A stretch of 64,000 nucleotides of DNA, taken from the NCBI GenBank assembly GCA_010356995.1, contig ML996709.1, forward strand, positions 200,606 to 264,605, in the 5' to 3' direction. The stretch is from Trichodelitschia bisporula. Its lineage: Eukaryota. The notes below the pieces were generated by a model. The model was not told the origin of the DNA. It did not search any database and saw only the letters and a program-made list of their open reading frames with translations. This document shows, piece after piece, positions 1 to 64,000 of this stretch; positions within the stretch are counted from its first letter, which is position 1, and the number at the start of each line of letters is the position of its first letter. A program made the translations under genes and the position numbers.

Positions 1-129
1 TAGTTGACATCTCACAGTACACGTATTAGCTTTACTTACGGGTTTTGCTCTCAGAGAAAATCCAGCAGGCCGTTTCCAAATTGCGTGCAGGCTTGCCATC
101 CAAAGAGTTCATCTGGGTAAGCTTCTCCA

Positions 130-1450
130 CGTTTGCATCGGCCTGTCAGGCGACCTACTCACACTTGTCAGCCATATGAAACAGACACGGAATGGCTCAT
201 CGTCGACCATGAGAACCTCAAGTTGCAAGGTCTCCGGCGGTGGGAGATCCTGCGCTCCTTCAAGAGATGCGTTCTTATGGTCGATGACGACCCAGATGTA
301 CACCTAGCTTGTGACGAGCTTCTCCGAATTGTCACCATCAACCTGGCGACTACCCGACCAAACAGATTCCGTCTTGACGCCACCGGCACCAGGCGGTATA
401 TCGAGAACATGATAACTGGCGAGGACGTCTTATCGATCCTCCATTCACCAAGCATCCATTAGAGAAACTGGTAGATCTCGCGGTGGAGGATTTCTTCATC
501 TTCGTGCCCAACCCAGATGGGGAGTATCGTCTGTGAGTGCTACGCCTGTTGGCCGGTTTAGACTCACGCAAGTAGACAAGCTGCTATTGAGCTCTTCCCG
601 TTCGGATGGGAAGTGAACGACAACTTCGGATCGACGGCCGCCGAGCTGGATTACACAGAGTGAGTTGCTTGTTCACGATGAGATAGGATGCTGACACGAC
701 AGGTTTCTCCGCGGTATTTCCAAAGGGCCCGTCCTGAACTGTTACATGACGGGCTTCCAAGCTGACATTTCTGCTCAGCATCTTCGGACGAAGTACTTCG
801 TTCGGGACTCCGAATATTTCTTTCCGGATGGCCTGCACCAGCTGACAGCGGAGAACCTAGTAGCCCGACGCCTGACAATAAACTTCAGGAAGCTGCCAGT
901 CTCCGGCGCTCTGGTTACCGTGGCCCACACGCGCTTGAAGCATTTGACCGACCATACCGACCAGGAACTACGCCAGCTGGTGAAGGAGCTCAACTCAATG
1001 CCGGTTGAGTTATTGAGCCATACTAGCCGCGCCCTTTGGGATGGCCTGGTCCGGGAGTACCGCCGCTCTAGACAGTCCTACCGATCAACTTAACCTGAAA
1101 AAATGGAGTACCTCTTTTAGAGAGTTGACTCGTTACGCTTACCGAAAAGACCGGTCCATTCTGAATACGTGGCTCCATACTTTTGACTTCATATATCAAA
1201 AGAGGCCTTCAGCGGCCCGGCTGCTCTCATTTATGAGCGTCTTTCACGGCCAGACAATTCCGAAAGACGTCCTGTTCGGAAATTATGAAGAGCCGGGTGA
1301 CCCCGAGCCTGGCCTTGACGAGCAAAAGCTCGCCTTTGAGAAGGACGTGGTCATGATCCTGGGCTTCTCTCTTCTGCAAAACTGAGGAGAAAGCAAGTTC
1401 GAGATGCATCATCTTGTACAGCTCACAACCCAGCAGTGGGTTGAGAAGCG
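130..1450 (+). pseudogene. Degraded fungal NLR-type (NB-ARC/winged-helix, TPR-associated) gene fragment
   Basis: ORF 1041-1385 and its readthrough give LNTWLHTFDFIYQKRPSAARLLSFMSVFHGQTIPKDVL...FEKDVVMILGFSLLQN*GESKFEMHHLVQLTTQQW, matching the TWxxSF..SAAxLLSxMS..IP..FEMHxLVQ pattern of fungal NB-ARC-TPR proteins. In-frame stop at 1383-1385; the upstream part is fragmented and the 5' boundary is approximate. Confidence 0.7.
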
Positions 1451-1984
1451 CACATCTCCAGGCTCACCAATGGATCTCGTTTTCATGCCGAACACCTCCT
1501 CTGCAACGGACCCCTGTGATATTTTGACAGCTTACATTGACTATGAATTGGCCGGAGCGACATGTTAGTGAGTTCTCAGAATGCTAAGCAGACTAACCTT
1601 TGACCACTCGTGTCCAGACTTCTGGGTCTCCATTTAGACTCATGATTCTTCATCCTTGCCACTGGCAGGGGCCATCGAAGCCTCAGGAGCCTGTGAGTAG
1701 TCTGTGTTCACTTCAAGTTGCGCCACAAATTTCTCCAACTCACAGACCCTTTGGGCCATTTTGGGCCACATCCAGTCCTAACGAACCTATTTTTCTCAAC
1801 TTTGAGAACTGCGACTAGATATAAAAACCCAGGACTTTTCCAACCTCGATAATCCCCCGATCGGTCAAGCCGATCACGTCCCAGTCCAACGTTGACTTCA
1901 TGGAGGCAACACACTCAGCGGAAAGATGGCTGGAGTTGCATGACATGTCCATGAGACGCTGGTTCCAAGGTTACGCTATTGATC

Positions 1985-2200
1985 CGGTCCAAACTCTCGA
2001 GTGCATGCCCGTTGCCATTACCCAGGCCGCCGCCTACATCAGCCAGGGATCTCCAATTGTCATTGTGTCCTCGTATTTGGAACTCTGTGGAAACAACTTG
2101 AGCGGAAAGCTGGAGTGCTGGCCAAAGACCTTGGCGACATGCGTCGGGAGAATGGAGCGCGGAATTAAATTCTCAGTACGTGGCAGATTCTCGTCATCTG
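1985..2200 (+). pseudogene. Second NLR NB-ARC fragment (GLPL-type helix region)
   Basis: VQTLECMPVAITQAAAYISQ...VSSYLE, then after a frameshift DLGDMRRENGARN*ILSTWQI, resembling the LExMPLAIxQAAAYI...DLRRD...NSILxTWQIS motif of fungal NLRs. Confidence 0.7.
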
Positions 2201-2574
2201 CCCGAGCTATGTCGGCTGACTAGTAATTGGAACTAGGTCTCCCGTTACGAGTGGAATGCATGAACCGGAGAAGCTATCGTTACAGATGATAATTCCCCAG
2301 TTCACGAAGGGGTCGTGACGACCATTGGGGAGGCCCTTGGAATCGCCATGGGCTCAGACGTCCTGCTATCAACAGGACAGGGCGTGCTGGAGTTCGTGGG
2401 TCGGTACGCTGGCTCCGAAAAGATGCCGGATCTCCTTTATCGTTCGAGCACATTAGCCAAGTACGACCTTCGGCTGCTCGGTTGCCCTCGCTGATAAGCC
2501 TTTCGCCTGCCAGGACATTCCGCGATGCCTGCTCCACAACAAGTATGAGGACGAAGCGGTCAACAAGAAAATCA

Positions 2575-3400
2575 TCCCCACCATGTGGACCTTTACATAT
2601 AAGTACGACGAGGAAGGTCGCTTCGTACGACACAAGGCACGATTGGTGATCAGGGGCGACCTTCAGGACGAATTCATGGCAAGCGATGAAGTGTACGCCC
2701 ACACTCTCAGCCTAGCGCATTTCCGGACACTCGCAGCCCACCATCGCAATCTTCGATCTCGATGCATTGGCGTTTGACGCGATCAACGCCTACGCAAGCT
2801 CGGAAATCAATGAGACAGAGCTGCGAAGATAGTCAAAGATCCCAAGTTCATGGTTTCCACTTCAAAGTGGACCGAGGACAACCTGGAGTCGCTCGGAGTC
2901 CAGAGAGAAGAATTGGGGAGTCGGACGCTAGAATCACTAATGGTTCTCGAGAAGTGCCGGAGCTGACTCGGCGTGCCAGGCCTGACACCGCTTTGAAGTC
3001 TTTAAGTACACTAAAGTACTTAAAGAGGGTGTGGGACGGGAGCAGCACTCGCGTCCGTCCCAAAAAGGAGAGGTCATTTACGGTCTCCGGAAAGCACCAA
3101 AAGCCGCCGCATCGGCGGTGACGGTCTCACAATCACAGTACATCCAGAAAGCCCTGGAAAGGTTCGATATGGAGAACGCGGCCGGGCATCAGACTCCGGC
3201 GAACACCAAGGTGGATCTGGACGCCGAAGGGGCCGAAGGCAACTGGTTGAACGACGCACAAGCGGCAACATATGTTGCTCCGGTCGGATGTCTCTCGTGG
3301 GTCGCCAATAGCAGCCGGCCGGATGTCATGTTCTTGGCTCGGAAGTTGGGGAAGAATTGTCACCAGCGCTGGGGCGCATGACTCCTCTGCGCTGCAGACC
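2575..3400 (+). mobile_element. Degenerate Ty1/copia reverse transcriptase relic
   Basis: WTFTYKYDEEGRFVRHKARLVIRGDLQ, FDAINAY, IYGLRKAP, VSQSQYIQKALERF and VGCLSWVANSSRPDVMF are RVT_2 motifs, broken by frameshifts and deletions. Confidence 0.85.
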
Positions 3401-3799
3401 CATGCTACGCATACTGCGACCCGCCAGCACGCATGAATGCCCCCTTGGACGCCGCGACTTTCTCGACCGGCACCCGCGCGTTCGACTACATGAAGGCGTG
3501 TTTGAATTCTACCGGCGAGCCCGTGGACGCGCTGTGGTGCCACGCACAAGTGGATAGTGGCAAGGATTCCGTTTCCCTTCAGGGCCACCAATGGGCACAC
3601 TGCCCGTTGAAGGAGAGCGTGGCGGGAGAAGCAGTCGTATTAGTGTCCTGGTTCCTGGCTGACTTTCCAGCATTGCCATGGAACGGCAGGAATGAACGGA
3701 CGCCCACAATGCAGGTTCATGTAAGACGGTCGATGGAGTCTCTGCAGACATTGACGAGCCCTTTGCTGACTGCAACTATCAGGCGAAGGAAGAAGTGGC

Positions 3800-3880
3800 G
3801 GATTGGGACTCAACTACCCGATATATGACAAAGAACTGCTGGCGATCGTCTCATCGATTGCATGGGTTGAACATCTCGGC
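3800..3880 (+). mobile_element. Ty3/gypsy RNase H-like relic
   Basis: NYPIYDKELLAIV matches the conserved gypsy RT-RNaseH motif NYxxYDKELLAIV; the fragment is short and isolated. Confidence 0.65.
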
Positions 3881-4619
3881 AAATTTCGGGATCTAAGACG
3901 TTACGGCCTGAGCTCATCCTCGGAAAGGCTATCCGGCTCGTTGACGGTCAAATCCAGTTGCAGCTTCGGCTGTTCATCAAGTGTGGTAAAAAGGTCAACA
4001 TGACGAGGGACAAAGACGCTCCATGCAAACACAGGATTCGGCGGGGTCTTTACGGACGAAGGCAAGACCGCGAAGGCAAAAGGGGTCATCTCCCTGACGG
4101 ATGAAGCAATCCTGTGCGTAAACAGTCAAGACCCCGGGGCCCCTCTCGTCCTCCTCGAGTGCAAGCGGAAGAGCCTCACGGAGAAATACAAGTACCAAGT
4201 ACTCGGGGAATGTCTGGGCTGCGTACAAAGCCGGGCATCCAACGCTAAAGCGGACGGCGTTCCGCTCACCAACCGCCGGCTCGTGGTATACTGCATCACG
4301 GCAATCAACGTAGGTGTATGCGGATATCACTCTGCACCGACTGGTCGAAGATCTTCTGCAGTGGACCAGCAGATGTCGACTCAAGCGCTTTGTGCGGGGC
4401 GGGCTTCAGCATAGAAGGGGGACGAAAAAAGAAGAAAGGGTACCAGTTCGACAGACTGGACACCGAGCACTCCAGCGCGCGACATCCTGGTCATGAACGA
4501 AGGCCCACTCCATGAGAGGGTTGGTGGTGAAGAGCGCATATCCCAATGCCAAGAACAACCCAAAAATTCCGCCAAATCGGCACCGCCGTCAAGTCCATGA
4601 TCTTTCTGCCGACCCCTCA

Positions 4620-5015
4620 CGGTGGTGCAGACTCGGCATCATCGCTCGCAAAGCTCATGTCAGTATTCGTTATCATTTCCGAGAACCAGTTTGTAAACAG
4701 CCAGGCAAGGGCATGAAGTCCGTGTGGTGCGGCCTCGAGATGTTCAGGCGTCGCGCGAAGCGGACTTCGTTCCAGGACGAGGAAGATCGGTGGAAGGAAG
4801 TCATGGACTCTACGTTCATGGTGTCGACGTCCAGGCAGCAGGCGCGCCACAACGAGGCTGCCGAACACACAGACGGTGGTCATGGAGCTGGTGACCCGAA
4901 TGCCCGAATGGGATCAAAAGCGTTATTCGTTATGGTCTGATAACCTCTTTACAACCGAGAAGCTCATCGACATCCTCGGTAATAGTGATGTAGGCGCCAC
5001 TGGGACCGCTAGGCG
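4620..5015 (+). mobile_element. piggyBac-like transposase relic
   Basis: WSDNLFTTEKLIDILGNSDVGATGTAR resembles the DNxFTS..L...L...GxGAxGTAR block of fungal piggyBac (DDE_Tnp_1_7) transposases; the upstream KQPGKGMKSVWC resembles KPxKxGxKxW. Frameshifted. Confidence 0.65.
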
Positions 5016-6463
5016 CAGAGCGACGAGAAGAGCGGCGAGGAGAGCGGCGAGGAATCAAGTTACTCCGACGACTCGGAGACTCTCGCCCGGAAGCATCGTT
5101 AGGAGCATTCGAAGGAGACATTGGGAACTGCTTGTACTTGTGGCTACCGGTCCCTCGGCGCTCTTAGTCGAAGCGTCCTTCGACTACCTGCAAAAACAAT
5201 ACCGCAAAACTTCACTTTCGCCTCGAATCGTAACGACGACGGTCCGCCTGCTCCCGGCATTCCAAGACATCATCGACGAGGTGGCGCAGTCGGTGCAGTC
5301 ATCGGTGCTCGCTACATCGGCCTCGCAAATGTCGACTACTCGATGGAGTCAAGAATATGCGCATAGAGATGGATGTCTTGCGATGGTGAATGCAAGACTG
5401 TTGAATGCACACCAGAGGGGGGAGTCTAGCTGGAGCAAGTACGACCTCTCGTACCGATTACTCACGCCTGAGGACACGGCAAACGAATTCAGAGCCATCC
5501 TATTGTCGCCCGACGGGTATGGTGTTCCAAGAAGAATGGGCATAGAGGTGTGGCGGTAGTGATAGTCGGCTCTGAGAGAGGATCGGGTTCGATGTGGTTG
5601 TGACAGGGTGGCCTCCTTCGGGGGCGCCCTCCTTTGGGAGCGCTGTTATATTCAATACCCATTCGAGAGACTGTAAAACACATTGCTTGATCGGAGCCGA
5701 ATGCATCGTGCCTGACAGATGCCGATGTGAGATGAAGAAATGCCTGTAAGGGTGCTACGGACTTCGGTGTGAAGACCGTTAGGGCGTACGTGTCCGGAAC
5801 AAGCTACTGACGTCGAAGGTCAGCCTGCTCCGAACTGAAGACATCAATGAGACGTTCCCCACTGCGTACACTTGTGATGACTAGGTAGAGGCAAGGCATT
5901 TCGATCCTTTCACCTCATATAGGTCTGCAGGATACATCAGTAAGGAGATGCTTGAACATTCGTGGTGATTTGATGCCGGAATCCAAACATGGAGGTGGTT
6001 GTAAGGGCGAATTGATACGCTTGATCGAAAGTCTGCAACTGCACGGAGCAGACGTTTGCCTGACACTCACAGTACATCACGATAATTTCTTTCACTTGAT
6101 GTTCAACGTGAGGAGAATCTTTGAAAGACGACGAAGTTCTGCCTCACAAGGCTCGACGGGGGTTGAAACGGCGGCCCATGGCTACGCTAACCGCAACCGG
6201 TTAAACCCCGGCTCAAGCCCAAAAAGACACGACTCCAACTTTCCTGGGGCAGCGAAGCTGAGTGTGCGGAGAGAGGCCACGGAGAACCACATCGCTTTGC
6301 ACATCCCGATAGCGTCACCGACAAACTCTCACCACTTCCGACCACACCTCGCGCAGCTGTCCTTCTTCCATAATATGCTGCCAGGCAGCGCCTCTCTTTC
6401 ATCGTAGTCTAGCACGCAACCGCTACGCTTTGCCCGGCGCTCGCCTGAGCGCATACCCCCACG

Positions 6464-8698
6464 ATGTCTACGGACTACACATACGATGAGCAGGTACGCT
6501 TGCAAATCTCGAGCCAGACTCCGCTGACCATTGCAGGGACAATTCTTCCCCTACTTCATCCTCACTATCACGTCTATCATCACTCTTCCGCTCACTTACT
6601 CTTTTCTGAGACCCAGCAAAGGTGCGTAGCACGCCGCGACCACGTCGCCGCTAACAGTGTCAGAACTCGAGAACACGGCGCCCCGGATACACTCCGACTT
6701 CAAGCCTGAGCATGCAGACCTCATCGATGGCCAGAAGGCTAAGCAGAAGCGTCGCGAGCGCAAGCTTAAGCGCATGGTGGCTAGCTCCGTCGGCTGGGCT
6801 ATGATGACCTTCATGATCTACCTTATCATCGTCACTGCGCGAACGGTTCCTCAGATCTGGGATCCGTATGATGTGCTGGGTGTTTCGCGGGTATGTTCGC
6901 TGGCTACAATGCAGGCACTACTGACCCGCGCAGTCGGCTACGGAGAAGCAGATTAAGTCGCACTACCGCAAACTGTCCCTTACACAGCATCCGGACAAGG
7001 TCAAGCTGGATGCCGCGGCCAACGTCACCATCGAATCGGTCAACGAGCACTGGGTCGAGATCACAAAGGCGTTCAAAGCTCTCACGGACGAGGAGATTCG
7101 CAACAACTTCCTGCAGTACGGCCACCCCGATGGCAAGCAGAGCTTCAGCATTGGTATCGCGCTACCGCAGTTTTTGGTCGCTGAGGGAAGCGGCAAATAT
7201 GTACTACTGTTCTATGTGGCTATTTTGGCGGTGTTCCTGCCGTGGCTCGTCGGTCGGTGGTGGTATGGCTCGCAGAAGACGACCAAGGACGGCGTCCTCG
7301 TCAACAGCGCTGGCGCCATCTTCCAGGGTTACGAGGATGATCTGAAGCCCGGCGGCGTGCTTGAAGTACTTTGCGGCGGACAGGAGCTTGAAGAGATCCT
7401 CACTGGCAACAAGGCGCACGAAGGCCTGTCTACGGTCGAGAGCCGAGTCGTGGCACCCGGCGAGCTCGGAGCGTTTGCGGGCGGTCTGAGTGCCAGGGAG
7501 AAGGATGCGCTGCTGAAACTAGATGAGGGCGCGAAGCGGAAGGCGCTGGCACTGCTGTGGGCCTACCTTGGACGCCTTGAACTGGGTGATCAGACGTTGA
7601 ATGACGGTATGTATTGCTTGTTCTCTACTCATTTTGCTTACTAACATCGCAGAAAAATTCGAGGTTCCTCCCATCGCGTTCCAGCTCAACGAAGCCTTCG
7701 TCGTCATTGCGCTCGCCTTTGCCAACATTGAGCCGCTCATCTCGTCCTATCACCTGTCACAATGCCTCGTCCAGGCTGTCGCGCCCGGCGCCTCTCCTCT
7801 CCTTCAGCTACCATACTTTACGCCCAAGATCGTCGAAGCGGTTGAGGGTTCCGGGGCGCGCACGCACTGGACCATTCAGCGCTTCATGGCGCTTCCGGCG
7901 GACGTGCGCAAGAGCAAGGTCGTCGGACCAGGACTTCTTACAGGCCAGCAATACCAGGAGGCGAACGCTCTCGCGCTGCGTCTCCCGCTGCTGCGCATCG
8001 AGAAGGCCTTTTTCAAGGTCAACGGCGAGCGCTACGTCACCCCCAACAGTCTCACGCAGTTCGTCATCAAAGCGCGGGTTATCCCGCCTGGTTGGACGGA
8101 CATTCCGGATATCGAAGAGAAGGACCTCGAGGACCCCGATGAGCCGGAGAAGAGCGGCGAGGATGTGAAGCGCATCGCACCCCCGCTTGCGTATGCCCCG
8201 TACTATGCGCGCGATCACTCGCCCCGCTGGCATGTGTTCCTCGGCGATGGCCGGCAGGGCAAGGTCGCTGTTCCGCCATTTACGTTTTCTACCTTTGACA
8301 AGCCTCTCTTTAAGGAGGATGGGACACCGACGTATGCGGTTCAGACGCTGAAGATGCAATTTGGTGCGCCGCCGCAGCCGGGGCAGTACACGTTTGCTAT
8401 GCATATGGTATGCGATAGTTATATTGGTTTCGATGCGAAGGCGAATGTCACGCTGGTTATTGAGGATGCGGGTAAGGCGGAGGATATTGGTGAGGAGGGA
8501 GAGATTTCGGAGCCGGATGAGGGTGAGTTTTTGTCTGTTGTTGTAGAGGGGATGGAGCTAACGCGCGTAGACACGCTTGCTGGGCAGATGAGGGCGCTCC
8601 GCTCGGGAGCCAAGGAGGAATCGGATGATGAGAGCACGACGGAGGGGGATGAGGGGTCGGATACGAGCGAGACGGATACAGACACGGATGAAGACTAG
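6464..8698 (+). CDS. SEC63: ER protein translocation complex subunit Sec63 (J-domain), multi-exon
   Basis: MSTDYTYDEQ/GQFFPYFILT start, WDPYDVLGVS, J-domain HPD near 6988, YGHPDGKQSFSIGIALP, Sec63/Brl domain (CDSYIGFD) and an acidic tail. About five GT-AG introns (~6494, ~6622, ~6891, ~7607, ~8523). Confidence 0.95.
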
Positions 8699-9395
8699 GA
8701 CTGCCGGTTGGGTTTCTAGTTGAATGGCGTTTTGCAGGCATGTTTTGCGGTGTGTGAGCTGGGAGGGGGTTTGGGGGCCAAGGGGGGTATGATGTTTGGC
8801 GGGCCGTTTTGAGGCAGTCTGGGCCGCCTGGAATGCTTGTGGATAGGGTTCTAGTGTACAGTACGATCAGTAAGATGAAAAAGTAGATTCATGAGCTCTG
8901 CACGGTGCGCTATGGTGTTGGTGATATTTATGGTTCGGCGGGCGTCCGTGTGGCGTAACCGCCTTGTAAGGCCGGCCGTGGCGCAAGCTGGGCGTTCGGG
9001 TGCTGACGGCGGGGATGAGAGCTCGAGGTTCGGCGCCGCGACAATACAGCACCGACGGCGTGGCAACGACGGGTGGAGAGGGCGTTGCTCATCCCTTTTC
9101 TGTCTTATCTGTGCTTGCTCCTCATCCTTCTCATCATCGCATTGATCGCTCCGCTCCTGTTCGTCCTCAAGGGAGCTTAAGAGTCGAGGCCTCCTACATC
9201 CGTACTCCGCCTCAAACCGCAAGAAAGGCATCCCACGAAGGCGCGCGCTGATTCGCATGCCTCGTTTTTTGGAGGTTTAGGGACGGATTAACCTGGAGGT
9301 ATGCTGGCTGTTCTGCCTAACAGCGTTCTGCTAACGGGTAGAAGTAGGTGTCTCGCGCATCGCGACCTCATCTCCGCCATCCTCCACGCGCATTC

Positions 9396-11619
9396 ATGAA
9401 TCCCCGCCCCTCAACCTACCTGCCCGCAACCATGAACGCACAACAATCGACGAGCCGGAGGGCGTCCTCGCCCGCTCCTCTCTCCGCCCACTCCGCGCAC
9501 GACGCGAATCCCCTCGCTGGGCCCGCCCATAACGCACCACCCTCGGCACCGTTGACGTCCTTCCCGACATTTTTGACTGATCCGAGCACCCTCGCCCCGC
9601 TGCCGCATACTGTTCCTGATCCGGATCCGTGGGATTGGCCGAATGGGGGCGGGGCGGGGATGGATTTTACGGATTTTGCGTTTTACGATGGGGCGGGAGG
9701 GCTGGATTTCGGGGAGGAGAGGGAGGAAGAGAGAGGGGAGGAAGAGAAGGGAGGAGAGAATGGAACCGAAGCGGAAAAAGAGCCGCAGAAGGAGCCGGAA
9801 AACGATGCACCTACGGAAACGCCAGCGCCCAAGGATAAAGATGTGGTGCCGGAGCCGGCTAAACCGCCGCTTAAGCGCAAGGCTGAGAGCGGTCCGTCGT
9901 CTACGTCGGCGAGCGCGAGTCCGGCGAAGAGGCCTAGCCTCGGCCGGGGATCGGGGCAGGGCGGCCGCGCGATGCTTACACGGAGCCAGGCGGCGCGCGA
10001 CGGCGGGGATAAGAAGGAAGAGGCGGGGAAAGAGCGCGCGCGCCAGCGGCCGCGCATCGTCATCGAGGCGGCACGGGGACTGGCTGGTTTACCCGCGGGC
10101 AAGAGTTTTCCGATCCAGATTGGGAGTGAGATGTTTAGGCTCAGTGGGGCGAGTATTTCTAGTGATGGTGAGTGTCCGGGGAGGTGGGGGTTTGTGGATG
10201 AGGCTGATGTGGGAGAGCACCCAGTTACTTTTCGCATTATTTTGCGGAGCAGTTGCTCCTGACGGGGGGGAAGACGAGTGTGGTCAAGACGCTGTATATT
10301 GATCGGGATCCGGCGACTTTCAGGGATATTGCGCTGCATTTGCAGGGTGAGTGGTCCTTACGAGCTATAGTGACTATACTGATGGGATATAGGATACCAT
10401 GTCCGTCCTCGAGATGAGGAGCATTTCGTACGGCTCTTTGCCGATGCGCAGTTTTACAGCCGTGGGTCCCCCTTTCCGTCCTCCCATGAATGAGAAGCAA
10501 TGCTAATCCCTCCTGATAGTCCCCCGCCTAACTCAACAACTCTTCAAATCCGAAATCTACATCCGCATCGGGCCCCGCGCCTTCCAAATCCCCCGCGAAA
10601 TCTTCGCGTCCCCAGGGGACAGCCCCAATTTCTTCACCCTAGGCTTCGCGCACTTCTTCAGCACGCCCAATGACTCCTTCCCCGGTCTAGATAGGGGGAG
10701 TCTCCTGCGCCCCCCGAGTATAATGCCGCCTAACATCCCGACGCGCGACCCGGGTGTGTTCGCGCAGTTACTGCAGTTGCTCCAGGGGTATGAGGTGCCG
10801 ATTACGAGTCCTGAGCATAGGGGTATGTTGTTGCGGGATGCGCGGTATTTCCATCTTAAGGGCGTGGAGCAGCGCTTGCTTCCGTGCGAGATTAGTTATA
10901 ATGCCCTGCGCTCCCGGTCTGAGATCCAGCTTAGGCTGGAGGACGTCCGGCAGAGCGGCGTGTCCTTCGCGCCGGACCCTGCGCCAGAGGAGGCGCACGC
11001 CACGCCCGCCGACGGGAGCACGCCTGTGTCGAGCGTGGGCGGGTTCGACATAGCGCGGGCCGGGTACGTGAATTACCGGCGGCCGTTCGTGGACGCGGCG
11101 GCACATGAACTCGTGCTTGAGATTGGGGGCGAGAGTATGGTGGTTGATATACCGGCTATGAGGGGGGCGTTTGTGGGCGAGATGAAGGCGAGGGTTGCGG
11201 CGCTGCTGGGGGTTGTGGCAGCGAAGGGAGGGTTGAGTGCTATGCATTTACCGTTGGGGTTGATGATGGTGCAGAGTGGGGGGGGGTTGGAGAGGCAGGC
11301 TGCTAGTCCGGCGAATTCGGGGGTTAGTGGGGAGAGGGTTAGGGTGCGGGTGGGGGAGAGTTGTGCTGTGTGGCTGGATGGGGTGGAGGTTAGGTGGGGG
11401 GAGGGGGAGAATGTGCCTGGTTTGCCGGCGGTTGGGAAGTGGGTGGAGGGGAGGAGGGTGGGGGATGTGAGGGAGTGGGTTGTTAAGAGGGGGCTTTGGA
11501 GACTACGGGTGGAGAGGGGGGAGGGTGGCGGGGTGGAGGTTGTGTTTGAGGGGGTTAGGGTTGAGGGGGCTAGTGCGGAGAGGTGGAGGAATGGGGGGAG
11601 GGCGTTTTTGGGGGGGTGA
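9396..11619 (+). CDS. Tandem BTB/POZ (K-channel tetramerisation-like) domain protein, multi-exon
   Basis: FPIQIGSEMFRLSGASISSD/APSYFSHYF, TLYIDRDPATFRDIALHLQGY, and a second repeat RDPGVFAQLLQLLQGY...LLRDARYFHLKG. Several short introns between 10168 and 10519; start codon uncertain (9396 or 9433). Confidence 0.8.
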
Positions 11620-11726
11620 AAGCTGGGGGAGGGGGAGGATGTAGTGTAATGGTAATTTGAGAGTTCTTATGGATTGAGGCTGGTTGTGAGGGGGTGTTTA
11701 TTGGTGATGATATCGCGGTCGGGCTG

Positions 11727-11745
11727 CTAACCCTAACCCTAACCC
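11727..11745. repeat. Short interstitial telomere-like repeat (CCCTAA)~3
   Basis: ctaaccctaaccctaaccc is read directly in the sequence. Confidence 0.6.
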
Positions 11746-12141
11746 TCGCCCTCGTCACCGTGTGCTTTGAGTTGTCATAATCACCTCATGAGTGGCCCAC
11801 CGGATTCAGAGCTTGGGTGACTTGTAGGATAAGGCTGGTACCTCTCAAAGCTTCCTTCCTTCGGTCTAATCATTGAACTCTCGCATCGCCTTCGGAACGC
11901 TCGTTTTGCCCCTAAGTGGTCCTCCGGTGTTCCCAAGCACACCCTTTACACGCGTTGCCTCAAAGGAATGCTGAGCACATACCAACTTACCAAAAGCTCA
12001 GAACCTTGCACCACCATCCGCCCATGAACTTAACGTAATTTCGGGAGACTCTCCTTCGTCGCTCAGCTTCCGCCGGTCAAAGGTTGACCTTATGTTTTTT
12101 TAGGCTTATATGTTTGGAATTGCAGCATTCTACCATCAATT

Positions 12142-12257
12142 GGCTCAATGGTCTAGAGGTATGATTCTCGCTTCGGGCCATTCAATACTCCCCCCAGCAA
12201 AGCTGGGTTCCGCAAGGAATTTGCGAGAGGTCCCGCGTTCGACTCGCGGTTGAGCCC
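12142..12257 (+). tRNA. tRNA-Pro (anticodon CGG) with 44-nt intron (12178-12221)
   Basis: Acceptor stem GGCTCAA/TTGAGCC, A-box TGGTCTAGAGG, anticodon stem CTCGC/GCGAG, B-box GTTCGACTC and a downstream T-run. Confidence 0.93.
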
Positions 12258-12487
12258 AATTCTTTTTGTATTTTTGCGGTATGCTGCCATTTTGATGGCA
12301 GAGTATACTTTTTTGCCTCAGGGAAGTTCGACTACAATTTTGGCGTTGGTTGGTGGTGTATGGTTGTCGCCCAGCTTTGTAGAAACACAGTCTCAGCCTT
12401 GCAGCAGAGGAACACGCTGAAACAGGCAGGATGTAAAAGGGATAACTTGAATAATGGACATTGTCCGAATGAACAGAATATATATTC

Positions 12488-14992
12488 TTACACGTCCCAC
12501 GGTAGCCCCGGGCCACTGACATTCCCCACCTCATACTCCTCCCGGGCATACTTCGCCCGCCACTGCGTCTGCACCGGCACAGCTTTCGGATCGCGCAACT
12601 TCTCCTCATACAGCCTACTCGTCAACTGACGATAAAGAAAGCGATTACCCCCATGAAACGCAATCGAGTGATCCGAGTCCGTGAAAAACTGCACCCGGAG
12701 CTTATCCGGACTCACCCCCTGCCCGATCAATAAATCCACCAACGCCGCCGCATTCTGGAAATGCACGTTATCATCCCCCGTCCCATGTTGCAGGAGTACG
12801 CCGCCCTTGATGTTTTTGAAGCCGGCGGCCTTGCGTACGGCTGTGGTGCTGTAGTTCGCACCGTTTCCGGCCAAAGTCTTCATGTAACGTTCTGTGTACA
12901 TGCTGTCGTATAACCGCCAGTCTGTGACCGGTGCGGTGATCATGCCTAGGCTTATGGCGCCGGAGTCTAGCTCCACGACCTTCGCGCTCAGGTACCCCCC
13001 AAAGCTCCACCCCCAGATTCCGATCTTCTCAGCGTCGACCCAGTTCTCCCTAGCGGCTATCGCCTTCGCGGCCCAGATTTGATCCTCGGCCTCGAGGCTC
13101 CCCAGCCGCCCCGTGACAGAGCCGCGAAAAGCCCGGCCGCGCCAACCCGTCCCCCGTCCGTCGACCGTCAGCGAAGCCCATTCGAGGAGAGGGTCGGACG
13201 CGATGTATGCCGCCCAGCCGTACCCGCCGAAATTGGAATCTACTTCTTGTGCGCCGGGTCCGCCGTAGGGGGTCAGTAGGAGGGGGTATTTTTTCCCCGG
13301 GACGCGGTTTACGGGGTATTGGAGTCGGGCAGAGAGATTGAAGCCGGAGGGGTGCGGGAGGTCGAAGTACTCGATGCGGGGGAGGGCGTATTGTGATATG
13401 GTGGTGGAGAGCGCGGCATTGGAGGTTAGTGTGCTGAGGGGGGAGGCGGTGTTGTATGCGCTGTAGAGCTGCTGGTGGGGTATGTTGGGGCCGAGGTAAG
13501 AGAGGACGTATAAGTCGCCGTTGGGTGTGAAGGAGGCGCTCCAGGACCCGGGTTCGTTGGCGGGCGTGAGCGGCGTGATGACGCCCGACGCGAGGTCGAC
13601 GGAGAAGACATGCGAATCAATCGGGTGGTGCTGCGTGCTGGTGAAATACGCAATCCCCCGCCTAGCATCCACATGCAATATCTTCCGGACTTCCCATTCT
13701 CCTTTTGTAAGCTGGCGCGCCACCCCACCCGCCACGGGGAAGAGATATAGGTGCGACCACCCATCCACGTCGTCGAGGTCGAGATACCAGTCCCCGCTCC
13801 CCGCCACGGGGCCTACGTATTGCGCAGCACGTAGATTGTCCAGCCACGCATCCCGCCCGTCGCGCTCGCGCACCACTGCCACGGACCCAGCGGCCACATC
13901 GTACAAGACGTGCTTCGCGCGCTCCTGCACGCGATCAAACGTGCGGATAAGCAGCTTATCATGCCTGCGCGTCGGCCACAACACTTCGCCGACAATCGTC
14001 TCCGCGCGCGGAAAACCCGGTAACTCAACACGGCGCACGACCGGCGCACCCCGCGTGTTTACGACGCTGGTGCTGACCCGCGGATTCGTAGCCCCGACTT
14101 TCGGGTATCGAATCTCGAGTTCGCGCGGGTAACTCAGGGGCACCGAGGCCGCGGCGGGTGCTTGTTTATTCATGTAGTAGGGCACGCGGAAGGATGGCAC
14201 GCCCGTTTCATTGAAGGAGAGGAAGGCGAGGTGGGACGCGTCCGGGCTAAACCACAGCGCTACCCTACCTTCCAGGATTTCCTCTTCGTAGACCCAGTCC
14301 GGGACGCCGTGGAATAGGTCAGCGCCGCCGGTGCTGGTGATGGGGATTGTGGCGTTCGGCGTCCAGAGGTGCACGTCATTGTGCCGCACGAACGCGATCA
14401 GCGGGTCGGATCCCGGGGCCCAGACCGCCAGCGCGGTGTCCCCCTTTGACTCGGGGACGAGTGGCACGGCGGGCCCGGCGGCGACGCTCTGCACGAGATA
14501 ATCGCCGAAGAACGAGTACCGGTACTGCTTCGTCGCATTCACAGCCCAGAGCACACGGGTCCCATCCGGGCTCAGCGTGGCCTCACGGACGCCCTTTGGG
14601 ATCCGACTCGCGGGGATAAGAACTTCGGACGTGTCGCTCAGGATATCGGTTTTTAGCAATCCGGCGGCGGTGAGGCTGGTGTAGATTCCGTCGGCGAGGG
14701 GGGCGGGGGCCCAGGTGTAGGCTTGCAGGGAGGGGGAGAGTTCGCTGGGTGAGTGTTAGTGGGGGTGGAATGGGAGGGAGATTGGGGGGTGGGGGGGGGC
14801 GTACCGCGCGAGGCTCTGCGCGAAGGTAAGCAGCTTTGTGCCATTCCCGGTCGGCGCACGCGGGGCGCGGCGGAGGGGCGGTACTACGGTCGGGCGCGAT
14901 CCGAGGCGTGGTTCGCGGCGGGCGGGGACGGCGTCGTCTAGGAGGGCACCCACGAGGGGGGCGCTGAGGGAGAAGAGGGCGCCGAGACGCAT
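12488..14992 (-). CDS. dpp4: Secreted dipeptidyl-peptidase IV (S9B, X-Pro dipeptidyl aminopeptidase)
   Basis: Signal-like N-terminus MRLGALFSLSAPLVGALL; intron 14745-14804 restores the frame; GVPDWVYEEE, YPKVG, catalytic GWSFGG / DDNVH / DSDH triad. Confidence 0.92.
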
Positions 14993-15699
14993 TGCGGAAC
15001 GAGTGACGATGGTGAGAACTAGGCTGCTGAGAATGAGAAAAAGGCTTGGGGCGTTGTTGCTGATGTAGGGCTATTGGGAGAGAGAGGGAAGCGGCGCTGC
15101 CAAGGCGGTATATTGCGCCGTGTATAGTGGCCTCCGTGCGGGCTATAGTTTGCGGACGGAGGGGGCGGGATGGGGATGCGGAGGGGGATAGGAGATAGGG
15201 ATATATTAATGTTGAGGGGGGGGATTGAGGGCTTGTATTTGGAGATGCGGCGGTGGGGGAGCTGTTGGTGGTGATGGTCGGTCAGTGCGAATCCTTTGAC
15301 AACGGTGAAGATAAATGATGGAAGACACCTTATTCTTTCCTAGTGTTGATTTAGATTTGATAAAGCCGCGCTTTGGGGCTGCTCAGAGTGCCGTTCGCCG
15401 CAGTCTAGGAAATAGCAGTTGAAGTGTGGGAAGGTGATGGCGAGGCTGAACAGCATGGAAATGGCAGCTGCACCGCCGGCAAACCTCAGCCTTACGCCAT
15501 TTCGGCTCCTAATCGCCGCGAACAAGCGGGCTCTGCATGCCCTATTTATCAATGCTTGAGAAAAAGGCCTAAACAGCTTCACCAGTTCGCGACCAAAAGG
15601 TCCGCAAATATCGTGAATACCGTTCGACGATAGCAAGACCACGCGCGGAATTTCAATTTGCTCGAAGTTGTTTTCCCGTTAAAACTTCCCATAATCGGT

Positions 15700-15783
15700 G
15701 TCTGAATGGTCTAGTGGTATGATTCTTGCTTAGGGTCGACTAGAACATGCAAGAGGTCCCGCGTTCGACTCGCGGTTCAGACC
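15700..15783 (+). tRNA. tRNA-Pro (anticodon AGG) with 12-nt intron (15736-15747)
   Basis: Acceptor GTCTGAA/TTCAGAC, TGGTCTAGTGG A-box, CTTGC-TTAGGG..T-GCAAG anticodon arm, GTTCGACTC B-box. Confidence 0.93.
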
Positions 15784-16106
15784 GAGCCAATTCATCCCTC
15801 AGGATGAGTTTCTTTTTTGCCCACTCACTTTCTCGCACCTCCCCGGAAAAGAGAATATGGGACGATGCCGATGTGCTGTTTTGCAGCTTCGGAAGAAGAA
15901 CTCGAGTCCTAATTTTAGTCCCAATTTAGTGAGCGCATCGTGGGTCACGTGCGGATAGAGATTGCCCCTTCAGGAACCGATACCTTCAGCCTCGAGCCGA
16001 CCGCGATATCCTTTACACCGTTAACCACAACACCTAATAAACCATCAACATACAGCGTAATACCTACACATACACACCCACACCTACCAAAATCTCTTCC
16101 CCCCAC

Positions 16107-17823
16107 CTAACAAACCCTCATCCCACAACACTCAACACCCCCCCCTCCCACCGCAACCTCCCTCCCAAACCACCCCCCCGCCAGTTCCCCCACAAACTCA
16201 CAATCCCCCCGACTCCACGCATCAAGCCCTATATCCCGCATCTCCTCCCCCCCCACCCAAACCACCCCCTCCTCCTCCTCCCCCTCCCTCTCCAACACCC
16301 CAGCCAAGCCTTCAAACACCCTCTTCGTCAGCCTGTGAAAATACGCCACAAGCGCCATATCCAGCTGCGCCGGCACATCCTCCTCCTCCCCCCCCTCATC
16401 ATCCTCATCGCGGAACCCCCCGCCCAGCCTACTCGCCACATCCCGAATATCCCCAAGCAAAGCCCACTCCCCCTCCCCCTCCTCCTCATCCCTCTCCCCC
16501 GCACTCGCCCACCACATAAACCCCCGATACGCAACAGCGCCCCAACTCGGCGCCTCGAGCGCATCCTCCACGCCCTCGTCTTCCTCCTCCGCACCATGTC
16601 TTGCCCTCAGAAGTGGCTCCTCTTCACCCTCTTGGTCCTCGCCCCTATCATCCCACCCTCCCGCCGGGCCCAGCGCTTCCCGTAGCGCCTTCCAAGCCCG
16701 CCAATCCCGCTGCGTGGCAAGGATCCGCGCCCCGGTGCCAGCGGCCTTGAGCACAGGCCAGACGCGCCGCCGCCCAGTCCGGGAGGGGACGTAGCGCTGC
16801 GGAGGCATTTCCACCAACAAGTCATACAACCCCGCCTTAAGCGCCAGAATTTCATCCGTGCTACACGCGGCCCAGGATGTCATCTCAGGGTCGGACAGGA
16901 GGGGTATATCGTGGATGCCCAGGGCGAAGAGCGGGGTTAGACGGGGCGGGGTCGGTTGTGGGAGGAGAGGGGAGAGGGAGGCGGGGAGGGAGGACAGGAT
17001 GGAGAGATCGTAGACTGTGGTGGGGTTAGTGTGGGTGAAAATGGGGAGTTGGGGAAGGGGGGGGGAGATACCGTATTCACAGCTCGCGCGCACGGGCGGC
17101 GCGGTCATGAAGAGGATGCGCTTGCGGAGGAGGGCTGCGCGCCAGAGGGGGTAGACTAGTGGGCCGAAGGTGTCGAGATAGGCGCGGATGGAGCGCACAG
17201 GGTGGTCGGGGGCGAGGGTGGCATCGGGTACGGTGGCGGCGGACAGAGCGCGGGAATGGCGGGGCGGCTTGACTCCATTCTCGTCCTCTCCTTCTCCCTC
17301 CCCAGCTGCCTCCTCCTTGTGCCCCTCCCAGTACTCCTCCAGTTCACCCACCCCCTCCCCGCTTATAACCCTTTGCACCAGCCTCTCCAACGCAGCAGCA
17401 TGCTCCCACGCCCTCCCTACGCGCCCGTCATTGAGTCTGACCAACACGCCTACGGCCGCAAACTCAGCCCCCCTCTGTGCATCGCTGGCTTTGCGCTGTG
17501 CGAAGGCACTGAGGCCTGCGAAGGCGTCGTGCACGAAGTAGACGCGGTCGCTTTGGACGTGGTGCAGGCCTGAGGGGAGGGATTTGAATTCCACTGTGTT
17601 GTCCAACGTGACTTTAGGCGTCAGCTAGGGGATTCTGAGAAGGGGGAGGGAGACGTACTGCCATCCAGCGCTCGTTTCCAGGCTATTGTGTACCTGGTCT
17701 GTTAGGAGAGGAGGGGATTGAGGGGCGCGCCACGCACCCGATTTTGACGTCGAATTTGATGAGAAAGAGAGCTGCGAGCGGGGGGGGTGGCCCTACCCGC
17801 AGAGGGAGGCTCGTGGAGGACAT
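16107..17823 (-). CDS. DUF2347/LCHN-like (DENN-related) protein, multi-exon
   Basis: LAALFLIKFDVKIG exon, VEFKSLPSGLH...VYFVHD..GLSAF, FGPLVYPLWRAALLRKRIL, ATQRD and AYRGFMWWASAGE. Introns near 17737-17691, 17658-17610 and 17071-17015. Confidence 0.75.
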
Positions 17824-18045
17824 GGTGATGGTCGTGAGGTTGCGATGTCGAGATGCATGTGGGACATGACGCTCGAGGTGAGCAACGGTGTGGCTGGCTG
17901 TGGCTGCGCCGGCGCGGCTCGGGCTTGGCACGGCAGGGGATCGGACATCACGATCTCGGGAGTTCGGGTCAGCGACCGTCATCAGTAGCACAGCAGCTTA
18001 TTACAGGCCTCGTTCTAAAGTACATACACCCCATTCAGCCAATCC

Positions 18046-21000
18046 CTAAAACTCCAGACTCTCCCCCAAAACACCCTCTATCATCCGTACCCAAGCCCTC
18101 GTCTCCTTCTCCACCTGTTCCTCCCCATCCTCCAACAACTCCGCCACAAAAGGCAACATCTCCGCCAACATCGCAAGCCACTCCTCGCCCAACCGCTCCG
18201 TGAGGCTACGACCAGTCCGCACGGCTGCAAGACGCACAGCGGGATCGTCCGAGCGCATTAGCTTGAGGATCAGGGTGTTGAGCTCCTTGTGCTGGTCGGC
18301 GGAGGACGTAGCGCCCGCTAGGCTGGCCACTGTGTTAATGACAAGGGGGAGGATGGCGAGGTTGCTTGCGCTGTGTTGTAGGGCTGTGACGAGCGCATTG
18401 CAGAGGGGTGTGAAGTGCGAGGGCGCTTGCCAGAAGTCGTCTTGGTCGTGCTCGAAGCTGGGGTCTAGAGCTGAGAGGACGGATTGTAGGAGGGTGATGT
18501 GGGCTGGGTTGGAGGGCTTGGTGGTTTGGAGGAGGTCTGCTGATAGCTCGATGATGTAGCTTGAGTAGCTTGTGATGAGGGACTATGTCGTTAGTAAGAT
18601 GCATGGTAGGATGAAGGAATGACTTACCTTGAGCCGCTCGAAGAGTGTCGTGAGCAGCTTGAACAGCGCAACCGACCGCAACGCACGCCCATTCCTATCC
18701 TTCTTCGGCAGCGCCGATGCCCACTCCACAACCCGCACGAACAGCGGCCGGAAAGTGGCATCGTTGAGTTTCAGCACAACCGCCAAAGCCACATCATTGT
18801 ACCTTGCCTCCATCGCATCAACCTCCTCCACCGAATATACAACCCGGAACTCATCATTCGGCGCCGCAGCATTCAGTCTCCGATGATCCAAGAACCCAAG
18901 CACAAGCTGGAAAAGCACAGAGCTATGCTTAATAACCACAGCCTTCGACTGCCTCTCCACCGCCGCCTTAAGCGCCTCGACAAACTCTACCAGCGCCGCA
19001 AAACCATCCCGCTTCAGCGCCTTCTCGTAGTTCGCCGCAAACGCCGCGAGCAGAGCTTCGGCATCTACGTTCGCCACCACGGCCTGGTAGAACAGCGCGC
19101 GATTCTCGGCGCTCTCAGTCTTGAGGGTTGACACCGCTGACAATTGCGCCAGTTCCAGGGCCTCGTCGAGGTACTCGCCAATGAACATGAACGGCAGACG
19201 CTCAGCAACGGAATTAACCAGCGTGAACGCAGCGTTGACTACGCTCTCGCGCATGCTAACTCCATCGCCAGCCAACGCAGCGCGTAGATGCGCATACGTA
19301 AGCGGCAGCACCGTGGGCAGCAACGGGATGAACTCATCCTGCACGACATCCAAAATAGACGTCAGACACAGCAGCGAAATAACCCGCAGCCGGTCATCTG
19401 CGTGCGCCAACCCGTCCGGCCCAGCAACCACGCGGGCCGCCGGGAGGATGTACGACGTGTCTTTCTTGCCGAACTGCTCCGTGATCTGGTCGATGCACGT
19501 GATGGCGCTGTGTTTGAGGAGAATGTCGTCCGAGCCCTGAACAACAGCCGAAATGCGCGGCACAAACTGCAGCAATGCGATGCGCGACGCTTGGTCCATG
19601 TTCTTGACCGTTGCGGCGTGGCTGCCGATTGAGCGTAGGACGACTTGGCGGAGGCTTTCCTGGGGCAGTTCGAGCAGTGGCTCGGCGCACTTGACGAGCT
19701 CGGTCATGGGGAGGAGCTTGAAGACGTTGGCGAGGACGAGGGCGGAGCCTTGGGTAAGCGCCGGGTGGGCCTTCAGAGTCTGAGACAGTTTGATCGTATT
19801 CTGCAGCAACTGGGAAAAGGCCTCGCGCTGGGTCTCGCAATCTGGTCCGAAGGACGCGGCCAGGTGCGCGCGGAACTTCGTGTCGTTGAGTAAGTCCGCC
19901 AGGGCCGAAAGTAGGTTACCCGCGATCGGCTCGACTTGCTCTGGCTTGTCCTTGAGATTGAGCACCGTCTCGGAGATGCTGCGACGGGGTGCAAAGATGT
20001 CGGCGATGAGATCGACGTATTGCCGGATGACCTGATACATTAGTGAGCTGCCCAAAGACAGAGAATGATAGATACCTTAAGACAGATTTTTGGATCGAAA
20101 AGATCCAGCAGGTCCGCTGCGAACCGTCGCGCGCGCTGGTCCGTCGGATAGCGGTCGACGATCATGGCAATGACCGCATACAAGCTGTCCTCCGGCCCGA
20201 GCGTCCGCGCCACATTCTCAAAAAGCCCCAGCCGCCGGTGCGACGGAATATGCTCAAACGCGGCCGTAAAGCTGAGCAGCAGATCCGACGCGCCCTGCAC
20301 CACATTGCGGCTGCGCTTCTTCAGCGACGCCACCAGCGGAGGCACCACGTGCGACACCGTCTGGTCGATAACATGCGCCGAGTAATCATCGCCCTGGCGC
20401 AGAATAGTCGCACTCATAAACGTAAAGATAGGCATGACGCTGTGGAGCACAATATCAGGCACCCACGTCGCAAGGCACGAAATAAGCAGCAGCGCACTAT
20501 TCTGGATCTGCGGATTCGACGTATGCCGCACGCAGTCCACAAGCAAGTCCGTGCGGATAACACCCTGGTCAACCGGCGCCTTTGTGTCCTTGATCTTGTT
20601 GACCAGCGCGAGTAGTGCGTTGATCGCGAGCGTCTGCAAGTACACGAGCTCGGAGCCCGTCTGCGAGCGGTAATGCTGTATCTCGCCGAGCGCGCGGAAC
20701 AAGCCGGGCAACAGCGCCGGGTCCTCACCAGCCGGTGACCCATCGACGAGCTCGAGCACTTGCGTGTACTGGCGCAGGGCATGGTCCAGCTCCGTGATGT
20801 TGGTCTCGACACGCGCCATTTCGTTGCGGCTGGTGCGGCGGCGCTTGGCGGACGGACCCTCGGGCATCTGCACGGCCTTGGGGAGGGCATCAACGAGAAC
20901 GACGAGGACGTCGGTCGGCAAGCTGAGCGTCTTGAGGCTCTCGGCCGCCAGATCGCAGCGCAGTCGGGCGGTGGTGTCTTCGGCGCGGGCGAGGGAGAGT

Positions 21001-23456
21001 GTGAGCAGGGAGGAGGCGACCTGCTCACGGACAGGCGACTTGATAGACGGCCAGATCTCGCCGAGACGCGCGAAGACAGCAGTCTGGGTGGCATCGCGCG
21101 CGAGGGGTCGTTCGCCGGAGAGTATCTGCTGAAGTAACTGGAGGCTGGCGGGCTCGCGAGCGGTAAGGATGCGCGCCATTTCGAGTTCGAGGTCCGCCTG
21201 CGCAACCCGCTGCTCGGCGCACCGAGGCGCAACACCACTGTCGCTGTAGTCGATCCAGCGAATGAAGTACGGGAGCAGAATGTCAGACCGCGCGGCGGAA
21301 GCAGCCTTGCCGGCGCGGGCGAGGAGAGAGAGCAAGCCGTGACTCACGGGCAGCAGGGGGGTAGCGGCGGCATGACGGGCGAGGGCTGTCGAGAAAGCGG
21401 TACGGCGAGACGATTTGAGCTCCAAATTACCTACCTGCAACTTGGACTCGGGCGTCGACCCATTGAGTGCGGCAACGATGACCGTGGCGGCGGTATCGGC
21501 ATCGAGGGCACACTCCTGAACGTCGGGCGCGAGCACTTTGCGGACCAGATCACTTGCCTCCTGTGTGGACAGCGGGTCGATCTTTGTGTGATACAGACCA
21601 TCTCCCCACACAGCTGTGCCCTTCTCGAGCGACTTGTATACTTTGCTGAGGGCGACGATGCCATCGGCGGCAGCCTGCCGGACAGTGTCCGACTTGTCCA
21701 AGAGCGCGACCACGAGATAGGGTACGAGAAACTGGAAATCGACCTTGTGTTTCTTGATGACCCTGGCGGCCAGGAGCAGGGCTGTCCGGCGTGCAACTTG
21801 CGGGTAGTGGCCAGACCAGATACGGATGAGGAAGCTGAGGTACGTTGGCTCAGTGTGCGCGGCGTCCTTGCGTAAGATGGGGAGGGCTAGGACCTGCTCC
21901 AGCCGTCCCTGCGATGACATCCCCTGCAAAAACACCGGCACCAGGTTAGGCATTACCGCGTCTTCGGACAAGAACGAAGAAACCGTGGTCTTCTCGGCTG
22001 CCAGCGCCGCGAGAGCGGGGCTAAAGGTGTCTACAGCGGGCGCATCCACATCGGCCATCGCGACGTCTTCCGTGGGCTGCACCTCCGGTGCCGGAAGCAC
22101 GGTGTGCAGGGTGAGCTCAACGGCATCGCGGTCCATCTGCAGCAGCTGCAACGTCTCCTCAAGAACGGGACGATACTCGGATTCGGCCAATAGCGTCACA
22201 ATACGCGCCATTGTATCTCGCCCCTGCACTGCCTCTGGCGGCAGCTCGTTGACGGCAACGAGCAAATGCGTAGTCAACTGAACCATCTGCGCGAGATCGA
22301 GCACGGCGTTACTGACAACCCACTCCAGCAGGGCCGCGGGGCGCACAGTTGACGAGGTAAAAACTCGGGTGACACAGCCGAGCGCGAGGCCGAGGATGAG
22401 CCGATCGGCGCGGTAGAGCTCCGCTGTCTTCTCGAGGTGAGTCGTCACGTCCTCCACCGCTAGCAGCTTCTTGACTACCGGTCGGGGGATATCAGCGGTA
22501 TGCCGTTCCTGCGCAATCTCGGTGAGACACATAATGCGCGCGCTCGTCGTAGCCGGCGACCAGTTCCCGGCCACGGCCTCCATGAGGCCGTCCAGCACGG
22601 CGTCTGAGAGCGGCGCTTTGGCGGCAAGGATTGTGATGACCGTGCAGCTGCCGATAACGAGGTCAGGGATGTCCCGCAGCGACAGCGCTTCGTTGAGCAC
22701 CGGTAGTACACGCAGCAAAACCTCCTCGTGCCTCTGCTTACGGATGGCTTCGCGGCCCGACTGTGCGGCGACGAGCATGCCGTCGACGGCCTGCGTGACG
22801 ACGGAGGTCCAGAAGGAGAGCAGTGAGGACGAGTGGTGGCGCGGGTGGCACACCTTGAGCACATAGTTATTGAGTGCGGTGAAGAAGCCGACGTTCGTAG
22901 TTGCTGTCTTGACAATTGCGACGAACGGCGGATTCGCGAGGCGCGGGACGTAGGGGTAGAGGAAGCGAAAGGCATCGGATAGTTGCGCTGGGAGGATGGC
23001 CAGCAGGGCAGCGAAGAGCGGTGTCGAGTGGTAGGGTAAGAATGTGAGGATCAGCCAGTCCGTATTGTACTCGTGGACGCGGAATCGGCGGACGAGCCAC
23101 TCGACGGCCTTTTGCGCGGGCTTGAGCAGCAGGCGGGCCTGGACAAGCCCGAGGAAGTCCTGCAGAACAGTATCCAGTTGCTGGTTCTGGGCAGCCGTCA
23201 TCATCTCACGCTCCTCGTCTTTGCTCTGCTCGCTGAAAAGCGACGAGGCGTATGGGGCGAAGCGGGGGTCCAGCGAGCATAGCTCGTCGAATCCTTCGCG
23301 ACAAAGCTGAAAGATGGAGTTGAAGTCCTGTGATACGGCGACCTTTGCGTCGAAGAGCAGCGATTTGCCGTGGGCAGCGCGCTTGGCCTTGTGATCGAGT
23401 TCATGGGTGCTCTTGACGGCGATGGCGGCCAGCTGCTTCTGGAGAGCGGTCGCCAT
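18046..23456 (-). CDS. UTP10: U3 snoRNA-associated protein 10 (HEAT repeat, BP28CT)
   Basis: MATALQKQLAAI...SLLFD, KAVEWLVRRFRVH, VLHSVMPIFTFM, HIPSHRRLGLF, LKLNDATFRPLF and a C-terminal LPFVAELLED...VLGESL. Introns near 20033-20074 and 18584-18627. Confidence 0.95.
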
Positions 23457-23739
23457 GGTGGGCAATTGTGGTAGAGAATTAGGTGGCTATGGGCGCATCT
23501 GTGGATGTTAGCAGCGATTGCGCAGGGGAGGAGTGATAGCGGTGCAGCCCCAGTAACGAACCTCTCTCTCCTCTCATCAACGAAAGTTGTGGGGTAAGAC
23601 CGTGTGAATGGGTGCTAATGAAGGTGGTGGTGGACATGATGCTGAACAAATTTCCAGCCCAAAATAATTCTGCCGCCCCTCACCGCTTGGGCACCCTTCC
23701 TCCCTCCGCAGCTCCGCCGATGACACTTCACCCCAAACA

Positions 23740-26700
23740 ATGGACGACAACAAGGTGCGCGATGCTTGAACTCTCTGTGTCTATCTAACCACATTAGAAA
23801 TCCGCTGTACCGCGGTTTGCTAGCTTCCGTCCCAAGCAGTCCGCTACTGCAGAGCTACCTCCGCGCCATGAGGAGCCACCGGAGGAGAACCGTCGACCTA
23901 GTCGGTCGAGGCATGGGGAAGTGTTGATATCGAGACCAAAAAGAGAATCTAGGCATAAGGAAGATCTGCTGCGTGGGGAAAAAGAATCGCGGTCAACAGA
24001 ATCGCGAAGGCGCATACGCGAGCACCGTGCATCGCGAGAGCATCGACGGCATGCGTCTCCGGACTCTGAACCGCCCAGAGAGCCTCAGCCAACGCCTAGG
24101 TCAAGTCACTTCGTGATCGACACCAAGGGCGACCGTGATAATCTCACGTACCGCAGCAGCTATCGCTATGCAACGGGCCACTACCGGCGCATCGGCTACG
24201 GTCGTGTCTTGGGGCTCGACCCGAGCTTCAAGATCGATCCTGCGCTCTCTGATAACCGGCAAGTAGTTGTCATCGGCACACGCAAACAGCAAAACAAACG
24301 CCGGCCGTTGCTTCACCGCCTTGGTACTATGGACCGGGAGCTGCGTCTTATCAAGCAGAGTTCGGATCGTTCTGAGTGCGAACCCGAGTTCATCCCTTTG
24401 GCTCACAAGCGGGGTAATTTGAACATGGATGAGTCTACCGTCCCTCACTACCTCGCCTCCCAAAATCCAGTCGACGAGCCTACTGATTCTGACATGGAAT
24501 ATACATCCTCTAGCTCCAGTGAACCGGAGCCGGCGCAACTTTCGCTCCTCAGTGACAAAGACAAGGTTGCCTACTACGAACGACAGACCCATAGCGAGCC
24601 GTGGAACATTGAAGCCTGGCTTGCTCTGGCTAAAATTCAAGAGTCATTAATTCGGATCGACCGCGATACCCTCGACAAGTTCTCTGGCGAGCTTACCGGT
24701 CCAACCCGCCGCGCTCTAGCCGACATACGCGTTTCAATCTACGAGAAATGTCTGCGCAAAATAGCTACAACTAAGGACACTTCTCAGATCTGGTTGAGTC
24801 TTCTCGATGAGGGAGCCCATGTATGGGACGGCGCCACCCTCGCGGCACGCTGGTCCGAGGCTCTGTCTAAAAAACGCCATAGCGAAGCCCTCTGGATCGC
24901 CCACGTTAACTACGTGCAAAGCGACATCCGAGCCTTCCGCTACGAGCGCTGCAAGGCCGAGTATCAGCGTGCCCTGTCAGTCATCGCATCCCTAGCCCCC
25001 CATACTGGGGTGTCGAACGGCATCAGAAACTTCATCTACTTATTCACGCGTTTCACAGTGTTCGTCCGCGACTCGGGCTACCACGAGCTTGCAGAGGCGC
25101 TGTGGCAGGCGCTGCTCGAGTTCCACGTCCTCGACCCGATACGTGGGGACATTGACACCTTTGCGGAGTGGTGGGACCTCGAGGGCCCGCGTATTGGCGA
25201 GATCGGCGCTCGTGGGTGGTGGACCTCGGGCGATGATCCCCCGCCCGAACCTGCAGCTGCTGGCATTTATCCTGACCTCCCACTCTCTACCGCTGAGCAT
25301 GAAGCAGTGTGCGCATGGCAGCATGCGGGCCGCGCAGGCAATACTACCGAGACCGACGACCCTGACCACGTCATTCTCGCAAGCGACATCGCGCCGTTCC
25401 TGTTCCCTGATCTTCGCGGGCGATTGCCGCCGCGGGATGTGGTAGATGGGTTCCTGTGTTTTCTGGGATTGCCGGCACTATCATGGGATGCGGGCAGTGC
25501 ATGCGGCGACTTCAGGAAGGACCCATTCCTGGCCACGCCGCCAGGGGGCGCGTTCGACTTCCTCTCCTCCGTACTCCCGCTGCGCTTCTTTCGCTCCACG
25601 CCCGCGCTTCTGTTTTCCGCGGCGTTTACTAACCCCCCACCCGACGTGGACTGGACCATCCGCGCCCTGACCCTTCTATCCAGCATACCCACCCCTGACT
25701 CATACATTGGAGAATACACAATCGCTCTTGCGCACGCCTTCGCTCCTTTCACCGCAGCAATACTTGCGAAATCACTCCTCAGACAGTCCCGCAATGACTT
25801 CCGCCTTTACAACGCCCTCGCGCTGATCTCCCCGCGCGAAAGGGCCGAACATATCCTAACCACAGCCCTCTCGCGCGTACCGTCTGTAAAAGACCCGCTT
25901 ACCTTCGAGCATACATGCGCATCCGACACTCTAGACACGCTCACGCTGACGCATACCCGCGTGTGGAAGGCCCTCGACGGCGGTGACGTGGACATGGCAT
26001 TCCGGTGCGCTGCGGAGGCCCGGGATGAAAGCCAAGTGCGTGACGTCAAAGGCTGGTCAGAGAATCACATACCTGCGGGTGCCATGTTCGGACTCCTTTG
26101 TGGCGACGCGATGCGCCCACGAAACCCGGCGGCCTCGCTGATGGCGGTTGAGCTCAATGCCTTGCTAGCGTATTTGCCTACGCGCAACATCCAGGCCGCA
26201 ATCAAGGTGATACGCGAGGCCTGGGACTACGAACATCTGGAGCTTAAATCTCTTCGTGTTGATGATCCGGTGGCTCGGGAGGTGCTCGACCAAGCGCAGG
26301 CGCGACTCCTTAGCGCGCACCGGGCGGCGGTGCGCGCATTTCCGCTCGCACTGATGAGGGATACGCTTGACGAGAGTTTGCGGCGGTATCCCGAGAACGC
26401 GCTGCTGGTGGAGGGGATGGTGTCCGTGGTGGGCCGATTTGAGGGCCGGGTCAAGGGCATTATTGGCGGTTATTGGGATCAGAGTAAGGAGGTTGCTGGG
26501 GGTGTGGCGCGCGCCTGGTGGGAGGGGAGAATCGCGGCGGCGATTGCGGGGAGTGAAGGTGCGAAGGTTCAAGTTGGACGCGTAAGGGCTGCAGCGGAGC
26601 GAGCAGTTCAAGGCGAAGGGAAGAGAACTGGGGCGGTTTGGATGGGCTTGATGCGCTTGGATAGCGGGGAGGGGGTTTGGGCACGCGCGGTTAAGGCCTG

Positions 26701-26836
26701 TCCAGCTTCGAAATGGGTTCTACTTGCGGGTGATGGGAGGGTGCCGCTGGAGAGGATGAGAGAGCTGGCGGAGGACGTAGGCGTTAGGGTCTTGCGGTTT
26801 GGGGAGGTGGCGGAGGGGGTCGGCGTAAGGGACTAG
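23740..26836 (+). CDS. NRDE2: NRDE-2/Nrl1-like (DUF1740) nuclear RNA-processing HAT-repeat protein
   Basis: Short exon MDDNK plus intron 23755-23798, then KSAVPRFASFRPK; FVIDTKGDRDNLTY, YRRIGYGRVLG, PWNIEAWL, FVRDSGYHELAEALWQALLEF, FAEWWDLEGPRIGEIGARGW. Confidence 0.82.
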
Positions 26837-27329
26837 CGGTCTGGGGAGTTTGACGGAGGTCGGCGTTGGGGCCTTGCGGTTTGGGAAGTCGGCATGTATC
26901 ACGGGGTCGCATGGAGTTGGATGGAGAAGGTATGCCCCCGCATTGGGATTTCAGCTAGCAGCATAGGGAGCTTTAATATCTTTTCGCTCGAGAGTGCGGT
27001 ACCGCAACCTGACAAAGGATCATCTCGGATCATGGATGCTCTCTGTGTACACTTCGTCTGGGAGGAGGAGTGGTCGACCATTACTCCCAGAACCGGCTTC
27101 GAGCTTTCTTCCTCATGGCTTATTGCACATGTCTGCATTGCCTTTTCGCCCTCGACCACTAGCTAGAAGCCGCCCGACAGGGCTCAAGGACTACCCGTGA
27201 AAGTCATACCGGCCCCTGGCCACAAAACCCAGGCTGTACGCAATGGCGTAGCGGTCGGGAAGTGAGCTGTACATCCGTAAACAGGTTCATTTGCTCGTGC
27301 AAGGCCTATTTCGGCAGATTTGAACCTCG

Positions 27330-28487
27330 TCATTCTACCGCCACTTCGAATGCATCCATGATATGGACGCACAATGAATTAAGACCTTAAGGCAGATATG
27401 GCTACTGAACTAAGGAGCATATTTCATTTGGACGGAGCGCACCACTTGGACAGGGTGCTTGCCAAATGCAGGAGCACGGTCATACTGTACTCCTAACTGA
27501 GGTAAGCACCGCTGACGCAATAATGGAAGGAGCTACGGAGGATATGATGTACATATTTAAGAGCCTCTCGACTCTCTCCTGCTCTTTGTCTTTTAGCAAA
27601 CATTCAGTTTACACCGATGCCGCTGCATGTGTAGAACTAGAGCATTACTCCCAATAATCCAACTCTCTTTCTAAAAGACCTAACTTCAACCCCACTGCCT
27701 CTACCAATATATTCAATTCTTGTTCCAGCTTGTTTACCCTCTTCTGCTGCTCTTGACACGGCTCCCACTTGAGAGAAGAAACAGCTTGGGACAGGCCCAC
27801 CCTCTCGTTGTAGTTTCTTGTCATTTCCAGTAATTGTTCCGCCTTGATTCTTCTCTTCCTCAAGTCCCCTGCTTTTCGCATCGGGCCTTCCAGCAGTAGT
27901 GATCTGCGTTCTCCGAGTTCAGGCTTTTATTCCACATGTTGTGATTGCTCAAGGTCCCAGGCTTCCTTCCCAAGTGGTTGCACTTCCAGCTCTCCTCTGC
28001 AGTCAGCAAGTAGGTTCGGATGGCGGGCTGAGAATGTCGAGTCCGCCGACGCATATTATCGACTGAGAGGAAGTGGGATTTCAACCGCGTCATCAAACGG
28101 GAGGAATATTCCCCTGGGATAGGGGCTGAAGTATGAATCAGCGTTGGAATAGGAGAAGCTGTATTGTTCCAATGGCGGCCAGGGCATTCCGGCCTTTGTC
28201 GAATGTGTCGTCTAGGCACCGTTACAACTAGGATCAGGAAGAGGCACGTTTCCAGCAACCTCACCAGAAAGTGTGTATATCCTGCCAGGGTTGGGGATAA
28301 AGAAGGGACCAGAATTAGAAGAGGGAGCGTTGAACTGGGTCAAAGTCGGCCAGCCCATTGGGACCTCGCGAAAATTATGGTGCAGGCACGGAATTTGATC
28401 CTTGGAGAGGGTGCGCGGGTTCTCAACATGCGTGGCTGATATAGACCCTGATTTGTCGGATTGCAGCTGGACTACAGCTTCGCACAC
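27330..28487 (-). pseudogene. IPLPPSxY-family member 1 (subfamily A), pseudogene interrupted by a solo LTR
   Basis: One frame from 28487 to 27645: GTG-CEAVVQ (ATG in the paralog)...VPLPDPSCNGA*...AVEIPLPLSR*YASADS...HVE*KP...LKLGLLERELD. After the LTR the frame resumes as DAFEVAVE* at ~27356, matching the C-terminus of member 2. Confidence 0.85.
27359..27656. mobile_element. Solo LTR (298 bp) with 5-bp TSD ATCCA
   Basis: atcca|TGATATGG...CTCCCAATA|atcca (TSDs at 27354-27358 and 27657-27661). It splits member 1 precisely and is homologous to 46834-47091. Confidence 0.85.
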
Positions 28488-29295
28488 CGTTGGCTAGGTC
28501 GTGGGGTGGTTGTTGTATGCCTTGATCTTGCTCTTTGCGGGTAGAACTAGATGTTAGACAATGTCGAAGGATAGAATATCTCAATATCACATACGGGGTA
28601 CGTACAGGTCTTCCGAAGCGAATGTCTTGCAAGGCTGCCCAGCAACAAGACGAGGCACTGATACCGACAACGCCGGGTGATGTGCAACGCAGCGGATGGA
28701 GGAGTGTCCTGCCAGCAGCGTGGAGATCGTATATGTGATGAGAAGGGCACTTGTGATAGCGTTGCGGCGGGGGTGTGGTCACTTTAATATATGCCGGCGG
28801 TGGGGGCTGTGCCCAAGGGCTACCTGAAATATCCATGCCTCGCCTGGTCTTTCGACAAGGCTACGCTAGCAGCCATGCCCCGCGTAAAACGGCAGGGGCG
28901 CCACCTGCAAAAGTCGTGGCGGCCCCGGTCCGCAAAGCCGCCCAGGCGGGAGGCCATGAATATTTCAGAAGACCCTTGAGCACAGCCCCACTGCCAACGC
29001 GATAAAGCGACCGCACCCTCGCCGCAGCATCACCACCCGCACTGTTCCCATCACACCTACGATCTCTACGACGCTGTTGGCAAGACACTTCTTCACTCGC
29101 TGTGTCGGACATCATATTACGCTCTCAGTATCAGCACCTCGTCTCGTTGTTCGGCGGCATTGTTAGAAACCGTGCGACAGAAGACCTGTACGTAGCCCGT
29201 ATCTGATACTCAGATTTTCTCTCGTCACATATCGTCTGACATCTACCTGTAAATAGCAGGATCAATCCATAAACAATCCCACGACTCAGCCAACG

Positions 29296-30000
29296 ATGTG
29301 CGAAACTGTTATCCTCACGCAAACTACGCCGACAGGCTCCACATTTACTACGCACATGGAGAAACTGTGCACAAACTCCAATGGCCGAGATCAATGCGAA
29401 CAGCATACCGTTCGGGAGACGACGCAGTTCCCAAAGGAATGGGCCCTGCTCGGCTGGTCCAACGTTTCTCCCTCCAATCCTGATACCTTGGTTGGCCCCA
29501 GGCGTAGCGAGGCATCTACCGTTTTTAATGAGGCGGTTGAAATCCCGCTTCCTCCCAGTCGGTACAATGCGTCGGCGGCGGATTCGATCATGGAAACCGG
29601 GACATCTAGCCCAGTCTTTGGCCGCAAAAGAGATCCGGAAATGCAACCGTTGCGGAAGAGCAACCGGCGCGTCGTGCAGCATGTTGAACGAGAGCCTGGG
29701 CCTAAAATGCCCGAACCGGCACCCATGGAAGATTTTCAGGTAAAACAAGTGTCTTTGGAGGTAAAAAGAATGCGGTTGGAAGCACTGCTGAATGACATGA
29801 GGGACTACGAGGAGAGGCGGGGCCAATCTCAAGAAATATCTGACAAATTGATGTCGTGTCAAAAACAGCAGCAGAAGGTAAAAGACCTGGAAAACGAGTT
29901 GATTCCATTGGTACAGGCTTTGGAATTGAAGTTAGGCCTTTTGGAAAGAGAGTTAGATGCATTCGAGGTGGCGTTGGAGGGATGGTTTGGACTAGTATAA
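29296..30000 (+). CDS. IPLPPSxY-family member 2 (subfamily A), 234 aa: Cys-containing N-terminal module, motif, C-terminal coiled coil
   Basis: Intact ORF MCETV...LCTNSNGRDQCEQH...AVEIPLPPSRYNAS...LELKLGLLERELDAFE; 5'-UTR intron-like segment ~29188-29260 shared with members 1 and 3. Confidence 0.8.
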   Translation: MCETVILTQTTPTGSTFTTHMEKLCTNSNGRDQCEQHTVRETTQFPKEWALLGWSNVSPSNPDTLVGPRRSEASTVFNEAVEIPLPPSRYNASAADSIMETGTSSPVFGRKRDPEMQPLRKSNRRVVQHVEREPGPKMPEPAPMEDFQVKQVSLEVKRMRLEALLNDMRDYEERRGQSQEISDKLMSCQKQQQKVKDLENELIPLVQALELKLGLLERELDAFEVALEGWFGLV

Positions 30001-30469
30001 TGGGCTATGCACGAGCAAATGAACCTGCTTACAGCTCACTTCCCGACCGCTACGCCATTGGACACAACCCCAGCCGAATCAACAAGGCTGTCTAGCAGTT
30101 ATGTCCAACACAGAACGGCCATCGGCCCCGGTCCGCGAAAGCCCGCGGGCAGAAAGGCCATGAACTTTTGGGGTCTGGGGCACAGTCCCACTGCCAGCAT
30201 CTTAAAATGACCACATCCCCACCTCACAGTTACCGTAAGCGCTAATCTCATCACGCATACAATATCTATGGTCCTTCAGCCGTTTTCTAACATTAGACAG
30301 CGTCGTTCTCGTCCGAGCCTCATCCATTGGAAAGGAGCCTTGCCCCAGAACCGTGCGACAAAATATTGGTATGTATCAATACCGGTCTCATTCGCTTCGT
30401 CTCGCATCGACTAACACCTCCTCCGAATGGCAGGACTAAGCTCTACAGCAAGCCCACTCTTAGTTAACA

Positions 30470-31170
30470 ATGTGTCAAGCCACTATCTCACGTACTGTTA
30501 CGGAGGAAGGCCTGCCGCCTCTCGTTACGCGGACAACTAACCTGTGTCCACGCTCCGACGGTCAAAATCTCTGCGATCTGCACCCTCCTCACGAGAGCGC
30601 GGCGGTTTCAGTAACCTGGCCGTCGTCCAACCAGCTCAACTTCCCCTCGGCTGGCTCGCTCCTGTCTTTTAACCCCAACCCTAGCGAGATGTTCACCCCA
30701 TTTGGTGAGGGCGTTGCGATCCCTCTTCCCCCTAGCAGATACGATGCGTCGACGTCAGATTCAACTATAACCTCCGGACTACCCAGCCCACTTGTTGGCC
30801 GCAACCGAGATCTGGAAACGCAACAGGTACATGAGGAAGCCCACGGCTCTGAGCAATCGCAACATGTGGAACAGGAGCCTAAGCCGAGAAACCTTAAACC
30901 CTCACTCTCGGAATATGACCTAAACAGAGCCATATACTTGCAGCAGAGACGAGTAGAGATGCAATGAGTACTGAGTGCGCTGGACACCTTCACAGAGGAG
31001 AAAGGTCGGTTACGAGATGCATATGTTATTTAGTCACGTCGAAAAGATGACTGGATATCACGTCAAAAGCAACCGCCGATGGTAAACAAGATGGAACAAG
31101 AAAACTTCACTCTATTCGGAGAGGCTTTGGAGTCAAAGGCAAAGCTGGATCTTCACCGAAAGGCTGTTAG
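30470..31170 (+). pseudogene. IPLPPSxY-family member 3 (subfamily A), truncated by TGA at 30965
   Basis: MCQATIS...LCPRSDGQNLCDLH...VAIPLPPSRYDAS...EQSQHVEQEPKP. After the stop, a degraded coiled-coil remnant (QKQPPMVNKMEQE, EALESK) parallels member 2. The end is approximate. Confidence 0.75.
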
Positions 31171-32061
31171 AAGAGGTTGAAAGGAAAGTGGGTGAACAGG
31201 CATCGTGCCTGTAAGCTCCTTGAGCCAGGATCTGTTATCTGATATCCATGGTCCGGTTTGTGGATATTGTAAGACCTTTATCTGTAGTAACCTACGTACA
31301 GTCCGAGTTGCTTGCTAGATGAATATATTTCCAAGAGAAATTTGCTCTATAACTAGTAATTAACACACAGTTTCCGATCTCATAGCTTTGACAGGACCAC
31401 CTAAAATAGGCGGTGAAGAACGACTAAACCTCTCAACTCATGCTTTGAAACAGTTGTATTAACCGCTGTTGAGGAGGAGAAGAGCTGGCGAAGAGGACGT
31501 AGCAGTACATCTCACTCCATGACCGCAGCGCTGAGAGCCCGCCCGTCGTCGATGAACAAGCAAAGATGATGCAGAAGCTCGGGCCGTCCCACCTTTCCCC
31601 GCGAACCTACTTTCACGCTAAGCCCTACCTCCTCAGCCGAGGCCTGATTGGGCACAGCCCCAGCCGGGCCGATAAGGCTGTCCCACACAACTCCACCCTG
31701 CAGCCCCAGAAAATTTGTCACACACGTCAAGCTTGGGAAAGAACATCAGCTCCCAACGACGCGAGGAAAATTAACAAGCTTGCTTGGTGTAGCCACAGCA
31801 TCTATTCATACCCCTAAACCGAGTTCATGCGTTTTTCTATCGCCTGTTGTGGTCGTTTTTGTCGTCGTAAACCCTGTCGGTCTGTGACACTTGATATTTC
31901 CTCCCCTGTGGCGGCTTAGGGCGGTCTTGCAAGTTATGGCACAGCCCCATTTCCAACCTGCTATTATTTGGTGCGCACATTCCCCTGGATTGCCTCAAGG
32001 AGTGATTCTTACGCGTTCAATTCGAGCACCGCCTTGCCACGGATCCTACGGCCCCAGCACC

Positions 32062-33250
32062 ATGTCCAAACTCATTATCCGCAACACTGTCACCAACTCA
32101 GGAGCGCAAGCACAAGCTGAGGAAAAGCGACTTGGTGCGCGCTCCGACAGCTTGCATCTGTGCCCTACAGTTAAACGCCTCACCCGGCCCGAATCCTCGA
32201 TAGCTCTTCCATCTGGTCTTGGGTCCACTAGCAGCCCCATCTCTGTCCCTTCTTCCCCGGAAGACACCGTCATGCTTGATGAAGCGGGGGCAATTCCGCT
32301 TCCGCTCAGCAGATTCACCACTCCAGCCTCTACAACGTTGTCGCCTCCTACGGTCGGCCAAGCTCATGAGGGGACAAGGACGCTATCGCCTTCCCTAGCT
32401 CTCAACCCCATTCCCGAGGCGAGAGTAGAAGTACAAGAACAGAAAGATTCAGTTCCGAATAACATCCAACCCAAGTTAGGGAAGGCCAGTGAGCCGGGCT
32501 CCGCGCTTATGCCGACCGTTACCACCTGTTTCATCTGCAAGGCCACCTTTCCCAGCGTCCCGGACTGGCTCAAACACCAAAAAGACTGCCCGTTGCCCGC
32601 CAAAATTGGCCGTTTGCGGAGCAGCCCTCACCCTCCCAGTCGCCCCTTGAAATTCGCCCGGCTCACTGTACCTAAAAAGGGAGTGGTATTTGTCGTCGAC
32701 CACCCCCGCGTTAATGCCACACTCGACCGGTATAACTTGGCTAGCGACGAGGGCGCGCCCGGGCTGCCCCGGACGAGCTTGACGAAGACGACAGCACCTC
32801 TGATGGCACGTTTAGTTCTGGTACCCTCAACTATCCACCTCGCTCGGCTACTGATATGGAATGGCGACTGAGGGATTTAGAACTAGACCTTAAAGTGGAA
32901 GATCAAGAACGGGAATTGTGGAAACGTGAGATCAAAAGACTAAGACGGAGATGGTTCTTAAAGAGGAGACACGCAATACTAGAGCGGAGAGCTCAACAGG
33001 ACATAAACGTAGAGAACACGCATAACCCTGACCTCGTTTTTAATGTCAATTGCGCGAACACGGAAATGGATGAAGTGGAAAGGAAGTCAGCATTCCTGGA
33101 AGACGCGTTAGAAACGGCGTTGAACCATTTGGAACTGCACTTAATAGAAAAAATGGGTAAGCATCGACGCCTATATTGCAGATTTGTTATTCTAACTCCA
33201 CGTTAGGGATGGACGCTTTTGCCGACCGCCATCTACCGATGGGTTTTTAG
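32062..33250 (+). CDS. IPLPPSxY-family member 4 (subfamily A) with C2HC zinc-finger-like motif and coiled coil; probably spliced
   Basis: MSKLIIRNTVT...RSDSLHLCP...AGAIPLPLSRF...CFICKATFPSVPDWLKHQKDC. A phase-0 intron (32668 or 32686 to 32744), or a frameshift, joins the coiled-coil ORF. Intron 33157-33206 (gtaagc...ctaac...tag) gives LELHLIEKMGMDAF, like the member 2 tail. Confidence 0.65.
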
Positions 33251-33593
33251 GGCAGGATTGACTGATGCATCAAGGCAGCGAGGCAGCACGATATCGTTAA
33301 CACGGTGGCATGCTGGAATCATGCCATGACACAATATCAAGTCTTCGGGGCAACGTACGGTATGTTGATAGACCTGAGATTTCTCTCTCAACATCATCAA
33401 TTCAAGCATTCTCTCCAAGCTGTCTCATGCCATAACCCTAATACGGTTGACAGCTTTAGGACTTTGACAATTTCTGTGGCCTTTCTATGCACCTAAGAGT
33501 CTGGCTTTTCGGCTTCTGCAATACATTTCGTACCGTTCCAGCTTCAATATTTGCTTCCATTTCAGCACTAGGAGCCCGCCTGTCACTATTTTC

Positions 33594-34199
33594 TCACCGT
33601 GGAGTTTTACCGAGTAGATGCTCCCACGGCAGCAATAGACTCGGTGGGTCGGAGTGGTACACGGTGCTGCATGCGGGGATCGCGCTAATTGTGCTGACCA
33701 CCATTATTCCGAAGAAAGATGGTCGTTCCTCTTTCTGTAACCATTTCAGTTTGATCCGCACACCTTTCCTTCCTTCCTTTCCACTATGTCTCTCTTGTTT
33801 CCCCTCGAGCACTTCATCCAGCCGGCTCTCGGAGGAAGCAGGGGGAAGTGTCTCAGAGGAAGCAGGGCGAAGAGTGCCTGAGTATACCGACGTGCCCTAT
33901 AAAGACCTCGCATACGCCGATGTTTCGTACACCGATGTCTCTTATGTCGATCTCTCGTCGTTGCTGGGCCATAGCGGAATCTTGAAAGCAGAGTGACACT
34001 CTACCGATGGGTCATAGGAGTGGAAAGACCTCTCATACAACGAGTTCTCGTATGTGGATCCATCGTAGTTGCTGGGCGATAGTGGAATCTCGACAGCAGA
34101 GTGGCACGCATCCAGAAGCGCCGGATTCATGACTCGAATGGCCAGGCTCTCGTATTGCTTCCAAAAGCTGTTGGCGGGGTGCGGGTTCGGGAGAGACAT
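33594..34199 (-). pseudogene. IPLPPSxY-family member 5 (subfamily B), internal motif duplication, two in-frame stops
   Basis: CHSAVEIPLSPSNYDGSTY...CHSAFKIPLWPSNDERST*ETSVYETSAYARSL*GTSVYSGTLR aligns with member 6; its 5' flank 34225-34330 matches 37823-37930. Confidence 0.8.
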
Positions 34200-34644
34200 G
34201 GTCGCAGGCGTTACTAGTCGGAGAAGCTGAAGATGTTTTTCGATGGACAGAATCAGCGGTGATGAGAATTATTCTCACAATTATAGTCGTATGGAGGCAG
34301 CAGAGGATGTGTTTGCGCGAGATGGTGCGGCTCGCAAGCAGAAGTGGGATCGGCTGTGCTTTCGTGTCCGGTAAGCGGGTAAAGTTGGGCAACTTGGAAC
34401 AAGCCCCGCTTTCGGCCCCAGCCTAATGGCTGACCCGACCCTGCGGGCCTTGCCAACTGAACTACCGTCGATCTAGTTCTAAGGTACGGTACCCCGCAAG
34501 CCACTGGGGCGCGGACCTACCAGGGAGTGCCGGGCAGGACAGTTCGCGCCCTGCGAAACCTCACGAATCTCGTTCTAGCTCGACGAACCCTAGACACTGC
34601 CCGACGACGCCCCAACCTCTCAAACAGTACCCGCCCCACCAACC

Positions 34645-35559
34645 ATGCTCTTCCACGTAAAAAAGCTGCTCAAGGGCGCATGGTAGTACAGGTTTTGCGA
34701 TGATATATAAAGAGCTATGATGGTTTTACAACAGTTGCCCGAAACTGCTCGCCATGCGCCTTACCAAGATTATACGCCGGCTGCTTCGTTCATTCCCCGA
34801 TCGAAATAAGGCTACGACCGTCGCAGTCGACGCCAACGCCGACGCCAACTCGCCTAGAGCCTCCAGGCCGAGTAATCTTACTTCCTGCGATACTAGCCCT
34901 GGACCCGAACCGTTAGCCCGCCATGTTGCGTCCGTCGCTGAAATAAGCACAGGTGACATTCCTGTGTCGGAAGGTATAAATCCTACAACGGGTGCTGTCC
35001 CCGTCAGTGTCCTGGATGCGAAGGAGCTTAATGCGGGTACGATCATCATGAACTATTAGACACGCCTGACATTGTACTAGGACTGCCTGCGGTGTCGGAT
35101 TTTGCGCCTCGTGACGATGGTTGGTTGAATGAAGAACCTTGCTCGCCTCTTTATTCCGAGGACGAAGATGATCAGTTGTCCGAAATGACCTCGTCGAACT
35201 CGTCCATATATTCCAGGTCTTCAGTAGGAGCCAAGCGGGCCCGGTTCAAAAGGGGACGAGCAAAGCAGAGAAAACCTGGGATCCGAGTGCTTGAGCGGCT
35301 CAGCTTGCCTCATCAAGGGCCGGTGCAGGAGTTGGAGGCAAAGCCCCTGAGCCGAGAGCAGCGGACAGCCCTCTGGGTGAAAGAACAGCAGACCAGAGAC
35401 TGGTCGGCAAAACAAGCGGCAGAGTTTGAAAGTGACCGGCCTCATTCAACGAGATCTTCCAGACGGCCATCACCTGGGCTGGTCAAGCCGTCGGGGCGTG
35501 CTTCTAGCGAGGAGTCTTCTCCTTGGGAGGATTCTCCCCTCCCATCTGTTTGCGCCTGA
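34645..35559 (+). CDS. Orphan, probably three-exon, Ser/Arg-rich disordered protein
   Basis: Introns 34683-34734 and 35037-35080 (gtacga...ctgac...tag) join ORFs 34754 and 35092 in frame. No family motif or recognisable domain seen. Confidence 0.5.
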
Positions 35560-36161
35560 AATATCGCTGCGTCAAATCATCTGAATCTCAACAGTCTTGG
35601 TGGAGGACGGATTGGGGTCCCCCCTGTTGGAACTTTAAGGGCAGCGTTGCTCAGGTCAGAAAGGCTGAAGCGACATGAGTCGGCCTGTTAGAACTAGTGA
35701 TTGGGCGGCTACTGGAAGTCCCGAACTTATCTCTTCCAAGAAAAACGCAAAAGTTGAATCCCGCAGGATACCATACTCAGCCGGACATGCCGCTGAAAAA
35801 AGCCTGCGCTTCGTCGTCAAATGCCTTCACTCTGCATTACTGTGATGATTGCCTGTGCTAACGGGTCCGGCCCCACCTTCCCCGCAACCCGCTTTCACGC
35901 TACCGTACCGGGCCGTACCGTAGGACGTGCGCCGCCGAACCCTAGCCTTATTAGGTAAAGCCTCAGCCGGGCTGATAAGGCTGCGGAAGCCACCCAGCAG
36001 CCATGCGGTTACTTCTAGGCTATGACACAAGCCCCGCAGTTGCCAGCATTTTTTGGGGTGTGCGCATTCCCCAGCATTGCTCCGAGGGTATTTTCCACCA
36101 CGCTCACTTCGGGCACAGTTTTCCCGCGGATTCTCCGGCCCCTCAGCACTGCGCCATGATG

Positions 36162-36575
36162 ATGTGCCTATATAGCGTCTTCATAGTGGTCGCCGCCTCC
36201 GGCAAGCGGAGACGAACGGAGGGCTGGGAACTTTGCCGGACTGATGGCCAACGTCTGTGTTCTGGACCTCCCCTGCGAAGCGAGACAATCTACTATCTTA
36301 AGGACCAGGCAGCATATTTTTCCAAGGACGATGCATGCTATTTTCGCAAGGACGGGGCAACCATAAACGACTTTACGCCTCAGCGCATGGAGACCTATGA
36401 CATCGCCTTTCTTCCGATTCCGATCCCAAGTTCTCTGGCAACCCTGCCTCCGAACCCTCGATGAGAATGCTGTATACATGGTAAGGTGGTTTCAATTCCG
36501 CTTCCACTAGCCGTATACACAGGATCGGACACTGAGAGGCTGCGGCCCTCTCTCGCTCTCGTCCAAAGATGAAAC
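36162..36575 (+). pseudogene. IPLPPSxY-family member (subfamily A-like), degraded
   Basis: MCLYSVF...WELCRTDGQRLC (subfamily A Cys module). After TGA 36462-36464 the same frame reads VVSIPLPLAVY, and the DNA ATTCCGCTTCCACTAGCCGTATAC resembles member 7 ATACCGCTTCCACCTAGCCGGTAC. Upstream CAGCC..GATAAGGCTG element at 35964. Confidence 0.65.
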
Positions 36576-37261
36576 TCGAAAATACAAGTTTGAGAAGAGA
36601 AAAGGTCTGAGTCCAAGTGCAGCCGCAAGAGACGGTGAAGGTCTTCGGGCTGTCAGCACAATAAATACAAGCAGAATGGGACAAGCAAGAAGAAGATGCC
36701 CGCTCGGCGTCCGGCGTAAGTCCATCCTTCTTCTGAAAACACCAAGCGTATGACGCCCAGCGAGATACAACAATCTAGACTCGCAGCTTAAGACGCAGGT
36801 TATTCTCTCCCTCCACAATTCTTTTGTCCTTCTCGCGACAACCTCCTTATCTTTCGGATCGGGATCATCAACTTTCAGTCGGTTGGTAAACCCAGCCACA
36901 GAGGAAGGCAGATCATAATCACCTTCAGCCACTTCTCTCGCTCCCCTTTCCCCTTCTCATTCTCATTCACGCCAACGGAGTCAGTCACCAGGATTTACCC
37001 AAGAAGGATGATGGATTGTCACAAATTCTCTATGCTGGCAGAAACACGTACGTGTTGGCTACGTTCAGCGTGCCTACCAGCATAGCAAACGCTCTTCACT
37101 TGTGCCAAGATCATCTTTCTTCGAGCATAGACCGCGCCTAGATAGATAGAGAGTCTTGAAGAGAACCTCTCGCGCTCCATCGTCCATCCTTCCAACTGCT
37201 TCCCGCTCTGCGTCACATACTTCCTACTGAAATATCGTGTGAGTAAGAAAGAGGAGGATTT

Positions 37262-37795
37262 CTATTCCTTCTTCTTCCCGTTCTTTACATAAAGTGCCAA
37301 CTCCCTTCTTTCCTCCCGATTTAGCAGTGGGGACACGCCATTCTCCACTTTCCCATCGTTAATTTGCAGATCATAGACCGACGGTCTCGTTACTACCGAG
37401 AGCCAACGTCCGGCCATTAATACCCATTGGTCCCACCGACCGCGGCCTCCCGCTCTTTCCCGATTCATGGCCGCGGCCAGTACAGATAGCTGGTCCTCAG
37501 AGAGATAAGAACCAATTGTCGCAGCAGACGAAGAAGGCTGAAGTGCCTCAGTAAAGGAAGAAGAGCGAAGTGTCCCATCAGAGGAAGAAGAGCGAATGGT
37601 CTCAGCATATATCGACGGGTCATATGAAGACCTCGCATAGACCGATGCTTCGTAAGAGGAGCTCTGGTATGACGATCCATCGTAGTTGCTGGGCGGTAGT
37701 GGAATCTCGACAGCAGAGTGGCACTCATCCGGGACGGCGGTTTTGATGATTCGCGTGGTCCGGCCGTTGGCGGGGTACTGGTTTGAGGGAGCCAT
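37262..37795 (-). CDS. IPLPPSxY-family member 6 (subfamily B), intact
   Basis: MAPSNQYPANG...CHSAVEIPLPPSNYDGSSYQSSSYEASVYARSSYDPSIY...; open to the stop at 37262. Confidence 0.75.
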   Translation of the reverse strand: MAPSNQYPANGRTTRIIKTAVPDECHSAVEIPLPPSNYDGSSYQSSSYEASVYARSSYDPSIYAETIRSSSSDGTLRSSSFTEALQPSSSAATIGSYLSEDQLSVLAAAMNRERAGGRGRWDQWVLMAGRWLSVVTRPSVYDLQINDGKVENGVSPLLNREERRELALYVKNGKKKE

Positions 37796-38913
37796 GATCG
37801 CCGGCGGTGGCTGGTCGGACAAGGCTGAAGATGTTTTTTGATGAACGGAATCAACGGTGATAGGGAATCTTTCTCACAATGAGAGTTGGATGGAGGCAGC
37901 GAGGAAGTGTTCGTGAGAGATGATGCAGCCTGCTGACGAAGGTGGAGGGGCGGCTTTGGTTTTCTTGACTGGCGTGACAGGTTGTGTGGCTGAAGTGAGG
38001 AAGGGGGGGTGAAGGGCTGATAGGCAGGCTGACTGATGCAGTGCCGTCTCTGCCGTACTGTAGTTCTAGCACATCGACACGTCATACTTTCATGAGATAA
38101 CGGTACGTTCCGTAGAATACGCCCTCTTTCAAGTTCCCGGCCGATGAGCCAGCCGAAAAACGCACGACTACGGTACCCTGCTTGCGGTAGGCGCCTTTTG
38201 ATCACGCGGCGGCCACGACCTTTTTAGCTAGCTTTTGGCCGCAGTCATGGTGTGTGGTACTGGCAAGGCTGTGTACCACACCCATGCGGTACTACGAAGC
38301 GCGCTGGGCAGTAATCCACTGAAGGCCGGCATGGAGCTGCAACAGGTAACGTTAACTCTCAGGTCGCGGGATGAACGCCTGGGCCAGGAGGGCGATTAAC
38401 CTTAAGGCGTACAGCATGCTTGGACGAGTGTAACGCATCCGCGTCAACCAACGACAACAGCGATATCACCTGCTCGGAATCATTCGACCAAGGGAGCAGC
38501 TCCGCGCTATACAGACCGGTGAGGCTCGAAAACGCCCGGCCGACACTCCCGACAGCAACCGCAGTCAGAAAACTCCAAGCGGTTGCTTTAGTGTCTGCTT
38601 TCCTAGGTAACAGATGGGACACAATCCTCCAAGAGCAGAGATTCGGAATCATCTAATTGTCATCAAAGACAAAAGGCCTCGCGAAAAGTTCGTGGTAGTC
38701 TCGCCAAAAGATGAGGCCGCCGTTTACCGGGATCCAGGCCAACCGTAAAAGCCGTGGGCACCTTTTTCGAGCGTCGTGCAGGCAGAGGCAGTCACAATTT
38801 TTTCATTGGATAGACCCTGTCCTTCCCCGCTGCCCGACTCGACTTCAAAGGTTATCTCCACTTCATCACCGTGAGAATCACAAGTCTCTCTCCAGAAACA
38901 GCCCAATCCCGCG

Positions 38914-39783
38914 ATGTATCCTGAATCGTCGACGGGGCGGTTCTGGGCCTCCTCTCCACCACCTCCGCCTCTACCACCGTTCAGATATGCACGAGCACAT
39001 CAGTTCTCCGGCATCCCCAAAGGCTCCTATCCAGTCAATCTATCTTACAAAGAGGGAATTCAGATACCGCTTCCACCTAGCCGGTACGGTTCGCTGTACG
39101 GTTCAAGTGCTTCCTATAACGACACTTCGTTCTACGGCTCTCGTCCTTCCGATCACGAACCTTCGTCATACCTACATTCTTCACATGCCGTCGGAGCGTC
39201 GAAACCTGCGACAGCAATGCACAAGGCTCTTGAGAAAGCAGGTCTGAATGGAAGAATACGGGCAAAGTGGGGTGGCCTGGTGCCGAGGGCAGGTGTGCCA
39301 GTGCCAATAAAAGAATCAGTAATATCGGGAACATGAGCAGGGAAACAACAATTGGACGGGGAGTCTTTGTCAAAAACGTTTCAAGCACCAAATATTCTAT
39401 GAGAGCGACCAAGATAGGACGGAGAAGTGGAATTGCTGCAAATGGAAGGACTGGAAGTTCTGACCGAGTTAGACGAGCTGGAAGAAATGAGAGTGGTGCA
39501 TCAACAAGATGTAGAATCCAATAGGGTAGTGGAAAATCTGGATGATGGGTGTGACGAAGCGACACCAGAAGCTCTGAAGTCACCGAATCCGGAGAGTCTG
39601 GGACAGGACTGCCGAAAGGCTGAGCAGCCTTATTCAGTGAAGGTCAGCATGGGATTTGAAGGGCCAGAACTAGAGAAGCGGGATGAGCACCGTGAGCCAG
39701 GAGGGCAGTTCGGGCTACTGCTGGGGGTCTCCACCGAAAGATTCGCTAGCCAAATCTGTTGGACGGATTCCCATTTATTATAG
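38914..39783 (+). pseudogene. IPLPPSxY-family member 7 (subfamily C), three in-frame stops
   Basis: PPPPPLPPFR...PVNLSYKEGIQIPLPPSRYGSLYGSSASY...GT*...IL*ERPR*DGEVELLQMEGLEVLTELDELEEM aligns with member 8 ILREQRERDGEVERLGVLDELTDLSEM in a single frame. Confidence 0.8.
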
Positions 39784-40766
39784 CCTTCTGATATTGTAAG
39801 TTCCTGTATCACTTCGGGCTCGGTATCTTTGTAGCCGGTGTCCGTTAGCGCTCGGGATTGCTTACCTCCGTTGTCTTGTTTCATCGTATCTTTGGCTCGA
39901 CACCACTCCTGTTTCATATTTCCTATATAGTACGAGTTGCCCACATGGTACACTCGACAGTTCAGTCTAGGTCAATCAACAGAAACCTTTGTTTCATCTG
40001 TTCTCAGCTTCTCCAGTCCAACAAAATCCGACCAAGGGAGCAGTTCCGCGCAATGTAAAGTCACGAGGCTGAAAAGCACATCCGGCAGATATTTCCGACG
40101 GCTATTGTGGTATCTGAGCTTCCAGCCCGCTCCTGCGTTGTCGACTTCGAGGCCTGGCAGGAGAGAGAGCACATAATGTCCCGGAGATCCGAGATTGAGA
40201 ACCGTTTGAGAGGATGGATTTCGTTCCGATATTACCCGGCTCCGGAAGTCATTGGCCATATGGCCGTCAGGTGAAAGACGGGGTTTAGGACAACAGCGAG
40301 CTTGCTAGGGAGCTACAATCAAAATTTCGGAGCTCTAGATACCGTCGGATGGGAAAGGTCATTCGTATCTGCCGGCGTCGCGATATCTTATCCAGCCTTG
40401 TCATCTACGTGGACCGGTAACCTTAGCCATTCTCAAATGGCTCCTTCAATGCGCATTCCAAACTGGGAATGCTCAGCAATACCACGGTTTTCTGCAGCCC
40501 GATAAGTTCCATGACCGCGCCTCGGAGACTACAGCGAGAGGGCTGGCAAGGCTATCGCCCGGTCATCTTTGCGGACGGGAGTTCAAGGACCCCCTGCCCG
40601 CGCCTACGCAGCCATTGGTCACAGTTGCAGTGCGCTAGGCCAGCCTGCGCATTTACCCCTCGCTGCAGAAACACGGCCCCGCTGTCAGCCCAGCTTACAA
40701 CATCATTTTCTCCACTTCATCACCGCAAGATTTCTCACTACGCTCGCTTCAGAAACAGTCGAAGAG

Positions 40767-41780
40767 ATGGATCAGACGGCGTACCTTAACCAGTTGGTCG
40801 ATTCGCTCCGGGTATCACCTCCTGAACCGCCCCCGCCTCTTCCTCCACCCAGAGACCCACTATCGCGCCTGCCCCCCTGCACCTCCGCACTACGGCAGCC
40901 AGCCCGCTCTAGAACTCTACTTCAGGACCCGGCATTTTCCCCACCACAGAAACCAGCCTTTGCCGGAGCTTCGGATGGCAGCTCCAAAGCCCCGAACCCA
41001 TTCCATCCAGCAACAACGCGAGAGATGGAACTGATGGAACTCACCATGACTCTCAGTCAATTGGCCGATTTGTTCCGGGCTCCATCTCCAAAAGCGCCCC
41101 CGCCTCTACCACCGCCCAGGGACGCACTACCGCATGAGCCAAGCAGCATCTCCACATCGTGGAAAAGGACTTTCGCCCGACTTTCGGACGACCACGTCAA
41201 ACCCTCTGACCCTGTCTCTCTGTCTTTTGTTGAGGGGACTGGCATACCGCTCCCGCCGAGTCGGTACGGCTCGTTGTACGCTTCTAGTTCTTCCTACTGT
41301 GGCGATGACGACTGGTTGTACTCGCGCTCTTCATCTTACATCCGGGCTTCAGAGCCCGGCGCACCGTCTCATCTAGCCGGAGCATCGTCTCCCCTAGCAC
41401 GTGGGAAAGCGGGCGATATGGACGATGAAATCTTTGCAGTCTTTGCGGAATCAAAAGAGCAGCCGGTGGTGCAAGGAATAGGAGTTTTGGGACGACAAAC
41501 AGAGGTGAAGCCTTTGCTAGGGAGTTCTCTGTTCTCAGAGATTTTAAGAGAGCAGAGAGAACGAGATGGTGAAGTTGAAAGATTGGGAGTGCTGGACGAG
41601 CTTACAGACCTGTCCGAGATGGCAGAGAAGCCGCAAGAAATTCCCGATGGTGGAAGGGCTGAGCAGCAAAGCCCAGCAACGTTTGGCTTGGAGCGGTGGG
41701 AGGAAGCGGCCACGGCGCTATTGATATATCTCTTCTTCCTTCTCTTCTTCGTATCACTGGGATATGAAGTGGTAAACTAA
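40767..41780 (+). CDS. IPLPPSxY-family member 8 (subfamily C), intact, with C-terminal hydrophobic (tail-anchor-like) segment
   Basis: Two PPPLPPPRD repeats, PVSLSFVEGTGIPLPPSRYGSLYASSSSY, and C-terminal ALLIYLFFLLFFVSLGY. Confidence 0.78.
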   Translation: MDQTAYLNQLVDSLRVSPPEPPPPLPPPRDPLSRLPPCTSALRQPARSRTLLQDPAFSPPQKPAFAGASDGSSKAPNPFHPATTREMELMELTMTLSQLADLFRAPSPKAPPPLPPPRDALPHEPSSISTSWKRTFARLSDDHVKPSDPVSLSFVEGTGIPLPPSRYGSLYASSSSYCGDDDWLYSRSSSYIRASEPGAPSHLAGASSPLARGKAGDMDDEIFAVFAESKEQPVVQGIGVLGRQTEVKPLLGSSLFSEILREQRERDGEVERLGVLDELTDLSEMAEKPQEIPDGGRAEQQSPATFGLERWEEAATALLIYLFFLLFFVSLGYEVVN

Positions 41781-42346
41781 TTGCTAATAATCTCTTCCTT
41801 GCTTTGATGCAGCATCGAACAGTTGTCGATTTAAATCCGGACACCCAATAGCGGGGTATCCACTCATGCCGCCCTAGGGAAAAGCTTAGCAACCCCGTGT
41901 ATTACTTTACCGGCAGCCCGATAAGTGTTTAGCCGCAGCTTGGTGGACACAACCCAGGGTAGCGGGAGAGACACGAGCTACCATCCATGTGAAGGCTGCT
42001 CCCGCTCGCCGTTGAGACAAGAAGTAGCGTGGCTGGCAGGGTTGCGGTACACCACCCACCCCTAGCCCGCACAGCCTTTTCATGCCAGACTAAGATCTCT
42101 GGAGCAACCCGAAGGATCCTGGCCTCCCCCCGCCTAGGCGTATTTGCGGATCGGGTTGGTCACGACTCTTTCGGATGGCCCTCGGCCGCAGTTATGGTGA
42201 GCAAGGCTGCGTACGATCCGAATTAATCTAAACCCATGCCTCGCGCTAAAGCACAGCCCCTCTGGCAGCTGAAGTTTAAACGACGTCTTCCCCAACTCAT
42301 CACTGCGAAAAATTCTCTTTACCTTCTTTCAGAGACAACGCAAGAG

Positions 42347-43428
42347 ATGAATTACCCGATGAACTCCAATAACGCAGTCGATGGGCGCTTGCCATCTCTA
42401 CCAAAACTGCTTACATCTCCACTTCCGCCCAGGCCAGCATCACCGCTTCTGTTCCCCGCATCTCCTTCGCACTTTGGTACAGCACGTAAACCGCAGGCTT
42501 TGATAACAGCTTCATTGGCTCCAGGAACAAGGTAGGATGTTACAGGATAGCCAGTGTGGTAGGCACGTGGGACACGTGAGAGATCCAGCAGTTACCAGAT
42601 CAGGCAGGATGTGGTCTATGCTTGGTGTTGAATTTGTGGCGGCAACCTGGGGTGGCTGGAGTGGAGCCAGGAGACAGGGGTTGTCTCCTGGTGAGGTATA
42701 TAGTCAGCTCACTTCCCACTGCTGGTCAGTCAAGCAACTCAGTCAAGTTCACACTTCATTTTAACACTTGGCATCAGCCTTCGCACAGGCCACCTCCCAC
42801 AGTAGATAGCTTAGCTGGAGAGCTTCACTCTCAATCCCCAGTCATCCCTGACCTTACCGCTACAGAGTCCACGTTGCATTCAGCATACTGTGACACGTTA
42901 TCCGTGCTCGGACCCCCTTTCTTCTCTCACGCTGGAAATCACAACACCATCGGCTATGACGACAGCATGTTGGCCTATGGCGACAGCATATTGGCGGAGG
43001 CGCGCGAAATACCACTGCCATCTAGCTGCTATGGATCGGGATACAGCTCGAAGGCCTCGTCGGGCCCCAGGCACTACCCGTATAAGATTAGACGCCGGGT
43101 TGCGGACAGAATGAGGGTGGGAGCAAGGGTAGAGGTGGAGGAAGTCATAAACCAAGAGTATATACAGCCTCAAGAGAGGGGGAGAAGAGATACCGAACGG
43201 CTTGCACATGTAGAGGAGGCGGAGGTGGAGGGAACGGAGGTGGAGGAACCAGAGGAGGACGAAACGGAGGAGGAAGATGAGGAGGTGGTAGAGATGGAGG
43301 AGGCGGAGGTGGAGGAGGCGGACGCGGAGCAGGCGAAGGAGACGGAGGCGGAGGAAGCAACCGATCAAGAATATATGGAGTCTCAAGAGACGGCGGGAGA
43401 GCAAAAAGAATGGCTAGCGAAGTTATAG
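42347..43428 (+). pseudogene. IPLPPSxY-family member 9, interrupted (~42500-42895), Glu-rich C-terminus
   Basis: The 5' leader matches members 7 and 8 (CATCACYGYRA...CAGARACA...ATG). N-terminus SPLPPRP, stop at 42533-42535, then ILAEAREIPLPSSCYGSGY and a poly-Glu tail. Splicing that rescues it cannot be excluded. Confidence 0.6.
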
Positions 43429-43766
43429 AAGTCGGAGAGGATGAGGGTGGCTTACTGTTACAGGTATTGGCTGGGTTTTTATGCTCGTAACTTAACTTCT
43501 ACCTGATGTACTGTGGCATAAAGCTCTTAGCTTAATCCGATCTATGATGCAAATTCCTTTGGGTTGCTGAAAAGCTGATATCAGTTTCTGCGCCCATTTG
43601 TATGCCCCATCTGCTGTTTCCACCACGCGGTGGCACAAATGAGCCGCATAAAGCTGGTGTTGGCGGGGTCGAAAGGACCACCCCAGTAGTTCCCCCATCA
43701 TCAGCCCTTCCTCGGACTAGTACAACTCCTCTTACTTCTCATCTGATCCATCCGCAATTCTTCATC

Positions 43767-44762
43767 ATGAATCCGTCAGCGATGGGTGGTGGCTCTCCCT
43801 CCCCACGGCACAGCCGACCTTCGGCGTCCACACCGTCGGAATGGCGTATCCCACTGTCACCGACTACAAGCAGCGCGCCTCATATTCCTTACGTTGCCCG
43901 ATGGATCAAAAATACGGCGTCCGCAGTCCACCTTCCTCTCCCTGTGCACGATGGGGACCGCAACACCGCAGGCTCGGGCGATAGCACGTCATCCGAGGCT
44001 CGTGAGATTCCGCTCCCGCCTAGCAATTATGACGGATCGATGTACCAATCGACGGCAACCTGGAACAAGAGCTCGGTATACTCGCGTGTACGAAGCTTCT
44101 GTGGTCGAGCACCGTCTACGTGTACGAGCATACCGAGCTGCTGTGGTCGAGCACCATCGGCGAATGCGAGTATACCGAGCTGCTGTGGTCAGTCACCGTC
44201 GGTGTATGCGAGTACGACGCGCTTCCCGCTGGCGACTCAGAATGCTATGAATCTGGGCGGCTTTACGGACAACGTGCCTATGGCACAGGAGGCAAATTTG
44301 GAGAGGGAAAAATCACTGGAATTGCTGTCCTGGCTGATCTGGCTTCAAGGCATTCTACAAAACATGCGGGCAGCGTTGGTGCCGGCGCGGAGCACGCAAG
44401 ACACAAGGCGGGCGCAGCAGCTGGAGTGGCTGATACAGAAGACGAAGTTGATGAAGCACGATGTAAAGGAGATGCAACAGATGGAGGGACGGTTCAAGAA
44501 CGATGTTTTGCTGGAATGGCTTAATAATATGCTGCGAGTATTGAAGGGAGACCTAGCTGAGGCCCGGGGGCGACTTCGGGCTGTGCGGGCGGAGATGGGA
44601 AGGGGTGAGGGAGATCCTACGGAACAGCTAAGGCTGGAAGTGGACTTGAAAGTTGAGATCAAAAACCGGGAATCTTTGTTGGCGGCCTTTGAAAGAAGGA
44701 AGCAATGTGTCAAAAAAGAGAAGGGAGTAAACAGACTTGCAAAGATGCTAGGTTGGGTGTGA
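43767..44762 (+). CDS. IPLPPSxY-family member 10 (subfamily D), intact, WLxWL helices plus coiled coil
   Basis: MNPSAMGGGSPSP...SEAREIPLPPSNYDGSMY, 14-aa CGRAPS repeats, LSWLIWLQG...LEWL...LEWL. Confidence 0.78.
   Translation: MNPSAMGGGSPSPRHSRPSASTPSEWRIPLSPTTSSAPHIPYVARWIKNTASAVHLPLPVHDGDRNTAGSGDSTSSEAREIPLPPSNYDGSMYQSTATWNKSSVYSRVRSFCGRAPSTCTSIPSCCGRAPSANASIPSCCGQSPSVYASTTRFPLATQNAMNLGGFTDNVPMAQEANLEREKSLELLSWLIWLQGILQNMRAALVPARSTQDTRRAQQLEWLIQKTKLMKHDVKEMQQMEGRFKNDVLLEWLNNMLRVLKGDLAEARGRLRAVRAEMGRGEGDPTEQLRLEVDLKVEIKNRESLLAAFERRKQCVKKEKGVNRLAKMLGWV
44099..44215 (+). repeat. 42-bp coding tandem repeat (~2.7 copies, CGRAPSxxxSIPSC)
   Basis: ctgtggtcgagcaccgtc...gagcataccgagctg is repeated at 42-bp spacing. 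Confidence 0.8.
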
Positions 44763-46209
44763 TGCCGCTATGAGCTGCCTGAGCCGTGGGGAATTGCCAG
44801 CGTGGTTGATTCGACTGGCGTTTTGTCTCGTTCGGCGGGAGGACATAATTGGTGGTCTTGTTGAAGGTGTAGTGGCATCTTATCCATTTCGATATGGATC
44901 CTGAGACCGGCAATTGCCGACATGAATGTACCTGTTACTAAACATCCTCCACCACACCCCTACACCGTGGCTGTGTTTGGCTTTACCATCCTCTTCCTCT
45001 CTTTCCTCTGCATCTGATATTTACAATCATCCATCTGCATCCAGAGTTTTGTGCACACTTGCAGTGACCGTGACAAGAGGAGAACAAGCAGACACTCAAA
45101 ACGTTACAGTTGGACCTATCAAGATGGGCAAGGTCGGAGCCGGCAGTCAGAGCGGAACTCAGGATACGACAGGCAAAAGTTGCTAGAAACATACAACAGA
45201 TAGAAGCAGCACTAGGCTAGCGGGCTTCAAAAATTTACGAACGGCACGGAAAGATGGGGAGGCGACGCAAAAAGGGCAAATGCCATTCGCATTTTGAGAA
45301 AGTACCGGAAGCAACTTGAAACTGTGCGGTCGAAGCTCCAGAAATTGGAACTAGGGATTATGGGGGCCATTTTCAGAGCGGAACTCGAGACAAAAGAGCA
45401 AAAATCGCTGCCGAAGGGAGATTGTATAGAGAAAATGCTGACGGCTTTGGAATCTGAACCTCAGGTCTTAAGGAGAAAGGGATGCAATTTAGTCTTAGCT
45501 AGAGATGATAACATCGGCTACTACCGACAAGAATGTATCTAGCACTATTCCCAAACATATTCCTCGTTAACAGACTTACCAGACCTCAAAAGCCTCTCTC
45601 ACGTTTAAACCCGCCCGTCAAGGCGACTCCATTTGGTACACATCCAGCAAGACCACCAGATCATACCCCGCCGAGCAATCCACAACGCAAGCCTCAGCCA
45701 GCCGCATAAACGACGTCACCAACCACCCATCTCATCCAAACCACGCCGTCAGCCTCTACTCCACCAAGAACCACCTATTACTAACCTTAGTCGTACCCGT
45801 CCCGCCCGAACATCGCTGCCAGAGTCAGGGCAAGGGTGAGTCTGTGGCGAAGAGGGAGAGCCTATGTGCTGGATGATCAGGGTGCGTGCGGGCAGGCCGG
45901 TACGGACGGGCTGGTGTGGGTAGGGTAAACTCGGACCAGGGATTATGCCCAGATAATACGGTAGGAGATATGTTGCAAGTTCATTCAATTCCTTTGCGTA
46001 GCTGCGAGCTAGTGTCAGTTCTTGAGGATCAGGTTAACCCTGCACATTCAATTTTCTTTTTCCACTGTGTGGCTGTGTAAGGTTAATTCAGCCGCATAAG
46101 GCTGGTGTTTGCGGGGTCGGACGAGACAGCCACAACAACTGTCACCCATCGCCGCACACCAGTGGACCTTCCTTACTTTTCATCCGATCAAACCACGCAC
46201 TCCCTCATC

Positions 46210-46833
46210 ATGACCCCGTTAGTGATGGAGGGTGGCTCTTCCTCCCCGCATGGCCGGCCTCCGACCTCGAGGCCCCTGCCCCCCCCACCGGCCTTCGACC
46301 CCGAGCATCGCGATGCGGTAGGCAACATTTACGGTAGACGGAGGAAATGCCGGGAATTATACTGCAGCAGAGGCGGTTGGAAATGGAGGCGTGGCTAGAT
46401 TGGCTTGGACCTATGCTTGTTTTAGCGAAGAAGACGGAGAAGAGATGGCCGCGTTCGCCGTTGGTACGGTGTAGGAGTTGGACGGGGATCATGGAGGTAA
46501 AGTGGGGGATGTTAGTTCTATTGCTTAGAAAAAATGGTCAGAAGCCAGAAATCCTACTTCTAGAAGAAAGGTTGGTGTGGCTCGGTGAATACGAGAAGCT
46601 GACAGAGCTATTGGCGGAGGACCTGCGTGAGATGGAGACAGGGTTTCGAATTGTCCGGCAGATGTGGCGGAGGGATAAGAGGATTGCTGGATCTGATGGG
46701 ACCTAGAGAGCGGCACTGGCGAGAGATGTGATGGTGTTGCAGGACGACGTGGATATCCTGGAAGGGTTACTGGCGACTTTCAAAGCAAGACTGCGAAGTC
46801 AGAACGAAGAGACAAGACAGTGGGAGGGACTTT
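46210..46833 (+). pseudogene. Family member 11 (subfamily D), frameshifted, motif region lost, 3' end hit by a solo LTR
   Basis: MTPLVMEGGSSSPHGRP resembles the member 10 start; EAWLDWLGPML resembles member 12 EWLHWLGLML; shared upstream element at 46089. Confidence 0.7.
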
Positions 46834-47091
46834 TGATGTGGGCACACAAGGCATCGAGGCATCAAGACAAGCATGGTTACTTGCGGAGTATAATATCTTA
46901 GGAAGCAGCGTATGACCCTGAGTTGGGGTGCATGCCGATGGCAGGCACCGCTGACCTAGCGAGGGAAGAAGGTATGGGGGGATATGGTGTACATATTCCA
47001 GTGTGCCTCTCGACTCTCTTCCGTTTATTGTCTTTAGCAAACAATCAGTTTACACAGATGCCGTTGCATATGCAGAAAGTTGCTCCCAATA
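46834..47091. mobile_element. Solo LTR (258 bp) with 5-bp TSD ACTTT
   Basis: acttt|TGATGTGG...CTCCCAATA|acttt (TSDs at 46829-46833 and 47092-47096); the 3' ~160 bp clearly align with the LTR at 27359-27656. Confidence 0.85.
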
Positions 47092-47522
47092 ACTTTAGCC
47101 CACCTAATCACACCTCAAGGTTTATCCAAATTTATCAAGTGTGAGAACGGATGAAGATTTGGAGCTGGTACCGTGATTAGACAGGAGGAAGTATACATGT
47201 ACGGGTGGCATCAAGGAAATTTGAGTTGTGATAGTTCTTCCCGGTCCACAGACCTGTTCGTGCCGGGCACAGCGCGAGTACCAAGGGCCGGCCCGAAGAA
47301 ACCCACCTACCGGCTCGTGCCGCCCACTGGTGCAACGCCAAGCCCCCCCGCATCTTGTAGAACTAAGGGTTCAGCCGCACAAGGCTGGCGCTGCGGAATC
47401 GAACGAGACGACAACAACAACAGTCACCATCGCCGCCTACTAGTACAACGCGCCTTACCTCTCCTCCGGTCGCGCCCCGCTCTCTCTCATCATACTCATC
47501 CCTCGCCACAATCCCATTCGTG

Positions 47523-48497
47523 ATGGAGAGTGATGTCTCCCGCGCTCCGCAGCGCCGATATCCCCTCCCTTCACTCCCGCCAGCCCCACTCCTGTCCGAC
47601 CAGTTCACGCTCCCTCTCAACAGCTCCGTGGATGCTGACAATGGGCTTCTAGCGGAAGCGCGCGAGATACCACTCCCGCCGAGCCACTACGGATCGACAT
47701 ATACGGCGACGACGCACCACTACAGCTCGACGTATGCATCTACGGCACACTACTCATCGGCGACACGGGGTTCAGTCCGCCGGGTTTTTTTTGCGGGCGG
47801 TGTAGGGGAGCCGCAGGAAATAGTGACACGGGGTTCAGTTCGCCGGCGTTTTTTTACGGGTGGTGTGGGGGAGCCGCAGGAAAGAAGGGAGAGGGAGCGG
47901 CTAAATGTAGCTTGGAATAAGAGGCAGAGAAAGAAAATGACGGGACTAGAGAGACAGAGAAAGACTAGGGAGTGGAAAGAGATGCGGAGCGAAGAAACGA
48001 AAAGGACGGAGGGGTTGGGAGAGGAAGTGAAGGGGCTACTAAGGCAGGAAAAGGAAAGGGAACGGCTGGGGAAGATGTTTGGGAAGAAAGAGTGGCTACA
48101 CTGGCTTGGACTCATGTTGGATTGTGCATGTGCGATGCAGATGACGATATGGGGCGAGATGGGGCTGAACTGGCCGCAACTTCAGCTCCAGTGGCTGACG
48201 CGGACGATGCAGATGATGCAGGAACTGGACGGGCAGACGATGGGGAGAGAGCAGAAAGGGGTTCTGAAGCACCTTCACGGCGCGCTAGAGCTTTACGTGC
48301 ATGTGCAGGGGGAGCTGCTAACGCACTTTCGAGGGTTTCGGTGGAAACAGCGGGTTAAGAGGTTAGGGGCGTGTGTGGTGAAGAGCGACATAAAGGCATG
48401 GGAGTTAGAGCAGAACTTAATAGCCTTGAACACGTTACAGGAGGCCTTCAAAGCACGGAAACAGAATCTGGAAAGAGAACTCAAAGCGCTGCGATAG
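47523..48497 (+). CDS. IPLPPSxY-family member 12 (subfamily D), intact
   Basis: LLAEAREIPLPPSHYGSTYTATTHHYSSTY, a 63-bp internal duplication (47762/47825), charged coiled coil and WLHWL...QWL helices. Confidence 0.78.
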   Translation: MESDVSRAPQRRYPLPSLPPAPLLSDQFTLPLNSSVDADNGLLAEAREIPLPPSHYGSTYTATTHHYSSTYASTAHYSSATRGSVRRVFFAGGVGEPQEIVTRGSVRRRFFTGGVGEPQERRERERLNVAWNKRQRKKMTGLERQRKTREWKEMRSEETKRTEGLGEEVKGLLRQEKERERLGKMFGKKEWLHWLGLMLDCACAMQMTIWGEMGLNWPQLQLQWLTRTMQMMQELDGQTMGREQKGVLKHLHGALELYVHVQGELLTHFRGFRWKQRVKRLGACVVKSDIKAWELEQNLIALNTLQEAFKARKQNLERELKALR

Positions 48498-48765
48498 GCA
48501 CTATTATTCAGACCAGTCTAATCACACACTGTACGCCTTACGCAGACTGTCGGCCTCACGCACACTGTATAGCTCACGCACACTGTACACCCGTGACACC
48601 TCACGCACACATGTACACCTCACGTATACTGTACACGGCACGTACAATCTCACCCACACTCAACCATACATCATACACATGCCCCACCTACAGTACTCTA
48701 CCTAACCCACACCACACCCAGTCCTCAAGTCATCAACGCCGAAAAATGCCCCTCAACCAACGCCC

Positions 48766-51274
48766 TTACTCCTTGTCACCCGCCGAACCCTCCCGCCCCT
48801 CTTCCTCTTCCGCCCTCGCCTTCCCCTTCCCCTTCTCCCTATTCCTTACCCCGGAATCGCCGCTAGGACCAGGACCGTGTTGTAAGCCCGTAGCCGTAGC
48901 CGAGTCCGTGGCCGTGGCCGACGAAGATCCCTCTCCCGGCCCTTCCCCCGAAGCCGCAGTTACCGCACCCGCACTCGCACTCTCCCCCGTCTCCGGGCCA
49001 ACAACCGGCTCCGAACTCCCCGCCCCCTCCGCCCTCTCCGCCTCCTCCCTCTCCCTCTCCTCAATCAACCTCCTCATAGCAGCACGCATCTCCTCCCTCT
49101 GCCTCTCCTGCTCCCGCGCGACCCCCTCCCCAACCCCAGGCCACAAACTCGCAAACAGCAACGCAAGCGTCCGTTCCCACCTCCTCACCCGTTCCAACAC
49201 CCCGTCAGGCCCCCTCCCCTCCATTCCTTCCCCCTCCCTTCCCACTCCCTCCGCCGCCGGCGCCGCCTGCCCAGGCGCCCCCCCAATCAACCCCCCAAAA
49301 TGTCCCCTTATCCCCTCCCAAACCCCCTGCCCCCACTGCCCCAGCACTCCCATCTGCACCGCATACACCACAAGCCCCAGCCCAAATACAATAAGACCGC
49401 GCGCATAATCGCGCCCGCTCCCGCCGAGGAGCAGCCACATGAGGCCTGCGATACGGACCGCGAGCCAGAGGTTGCGGATAGCGGGTTCGAGCAGGTCGCG
49501 CATTTCGTCGGGGCGCACGGGGTTGGGCTGGGCTGCGGGCGGGGCAGGGCCGTTGGGATTATCGGCTGCAGGGCCGGCGGGCGTATCGGCGGCCGGAACG
49601 ACGGGAGGTCCGGCGATGTCATTTAGACCCGGTACACCCGCACCCTGCCCACCCACATCCATCGGAAGCAACCCTGTAACCACACGCGAAAATTCCTGCA
49701 CCAACTGCTGATGCGGCAACTGGCTCGCCAACAGCGCATACAGCACGTCATTCGACAACGGCGGCGAAACAGCCTGTCCCGTCGGACCCACAATCAATGC
49801 CGTACTCTCCCCGGCCGGATTCTGCAGTATAAAAGCCTGGGGCGTGGGCGCCGTGAGCGGGACCGAGAACATGTCGCCCATCGGCGGAGGCCCAGGCGTA
49901 GCCATGCGACTCTCGGGATTCGGCGACACGGACTCTCCCCGTCTTGCGCGGTCGACGATCTCAGCGCGCTCCAGACGCTCGAGGCGCATCTGCGCGTTAT
50001 GCAGGGATACGCGCGCACCGGCGAGCATTTGCTGCCGCAGAGGGGGCTCCTGCGTGCCCGGCCCCGCGGTCCGGAGTCGCTCAGTCTCAAGTTCGCGCAG
50101 GGCACCGAGGGCGAGGGCGATTTCGGCGCGCAGGGCGAGGAACCGGCGCGCGGGGCCCGGGCGCTCGAGATATTCGGTTATTTCGCCGATGGAGACGTGC
50201 AGGCGTGCGAGGCGCTGGTTCCAGTCTTGGGATGGAGCTGGCGGGGCATCGGCTGTGCTGAGGACGACGCGCGGTAGGTCGGGAGGAGGGGTGTTGGTGT
50301 GGAAGGGGGGCTGGGGTTGGGTGGCTTGGGTGCGGTAGCGGTTGAAGATGTCCCTGAGCTCTGAGGCTGCGGGCTCGGGGAGGGCGTATGGGTGTTGGGG
50401 CGCGGGTTGGTCGGATCCTGTGGGCGGTGTGGGTTGCGCCGCTGGGTCACCGCTCGCGTGGGCTTCGCTCGGTTGTCCGTCCCTCCGCTGTGTCTCGTGC
50501 TGCGCTGCAACTGCCGCGCCATGGACTTGTCCCATCTGCTCAAACCGCTGCATCATCTGCTGGTGGAGGTGCTGGTGCGCAGGCCGCGCATCAGCGGTTG
50601 TGCTAGGGCGGAGATTAGGCGTCGTAGCACCGCTGCGCCGCTGCGCCGGGACCGGTGCCGGCGCAGTACGGTTCTGGATATCGGCGAGCGAGTTCGGCAG
50701 CTGCCTGTGCGTGAGGAAGTGCTGGTTGAGCATGTCGTTCATCTGCTCATGGCTCATGTGGGGAAACTGGCCGCCGGGTGGTTGTGCCTGGGCTCGAAAC
50801 GGGTTCCGCGGGGCTGCAGCGGGCGCGGGAGCAGGTGCGGGCTGGTGGATGTTGCGGAAGGGGTTGGCAGGAGCGGCTGGAGGCACGGAAGCAGACCGCG
50901 GAGCGGAATGGAGGGTGGTGTGTGGGTGGGCGTGTGGGTGGGCTTCGCGCAGGACGAGGTGTAGCGAGTGCAGCTGTTGCTGTTGGATCTACGGTTTGTC
51001 AGCTCGTGCACTTCCCCATGATAAAATTGCGTACCGCAGGCCGACCGAGGACGTCGAGGAGTGTGTCTGCATCGCGTACGAGTGCGCGTCCGAGGTAGAT
51101 CAGGCGCTGGCGCTCGACGGCGGGGTGCGTGGGCACTTCGAGGCGGATGCGGTCTTTGAGCGCGCCGATGGTGGTGGTCACTGGGGCATTGAATATCATC
51201 AAGCCGCCGGGGCTGATCTCGGAGGAGGGAGAGAGGATCTTGAGATCGACTTTGTCGCGGTCTTCGGTCGCCAT
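48766..51274 (-). CDS. N-terminal ubiquitin-like-domain membrane protein (Usa1/HERP-like architecture)
   Basis: Exon 1 LKILSPS...TTIGALKDRI...PAVERQRLIYLGRAL (Ubl); intron near 51033-50990; long Pro/Gln-rich region; two C-terminal TM segments and LFASLWPGVGE. Confidence 0.75.
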
Positions 51275-51800
51275 TTGGAGAGCTTGAATGAAAGTAACGG
51301 GCAAACTACAAATGCAGTGAGCTGAAAAAAGGGCGGAGAAGCTGGAGGCGCATGTCTTGCAGTGCCAATGAAGCTAACGGGCTTGCGGAGCGGGACAAAC
51401 GAGGACAAGAGATGCGGTGGGTTGGTGGAGATAGTTGGTGCTTGCCGGTCGTGGTGTTGAACGTCCAGCTGGCATCACTGTGGGTGCCTGGGGCAGCAAC
51501 TCGTGGCCGAGGCACCAATTTTGTCTCAACACCACAAAACTCTCGCGATTCCTACTTTCAGTGCATTGGCTCAGCTTCATCTCATCCCCTCCTTCAATAT
51601 CCCCTCCAAGCAGCCAGCTGTGCAGTATCCAGCCGCGCGGCAGCCGAATTGCCGCTGCCGAGCCTTTCTGCGCTAATCGCAAGCTCCTGCAGCCCCAGCG
51701 TCATAGCCTCCGCAACTTTTCCCGCCGATCCTCTCACCTCCCAAAACTCCACTCCCACGGCCTTCTCTCTCACACTCTACCTCCCAGCGCATGGCCCACA

Positions 51801-53328
51801 ATGAACCGTCCCATCCTCCATAAACCTCTCGCGCCAATCGGTCTTCCCCTCCCCCGCCCCCGTCGCATCTTCACCACCACCCGCCCCCAACAGGCGCAAC
51901 AGCAACAGCACCACTCCGATCCCTTCCGTACCCGCCTCCGCACCGCCCTCAACCGCACCCGCATACAATGGTACACCATCCCGGTGGGCGTAGGCATCGC
52001 CTTCCTCGGCTCCGTGCAATTCTACCGCGTCAACGCGCGTGAAAAGGCTCTGCGCGAAGAGGGAGAAGTAGAAGACGCGCGCCGGGGGCGGCATCGGCTT
52101 AGCGGGCCATGGTACGTCGCAGCGACCTCATGGTGGTTGTCAATGTTAATATAGCCGCAGGCAGGTCCAAATCATGTCCACCCTCCCCCTCAAAGCCCTC
52201 TCCCGCCTCTGGGGCCGCTTCAACGAACTCACAATCCCCTACTACCTCCGCGTGCCCGGCTTCAAACTCTACTCGTACATCTTCGGCGTCAACCTGTCCG
52301 AAGTCGCCGAAGCCGACTTGCACACCTACCCCAACCTCGCCTCCTTCTTCTACCGCACCCTGAAGCCCGGTTCCCGGCCACTGGATCCAAACCCAAACGC
52401 CGTGCTCTCCCCCGCCGACGGCCGCGTAATCCAATTCGGCACCATCGAGGCCGGCGAAATAGAACAAGTAAAAGGTGTAACCTACTCCCTCTCCGCGCTG
52501 CTCGGCTCCCGCGCCCCCACCCCCCCCTCCACCCCAACACACAGCCGCTCCCCCTCCCCAGAGCCGGCAAATCCAGACGTCGTCGCCGCAGACGAGGAAT
52601 TCGCCCGCGTAAACGGCATATCCTATTCCCTCCCCAACCTGCTCACCGGCGACGGCAAAAAGGCCTCCCCGCCTGCAAGCGACCAATCCATCCCCTCGAG
52701 CCTAACCTCAGAAGTCGAAGTCAGCGCCGATCTCGCGCGGCCTACATCCCCTTGGTGGGCGCCCGCGGCTAGCACGAAAACGACGCTGTACTACGCCGTC
52801 GTGTACCTGGCCCCAGGGGACTACCACCGGTTCCATTCGCCCGTGGCGTGGGTCGTGCAGTCGCGGCGGCATTTCGCGGGGGAACTATTCTCCGTCTCGC
52901 CGTGGCTGCAGCGGACACTCCCGGGCCTGTTTACTTTGAATGAGAGAGTGGTGTTGCTGGGGCGGTGGCGCTGGGGGTTTTTTAGTTACACGCCTGTCGG
53001 GGCTACGAATGTGGGGTCCATCGTGCTGAACTTCGATCGCGAGCTTAGGACGAACTCGTTGCTGACGGACACGGCGGCGGATAAGGCGGCTGCTGAAGCG
53101 AGGGAGAGGGGGGAGGCGTATGCGGGGTTTAGTGAGGCGCAGTATGCGAGTGCAAGTGAGGTGTTGGGGGGGAATGCGTTGAGGCGCGGGGAGGAGATGG
53201 GCGGGTTTAGGTTGGGGAGTACGATTGTGCTTGTTTTTGAGGCGCCCAAGGATGGGTGGAAATGGGAAGTGAAGAGGGGGGAGAGGGTTAAGGTGGGGCA
53301 GGCGTTGGGGGAGGTTGTGGAGGAGTGA
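51801..53328 (+). CDS. PSD1: Mitochondrial phosphatidylserine decarboxylase
   Basis: Arg-rich presequence, STLPLKALSRLWG, SPADG, YLAPGDYHRFHSP, VGATNVGSI and the autocleavage motif GGFRLGSTIVLVFEAP; intron near 52112-52160. Confidence 0.95.
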
Positions 53329-53434
53329 TGAGGGATGGCTTGCGGATGCAGCTCCGATCTATGTATATTGTACACTTCGCAACTGTGAGAGCTGGAAGCT
53401 CAGTCCTGCTTCAAACACAGTCCCATCCTGCACC

Positions 53435-54259
53435 CTAGCGATTCTTCTTCCGCAAAACCCCACCATCCACCGTCAAATCCTGCCCCGTAACCCACCCCGC
53501 ATCAACCAAATACTGCACCGCATGAAAAATATCCTCCGGCGTCCCCGCCCGCCCCGCAGGATGCTGTTCCGCATCCTCACTCCCCTCCTGCCCCTCCCAC
53601 GTCTTTCCCTTCTGGTCCCCTTCCTTACTCTCATGCGCCACCTTCACCCTTCCCGGCGCAACCAGATTCACCCTCACGCCCCACCGCTCGCAACTCACAG
53701 CCATAGCATGCATGAGCCCGATCAGCCCCGCCTTCGTCGCCGCATATCCCTCCTGATCCGGGTCGGACTGGTGCGCGCGGAACGAGCCCACCAGAATCAC
53801 GCACGGGCCGGGATCGGTTGGGTCCTCGGCCTTCTCAGGCGGGCGCTTCATATATGGCAGACAGGCCTGCGTCATAGCGAACGGGGCCGTGAGATTCGTC
53901 TCCATGTAGGCTTGCCACTGCGGCATGATACTCGGGTCCAGCATCGTTTTCCCATCTTTCCATTTCGGGGAAGCGATGCCGGCGTTGTTGATTAGGATGT
54001 CAATGTGGTCGTTGAAGAATTTGGCGGCCTTTGCGGCGGTTTCGCGGATGGAGTCGAGGGAGCGCAGGTTGCAGATGGAGTACGCGAGACGCGAGGAGTG
54101 GGCTTTTAGGTGCTCTTTGGCGGTGTAGGTGAGTTCTTCTTCGTTGATGTCGACGAGGAAGACGCGGTGGCCGGCTTCGGCGTAGTGGCGCGCGATGCAC
54201 CGGCCTATGCCTTGGGCGGCGCCGGTGATGAGGACGTTTTTGGGGGTTTGGTCTGGCAT
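53435..54259 (-). CDS. Short-chain dehydrogenase/reductase
   Basis: TGAAQGIG, LINNAG, YAATK, VNLVAPG and TGQDLTVDGG motifs. Confidence 0.92.
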   Translation of the reverse strand: MPDQTPKNVLITGAAQGIGRCIARHYAEAGHRVFLVDINEEELTYTAKEHLKAHSSRLAYSICNLRSLDSIRETAAKAAKFFNDHIDILINNAGIASPKWKDGKTMLDPSIMPQWQAYMETNLTAPFAMTQACLPYMKRPPEKAEDPTDPGPCVILVGSFRAHQSDPDQEGYAATKAGLIGLMHAMAVSCERWGVRVNLVAPGRVKVAHESKEGDQKGKTWEGQEGSEDAEQHPAGRAGTPEDIFHAVQYLVDAGWVTGQDLTVDGGVLRKKNR

Positions 54260-55143
54260 TTTGGGGGTTGAAGGTGAGATTCTGGGGGTGTGGAGTGCTG
54301 GTCGGATGGTCGTGAGAAGAGAGCTGAGGGGGAGGTTGATAAACACTTGATGTCGTGGGGAAGAAGGGGGAGCTTGTTGGTGATGCACCAGTGACATCAC
54401 AGGTGACGTCGCTTGCCCAACCCCAGCCTCTCTGCCGGGTAACCACACTCAGCCTTGCGCCGCAGACCACACACAAACACCAAGCACCGCCACACATCAC
54501 CAGACGCCAATACAAACATTGAACTCATGACAAAGGGTTACTTCCTCATTCCCAAGGGCCGTCACACAAGCCCCACAACTCAACATCCGATCAACCCAGG
54601 ACTGTTCCCCCAATGACGCTGTGCAACTACTTGCGTTGGCAAGGACGACCTTGCACCCGCCTTGCGCCCCGGTGCAACTGTCACTCCACCACTGGGCTAC
54701 AACCGTAGCCTCCGGCCTCGCACCCGCTGACCTCGAGCGCCTGCCGTGCGTGGATTGCAATATTGGCTTGGTACAGAAAGACGTGGCAGTCACGCCCGGC
54801 CACCGACTGATAGAGTTGAGGCAGGAGCATAGGTAGACAGGGAGGAGCAAATCACTTTGCGAAAGGATCATGATGTAATGTACGCACGATGGAAAAGAAG
54901 GAGTACAGGAGGGTATCTGGCATGGTGTATTTAGTCTCGAGAGTCGCTCGACTCTCTTCTTCTCTTCATCTTCCATCATACTCTTCACAATACACCGAAG
55001 CCATTGCACGTTAAGCCTGTGTTCCATCAGATGCAGGTGGTATAGGCTGCCTCTCCCTTTCGGGATAATTCTCTGCGTACACCGGCCGAGTCTGTCCGAG
55101 AGTCTCATCTTCTAATTCAAATCAACCTCCTCCCACCGCCACT

Positions 55144-55715
55144 ATGCGCTTCTTCTCCCTCCCCGCCCTGCTCTTCGCGCTGCCAGCGGTCTGCGTGCGC
55201 GGTTAAGCTTCTCTGTTCCGATGTAACGGACAGCAATTAACAAAGCCAGTCTCCTACGACACAATATACGACAACCCCGCCAAACCTCTTACCGAAGTCG
55301 CCTGCTCCGACGGCGACAACGGATTCCTGCAGTACGGCTACAAGACCGTGAGCGACCTGCCGAACTTTCCGTACATCGGAGGTGCGCAGGAGGTGGGCGG
55401 GTGGAACAGTCCCGCTGTATGCCTCCCACCCTTTCCATGCTCTCAAAGGCAGATGTTGGGTGTCGGAGGCTAACGATGCACAGTGTGGTGTCTGCTTCAA
55501 TATGACGTACAACGGCACCGCGCTCTATGTCACGGCCATCGACCATAGCGCGACGGGCTTCAATATCGCACATTACGCGATGGATAGTCTGACGGGGTTC
55601 CGGGCGTCGGCGCTGGGAGTTGTGGACGCCGAGGCGAACCGTGTGGATCCTATACATTGCCAGGTGACTTATGTTCCCACTGCGAGAATACGGGCTGACA
55701 AGGCAAAAGTCGTAG
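55144..55715 (+). CDS. Cerato-platanin (SnodProt1/Epl1-like) secreted protein, three introns
   Basis: Signal peptide MRFFSLPALLFALPAV; VSYDTIYD...VACSDGDNG...PYIGG...WNSPA/CGVCF...AIDH...GFNIA..AMDSLT..HC, with four Cys. Terminal intron from 55664 (gtgact...gctgac...ag); exact stop 55715-55721. Confidence 0.9.
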
Positions 55716-55786
55716 GGATGACATTGAGGTCACTGCGGGACGTAGGGTTAGGACAGGCGCAAGAACAAAATGCATTAATTCCCTTT

Positions 55787-56593
55787 CTAGATGTGCACCA
55801 CCGGGCCACCGGGCGGCTTGTACGCCGGCATCGGCTTCTGATACACATTGAACTTGATACCGGGATCGGTGGCCGAATACGCGCCTGGAATCGCAATGCC
55901 CGCCGGGAGCGACTGTCCCCGTCAGCAACCTCCCCAAATTCCTCGAAATACCACATACCTTCGATCCGCCCGTGACCTTGAACTGAATGCACGCCATGTA
56001 AAGCTGCGCCCCACCAACATTGCTCCCCTCATGCAGCGCCACAATCTCCGGCCGGATGAGGTACTCGCCCGGCGCCAGCGACGGCATGGTAAAGTCATGC
56101 TTCCCGCCATTCTTCCTCAGCTTATCCGTCGCCCACACACCGTGCTCAAACCCCTCACTCGCAATCTTAACCCACACATTCCCCTTCCCCTCGCTCTTCG
56201 CAGGCGCGACATACACCTGCACAGGACCCTTGTGCGAGTCGGCAATGATGTCATCGCCCTTGTTATTGTGCGCCCAAATCACAGTGATCTGTCCCATCAT
56301 CAGCCTTGCTCTCCCCCCCCAAAACTCATTTCCCGAGAGGGAAAACCCACCTTATCACCCGCCTTCGCATTCAACGTCTTAGTATTCACCCCCCGATTCC
56401 GATTACACGTCATATCCGCGCTCTTCACATCCTTAATCGGATCATTGTTCTGCACTTTCCGGATGTACCCCGGCTGCGCGTCGCCCCGCCCTTGATCCTG
56501 GCCGTTGACTTGCACGCCCCAGACGTAGGCGTGGGCGGAGGCGAGGGGCGCGAGACTTGCGCCAGCAAGTAGCAGAGTAGATAGAAGGCGCAT
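55787..56593 (-). CDS. AA9 lytic polysaccharide monooxygenase
   Basis: Signal peptide followed by His1 (ASA|HAYV), [29 protein letters not shown] and C-terminal PGP; two introns. Confidence 0.93.
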
Positions 56594-57159
56594 TTCGACG
56601 ATAGGTGAGAGATAGTGAGGTGCTGGCGGAGAGGACGGACGGGCGAGGTGCAGGGCCGGCGGGATATAAACCCCCTCTCCGGCGCGCAGGTTTCCCTTTG
56701 GAAGCCGGAGCACGGTCGGACTGGGGCTACGCTATTGAGCAGGCGAACGCGGGGTGCATGCGATAGAGTGCGCGATCCATCGGCTGCAACAGCTAATTCT
56801 CCGACCTACCAGCTCCGTCTCGGGGCATCAGGGCAAGCGCGCCAACGCTGCTTTGCGGAGAATGATGCCCGGCAGCTGTATTTGCTTGGGGTTTAGGTGT
56901 CAGCGTCGTGGTAGTGCTAGTTGCTACTTGAAGCGGCGGGTGATGGGCCTCCGGGGTGTGGGCTTATTTCTCCGGTTTCAGGCTGAGTGCGGCCGCGTGA
57001 GGAGGGTTTGGCAGGTGGAGCCGGGGCTGGGGCTCACGTGGGAGTGGGTGGGATAGATGAATGGTGTTTATGTAGCGCGGGCTTGGTGGTAGAGAGGTGA
57101 GATTGTGACGCTTGAGCTTGTTGTCGTTGTTGTCGAATTTCTGCTTCGTTAGTGTTACG

Positions 57160-57938
57160 ATGAAGGTCGCCACCAGCGCGCTGCTCGCGCTTCTCCCGCT
57201 CGCCTATGGGCACTGTACGTCTGCCTTTCTGACCAGTGGATGATACGGGCTGATCGTGGGTAGATACGTTCCCCAACCTGATCCTCGCCTCTAACACCAG
57301 CGCCGAATGGCAGTACATCCGCATGACGGCCAACCACTACAACTCCGCGCCCATCGACGATCCCACTTCGCCCGCCATCCGCTGCTACGAGGATAGTTCA
57401 CATCAACGCGCGGCCGTCGCCTCGGTGACCGCGGGCCAGACGTTGGGGTTTAAGGCGAGCAATACGATGGGCCACCCGGGGCCAGTGCTGTTCTACATGG
57501 CGCGCGTGCCCAGTGGCGCGAGTGCGGCGGAGTGGAAGGGGGATGGGAGGGTTTGGTTTAAGGTGCATCAGAGGGGGGCGACGGTGGATAATACCGGCGT
57601 GCATTTTCAGACTGGTGAGGGGCTCGGAGGGAGAGGGTGATGGGGGACTGACGGGTTTACTAGGCATGAACACGATTTCGTTCCCCGTCCCTCGCAGCTT
57701 GCCGGCGGGGGAGTATCTTGTCAGGGCGGAGCACATCGCGCTGCATAAGCCGGGCTCTCCGCAGCATTACGTCGCGTGTGCACAGGTTAAGGTTACTGGT
57801 GGAGGTAGTGGACGGCCCGGGCCGTTGGTTGCGTTTCCGGGGGCGTATTCGAAGAGTGATCCTGGGATTATGTTCAATATGTATGGGAATCCGGTGAAGC
57901 CGTATCCGTTGCCTGGGCCGGAGGTGTGGAGTGGGTAG
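57160..57938 (+). CDS. AA9 lytic polysaccharide monooxygenase
   Basis: MKVATSALLALLPLAYG|H-Y across an intron, IRCY, GHPGP, WFKV, GEYLVRAEHIALH, QHYVACAQ, FPGAY and PGPEVW. Confidence 0.93.
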
Positions 57939-58452
57939 GCGGTTGGAAGTCCGTGGGGGGGATTGGAGAGACGGGCGAAGATGAGAGGAAGGCTACTGGA
58001 AGGGCGCCTGCTCGTTTGTTCTTGATACACGGAAGGGAGACTGTACATAAGGAATTGGAGACTTGAAGATGCGAAGATACGAGGGCGTTTTCTATTGCCG
58101 GCCGTGAAGTCATGAGAACTTGATCCAGGGCGTGAAGGATGTGATATTTCGCCTTGTCAACTGCGACGTGGCTTGGTTAGCAAAGAGCATTCTGAGTCGG
58201 ATCTAGGGTACTCTAGTGATTAGAGACTCTCTTATGTGGATGATCTTCCATTCTCTCCCAATTGATGAGGAGGTGATGTGATGGATGAGGTTTGTGGGCG
58301 AAGGCAGCCATGTCCTCTTCCCTGCGTACATCTCATCCCGCCACCGCCACCCCGCGCACATCTCATCCAACGCCAAGCGCGATACCTCAACACCACAACC
58401 ACACATCACCAACTTTCTCCCCACGCACATCCTCCCCCCTCAAACCACCACA

Positions 58453-59199
58453 ATGTCCCACCACGCCCGCATAGAAGAAGTCTCCGACTCCGACTCCGAC
58501 CCAGAAATAATGGACATCTCCGCCTTCACCCCCCCGCCCAGCAACAACAACCCAACCCTTCTCCCCCCCCAGGCCCTAAACCCCACCTCCCCCACCGCCG
58601 CGCCTGCCTTCGACACCTCCAAATCCAAAACATGGACCTGCCTCTACCCGCTCTACTTCGACAAGTCCCGCACCCGGGCCTCCGGCCGGCGCGTCTCCTC
58701 CGCCCTCGCAGTCTCGAACCCGCTAGCGCGCACCCTCGTCGACGCCGTCGCCGCTCTAGGACTCAACGTCGTCTTCGAGCCCGGCAAAACGCACCCTAAG
58801 GACTGGGCCAACCCCGGCCGCGTCCGCGTGCAACTCGTGCTTGAGAACGGAAAAAGGGGTGGAAGGGGGGACGTCAAGAACAAGCACCACTTGTACGTCA
58901 AGGTGGCGGCGTATCTGGGCGCGCACCCGACGACGCCTGAGGATCCTTTACGTTTACCGATTCGCGGGCTGCCGACGCCAGAGGGGCCGATTCCGCCGCC
59001 CGAAGTGCCGAGGGGGTGGAAGGTTAATAGTATCTTGCCGTTGCATAGTCCGGCGATGACGGGGGGCGGCGTGAGTGAGGACTTTTTGAAGGATGTTATG
59101 GCGGAGATGCAGGGGGGGTTGCCGGGGGGGGTGGGGGGTAGTGGGGGGGGCGGGCAGGTGGAGAAGAGGAAGGAGAAGAAGAAGAAGGGGAAGGCGTAG
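58453..59199 (+). CDS. SEC65: Signal recognition particle SRP19/Sec65 subunit
   Basis: ARIEEVSDSD, CLYPLYFD..R....GRRV....AVSNPLA, EPGKTHPKDWANPGRVRV and KNKHHLY. Confidence 0.95.
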   Translation: MSHHARIEEVSDSDSDPEIMDISAFTPPPSNNNPTLLPPQALNPTSPTAAPAFDTSKSKTWTCLYPLYFDKSRTRASGRRVSSALAVSNPLARTLVDAVAALGLNVVFEPGKTHPKDWANPGRVRVQLVLENGKRGGRGDVKNKHHLYVKVAAYLGAHPTTPEDPLRLPIRGLPTPEGPIPPPEVPRGWKVNSILPLHSPAMTGGGVSEDFLKDVMAEMQGGLPGGVGGSGGGGQVEKRKEKKKKGKA

Positions 59200-59550
59200 A
59201 CGTGGGTGGAGACAATGAATACTCCTTGTGCTCTGTGTGTTGCAATGATGCATTGCTGATCTGTTTATGTACACGCTTGCGAACCCGGACCACGCCGACT
59301 ACCCAACTGACAGAACCGGCCACTGGTTGATGGCGCTCCGTAGCGGCGAACCGCTGCCATCATCGTCACTCCAACCTCACTCTACCGCCATCGCCGCATT
59401 CATCACTAATAATAAAGCTAACCCACGGGGCTTCCATCCCGGGGTGCCACCCGTAACGACAGACTCCGCTCGCTAGACCCACTCCTCATCGTCATCCGAC
59501 GACTCAGAAGGGACCTCAAGCACAGCCGTCGAAGCAGGCGGCCCGCTTTC

Positions 59551-60968
59551 CTAGCTCTGCTCCGCCAAACCCAGACGCGCTTGTTTCCCAGGCGCCGCCT
59601 CAAAAATCGCCATCACGCCCTTGAGAAAGATATCCCCATAAATGTTAATCTTCATGTTCGGCAGGTTCTGCAATCCGCCATAGCACATCAGCCCGTCGGG
59701 GCCGGCTTGTCGCTGGAACGGGTTGTTTTTGCGCTTCGTCGGGTCGCCGCTGAATTTTAGCTTTTGGTAGTTCATGTTTATGCCGGGGATAGTGACTTTG
59801 CGGTCTGGCTCGGGTGTTAGCATTGGGGTTTTTTGTTTGGGGGGGGGGGGGGGGGGGGGAGAAGACGTACTCCCGAACCAAGTCGTGATGTCAGGTGGAT
59901 TTGCGATGCCCGGCCCACAGGGGAAAATGTACGCGTGTATGGCATCCAGGTACGTCGCGCCCTTGACCTGGCTCCAGTAGCGATCCACAAACTCCTTCGG
60001 CATGATCCACAAGCTCGTCCCCGTGTCTATGATGCCGGGATACTTGTTGTTATTCACGGGTCCATTCGCAAAGGAAAACCCACTGGGCGCCACATCCCAG
60101 AACCCACGCGTGCCCGCTACGTTCTGCCAGATCACCTCCCCCTTGATCTTCTTCTGATCAATATATCCGAAGTCATAACTCCCTTCCGCGCCGCGCTTCA
60201 GTGTGCACGTGAACAGCGGCGCCGCGAGTTGGGGCTTCACGTTGTCGAACCATGTCTTTTGCGGGACGGGCTTGATGCTGTTGAGCTTGCTGAAGCCGAG
60301 GCCTAGGAGTCCGTCGTTGTGCTTGTCCTTGGTGAAGGAGGCGGTGACGTCGCGTGCTGCGCCCACGGCTTGGTTTTTCACACTCAGCCCGCCGATGGTC
60401 ACGGTGTCGAGATACACGACCCCCGTGGCTTGGCTGTCGTCCCCGTAGCGGATGCGCCAGGAGTGCTGCTCGAGGAGTTTCGCGTTCGAACCGACAGGAT
60501 CATACACGTCGTGGCGGTTCGTGCGCTGGACGCTGGATTGGAGCATGGAGAAGACCCACCTGCCGCACACATTAGCCCATCCCTTCCCCCCCCCCCCCCT
60601 TTTCACCCTACTCACAGATCACTACTCCCCGTATCCAAATCCAAACTAAGCACATGATTCCCCACCGTCGCATTAATCAAAAACTCCACATCCGCATCAA
60701 TCGGATACGCCACCACCGTCCCCTGCCCTGGATCCGCCTCTACCCCGCCCGCCACCCTGCTCACCGCTGCGTTCAATTCCGCCGGCGGCTCGATCCCGTA
60801 CTTGTAGTACACGCGCTGCATGAGCGCGGGGCCCCACATGTCGCGTGGGCGGGGGCGGGCGTATTGCTGCAGGGAGAAGGATTTTGCATTGGGGGCTGCG
60901 AGATCGGGGGATGCGGCGGGCGCGGCGAGGGCAAGCCCTGCGAAGAGGGCGACCGATGTGAAATGCAT
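59551..60968 (-). CDS. Secreted A1 aspartic endopeptidase (aspergillopepsin/endothiapepsin-like)
   Basis: Signal and propeptide, LDLDTGSSDL/WVFS, WRIRYGDDS, DGLLGLGF, IIDTGTSL and IYGDIFLK; introns near 60612-60560 and 59868-59806. Confidence 0.93.
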
Positions 60969-61923
60969 GGCGAAGACGGGGGCCAGTGAGTGAGGCCTAA
61001 GGAACGAGGCCGATGGGGCAGCGCCGCGCGGGGCACGGCGGCGAGGCTTTATATCATCCACGGAGCGCAGCACTACCTCCAATCACCCATAGTGTCAAAA
61101 GCCCGTCGCCGCGCCCGTGGCGAGTCCCCAGACGAACATGCCGCGCGATAGAGATAGAGTGTTAGGGTTAGCCAGATTGCGATTACGGCGGCGGGGAGGG
61201 ACTAAACGGGCTGTCTCTCGGCGGCACTCCAACCCCCGGGGTAGTGGCGATAGCAGCGGGGAGGTCATAGCCTGCGCATATCGTGCTTTACTGAGATAGA
61301 GAAGTACTGCTTGGGGGGTTCGAAGCGCTGGACCTGGTGCGCGGAGAGAGGGGGTGGTTGCTTTCGGAGATATTAGCCTCGCAGCCTTATCCCAGGTTGC
61401 GCACGGGGCACGAGGTGGACTGTCGGGTGTTTAGCTTTGCATTTGGTATTGCGTTTGGCATATGTAGTGGGTATCTGGGGGTGGCGCGCGGGGGTTCGAA
61501 ACAGTACATTCATATAACCCTCGTTTCGCCGCAGCCCTGCCTCGGCCCTAGCGTCACGGGATGGGGATATACGCATAAGCAGTGTCCCAAAGAAGAAAGT
61601 CGCGTCAGCGAGCCTGCGAGCGCGCCAGTAGTAACTAGATGGGATACTGACGGGTGCGCAGCTATCCGATACAATATTGCGCAATGGGGGCCAGCGGACG
61701 CGGGGACACTTCCGCACCTGTCCGTATCCGCACCTTCATGACCAACGCGCGTTATTGCCAAATCCATCCCCCCTCCCCTCAAGGCACTATCGCCCGCGCG
61801 GCGCGCCCAGAACCGGCACGCGAAACGCAGCGGGATACCAGCGCAATCCAACCCCCGTCCCGCTCACGTCTCGCCCCAGGCCCACGCCATCGCTCGGATG
61901 TCGGCACCGCCCCGATTGCCTCT

Positions 61924-64000
61924 TTACGCCGCCGCGCCCTTACCCTGGACATCCGCTTGCAGCCGCTTAAGCGCATCCTCATACCTCGCCGCCGCCCCAG
62001 CCACACCTCCCAAATCAACCCTTACGCGCCTCACCCCCTCCCTGCGCCTCACCCCCCCCCCCGCAACCGCCTTCCAAAACCACCTCCCCTCCTTATGCGC
62101 ATACAGCGTCCACGCTTTCCCCGCCGTTCCCGCCCGCGCCGTGCGCCCCACGCGGTGCACATACCCCGTGAGGCTGCGGGGCATGTCGTAGTTGATGACG
62201 TGGGCGAGGCCGGGGAGATCGAGGCCCCGGGAGGCGCGGTCGGAGGCGATTAGGATGCGGAGGCGGCCGGTGCGGAAGGCGGAGAGGGTGCGCCGGGTTG
62301 TGGAGGTTGAGGCGGATTTGGTTAGGGTGCCGATGAGGGGGGTGTAGGGGGGGTGGAGGGTGGTGAGGAGGTGGGAGAGGCGGGAGGCGTTTTCAGCGTC
62401 GTTGGTGAAGATTAGGACGGTGGGGCGAGGGGAGGTGGTGGCGGATGACGAGGTGGGGGCGATGGGCGGGGAAACGGGTAAGCAGGAGGCATCTGAGTCT
62501 ATGGATGTGGCGTCTGAATCCGAGTCGGACGATGCTGGGCTAGAGCTGGAATCAGAGTCTGAGTCTGAGTCTGAGTCTGAGTCCGAGTCCGAATCCGAGT
62601 CTGAGTCCGAGCCTGAGTCCGATTCCGAGTCTGAGCTCGAGATATCCGAATCGGTATTAGCCACGGTTTTCCGGCTCGGCTGGGCATCCCCTCCCGCATA
62701 ATCATCCGTATCCCCAAAAATATCCAGCAGCAGCCGCAGCAGGTACAGCGGCTTGTCAGAACCCTCGCCAACCGGGATTGCGCTCTCCTCAAGATTGGAG
62801 GGCAACTCAATGGTCTCGGCAGCGCTCGGCGTCTCGGCGTTGCCCGGCCCAGCCTCACCCACGACATCGACCAAGACAGGCAGTCGCAGATTCAGCGCCG
62901 CCAACGCGCGCAGGTCCCGCGTCATTGTGGCGCTGAGCACAACCTTCCTAACATACGGCGGCTGGACCACGCGCTTGGCCTCCGTGAGCAGCGATTCCAG
63001 CGCTGTGGGCTTGCCCGGCGCGTTGATTGCACCTAGAATGGTGCTGACCCACTGCTGGAAGCTCTCGTCCAGCAACCGATCCGCCTCATCGATGACGAGC
63101 CACTCGACGTGTCTTAGGGAGAACCCCGGCGTTGTGCGGATGTGGTCGACCAGGCGTCCGGGCGTCGTGATCAGGATGTCGACCTCAGAGGTATACTCCG
63201 GCACGTGATTTGGGAGCAGGTTGGCCAGGCGCCGCGCCGCGCTGCCGTCTTCGTCTTCGTCGTAGCCGAGGAGCGCTGCTTGCTTGGCCTCCTCGTGCAT
63301 AGCCGCCGCGGCTGCGAGATCGTAGCGCTGGCCGACATGGACGAGGCGCTCGCGTTCCGTATGGAGAGCGACGTTGCCAACGGCGGTGCCGACCTTGACG
63401 CCTGTGCCTGCGATGCACAATTCGGCGGTTTCCCGCACCTGTGCGACAAGCTCGCGGGTCGGTACGACGATGATGCCGCGCAGCCGTGTCACCAGTTTTT
63501 GCTTGAACTGTTCGACCATTGGTAGGACGTAGGCTAGCGTTTTGCCTGAGCCTGTAGCCGCCGAGACGCAGACGTCGCCGTAGTACTGGAGGGGCCCGGG
63601 GAGCAGGAGCGGGAGCACCTTGGATTGTACGGCGAAGGCTTCGCGGTACCCGCGGGCTTGCAGGTTTTCGACGAGCTTGGCGCTTAGGTTGAGGTTGGAG
63701 AAAGGGACGCGCGTGGAGGACAGCTCGGTGAGTGGCTTCTGCAGCCATTCGGGGAGGACGGAAAAGGCGGGCACGGGAGGGAGCTTTGGCGCGGGTGCAG
63801 GTTGAGGAATGGGCTCCAGGCCTGCGGGTGAGTTAGTGTAAGCAAATGAGAAGTCAATGAGTCGTACCATGAAGCTCCACCGGTTCAGGCTCTTCCTCCT
63901 GCTCGACTTCGCCCGATTCGCGCGCCTGTTCGGCGATTTTGGCAGACTTTTGGAACTTGGCCAGGACGGCCTTGTGCTTGGACGTTTCTACATTCTCCGT
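61924..64000 (-). CDS. DBP6: DEAD-box RNA helicase Dbp6 (5' part outside the window)
   Basis: FAVQ Q-motif, DVCVSAATGSGKTLAY, VPTRELV, TPGRLVDH, DEADRLL, SAT, ASRGLD and HRVGRTARAG; intron near 63867-63822. Confidence 0.9.
62548..62635. repeat. Hexanucleotide (GAGTCY)n coding repeat giving a Ser-Asp tract in Dbp6
   Basis: gagtctgagtctgagtct... read directly. Confidence 0.85.

Follow-up and report, generated by a model that had tools for sequence, protein, structure and literature searches.

An undescribed, taxonomically restricted gene family occupies positions 27330-48497 of a 64,000-nucleotide stretch of DNA from the dung fungus Trichodelitschia bisporula (hereafter the window), and it is a real family. 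Its members have in common one short peptide, IPLPPS-x-Y, which is retained through selection on the peptide, while its surroundings have diverged beyond alignment. This peptide is probably a docking site for a partner. The function of the proteins, which are predicted to be mostly disordered, can only be inferred, and the account that we favor, in which the island is a set of old, diverged paralogs that would act as adaptors or competitors for one conserved putative reader of the motif, has somewhat less than an even chance of being right.

All 12 peptides reported in the initial annotation were recovered by a six-frame regex scan of the window (Table 1), and the tight pattern IPL[PS][PLS][SA].[YF*] has 12 matches in the island and 0 in the remaining 43 kb of the window. 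Shuffling the island sequence 300 times with its dinucleotides preserved gave a mean of 0.003 matches and a maximum of 1. The motif-less paralog that had been placed at 46210 is also real: this H-like copy (J) is collinear with residues 3-78 and 235-373 of H, the motif-bearing middle having been deleted. A further paralog of 269 aa with FNEATEIPLPLSRYGSSYAY (P0010) is located on the same 349,038-bp contig outside the window, which brings the family to at least 14 paralogs, 13 of them in the window. As had been proposed, there are four positional subfamilies that are hard to align, connected to each other in tblastn and BLASTP searches almost solely via the motif region: psi-28079, A, B and C; psi-34088 and D (subfamily 2); E and F; and G, H, J and I (subfamily 4, with an AREIPLPPS-type motif). 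Full-length open reading frames (ORFs) are present in five copies (A, D, F, H and I), shorter ORFs that are truncated relative to the nearest paralog and retain the motif in four (B, C, E and G), and the other four are broken (psi-28079, psi-34088, psi-36495 and J), which makes the earlier estimate of about half pseudogenes roughly right; given the truncated ORFs, part of the island family may be decaying. The copies psi-28079 and A (32% identity over 281 aa in tblastn with A as query) form an inverted duplication around about 28.9 kb, visible as an inverted self-match at 28474-29309 (68.5% identical), and psi-34088 has 32% identity to D over 182 aa (tblastn, D as query) and 75-76% identity at the DNA level. 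H, J and I each have a conserved DNA element, CCGCAYAARGCTGG, on their 5′ side, which could be a common promoter or leader element. The flanks appear to be housekeeping genes, namely the NRDE-2-like gene already recognized on the left and, on the right, a Dsc3-like Ubl gene, the latter by weak Dsc3_N and ubiquitin matches in the exon 51002-51373(-) (E about 1e-4, under the curated cut-off).

Table 1. Features of the island and its flanks (positions are those of the window; joints are gaps in contigs, with GT..AG ends).
Feature	Position	Strand	Motif position	Contig coverage and joints	Description
Left flank	24329..26836	+			NRDE-2 family gene; PF08424, E=1.9e-68
psi-28079	27648..28487	-	28079		Broken A-like copy; IPLPLSR*, stop at the Tyr position, more in-frame stops
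A	29296..30000	+	29542	29013-30119, including joint 29188-29256 upstream of the ATG	234 aa, intact; motif EAVEIPLPPSRY at residues 83-90
B	30470..31147	+	30719	Joints upstream, 30235-30300 and 30368-30432	165-aa ORF (30470-30967), IPLPPSRY; two stops break the counterpart of A's C-terminal helix
C	31936..33206	+	32293		ORF 31936-32871, AGAIPLPLSRF; public gene model P0006 (257 aa, spliced) spans 32062-32868; then helical ORF 32856-33206 in a different frame
psi-34088	33699..34199	-	34088		Broken D-like copy; IPLSPSNY, then second decayed IPLWPSN; several stops
psi-36495	36465..36569	+	36495		Motif remnant IPLPLAVY, stops either side; A1 profile E=0.077
D	37262..37795	-	37705	37010-37998	177 aa, intact; AVEIPLPPSNY, then Ser/Tyr-rich stretch
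E	38914..39783	+	39064	38914-39896, unspliced	140-aa ORF (38914-39336), IQIPLPPSRY; F-like C-terminal part (39442-39783) past a stop
F	40767..41780	+	41244	40695-41807	337 aa, intact; two PPPLPPPRD stretches, then TGIPLPPSRY, then Ser/Tyr-rich stretch
G	42967..43428	+	43009	Joint upstream, 42724-42776	153-aa ORF, start just ahead of AREIPLPSSCY; acidic C-terminus
H	43602..44762	+	44007	43695-44599	386-aa ORF (331 aa if started at the next in-frame Met, 43767); AREIPLPPSNY; C-terminus helical, EWLxWL-like repeats
J	46050..46811	+			H-like, motif-less; frame changes; in-frame stop at 46704
I	47523..48497	+	47667	47404 to past 48497	324 aa, intact; AREIPLPPSHY at residues 49-56
CCGCAYAARGCTGG	43644..43657; 46092-46105; 47375-47388	+			DNA element; 3 matches vs 0.02 expected
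Right flank	48766..51373	-			Weak Dsc3_N / ubiquitin-like match in upstream exon

At least several island genes, intact ORFs among them, are probably transcribed, since contigs from two runs (one sample of one study, the kind of run being a computational guess) cover A, D, E, F, H and I and contain intron-like GT..AG joints. Eight contig joints span gaps of 50-73 bases that end in GT..AG or CT..AC, in the manner of spliced transcripts, and the + strand GT..AG joints sit upstream of A, B and G, which are on the same strand. One site accounts for two of the eight, having been called as 45730>45786 in one run and alternatively as 45735>45786 (CC..AC ends) in the other.

In agreement with the previous statement that the island holds no recognizable conserved gene, 0 of 125 stop-to-stop pieces (≥75 aa, 26.8-49 kb) match Pfam at E≤0.01, no mobile-element or NLR domains were found in the island, and no match to a described family or a transposable element was detected. 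A profile of the motif region (A1) had 11 matches at E≤1e-3 among 1.84 billion representative proteins, seven of which are T. bisporula proteins from one contig (six in the window plus P0010), and a search of 5.8 billion proteins with the same profile (longer lengths, E≤10) gave only 6 matches, all from the window. The description of the array as lineage-specific thus stands in that no clear relative outside T. bisporula was found among the 1.84 billion representatives, but P0010 shows that the family extends beyond the island.

AlphaFold2 models of A and I, built without alignments and of low overall confidence (mean pLDDT 63 and 51, respectively), would place the motif in a disordered N-terminal half followed by a helical C-terminus, bearing in mind that low pLDDT in these models is not proof of disorder. 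Residues 1-118 of I have low pLDDT and no secondary structure and six helices lie in 119-323, while residues 39-144 of A are of low confidence without secondary structure and are followed by one helix (145-233, pLDDT 82-96). The sequences of the remaining members have the same layout, that is, the motif, a Ser/Tyr-rich low-complexity stretch and then a subfamily-specific charged region. By eye, the charged C-terminal regions of the unmodeled members have a helical look. A two-copy model of A residues 140-234 supports self-association of the C-terminal helix but does not demonstrate it: ipSAE was 0.32 (best control 0.00), runs agreed in ≥98% of contacts and partner pLDDT was ≥75, the score being exactly at the mark and coiled coils being easy for the model to pair. 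Among proteins solved as one-chain pairs, 21 of 30 attained this mark, against 0 of 23 among those solved as single chains (17/29 vs 0/30 in eukaryotes, and 1/7 among those without an older solved relative). By hydropathy analysis, all members lack an N-terminal hydrophobic segment, and a C-terminal one is present only in F, where residues 314-332 of 337, the family's only strongly hydrophobic segment (hydropathy 2.36), form a predicted tail anchor; the island proteins are predicted not to be secreted.

The motif region has the consensus h-x-E-A-x-E-IPLPPS-x-Y-[GD]-[SG]-S-x-Y. At its invariant residues, Ile is encoded by each of its three codons, Pro by three and Leu by four; synonymous codons vary freely at every such position, and it is the peptide that is conserved and not the DNA. 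The motif departs from IPLPPS.Y in all three motif-bearing broken copies vs two of nine copies with an ORF. The earlier suggestion of one retained binding motif accordingly holds as far as a peptide kept under selection is concerned, while binding itself is deduced. It might be argued that most members have little or no function and are drifting young or orphan genes in which the motif is the slowest-decaying ancestral remnant, considering that dN/dS reaches 0.64, that eight copies are truncated or broken (four each) and that the models of A and I contain no folded domain besides helices. However, dS is near 1 within subfamilies and saturated between them, and a neutral eight-residue stretch would not stay identical over such divergence when its synonymous sites change; in addition, the motif decays in broken copies, and several members lie under contigs with intron-like joints. 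There is only a slim chance that drift of this kind explains the array.

The ages of the duplications bear on the initial proposal of fast birth-and-death under conflict-like evolution. The closest DNA identity between any two copies is 75-77%, and within-subfamily dS is 0.76-1.4 with dN/dS of 0.29-0.64, these dN/dS figures being saturated and averaged over the whole length; judged from the sequences, the pattern is one of relaxed constraint with no demonstrable positive selection. Since the duplicates are this old, conflict-driven birth-and-death is not demonstrated. A genetic-conflict locus (meiotic drive and its suppressors, allorecognition or similar), with rapid turnover and a motif that binds a contested host factor, would fit a species-restricted family with many copies, four of them broken and four truncated, inserted as an array between housekeeping genes and extremely divergent outside a single motif. 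In these respects (lineage restriction, multiple copies and intermixed pseudogenes) the island resembles known fungal conflict gene families such as Spok in Podospora, wtf in Schizosaccharomyces pombe and the het/NLR clusters. It differs from them in lacking near-identical recent copies, multi-pass membrane topology and HET, NACHT, HeLo, kinase or nuclease domains, none of which was found in or adjoining the island. Moreover, there is no RIP signature in the island, and dN/dS (0.29-0.64, albeit as saturated whole-length averages) does not exceed 1. No second sequenced genome from the order to which the species belongs is among the named matches, and the orphan status of the family may reflect just this isolation together with fast-evolving disordered sequence. 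On balance, a conflict locus appears quite unlikely.

Several features of the motif region would also fit a post-translational modification site, for example a phosphorylated Ser or Tyr/Ser-rich stretch that controls condensation or turnover, with the low-complexity and coiled-coil regions forming assemblies. The motif has an invariant Ser, for which only AGY codons are used, and a near-invariant Tyr, with another conserved Ser three residues past the Tyr; in D, E, F, H, I and P0010 the motif is followed by [S/G]-Y-[S/G]-type repeats; and S-x-Y-D, present in 5 of 12 copies, matches S-x-x-[DE], the casein kinase 2 pattern. However, no kinase consensus fits all copies, and a modifying enzyme would still need to recognize the flanking I-P-L-P, so that modification overlaps with docking and does not replace it. 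As the main role of the peptide, modification is unlikely, though it is the least unlikely of the alternatives to docking.

If the motif is a docking site, the most likely candidate reader would be a module that recognizes proline, for instance an SH3 or WW-type domain. SH3 ligands follow the consensus +xPhiPxPhiP (class I) or PhiPxPhiPx+ (class II), and the island motif, whose polyproline-II-type core sits in a disordered region, resembles them: of 13 motif copies, 7 match class II through IPLPPSR, and in H and I REIPLPP matches class I, with additional PPPLPPPR-type stretches in E, F and P0010. However, the basic residue needed by an SH3 ligand is not conserved family-wide, being absent from subfamily 2 (AVEIPLPPSNY), and the invariant Ser and near-invariant Tyr are not SH3 determinants. 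The PPxY and LPxY ligands of the WW domains of Rsp5/Nedd4-type ligases likewise combine Pro-Pro with an essential-looking Tyr in a disordered region, but the island spacing P-P-S-x-Y is one residue longer in all copies and does not fit the defining WW pattern.

A related core is found in another protein family, represented by P0009, in which 53 of 67 relatives carry a total of 134 tandem units S[YH][VI]SAR[NDH][VI]PLPxS in the C-terminal tail. Those with names belong to Sordariomycete genera throughout (e.g., Thermothielavioides, Neonectria, Colletotrichum and Pochonia) and are hypothetical proteins labeled by their sources as VOC domain-containing or Glyoxalase family proteins, with a conserved VOC-named N-terminal domain, a transmembrane segment and a disordered tail containing 1-6 tandem units and a C-terminal APSDSISC[IV]GS. 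The A-R-[DEN]-[IV]-P-L-P-x-S core, often followed by Arg, is common to subfamily 4 (AREIPLPPS) and the Sordariomycete units (e.g., SARDVPLPPSR), and when 2133 six-frame pieces of the window were ranked with a profile of these units, the top 8 were island motif copies (best E=0.008). P0007, an otherwise unrelated protein, has four tandem copies of SLFEEARNVPLPASV, which are intermediate between the island and Sordariomycete forms. The link is partly circular, as P0009 was found via the island's own profile, and P0008 and P0011, plainly spurious repeat proteins, had similar E-values in the same search. No similarity to the island was found beyond the motif, and no paper with the Sordariomycete unit strings was found in the literature. 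By sequence comparison, the P0009 family is not homologous to the island proteins; at most, the two carry the same ligand. The common core and the intermediate P0007 could be taken to mean that the island members are competitors or decoys that titrate or redirect a reader of AR[DN][IV]PLPxS repeats in this conserved membrane-protein family. The resemblance covers 9-10 residues only, however, and the Sordariomycete units have Val or Ala at position +7, where the island has its near-invariant Tyr. A decoy role is very unlikely.

We return to docking on a conserved reader, at which the recurrence of AR[DEN][IV]PLPxS in a widespread Sordariomycete membrane-protein family hints. Old local duplications, both tandem and inverted, would have built up the array between the two putative housekeeping genes, and its paralogs may serve as modular adaptors or competitors that couple the reader to differing C-terminal modules, with F acting as one that is tail-anchored to a membrane.

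A family of species-restricted, expressed-looking paralogs occupies about 21 kb (27330-48497) of the Trichodelitschia bisporula window, and its sole stable element is a short peptide of the IPLPPS-x-Y type lying in a region modelled as disordered. A six-frame scan found this motif at all 12 positions reported in the initial annotation, and the pattern IPL[PS][PLS][SA].[YF*] matched 12 times in the island and never in the remaining 43 kb of the window. Dinucleotide-preserving shuffles of the island (n=300) gave a mean of 0.003 matches and a maximum of 1, versus the 12 real ones. A profile (A1) built from 68-residue windows surrounding ten stop-free motif copies also retrieved the two most decayed copies, psi-28079 (E=8.7e-5) and psi-36495 (E=0.077), and returned nothing below E=1.9 from the window outside the island.

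Codon usage at the invariant positions is free: Ile is encoded by ATC (3), ATT (5) and ATA (4), the first Pro by CCA (5), CCG (6) and CCT (1), and Leu by CTT (6), CTA (2), CTC (3) and CTG (1). Conservation acts on the peptide rather than on the DNA, so the motif is not accounted for by gene conversion, a DNA element or an RNA element. All three broken copies that retain the motif differ from IPLPPS.Y (IPLPLSR*, IPLSPSNY and IPLPLAVY), and so do two of the nine ORF-bearing copies (C and G). Conservation extends past the eight residues proposed earlier, with a hydrophobic residue followed by E-A/G-x-E on the N-terminal side and [GD]-[SGA]-S-x-Y after the motif Tyr. In subfamilies 2-4 this context is followed by a Ser/Tyr-rich low-complexity run, and further proline-rich stretches lie N-terminal to the motif in E, F, I and P0010 (a paralog on the same contig outside the window), including two copies of PPPLPPPRD in F. 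A peptide of 8-12 residues is under clear purifying selection across about a dozen paralogs that have diverged past alignment. Largely functionless drift is a rival reading of the array, but the retention of such a peptide amid this divergence points directly to a functional element.

The division of the array into four positional subfamilies was confirmed by tblastn and BLASTP, with psi-36495 left unassigned. Identity within subfamilies is 27-46%, and matches between subfamilies are limited to the motif region; when nine C-terminal parts were compared by phmmer with the six-frame pieces of the island, just self and same-subfamily matches were recovered. Five copies are full-length (A, D, F, H and I), four (B, C, E and G) fall short of the length of their closest paralog or are interrupted by a stop or a change of frame, and four are broken (psi-28079, psi-34088, psi-36495 and J). 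The motif-less paralog J is real, being collinear with H and having frame changes and a stop in addition to lacking the motif-bearing middle. The copies psi-28079 and A, together with their upstream regions, arose as an inverted duplication and stand head to head; a self-complementary 870-bp alignment centred at about 28.9 kb mirrors two intron-like joints. Apart from one 59-bp internal repeat, self-similarity in the island does not exceed 77%, and its G+C content is 51-55% versus 58-64% in the flanks. The conserved DNA element CCGCAYAARGCTGG has three matches, versus 0.02 expected, placed 5' of H, J and I, and in I it lies just upstream of the start of a contig. Since it falls inside the long ORF of H, translation of this gene may really begin at the following in-frame Met (43767). 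Among recurrent DNA words in the island, no 11-mer or 12-mer occurs four or more times, and two 10-mers occur five times.

Coordinates of features in the window (x>y, joint between the last base before and the first base after the skipped segment)
Feature	Position	Strand	Remark
tRNA-Ser (GCT) gene	15700-15783		36-bp part 15748-15783 recurs at 12222-12257, 92% identity
Subfamily 1: psi-28079, A, B, C	27.6-33.2 kb	psi-28079 -	
psi-28079/A self-match	28474-29309		68.5% identity
Subfamily 2: psi-34088, D	33.7-37.8 kb	both -	
Subfamily 3: E, F	38.9-41.8 kb		
Subfamily 4: G, H, J, I	43.0-48.5 kb		
J	46050-46811		motif-less, H-like
CCGCAYAARGCTGG	43644-43657, 46092-46105, 47375-47388		5' side of H, J, I
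GT..AG joints	29187>29257, 30234>30301, 30367>30433, 42723>42777	+	the first, 29188-29256, mirrored in the 870-bp alignment
CT..AC joints	28532>28606, 38336>38401, 45730>45786		the first, 28533-28605, mirrored in the 870-bp alignment
CC..AC joint	45735>45786		other run's alternative call at the 45730>45786 site
Contig cover, A	29013-30119		
Contig cover, D	37010-37998		
Contig cover, E	38914-39896		with downstream part
Contig cover, F	40695-41807		
Contig cover, H	43695-44599		
Contig cover, I	from 47404 on		
No contig cover	31166-31832, 33167-36501, 41838-42504		not a sign of silence
Indicated spliced transcript, divergent from E	38175-38833	-	CT..AC joint 38337-38400
Indicated spliced transcript, divergent from J	45483-46010	-	CT..AC joint 45731-45785
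High-depth segments	39800-40024, 42626-42766		
Perfect 11-bp hairpin	about 42666-42692		in 42626-42766
Cerato-platanin gene near two AA9 genes	55352-57935		right flank

The absence of any recognisable conserved gene was borne out, as none of the 125 stop-to-stop pieces of at least 75 aa on both strands of the island had a Pfam match at E<=0.01. A Pfam-A search of the 13 family ORFs at E<=1 gave no match at gathering score and two sub-threshold chance matches. Neither a described family nor a transposable element was found among the island pieces, with no transposase, reverse transcriptase or integrase domain detected by Pfam. In addition, the island lacks the footprint of repeat-induced point mutation (RIP), with TpA/ApT of 0.62-0.92 and (CpA+TpG)/(ApC+GpT) of 1.10-1.33, values resembling those of the flanks. 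A TE-derived protein was rejected because there is no such domain, no near-identical copy and no RIP footprint. Fungal allorecognition or NLR-associated genes were rejected as well, since Pfam detected no HET, NACHT, HeLo, Goodbye or kinase domain in the island or flanks, and ESM Atlas rows carrying Goodbye and DUF7708 scored 0.75-0.76, which is chance level. Spok is a large protein with nuclease-like and kinase domains, and wtf is a multi-pass membrane protein; a meiotic driver of either type was rejected because the island has no such domains and the whole family has one hydrophobic segment, in the tail of F. Scans of the island for tRNAs and against Rfam gave no match.

The flanks are ordinary core genes: DnaJ, dipeptidyl peptidase IV, DENND11, Utp10 and NRDE-2 on the left, and a gene whose exon weakly matches Dsc3_N/ubiquitin, phosphatidylserine decarboxylase, a short-chain dehydrogenase, cerato-platanin, two AA9 genes, SRP19, an aspartyl protease and a DEAD-box helicase on the right. 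The AA9 genes, which encode lytic polysaccharide monooxygenases, lie near the cerato-platanin gene. Part of the tRNA-Ser gene at 15700-15783 recurs at 12222-12257.

The age of the duplicates was estimated by the Nei-Gojobori method on tblastn alignments, yielding whole-length averages that are near saturation: dS and dN/dS were 1.01 and 0.63 for A and B, 0.79 and 0.64 for A and psi-28079, 0.76 and 0.63 for D and psi-34088, and 1.2-1.4 and 0.29-0.36 for E and F. The duplicates are old and under relaxed constraint, and the whole-length dN/dS of these four pairs gives no sign of positive selection, a measure under which single sites could still differ. A lineage-specific array with one retained motif, as originally described, is upheld by species-restricted profile matches and peptide-level conservation; fast birth-and-death under conflict, the other half of that description and still a rival reading as a conflict locus, was not borne out by dS of 0.76-1.4 and dN/dS of 0.29-0.64.

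Transcription was assessed with contigs placed on 28498-48497; they come from two runs that share a single sample and study, and whose kind, absent from the record, is presumed to be RNA. The intact ORFs A, D, F, H and I lie under contig cover, and the contigs hold eight intron-like joints skipping 50-73 bases. Joints of this sort are expected from spliced transcripts, and those on the plus strand are located upstream of the plus-strand genes A, B and G, which is good but indirect evidence for sense transcription of several members. Contigs with CT..AC joints also indicate two spliced minus-strand transcripts, whose longest open frames are 98 (near E) and 86 codons (near J) with no family match; they may represent D leaders or divergent RNAs that do not code for protein. 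Two further segments show very high contig word depth (to about 20,485), numerous different loose ends to either side and several letter variants, a pattern that would fit their presence in other abundant RNAs or genome loci as well; the one at 42626-42766 contains a hairpin and has no Rfam match and a fold z-score of -0.9.

Single-sequence AlphaFold2 models, each of low overall confidence, were obtained for I and A. The model of I (mean pLDDT 51) has no secondary structure in residues 1-118, which include the motif (49-56), and six helices in 119-323. That of A (mean pLDDT 63) has weak strands in residues 2-38, no secondary structure in 39-144 (motif 83-90) and a single helix in 145-233 with pLDDT of 82-96. 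Two copies of A residues 140-234 were predicted as an antiparallel pair with an ipSAE of 0.32 versus 0.00 for the best control, at least 98% contact agreement among runs and partner pLDDT of at least 75. In benchmarks, 21 of 30 proteins whose solved form is a one-chain pair attained this mark versus 0 of 23 solved as single chains; for eukaryotes the figures were 17 of 29 versus 0 of 30, falling to 1 of 7 where there was no older solved relative. The prediction supports, but does not show, self-pairing of the C-terminal helix of A. No member has an N-terminal hydrophobic window in a simple Kyte-Doolittle scan, as distinct from a dedicated predictor, and a secreted effector family was rejected on this absence of a signal-peptide-like segment. 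Strong hydrophobicity is limited to F, where residues 314-332 of 337 form a putative tail anchor.

Whole-protein H matched nothing at E<=0.01 among the near-length entries of a collection of 5.8 billion proteins, and the A1 profile, run at E<=10 against longer lengths in the same collection, retrieved six proteins, all from one 349,038-bp contig of Trichodelitschia bisporula. The spliced public model of C is named 'hypothetical protein EJ06DRAFT_570471 [Trichodelitschia bisporula]'. Against 1.84 billion representatives searched with no word index, A1 retrieved 11 proteins at E<=1e-3, comprising six window proteins, P0010, two spurious matches (P0008 and P0011) and two proteins with a similar peptide in tandem (P0007 and P0009). 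P0010 is a 269-aa paralog resembling E and F, and the family extends beyond the 21-kb island. P0008, a Cryptomeria repeat protein, and P0011, a short ENA repeat, were dismissed as chance matches inflated by internal repeats. As far as these sequence collections show, the family is private to Trichodelitschia bisporula. A PDB sequence search with the motif profile gave just a chance ferredoxin match (E=0.52). In the ESM Atlas, the best feature score for I (0.76) was at chance level, F had no usable feature match, and all structure rows for I and F had TM <=0.33.

In the accessible portions of the literature, PLPPSRY and IPLPPSRY were not found, and EIPLPP and IPLPPS occurred once each, in unrelated papers; SARNVPLP, SARDIPLP, SARNIPLP, SARDVPLP and APSDSISC were not found there either. 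The single occurrence of 'PLPPS motif', in work on the NPIP family of primates (PMC7419210), is a coincidence of letters. Papers naming Trichodelitschia bisporula are, by their abstracts, taxonomy or genome surveys. Taxonomically restricted tandem families are common in fungal genomes and are mostly left 'hypothetical'. The present family is undescribed and of this familiar kind, a taxonomically restricted tandem family of disordered proteins; its interest lies in the cleanly isolated motif and a possible wider motif class.

The motif was compared with known peptide ligands. SH3 class II ligands have the form PhiPxPhiPx+. As a pattern only, it is fitted by A, B, C, psi-28079, E, F and P0010, or 7 of 13 copies of the motif, the others having N, H, C or V at '+'. 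The motif core fits the SH3 class I form in H and I. However, the basic residue is not conserved among the copies, and SH3 rules do not account for their invariant Ser and Tyr. A rival reading takes the peptide as a modification site. A WW-domain ligand ([LP]PxY) was rejected because every copy has the form P-[PLS]-[SA]-x-[YF*], a residue longer than that ligand.

A similar peptide occurs in tandem elsewhere. P0007 (from ENA) has four tandem copies of SLFEEARNVPLPASV. For the tail of P0009 (from NCBI; residues 440-608), 744 candidates yielded 67 relatives at E<=1; those that are named belong to Sordariomycete genera, such as Lecanicillium, Beauveria, Neonectria, Fusarium, Colletotrichum, Thermothielavioides, Chaetomium and Hypoxylon, and several are source-named 'VOC domain-containing' or 'Glyoxalase family' protein. 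A regular expression located 134 units in 53 of the 67, with 1-6 per protein near the C-terminus and the consensus [ST]-[YH]-[VI]-S-A-R-[NDH]-[VI]-P-L-P-x-S-[R..]-[VA]-[GP]-[ST]. These proteins have a conserved N-terminal domain, for which 5 members gave no Pfam match at E<=0.1, a single transmembrane segment, a long disordered tail with the units and a conserved C-terminal APSDSISC[IV]GS. Island subfamily 4 reads AREIPLPPS, and by profile the island copies match the AR[DN][IV]PLPxS unit, at the motif level only. BLASTP similarity is confined to the motif, and the island proteins have no mid-protein transmembrane segment. Membership in the Sordariomycete family, which is marked by its N-terminal domain, transmembrane segment and C-terminal APSDSISC[IV]GS, was rejected on these grounds. 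A profile of 124 distinct Sordariomycete units placed island copies as the top 8 of 2133 six-frame window pieces (best E 0.008), a comparison that is partly circular because P0009 was found by the island's own profile and in which the resemblance spans just 9-10 residues. Use of the same ligand class by unrelated fungal proteins is a possible lead, not homology.

We propose that the motif would serve as a docking ligand for one conserved reader, that is, a domain binding it, and that the variable C-termini may provide self-association through helices, as in A, or differing destinations, as with the candidate tail anchor of F. In a broader reading, which we consider improbable, filamentous ascomycetes would share AR[DEN][IV]PLPxS as a previously undescribed short linear motif with a conserved reader. 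Tandem copies of it would be displayed by a widespread family of membrane proteins. In Trichodelitschia bisporula, a diversifying array of its own, made up of coiled-coil proteins that are soluble or tail-anchored, would have taken over this ligand and so redirect or titrate its reader. Under a rival reading, the island proteins would be decoys for the reader of the membrane-protein family. If the broader reading were true, the island would be a natural adaptor or decoy library for one signalling or trafficking hub. If one domain reads both the island and Sordariomycete cores, motif and reader would make up a new pair found across the filamentous ascomycetes; otherwise, the array would still be a clean natural case of a short linear motif as the sole stable part of a fast-evolving disordered family.

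Follow-up and report, generated by a model that had tools for sequence, protein, structure and literature searches.

Results

The window analysed here is the whole stretch of 64,000 nucleotides, and its part between 27.6 and 48.5 kb is best explained as a family of about 12 genes in tandem that evolves by birth and death. The cluster forms a lower-GC island flanked by housekeeping genes, and the array is built of inverted and direct duplicates in which intact members lie among decayed ones. Similarity of the flanks defines the members as paralogues independently of the short proline-rich motif under study. The motif carriers and their relatives are as follows, in window coordinates:

27648..28493, minus strand: G0, a decayed copy of G1 in inverted orientation, with three stops inside its single reading frame
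from 28079, minus strand: the motif of G0, IPLPLSR*Y, found in a six-frame search
29296..30000, plus strand: G1, ORF of 234 aa; motif EIPLPPSRY at 29542-29565
30470..30967, plus strand: G2, ORF of 165 aa; motif AIPLPPSRY at 30719-30742
31936..32871, plus strand: G3, ORF of 311 aa; motif AIPLPLSRF at 32293-32316
33942..34268, minus strand: G4, short and decayed, containing a 108-nt internal duplication (repeat families D2 and D3); its two motif copies, also on the minus strand, run from 34088 (IPLSPSNY) and from 33980 (IPLWPSND)
36495..36518, plus strand: a candidate thirteenth copy, IPLPLAVY, a degenerate remnant of the motif within an open stretch of 35 aa, from the ORF map only
37262..37795, minus strand: G5, ORF of 177 aa (P0005); motif EIPLPPSNY from 37705 down to 37682
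38914..39336, plus strand: G6, ORF of 140 aa; motif QIPLPPSRY at 39064-39087
40767..41780, plus strand: G7, ORF of 337 aa; motif GIPLPPSRY at 41244-41267
42967..43428, plus strand: G8, ORF of 153 aa (P0006); motif EIPLPSSCY at 43009-43032
43602..44762, plus strand: G9, ORF of 386 aa; motif EIPLPPSNY at 44007-44030
46038..46898, plus strand: G9b, related to G9 and G10 in the leader and in the helical parts, with its frame interrupted by a frameshift and by a stop; no motif copy found in a six-frame search of the window
47523..48497, plus strand: G10, ORF of 324 aa; motif EIPLPPSHY at 47667-47690

The first-pass annotation had placed the motif between 29542 and 47690. All six codon strings that it quoted are present (at 29542, 30719, 37705 on the minus strand, 41244, 44007 and 47667), but a looser six-frame search adds copies at 28079 (minus), 32293 (plus), 33980 (minus), 34088 (minus) and 43009 (plus), so the family exceeds those coordinates and spans about 27648-48497.

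Stops or frame breaks occur in G0, G2, G3, G4, G6 and G9b. G0 shares 69.5% DNA identity with G1 over 528 nt, and an 84-aa fragment of it is library protein P0007. In G2, which is 33% identical to G1 over 166 aa, a helix-like C-terminal part (31034-31177) continues in the same frame beyond in-frame stops; in G3, annotated as the 257-aa model P0004, the helical continuation (32745-33203) sits in another frame; and in G6 a segment homologous to the C-terminus of G7 (39418-39780) sits beyond an in-frame stop. Members also carry features of their own. G8 has a Glu-rich tract after the motif that is encoded by a 15-nt periodic repeat (D1), G9 has three 14-aa repeats at 44089-44214 (D5) and a helical C-terminal half, and the hydrophobic C-terminal stretch of G7 appears, from its residues, to be a tail anchor.

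Contigs of runs X3 and X4 show GT..AG or CT..AC joints, which the DNA run X1 lacks; reading X3 and X4 as RNA is a tentative guess, and no run is recorded as RNA. These RNA-like contigs cover six members, namely G1 (29257-30119, with a GT..AG joint 29187>29257), G5 (37254-37998), G6 (38914-39896, unspliced), G7 (40695-41807), G9 (43695-44599) and G10 (47404-48650), and six members combine such cover with long open frames. This suggests, more weakly than the results from the DNA itself and on runs only guessed to be RNA, that the six are transcribed. Contigs of X3 and X4 are missing over 33362-36691 and nearly so over 31364-33361, the region of G3 and G4, which does not imply silence.

Our data show that in an alignment of 11 members the motif is the sole invariant block. 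The pattern I-P-L-[PSW]-[PLS]-S-x-[YF], read in six frames, has 12 copies between 27.6 and 48.5 kb, in which Ile, Pro, Leu and Ser are each invariant (12/12), the terminal residue is Tyr in nine and Phe in one more, and x is Arg in six, Asn in four, His in one and Cys in one. The six members under RNA-like contigs all read IPLPPS[RNH]Y, and the departures from this form belong to the broken G0 and G4, to G3, whose helical part is out of frame, and to the short G8. At the level of codons, ATH CCN CTN CCN CCN AGY has seven matches in the window against 0.01 expected, a number reached in none of 100 shuffles. Leu is encoded by CTN and Ser by AGY in every one of the 12 copies; the AGY serine had already been taken as a sign of common descent, and its use throughout supports descent of the motif block from one ancestor.

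For the 10 copies that look intact (G0 and G4b left out), all of them paralogues of one genome, Nei-Gojobori counting gives pN 0.047 and pS 0.754 for the IPLPPS codons, a ratio of 0.06 that, with synonymous sites saturated (pS 0.75), is not a true dN/dS; counting all 12 copies raises it to 0.10. The six codons upstream have pN 0.457 and a ratio of 0.55 and the six downstream pN 0.591 and a ratio of 0.77, a contrast that is in part ascertainment because the motif itself was used to find the copies. Within the motif, the variable x codon is the least constrained (ratio 0.73). The motif had been described as conserved in protein rather than in DNA, with a ratio near 1 as the outcome that would speak against it, and the comparison with its flanks (0.06 vs 0.55 and 0.77; pN 0.047 vs 0.46-0.59) bears this description out. 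The motif is under selection. Since third positions are randomised, neither gene conversion nor a DNA or RNA element can explain the conservation; a conserved RNA or DNA element was also rejected on the lack of Rfam matches in 27-49 kb.

AlphaFold models of G1 and G10 show, as predictions, a disordered N-terminal part, in which the motif lies, and a C-terminal part that is entirely helical. In the G1 model residues 1-142 are disordered (block pLDDT 42-67) and residues 143-233 form one long helix (pLDDT 97-98), and the G10 model has disorder over residues 1-118 and six helices over 119-323. Around the motif neither model has secondary structure and block pLDDT is 39-67, a setting that agrees with the short linear motif proposed earlier; pLDDT rises slightly at the motif itself in G1 (67 in block 81-90 vs 42-50 nearby) and in G10 (54-57 in blocks 41-60 vs about 40). 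In a test of the G1 helix for the heptad periodicity of a coiled coil, with a single a/d register, 1064 of 2000 shuffles reach the observed value, which is not significant. The C-terminal helices of subfamilies A and D were considered as possible homologues, which is unsupported (hhalign probability 1.9%), and Foldseek with the G10 model against the PDB returned no match at E <= 0.001 and generic helical ones only.

The recurrence of Tyr every 4-7 residues after the motif, as first described, holds in seven of 10 ORFs (G4-G10), and the three tails quoted for it are those of G6, G5 and G10; G1-G3 have no such tract. Over the 40-residue tails of G4-G10, 32 of 280 residues are Tyr vs 19 of 1280 elsewhere in those proteins, aromatic residues mostly lie 4-7 positions apart, and G5 has six Tyr after the motif at a spacing of exactly 5 residues. 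A Tyr/Ser-rich tract trails the motif in three of the four subfamilies. FUS-like low-complexity tracts are of a [G/S]Y[G/S], sticker-and-spacer type. The tails of G4-G10 resemble them in having Tyr at 4-7 spacing between Ser, Gly or Thr, but differ in being short, with no more than 3-6 Tyr in about 25-40 residues, and in being confined to these members. The additional PLPPxR copies that had been reported were also found, one in G6 (PLPPFRY at 38968-38988) and two in G7 (PLPPPRD at 40836-40856 and 41103-41123). Together with PHPPSRP, a second proline copy in G3, they point to a possible multivalency of proline ligands.

The family is restricted to this locus and has no detectable relatives elsewhere. 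None of the 10 member ORFs scored above the Pfam gathering score (best E-values 0.13 and 0.28), and all seven matches of an exhaustive profile search through 1.84 billion proteins were the window's own products. A word-based search with G10 gave one match among 3579 candidates, G10 itself, and one with the family profile A1 at E <= 10 gave three, all on the same contig. Of 109 metagenome stretches that fit the peptide pattern, tblastn upheld none, and the best ESM Atlas score with G10 was 0.76, in the range of noise (the names of its rows, DUF7708 and Goodbye, were discounted). Literature searched by motif peptides contained nothing on fungi and IPLPPS only in unrelated work, and among papers naming Trichodelitschia bisporula no title or opening of an abstract concerns the family.

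Discussion

Conservation at the level of protein, predicted disorder and an adjoining Tyr/Ser tract are together the signature of a short linear motif. We consider it somewhat more probable than not that the motif is a selected short linear docking motif in a lineage-restricted, fast-diverging family. Under this explanation [EA]-I-P-L-P-P-S-x-Y, in the disordered part, would be the sole element held constant across the family and would recruit one conserved cellular partner, the likeliest type of which would be a proline-recognition module, with an SH3 domain as the best single candidate. The Ser/Tyr tract may add weak multivalent contacts or phospho-regulation, and the divergent helical ends may set oligomeric state or location.

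A narrower proposal, that a single SH3 domain recognises a class II ligand (PxxPxR) throughout the whole family, is the foremost of the alternatives and in our judgement an unlikely one. The class II scheme is hydrophobic-P-x-hydrophobic-P-x-basic. The I-P-x-P-P-x-R core fits it by its residues, the conserved Ile-Pro and Pro-Pro pairs suit the two xP pockets of the scheme, and, as in class II ligands, two xP pairs lie in a proline core within a disordered region. The PxxP core is present in nine of 12 copies (missing from G0, G3 and G8). Where the first-pass annotation had seen a class II ligand, P..P.[KR] is indeed matched by G1, G2, G6 and G7, with more PxxPx[KR] copies in G6, G7 and G3, but the other eight of the 12 copies fail it, including those of the intact G5, G9 and G10 under RNA-like contigs. 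The class II pattern is not upheld across the family: it requires a basic residue at x, the only codon of the motif that varies freely; a basic residue stands there in half of the copies (6/12), with Asn, His or Cys in the rest. What is conserved here instead is Ile, Leu, Ser and the following Tyr, and PxxPxR leaves them unexplained, the Ser and Tyr having no role in the scheme. PXXPXR is given as the consensus of the Grb2 N-SH3 domain (PMC5417721), and a paper on binding of the Lck SH3 domain to proline-rich sequences of CD2 is listed as containing PLPPSH, the variant of G10, which offers a lead.

Other proline-recognition classes do not fit as written. Their ligand patterns are PPxY and PPLP for WW, [FYWL]PxPP and PPxxF for EVH1, and PxLxP for MYND, and none of the 12 copies matches any of them. 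The group I WW pattern PPxY finds 0/12 copies, the spacing of the motif being PPxxY, and class I EVH1 finds 0/12, the first position being Ile throughout; IPLPP lies one residue off the class I EVH1 pattern and PPSxY one residue off PPxxF.

Distinctly unlikely, in our estimate, is a site of modification or turnover, that is, a Ser/Tyr phosphorylation site or degron, or a prolyl-modification or protease site. The constant Ser, the Tyr of nine copies with Phe in one more, the predicted disorder around the motif and the Ser/Tyr-rich tract after it would all suit such a site, but the eight constrained residues, Ile and Leu among them, exceed the needs of most kinase sites, and no known consensus is matched. 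Dedicated tyrosine kinases are rare in fungi.

We regard as improbable an autoinhibitory or network-forming contact in which the motif would bind a helical domain of the family itself, either intramolecularly or between paralogues. Motif and helical C-terminal part do occur together in every intact member, and the slight rise in pLDDT at the motif in G1 and G10 could be read in this way. However, the helical parts cannot be aligned between subfamilies and the motif is invariant, which is not the picture that a co-evolving pair would give, and the AlphaFold models give the motif neither secondary structure nor a contact.

That the members are decaying, non-functional duplicates, with the motif conspicuous only because copies were selected by it, draws on the six interrupted members and the want of relatives elsewhere but is very improbable, as flank similarity identifies the paralogues without the motif, neutral decay at synonymous saturation would have erased the eight-codon block, and six members keep long open frames under RNA-like contigs. 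Repeat-induced point mutation (RIP) was also considered as the driver of divergence and rejected, on cluster indices of 0.77 for TpA/ApT and 1.20 for (CpA+TpG)/(ApC+GpT), and is contradicted as well by G0 against G1, which differ by 83 transitions and 78 transversions.

The locus resembles taxonomically restricted fungal tandem families, which likewise form local arrays of intact and decayed members in a lower-GC island and have no homologues; it differs from them in that one short peptide is fixed across subfamilies and the rest is saturated. The usual basis for inferring a short linear motif is weak conservation across orthologues that can be aligned. In this cluster about 12 paralogues have diverged to saturation, so that the motif stands out residue by residue, and the positions that matter are I, P, L, PP, S and Y and not the basic residue that supposedly defines the ligand class.

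We further put forward, as a speculation of low probability, that this is a young, lineage-born family whose members serve interchangeably to carry a single docking peptide that captures a conserved hub, the rest of each protein being free to diverge, so that they could be retargeting adaptors, competitive decoys or the product of an internal genetic conflict. Read as such a carrier family, one copy would have gained a membrane anchor and others acidic tracts, repeats or helical bundles, and, if true, the family would be a clean model of the birth, fixation and sub-functionalisation of a short linear motif. Should no partner be found, the locus would still be a well-described orphan family of a poorly sampled fungal order; with a partner identified, members that vary naturally at x (R, N, H or C) and in the presence of the Tyr tract and of the anchor would serve the study of motif specificity and of orphan-gene evolution.

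Results

The peptide IPLPPSxY, in which position 7 (x) is free, was found in twelve copies within the tandem family G0 to G10, G4 having a second copy that we call G4b. The DNA pattern ATH CCN CTN CCN CCN AGY has 7 matches in the window compared to 0.01 in dinucleotide-preserving shuffles, with seven or more reached by none of 100 shuffles, and a looser protein pattern, matched against all six reading frames, gave the further copies.

Copies of the motif in the window
29542: exact match
30719: exact match
37688-37705, minus strand: exact match
39064: exact match
41244: exact match
44007: exact match
47667: exact match
28079, minus strand: looser pattern
32293, plus strand: looser pattern
33980, minus strand: looser pattern
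34088, minus strand: looser pattern
43009, plus strand: looser pattern

Codon by codon, I-P-L at positions 1-3 and Ser at position 6 are present in all 12 copies, with Leu always CTN and Ser always AGY. Pro stands at position 4 in 10/12 and at position 5 in 9/12, position 8 is Tyr in nine copies (Phe, Asp and a stop in one each), and position 7 is R in six, N in four, H in one and C in one. Each of the six codon strings and each of the three Tyr tails given in the first-pass annotation was recovered exactly as quoted. In the family alignment the motif is the sole invariant block, with the consensus EAxEIPLPPSRYGSxYxS.

The first-pass annotation had held that the motif is conserved as protein rather than DNA, and had proposed a codon comparison of motif and flanks. 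Using Nei-Gojobori counts on the 10 intact-looking copies (G0 and G4b, with nearby stops, were left out), we obtained for the six IPLPPS codons a pN of 0.047 against a pS of 0.754, a ratio of 0.06 (0.10 with all 12 copies) that is not a true dN/dS because synonymous sites are saturated, and that comes from copies found by means of the motif itself. The free codon has a ratio of 0.73, and the six codons 5' and 3' of the motif have pN values of 0.457 and 0.591 and ratios of 0.55 and 0.77. These counts bear out the claim and show that the motif block was retained at the protein level while neighbouring sequence became randomised, which excludes both gene conversion and a DNA- or RNA-level element as the cause of conservation; Rfam also gave no family match across 27-49 kb.

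Paralogy is also supported independently of the motif: when stop-to-stop frames were compared all against all by BLASTP, with a small local database, the comparison linked G1 to G2 (33% identity, 166 aa, E 1e-25), G6 to G7 (46%, 110 aa, 5e-17) and G4 to G5 (50%, 72 aa, 7e-18), and more weakly G5, G6, G8, G9 and G10 (E 1e-7 to 3e-4). The carrier open frames span 85-386 aa and lie mostly on the plus strand, with G0, G4 and G5 on the minus strand, and none of 10 member ORFs reached the Pfam threshold. The cluster is a lower-GC island (51-55% compared to 56-64% in adjoining 2-kb windows) between ordinary fungal housekeeping genes: to the left are a U3 snoRNP10/HEAT protein and, ending at 26836, an NRDE-2 protein, and to the right are phosphatidylserine decarboxylase, SRP19 and others. 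Adjoining its right edge is a 663-aa ORF (48766-50757, minus strand) without a Pfam match, rich in Pro, Ala and Gln and with a hydrophobic segment that appears membrane-spanning. G3 (31936-32871) has a C-x2-C ... H-x3-C arrangement resembling a single zinc-finger-like element, which is absent from other members.

Two sequencing runs, X3 and X4, were taken as RNA on a tool's guess, and their contig depth is uneven. In their contigs there are short joints, bounded by GT..AG or CT..AC, that the DNA run X1 lacks; the joint 29187>29257, for example, is present in both X3 and X4. All six members covered have the motif as IPLPPS[RNH]Y.

RNA-like contigs on family members
29257-30119: G1
37254-37998: G5
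38914-39896: G6
40695-41807: G7
43695-44599: G9
47404-48650: G10

Further RNA-like contigs at 45483-46010, between G9 and the motif-less relative G9b, have a minus-strand intron (45731-45785, CT..AC), for which the other run has an alternative donor 5 nt away, and no minus-strand ORF of at least 60 aa; they may represent an antisense or non-coding RNA. A spliced minus-strand RNA-like contig at 38175-38833, with an intron at 38337-38400, lies upstream of G5 and immediately to the left of where G6 begins; it represents either an extended leader of G5 or a transcript of its own.

The family is a mix of intact and decayed members. G0 (27648-28493, minus strand) is an inverted duplicate of G1 with 69.5% DNA identity over 528 nt and three in-frame stops, one in place of the motif Tyr. 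In-frame stops precede the helical continuation in G2 and G6, in G3 this continuation lies in a different frame, and G4 is short, with an internal 108-nt duplication that leaves it with two copies of the motif, both degenerate. G9b (46038-46898) is similar to G9 and G10 and has a broken frame. Repeat-induced point mutation was rejected as the source of divergence, as the cluster indices are normal (0.77 and 1.20) and the 83 transitions and 78 transversions between G0 and G1 also speak against it.

Several repeats were observed. Those in frame are a 15-nt periodic GAG-rich tract encoding an acidic run in G8 (43198-43379), three 42-nt units forming a 14-aa repeat in G9 (44089-44214), and two 63-nt units of 90% identity forming a 21-aa repeat in G10 (47762-47883). 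Short direct repeats at 27501-27636, just beyond the left edge, and 46940-47077, between G9b and G10 (71% and 89% identity, 19.4 kb apart), may be traces of array-building duplication. Between family members, the stretches 39800-40023, 42626-42766 and ~44913-45016 have a DNA word depth of ~13,000-32,000 compared to ~450 in the single-copy DNA around them, and no Rfam match; in each of the three runs their edges show many loose ends. These stretches are dispersed repeats of high copy number, MITE- or SINE-like. An 8-nt insertion behind 30029 in X1 and some odd joints at ~28700-30008, in the G0/G1 inverted duplication, suggest assembly or strain differences.

AlphaFold2 models from the family alignment place the motif in an unstructured part of both G1 (residues 1-142, block pLDDT 42-67, followed by one helix at 143-233, pLDDT 97-98) and G10 (1-118, pLDDT ~40-57, followed by six helices at 119-323, pLDDT ~70-90). 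In a single-register heptad test 1064 of 2000 shuffles reached the value observed for the G1 helix, which we therefore call a long helix and not a demonstrated coiled coil. Foldseek found no PDB match to the G10 model at E <= 0.001, and subfamilies A and D could not be shown to be homologous in their C-terminal parts (hhalign probability 1.9%). From its sequence, we read the C-terminal end of G7, a run of ~17 hydrophobic residues and then four more, as a putative tail anchor.

The tyrosines that the first-pass annotation placed every 4-7 residues after the motif are a property of G4-G10, where aromatic spacing is mainly 4-7 (exactly 5 in G5) and the 40 residues after the motif contain 32 Tyr in 280 compared to 19 in 1280 in the remainder of these proteins; the 40-residue tails of G1-G3 contain no Tyr/Ser tract. 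The Ser+Thr+Gly fraction of the tail is 0.38-0.45 in G5, G6, G7, G9 and G10 and 0.23 in G4 and G8, with 0.11-0.23 outside the tail.

A word-based protein search with G10 returned only G10, and one with the family profile (E <= 10) returned three proteins that share a single contig of 349,038 bp, among them P0004, the annotated model of G3 ('hypothetical protein EJ06DRAFT_570471 [Trichodelitschia bisporula]'). When the family profile was run exhaustively with HMMER against 1.84 billion representative proteins, it gave 7 matches at E <= 0.001, all products of the window (G1, G7, G10, G3, G5, G8 and a G0 fragment). None of 109 metagenome stretches matching [ES]A[RV]EIPLPP was confirmed as a relative, and the ESM Atlas gave no match above noise level. 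Literature searches found no publication on the motif (the IPLPPS match was unrelated and variant matches were not fungal), and no paper on the family appeared among those listed for Trichodelitschia bisporula.

Discussion

A strongly constrained eight-residue block in a disordered region, with the rest of the protein free-running, is characteristic of short linear motifs, and the simplest reading is docking of a conserved partner, which we place slightly on the probable side. A proline-recognition partner is favoured by the proline content of the core, by the extra PLPPxR copies of the first-pass annotation, confirmed here (one in G6, two in G7), and by PHPPSRP in G3.

Whether that partner is an SH3 domain is a narrower matter, and the earlier reading of PLPPSR as a class II SH3 ligand stands only in part. 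The core I-P-L-P-P-S-R conforms to the class II scheme, yet the strict form P..P.[KR] fits only 4/12 copies, constraint within the motif is lowest at the codon for the basic position, and the scheme leaves the invariant Ile, Leu and Ser and the Tyr unexplained, so that we consider this specific assignment unlikely. Ligand patterns of WW, EVH1, Homer and MYND domains fit none of the 12 copies. PXXPXR is quoted elsewhere as the Grb2 N-SH3 consensus (PMC5417721), and a paper that deals with CD2 and the SH3 domain of Lck, indexed as containing the G10 variant PLPPSH, is a lead only. A modification site or degron appears improbable, self-binding of the motif very improbable, and a motif without function is given hardly any credence.

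The protein, metagenome and ESM Atlas searches confine the family to one locus within these collections, and relatives in unsequenced sister taxa are possible. This is a new lineage-restricted family, and its members would act as other proteins with proline-rich linear motifs are known to do.
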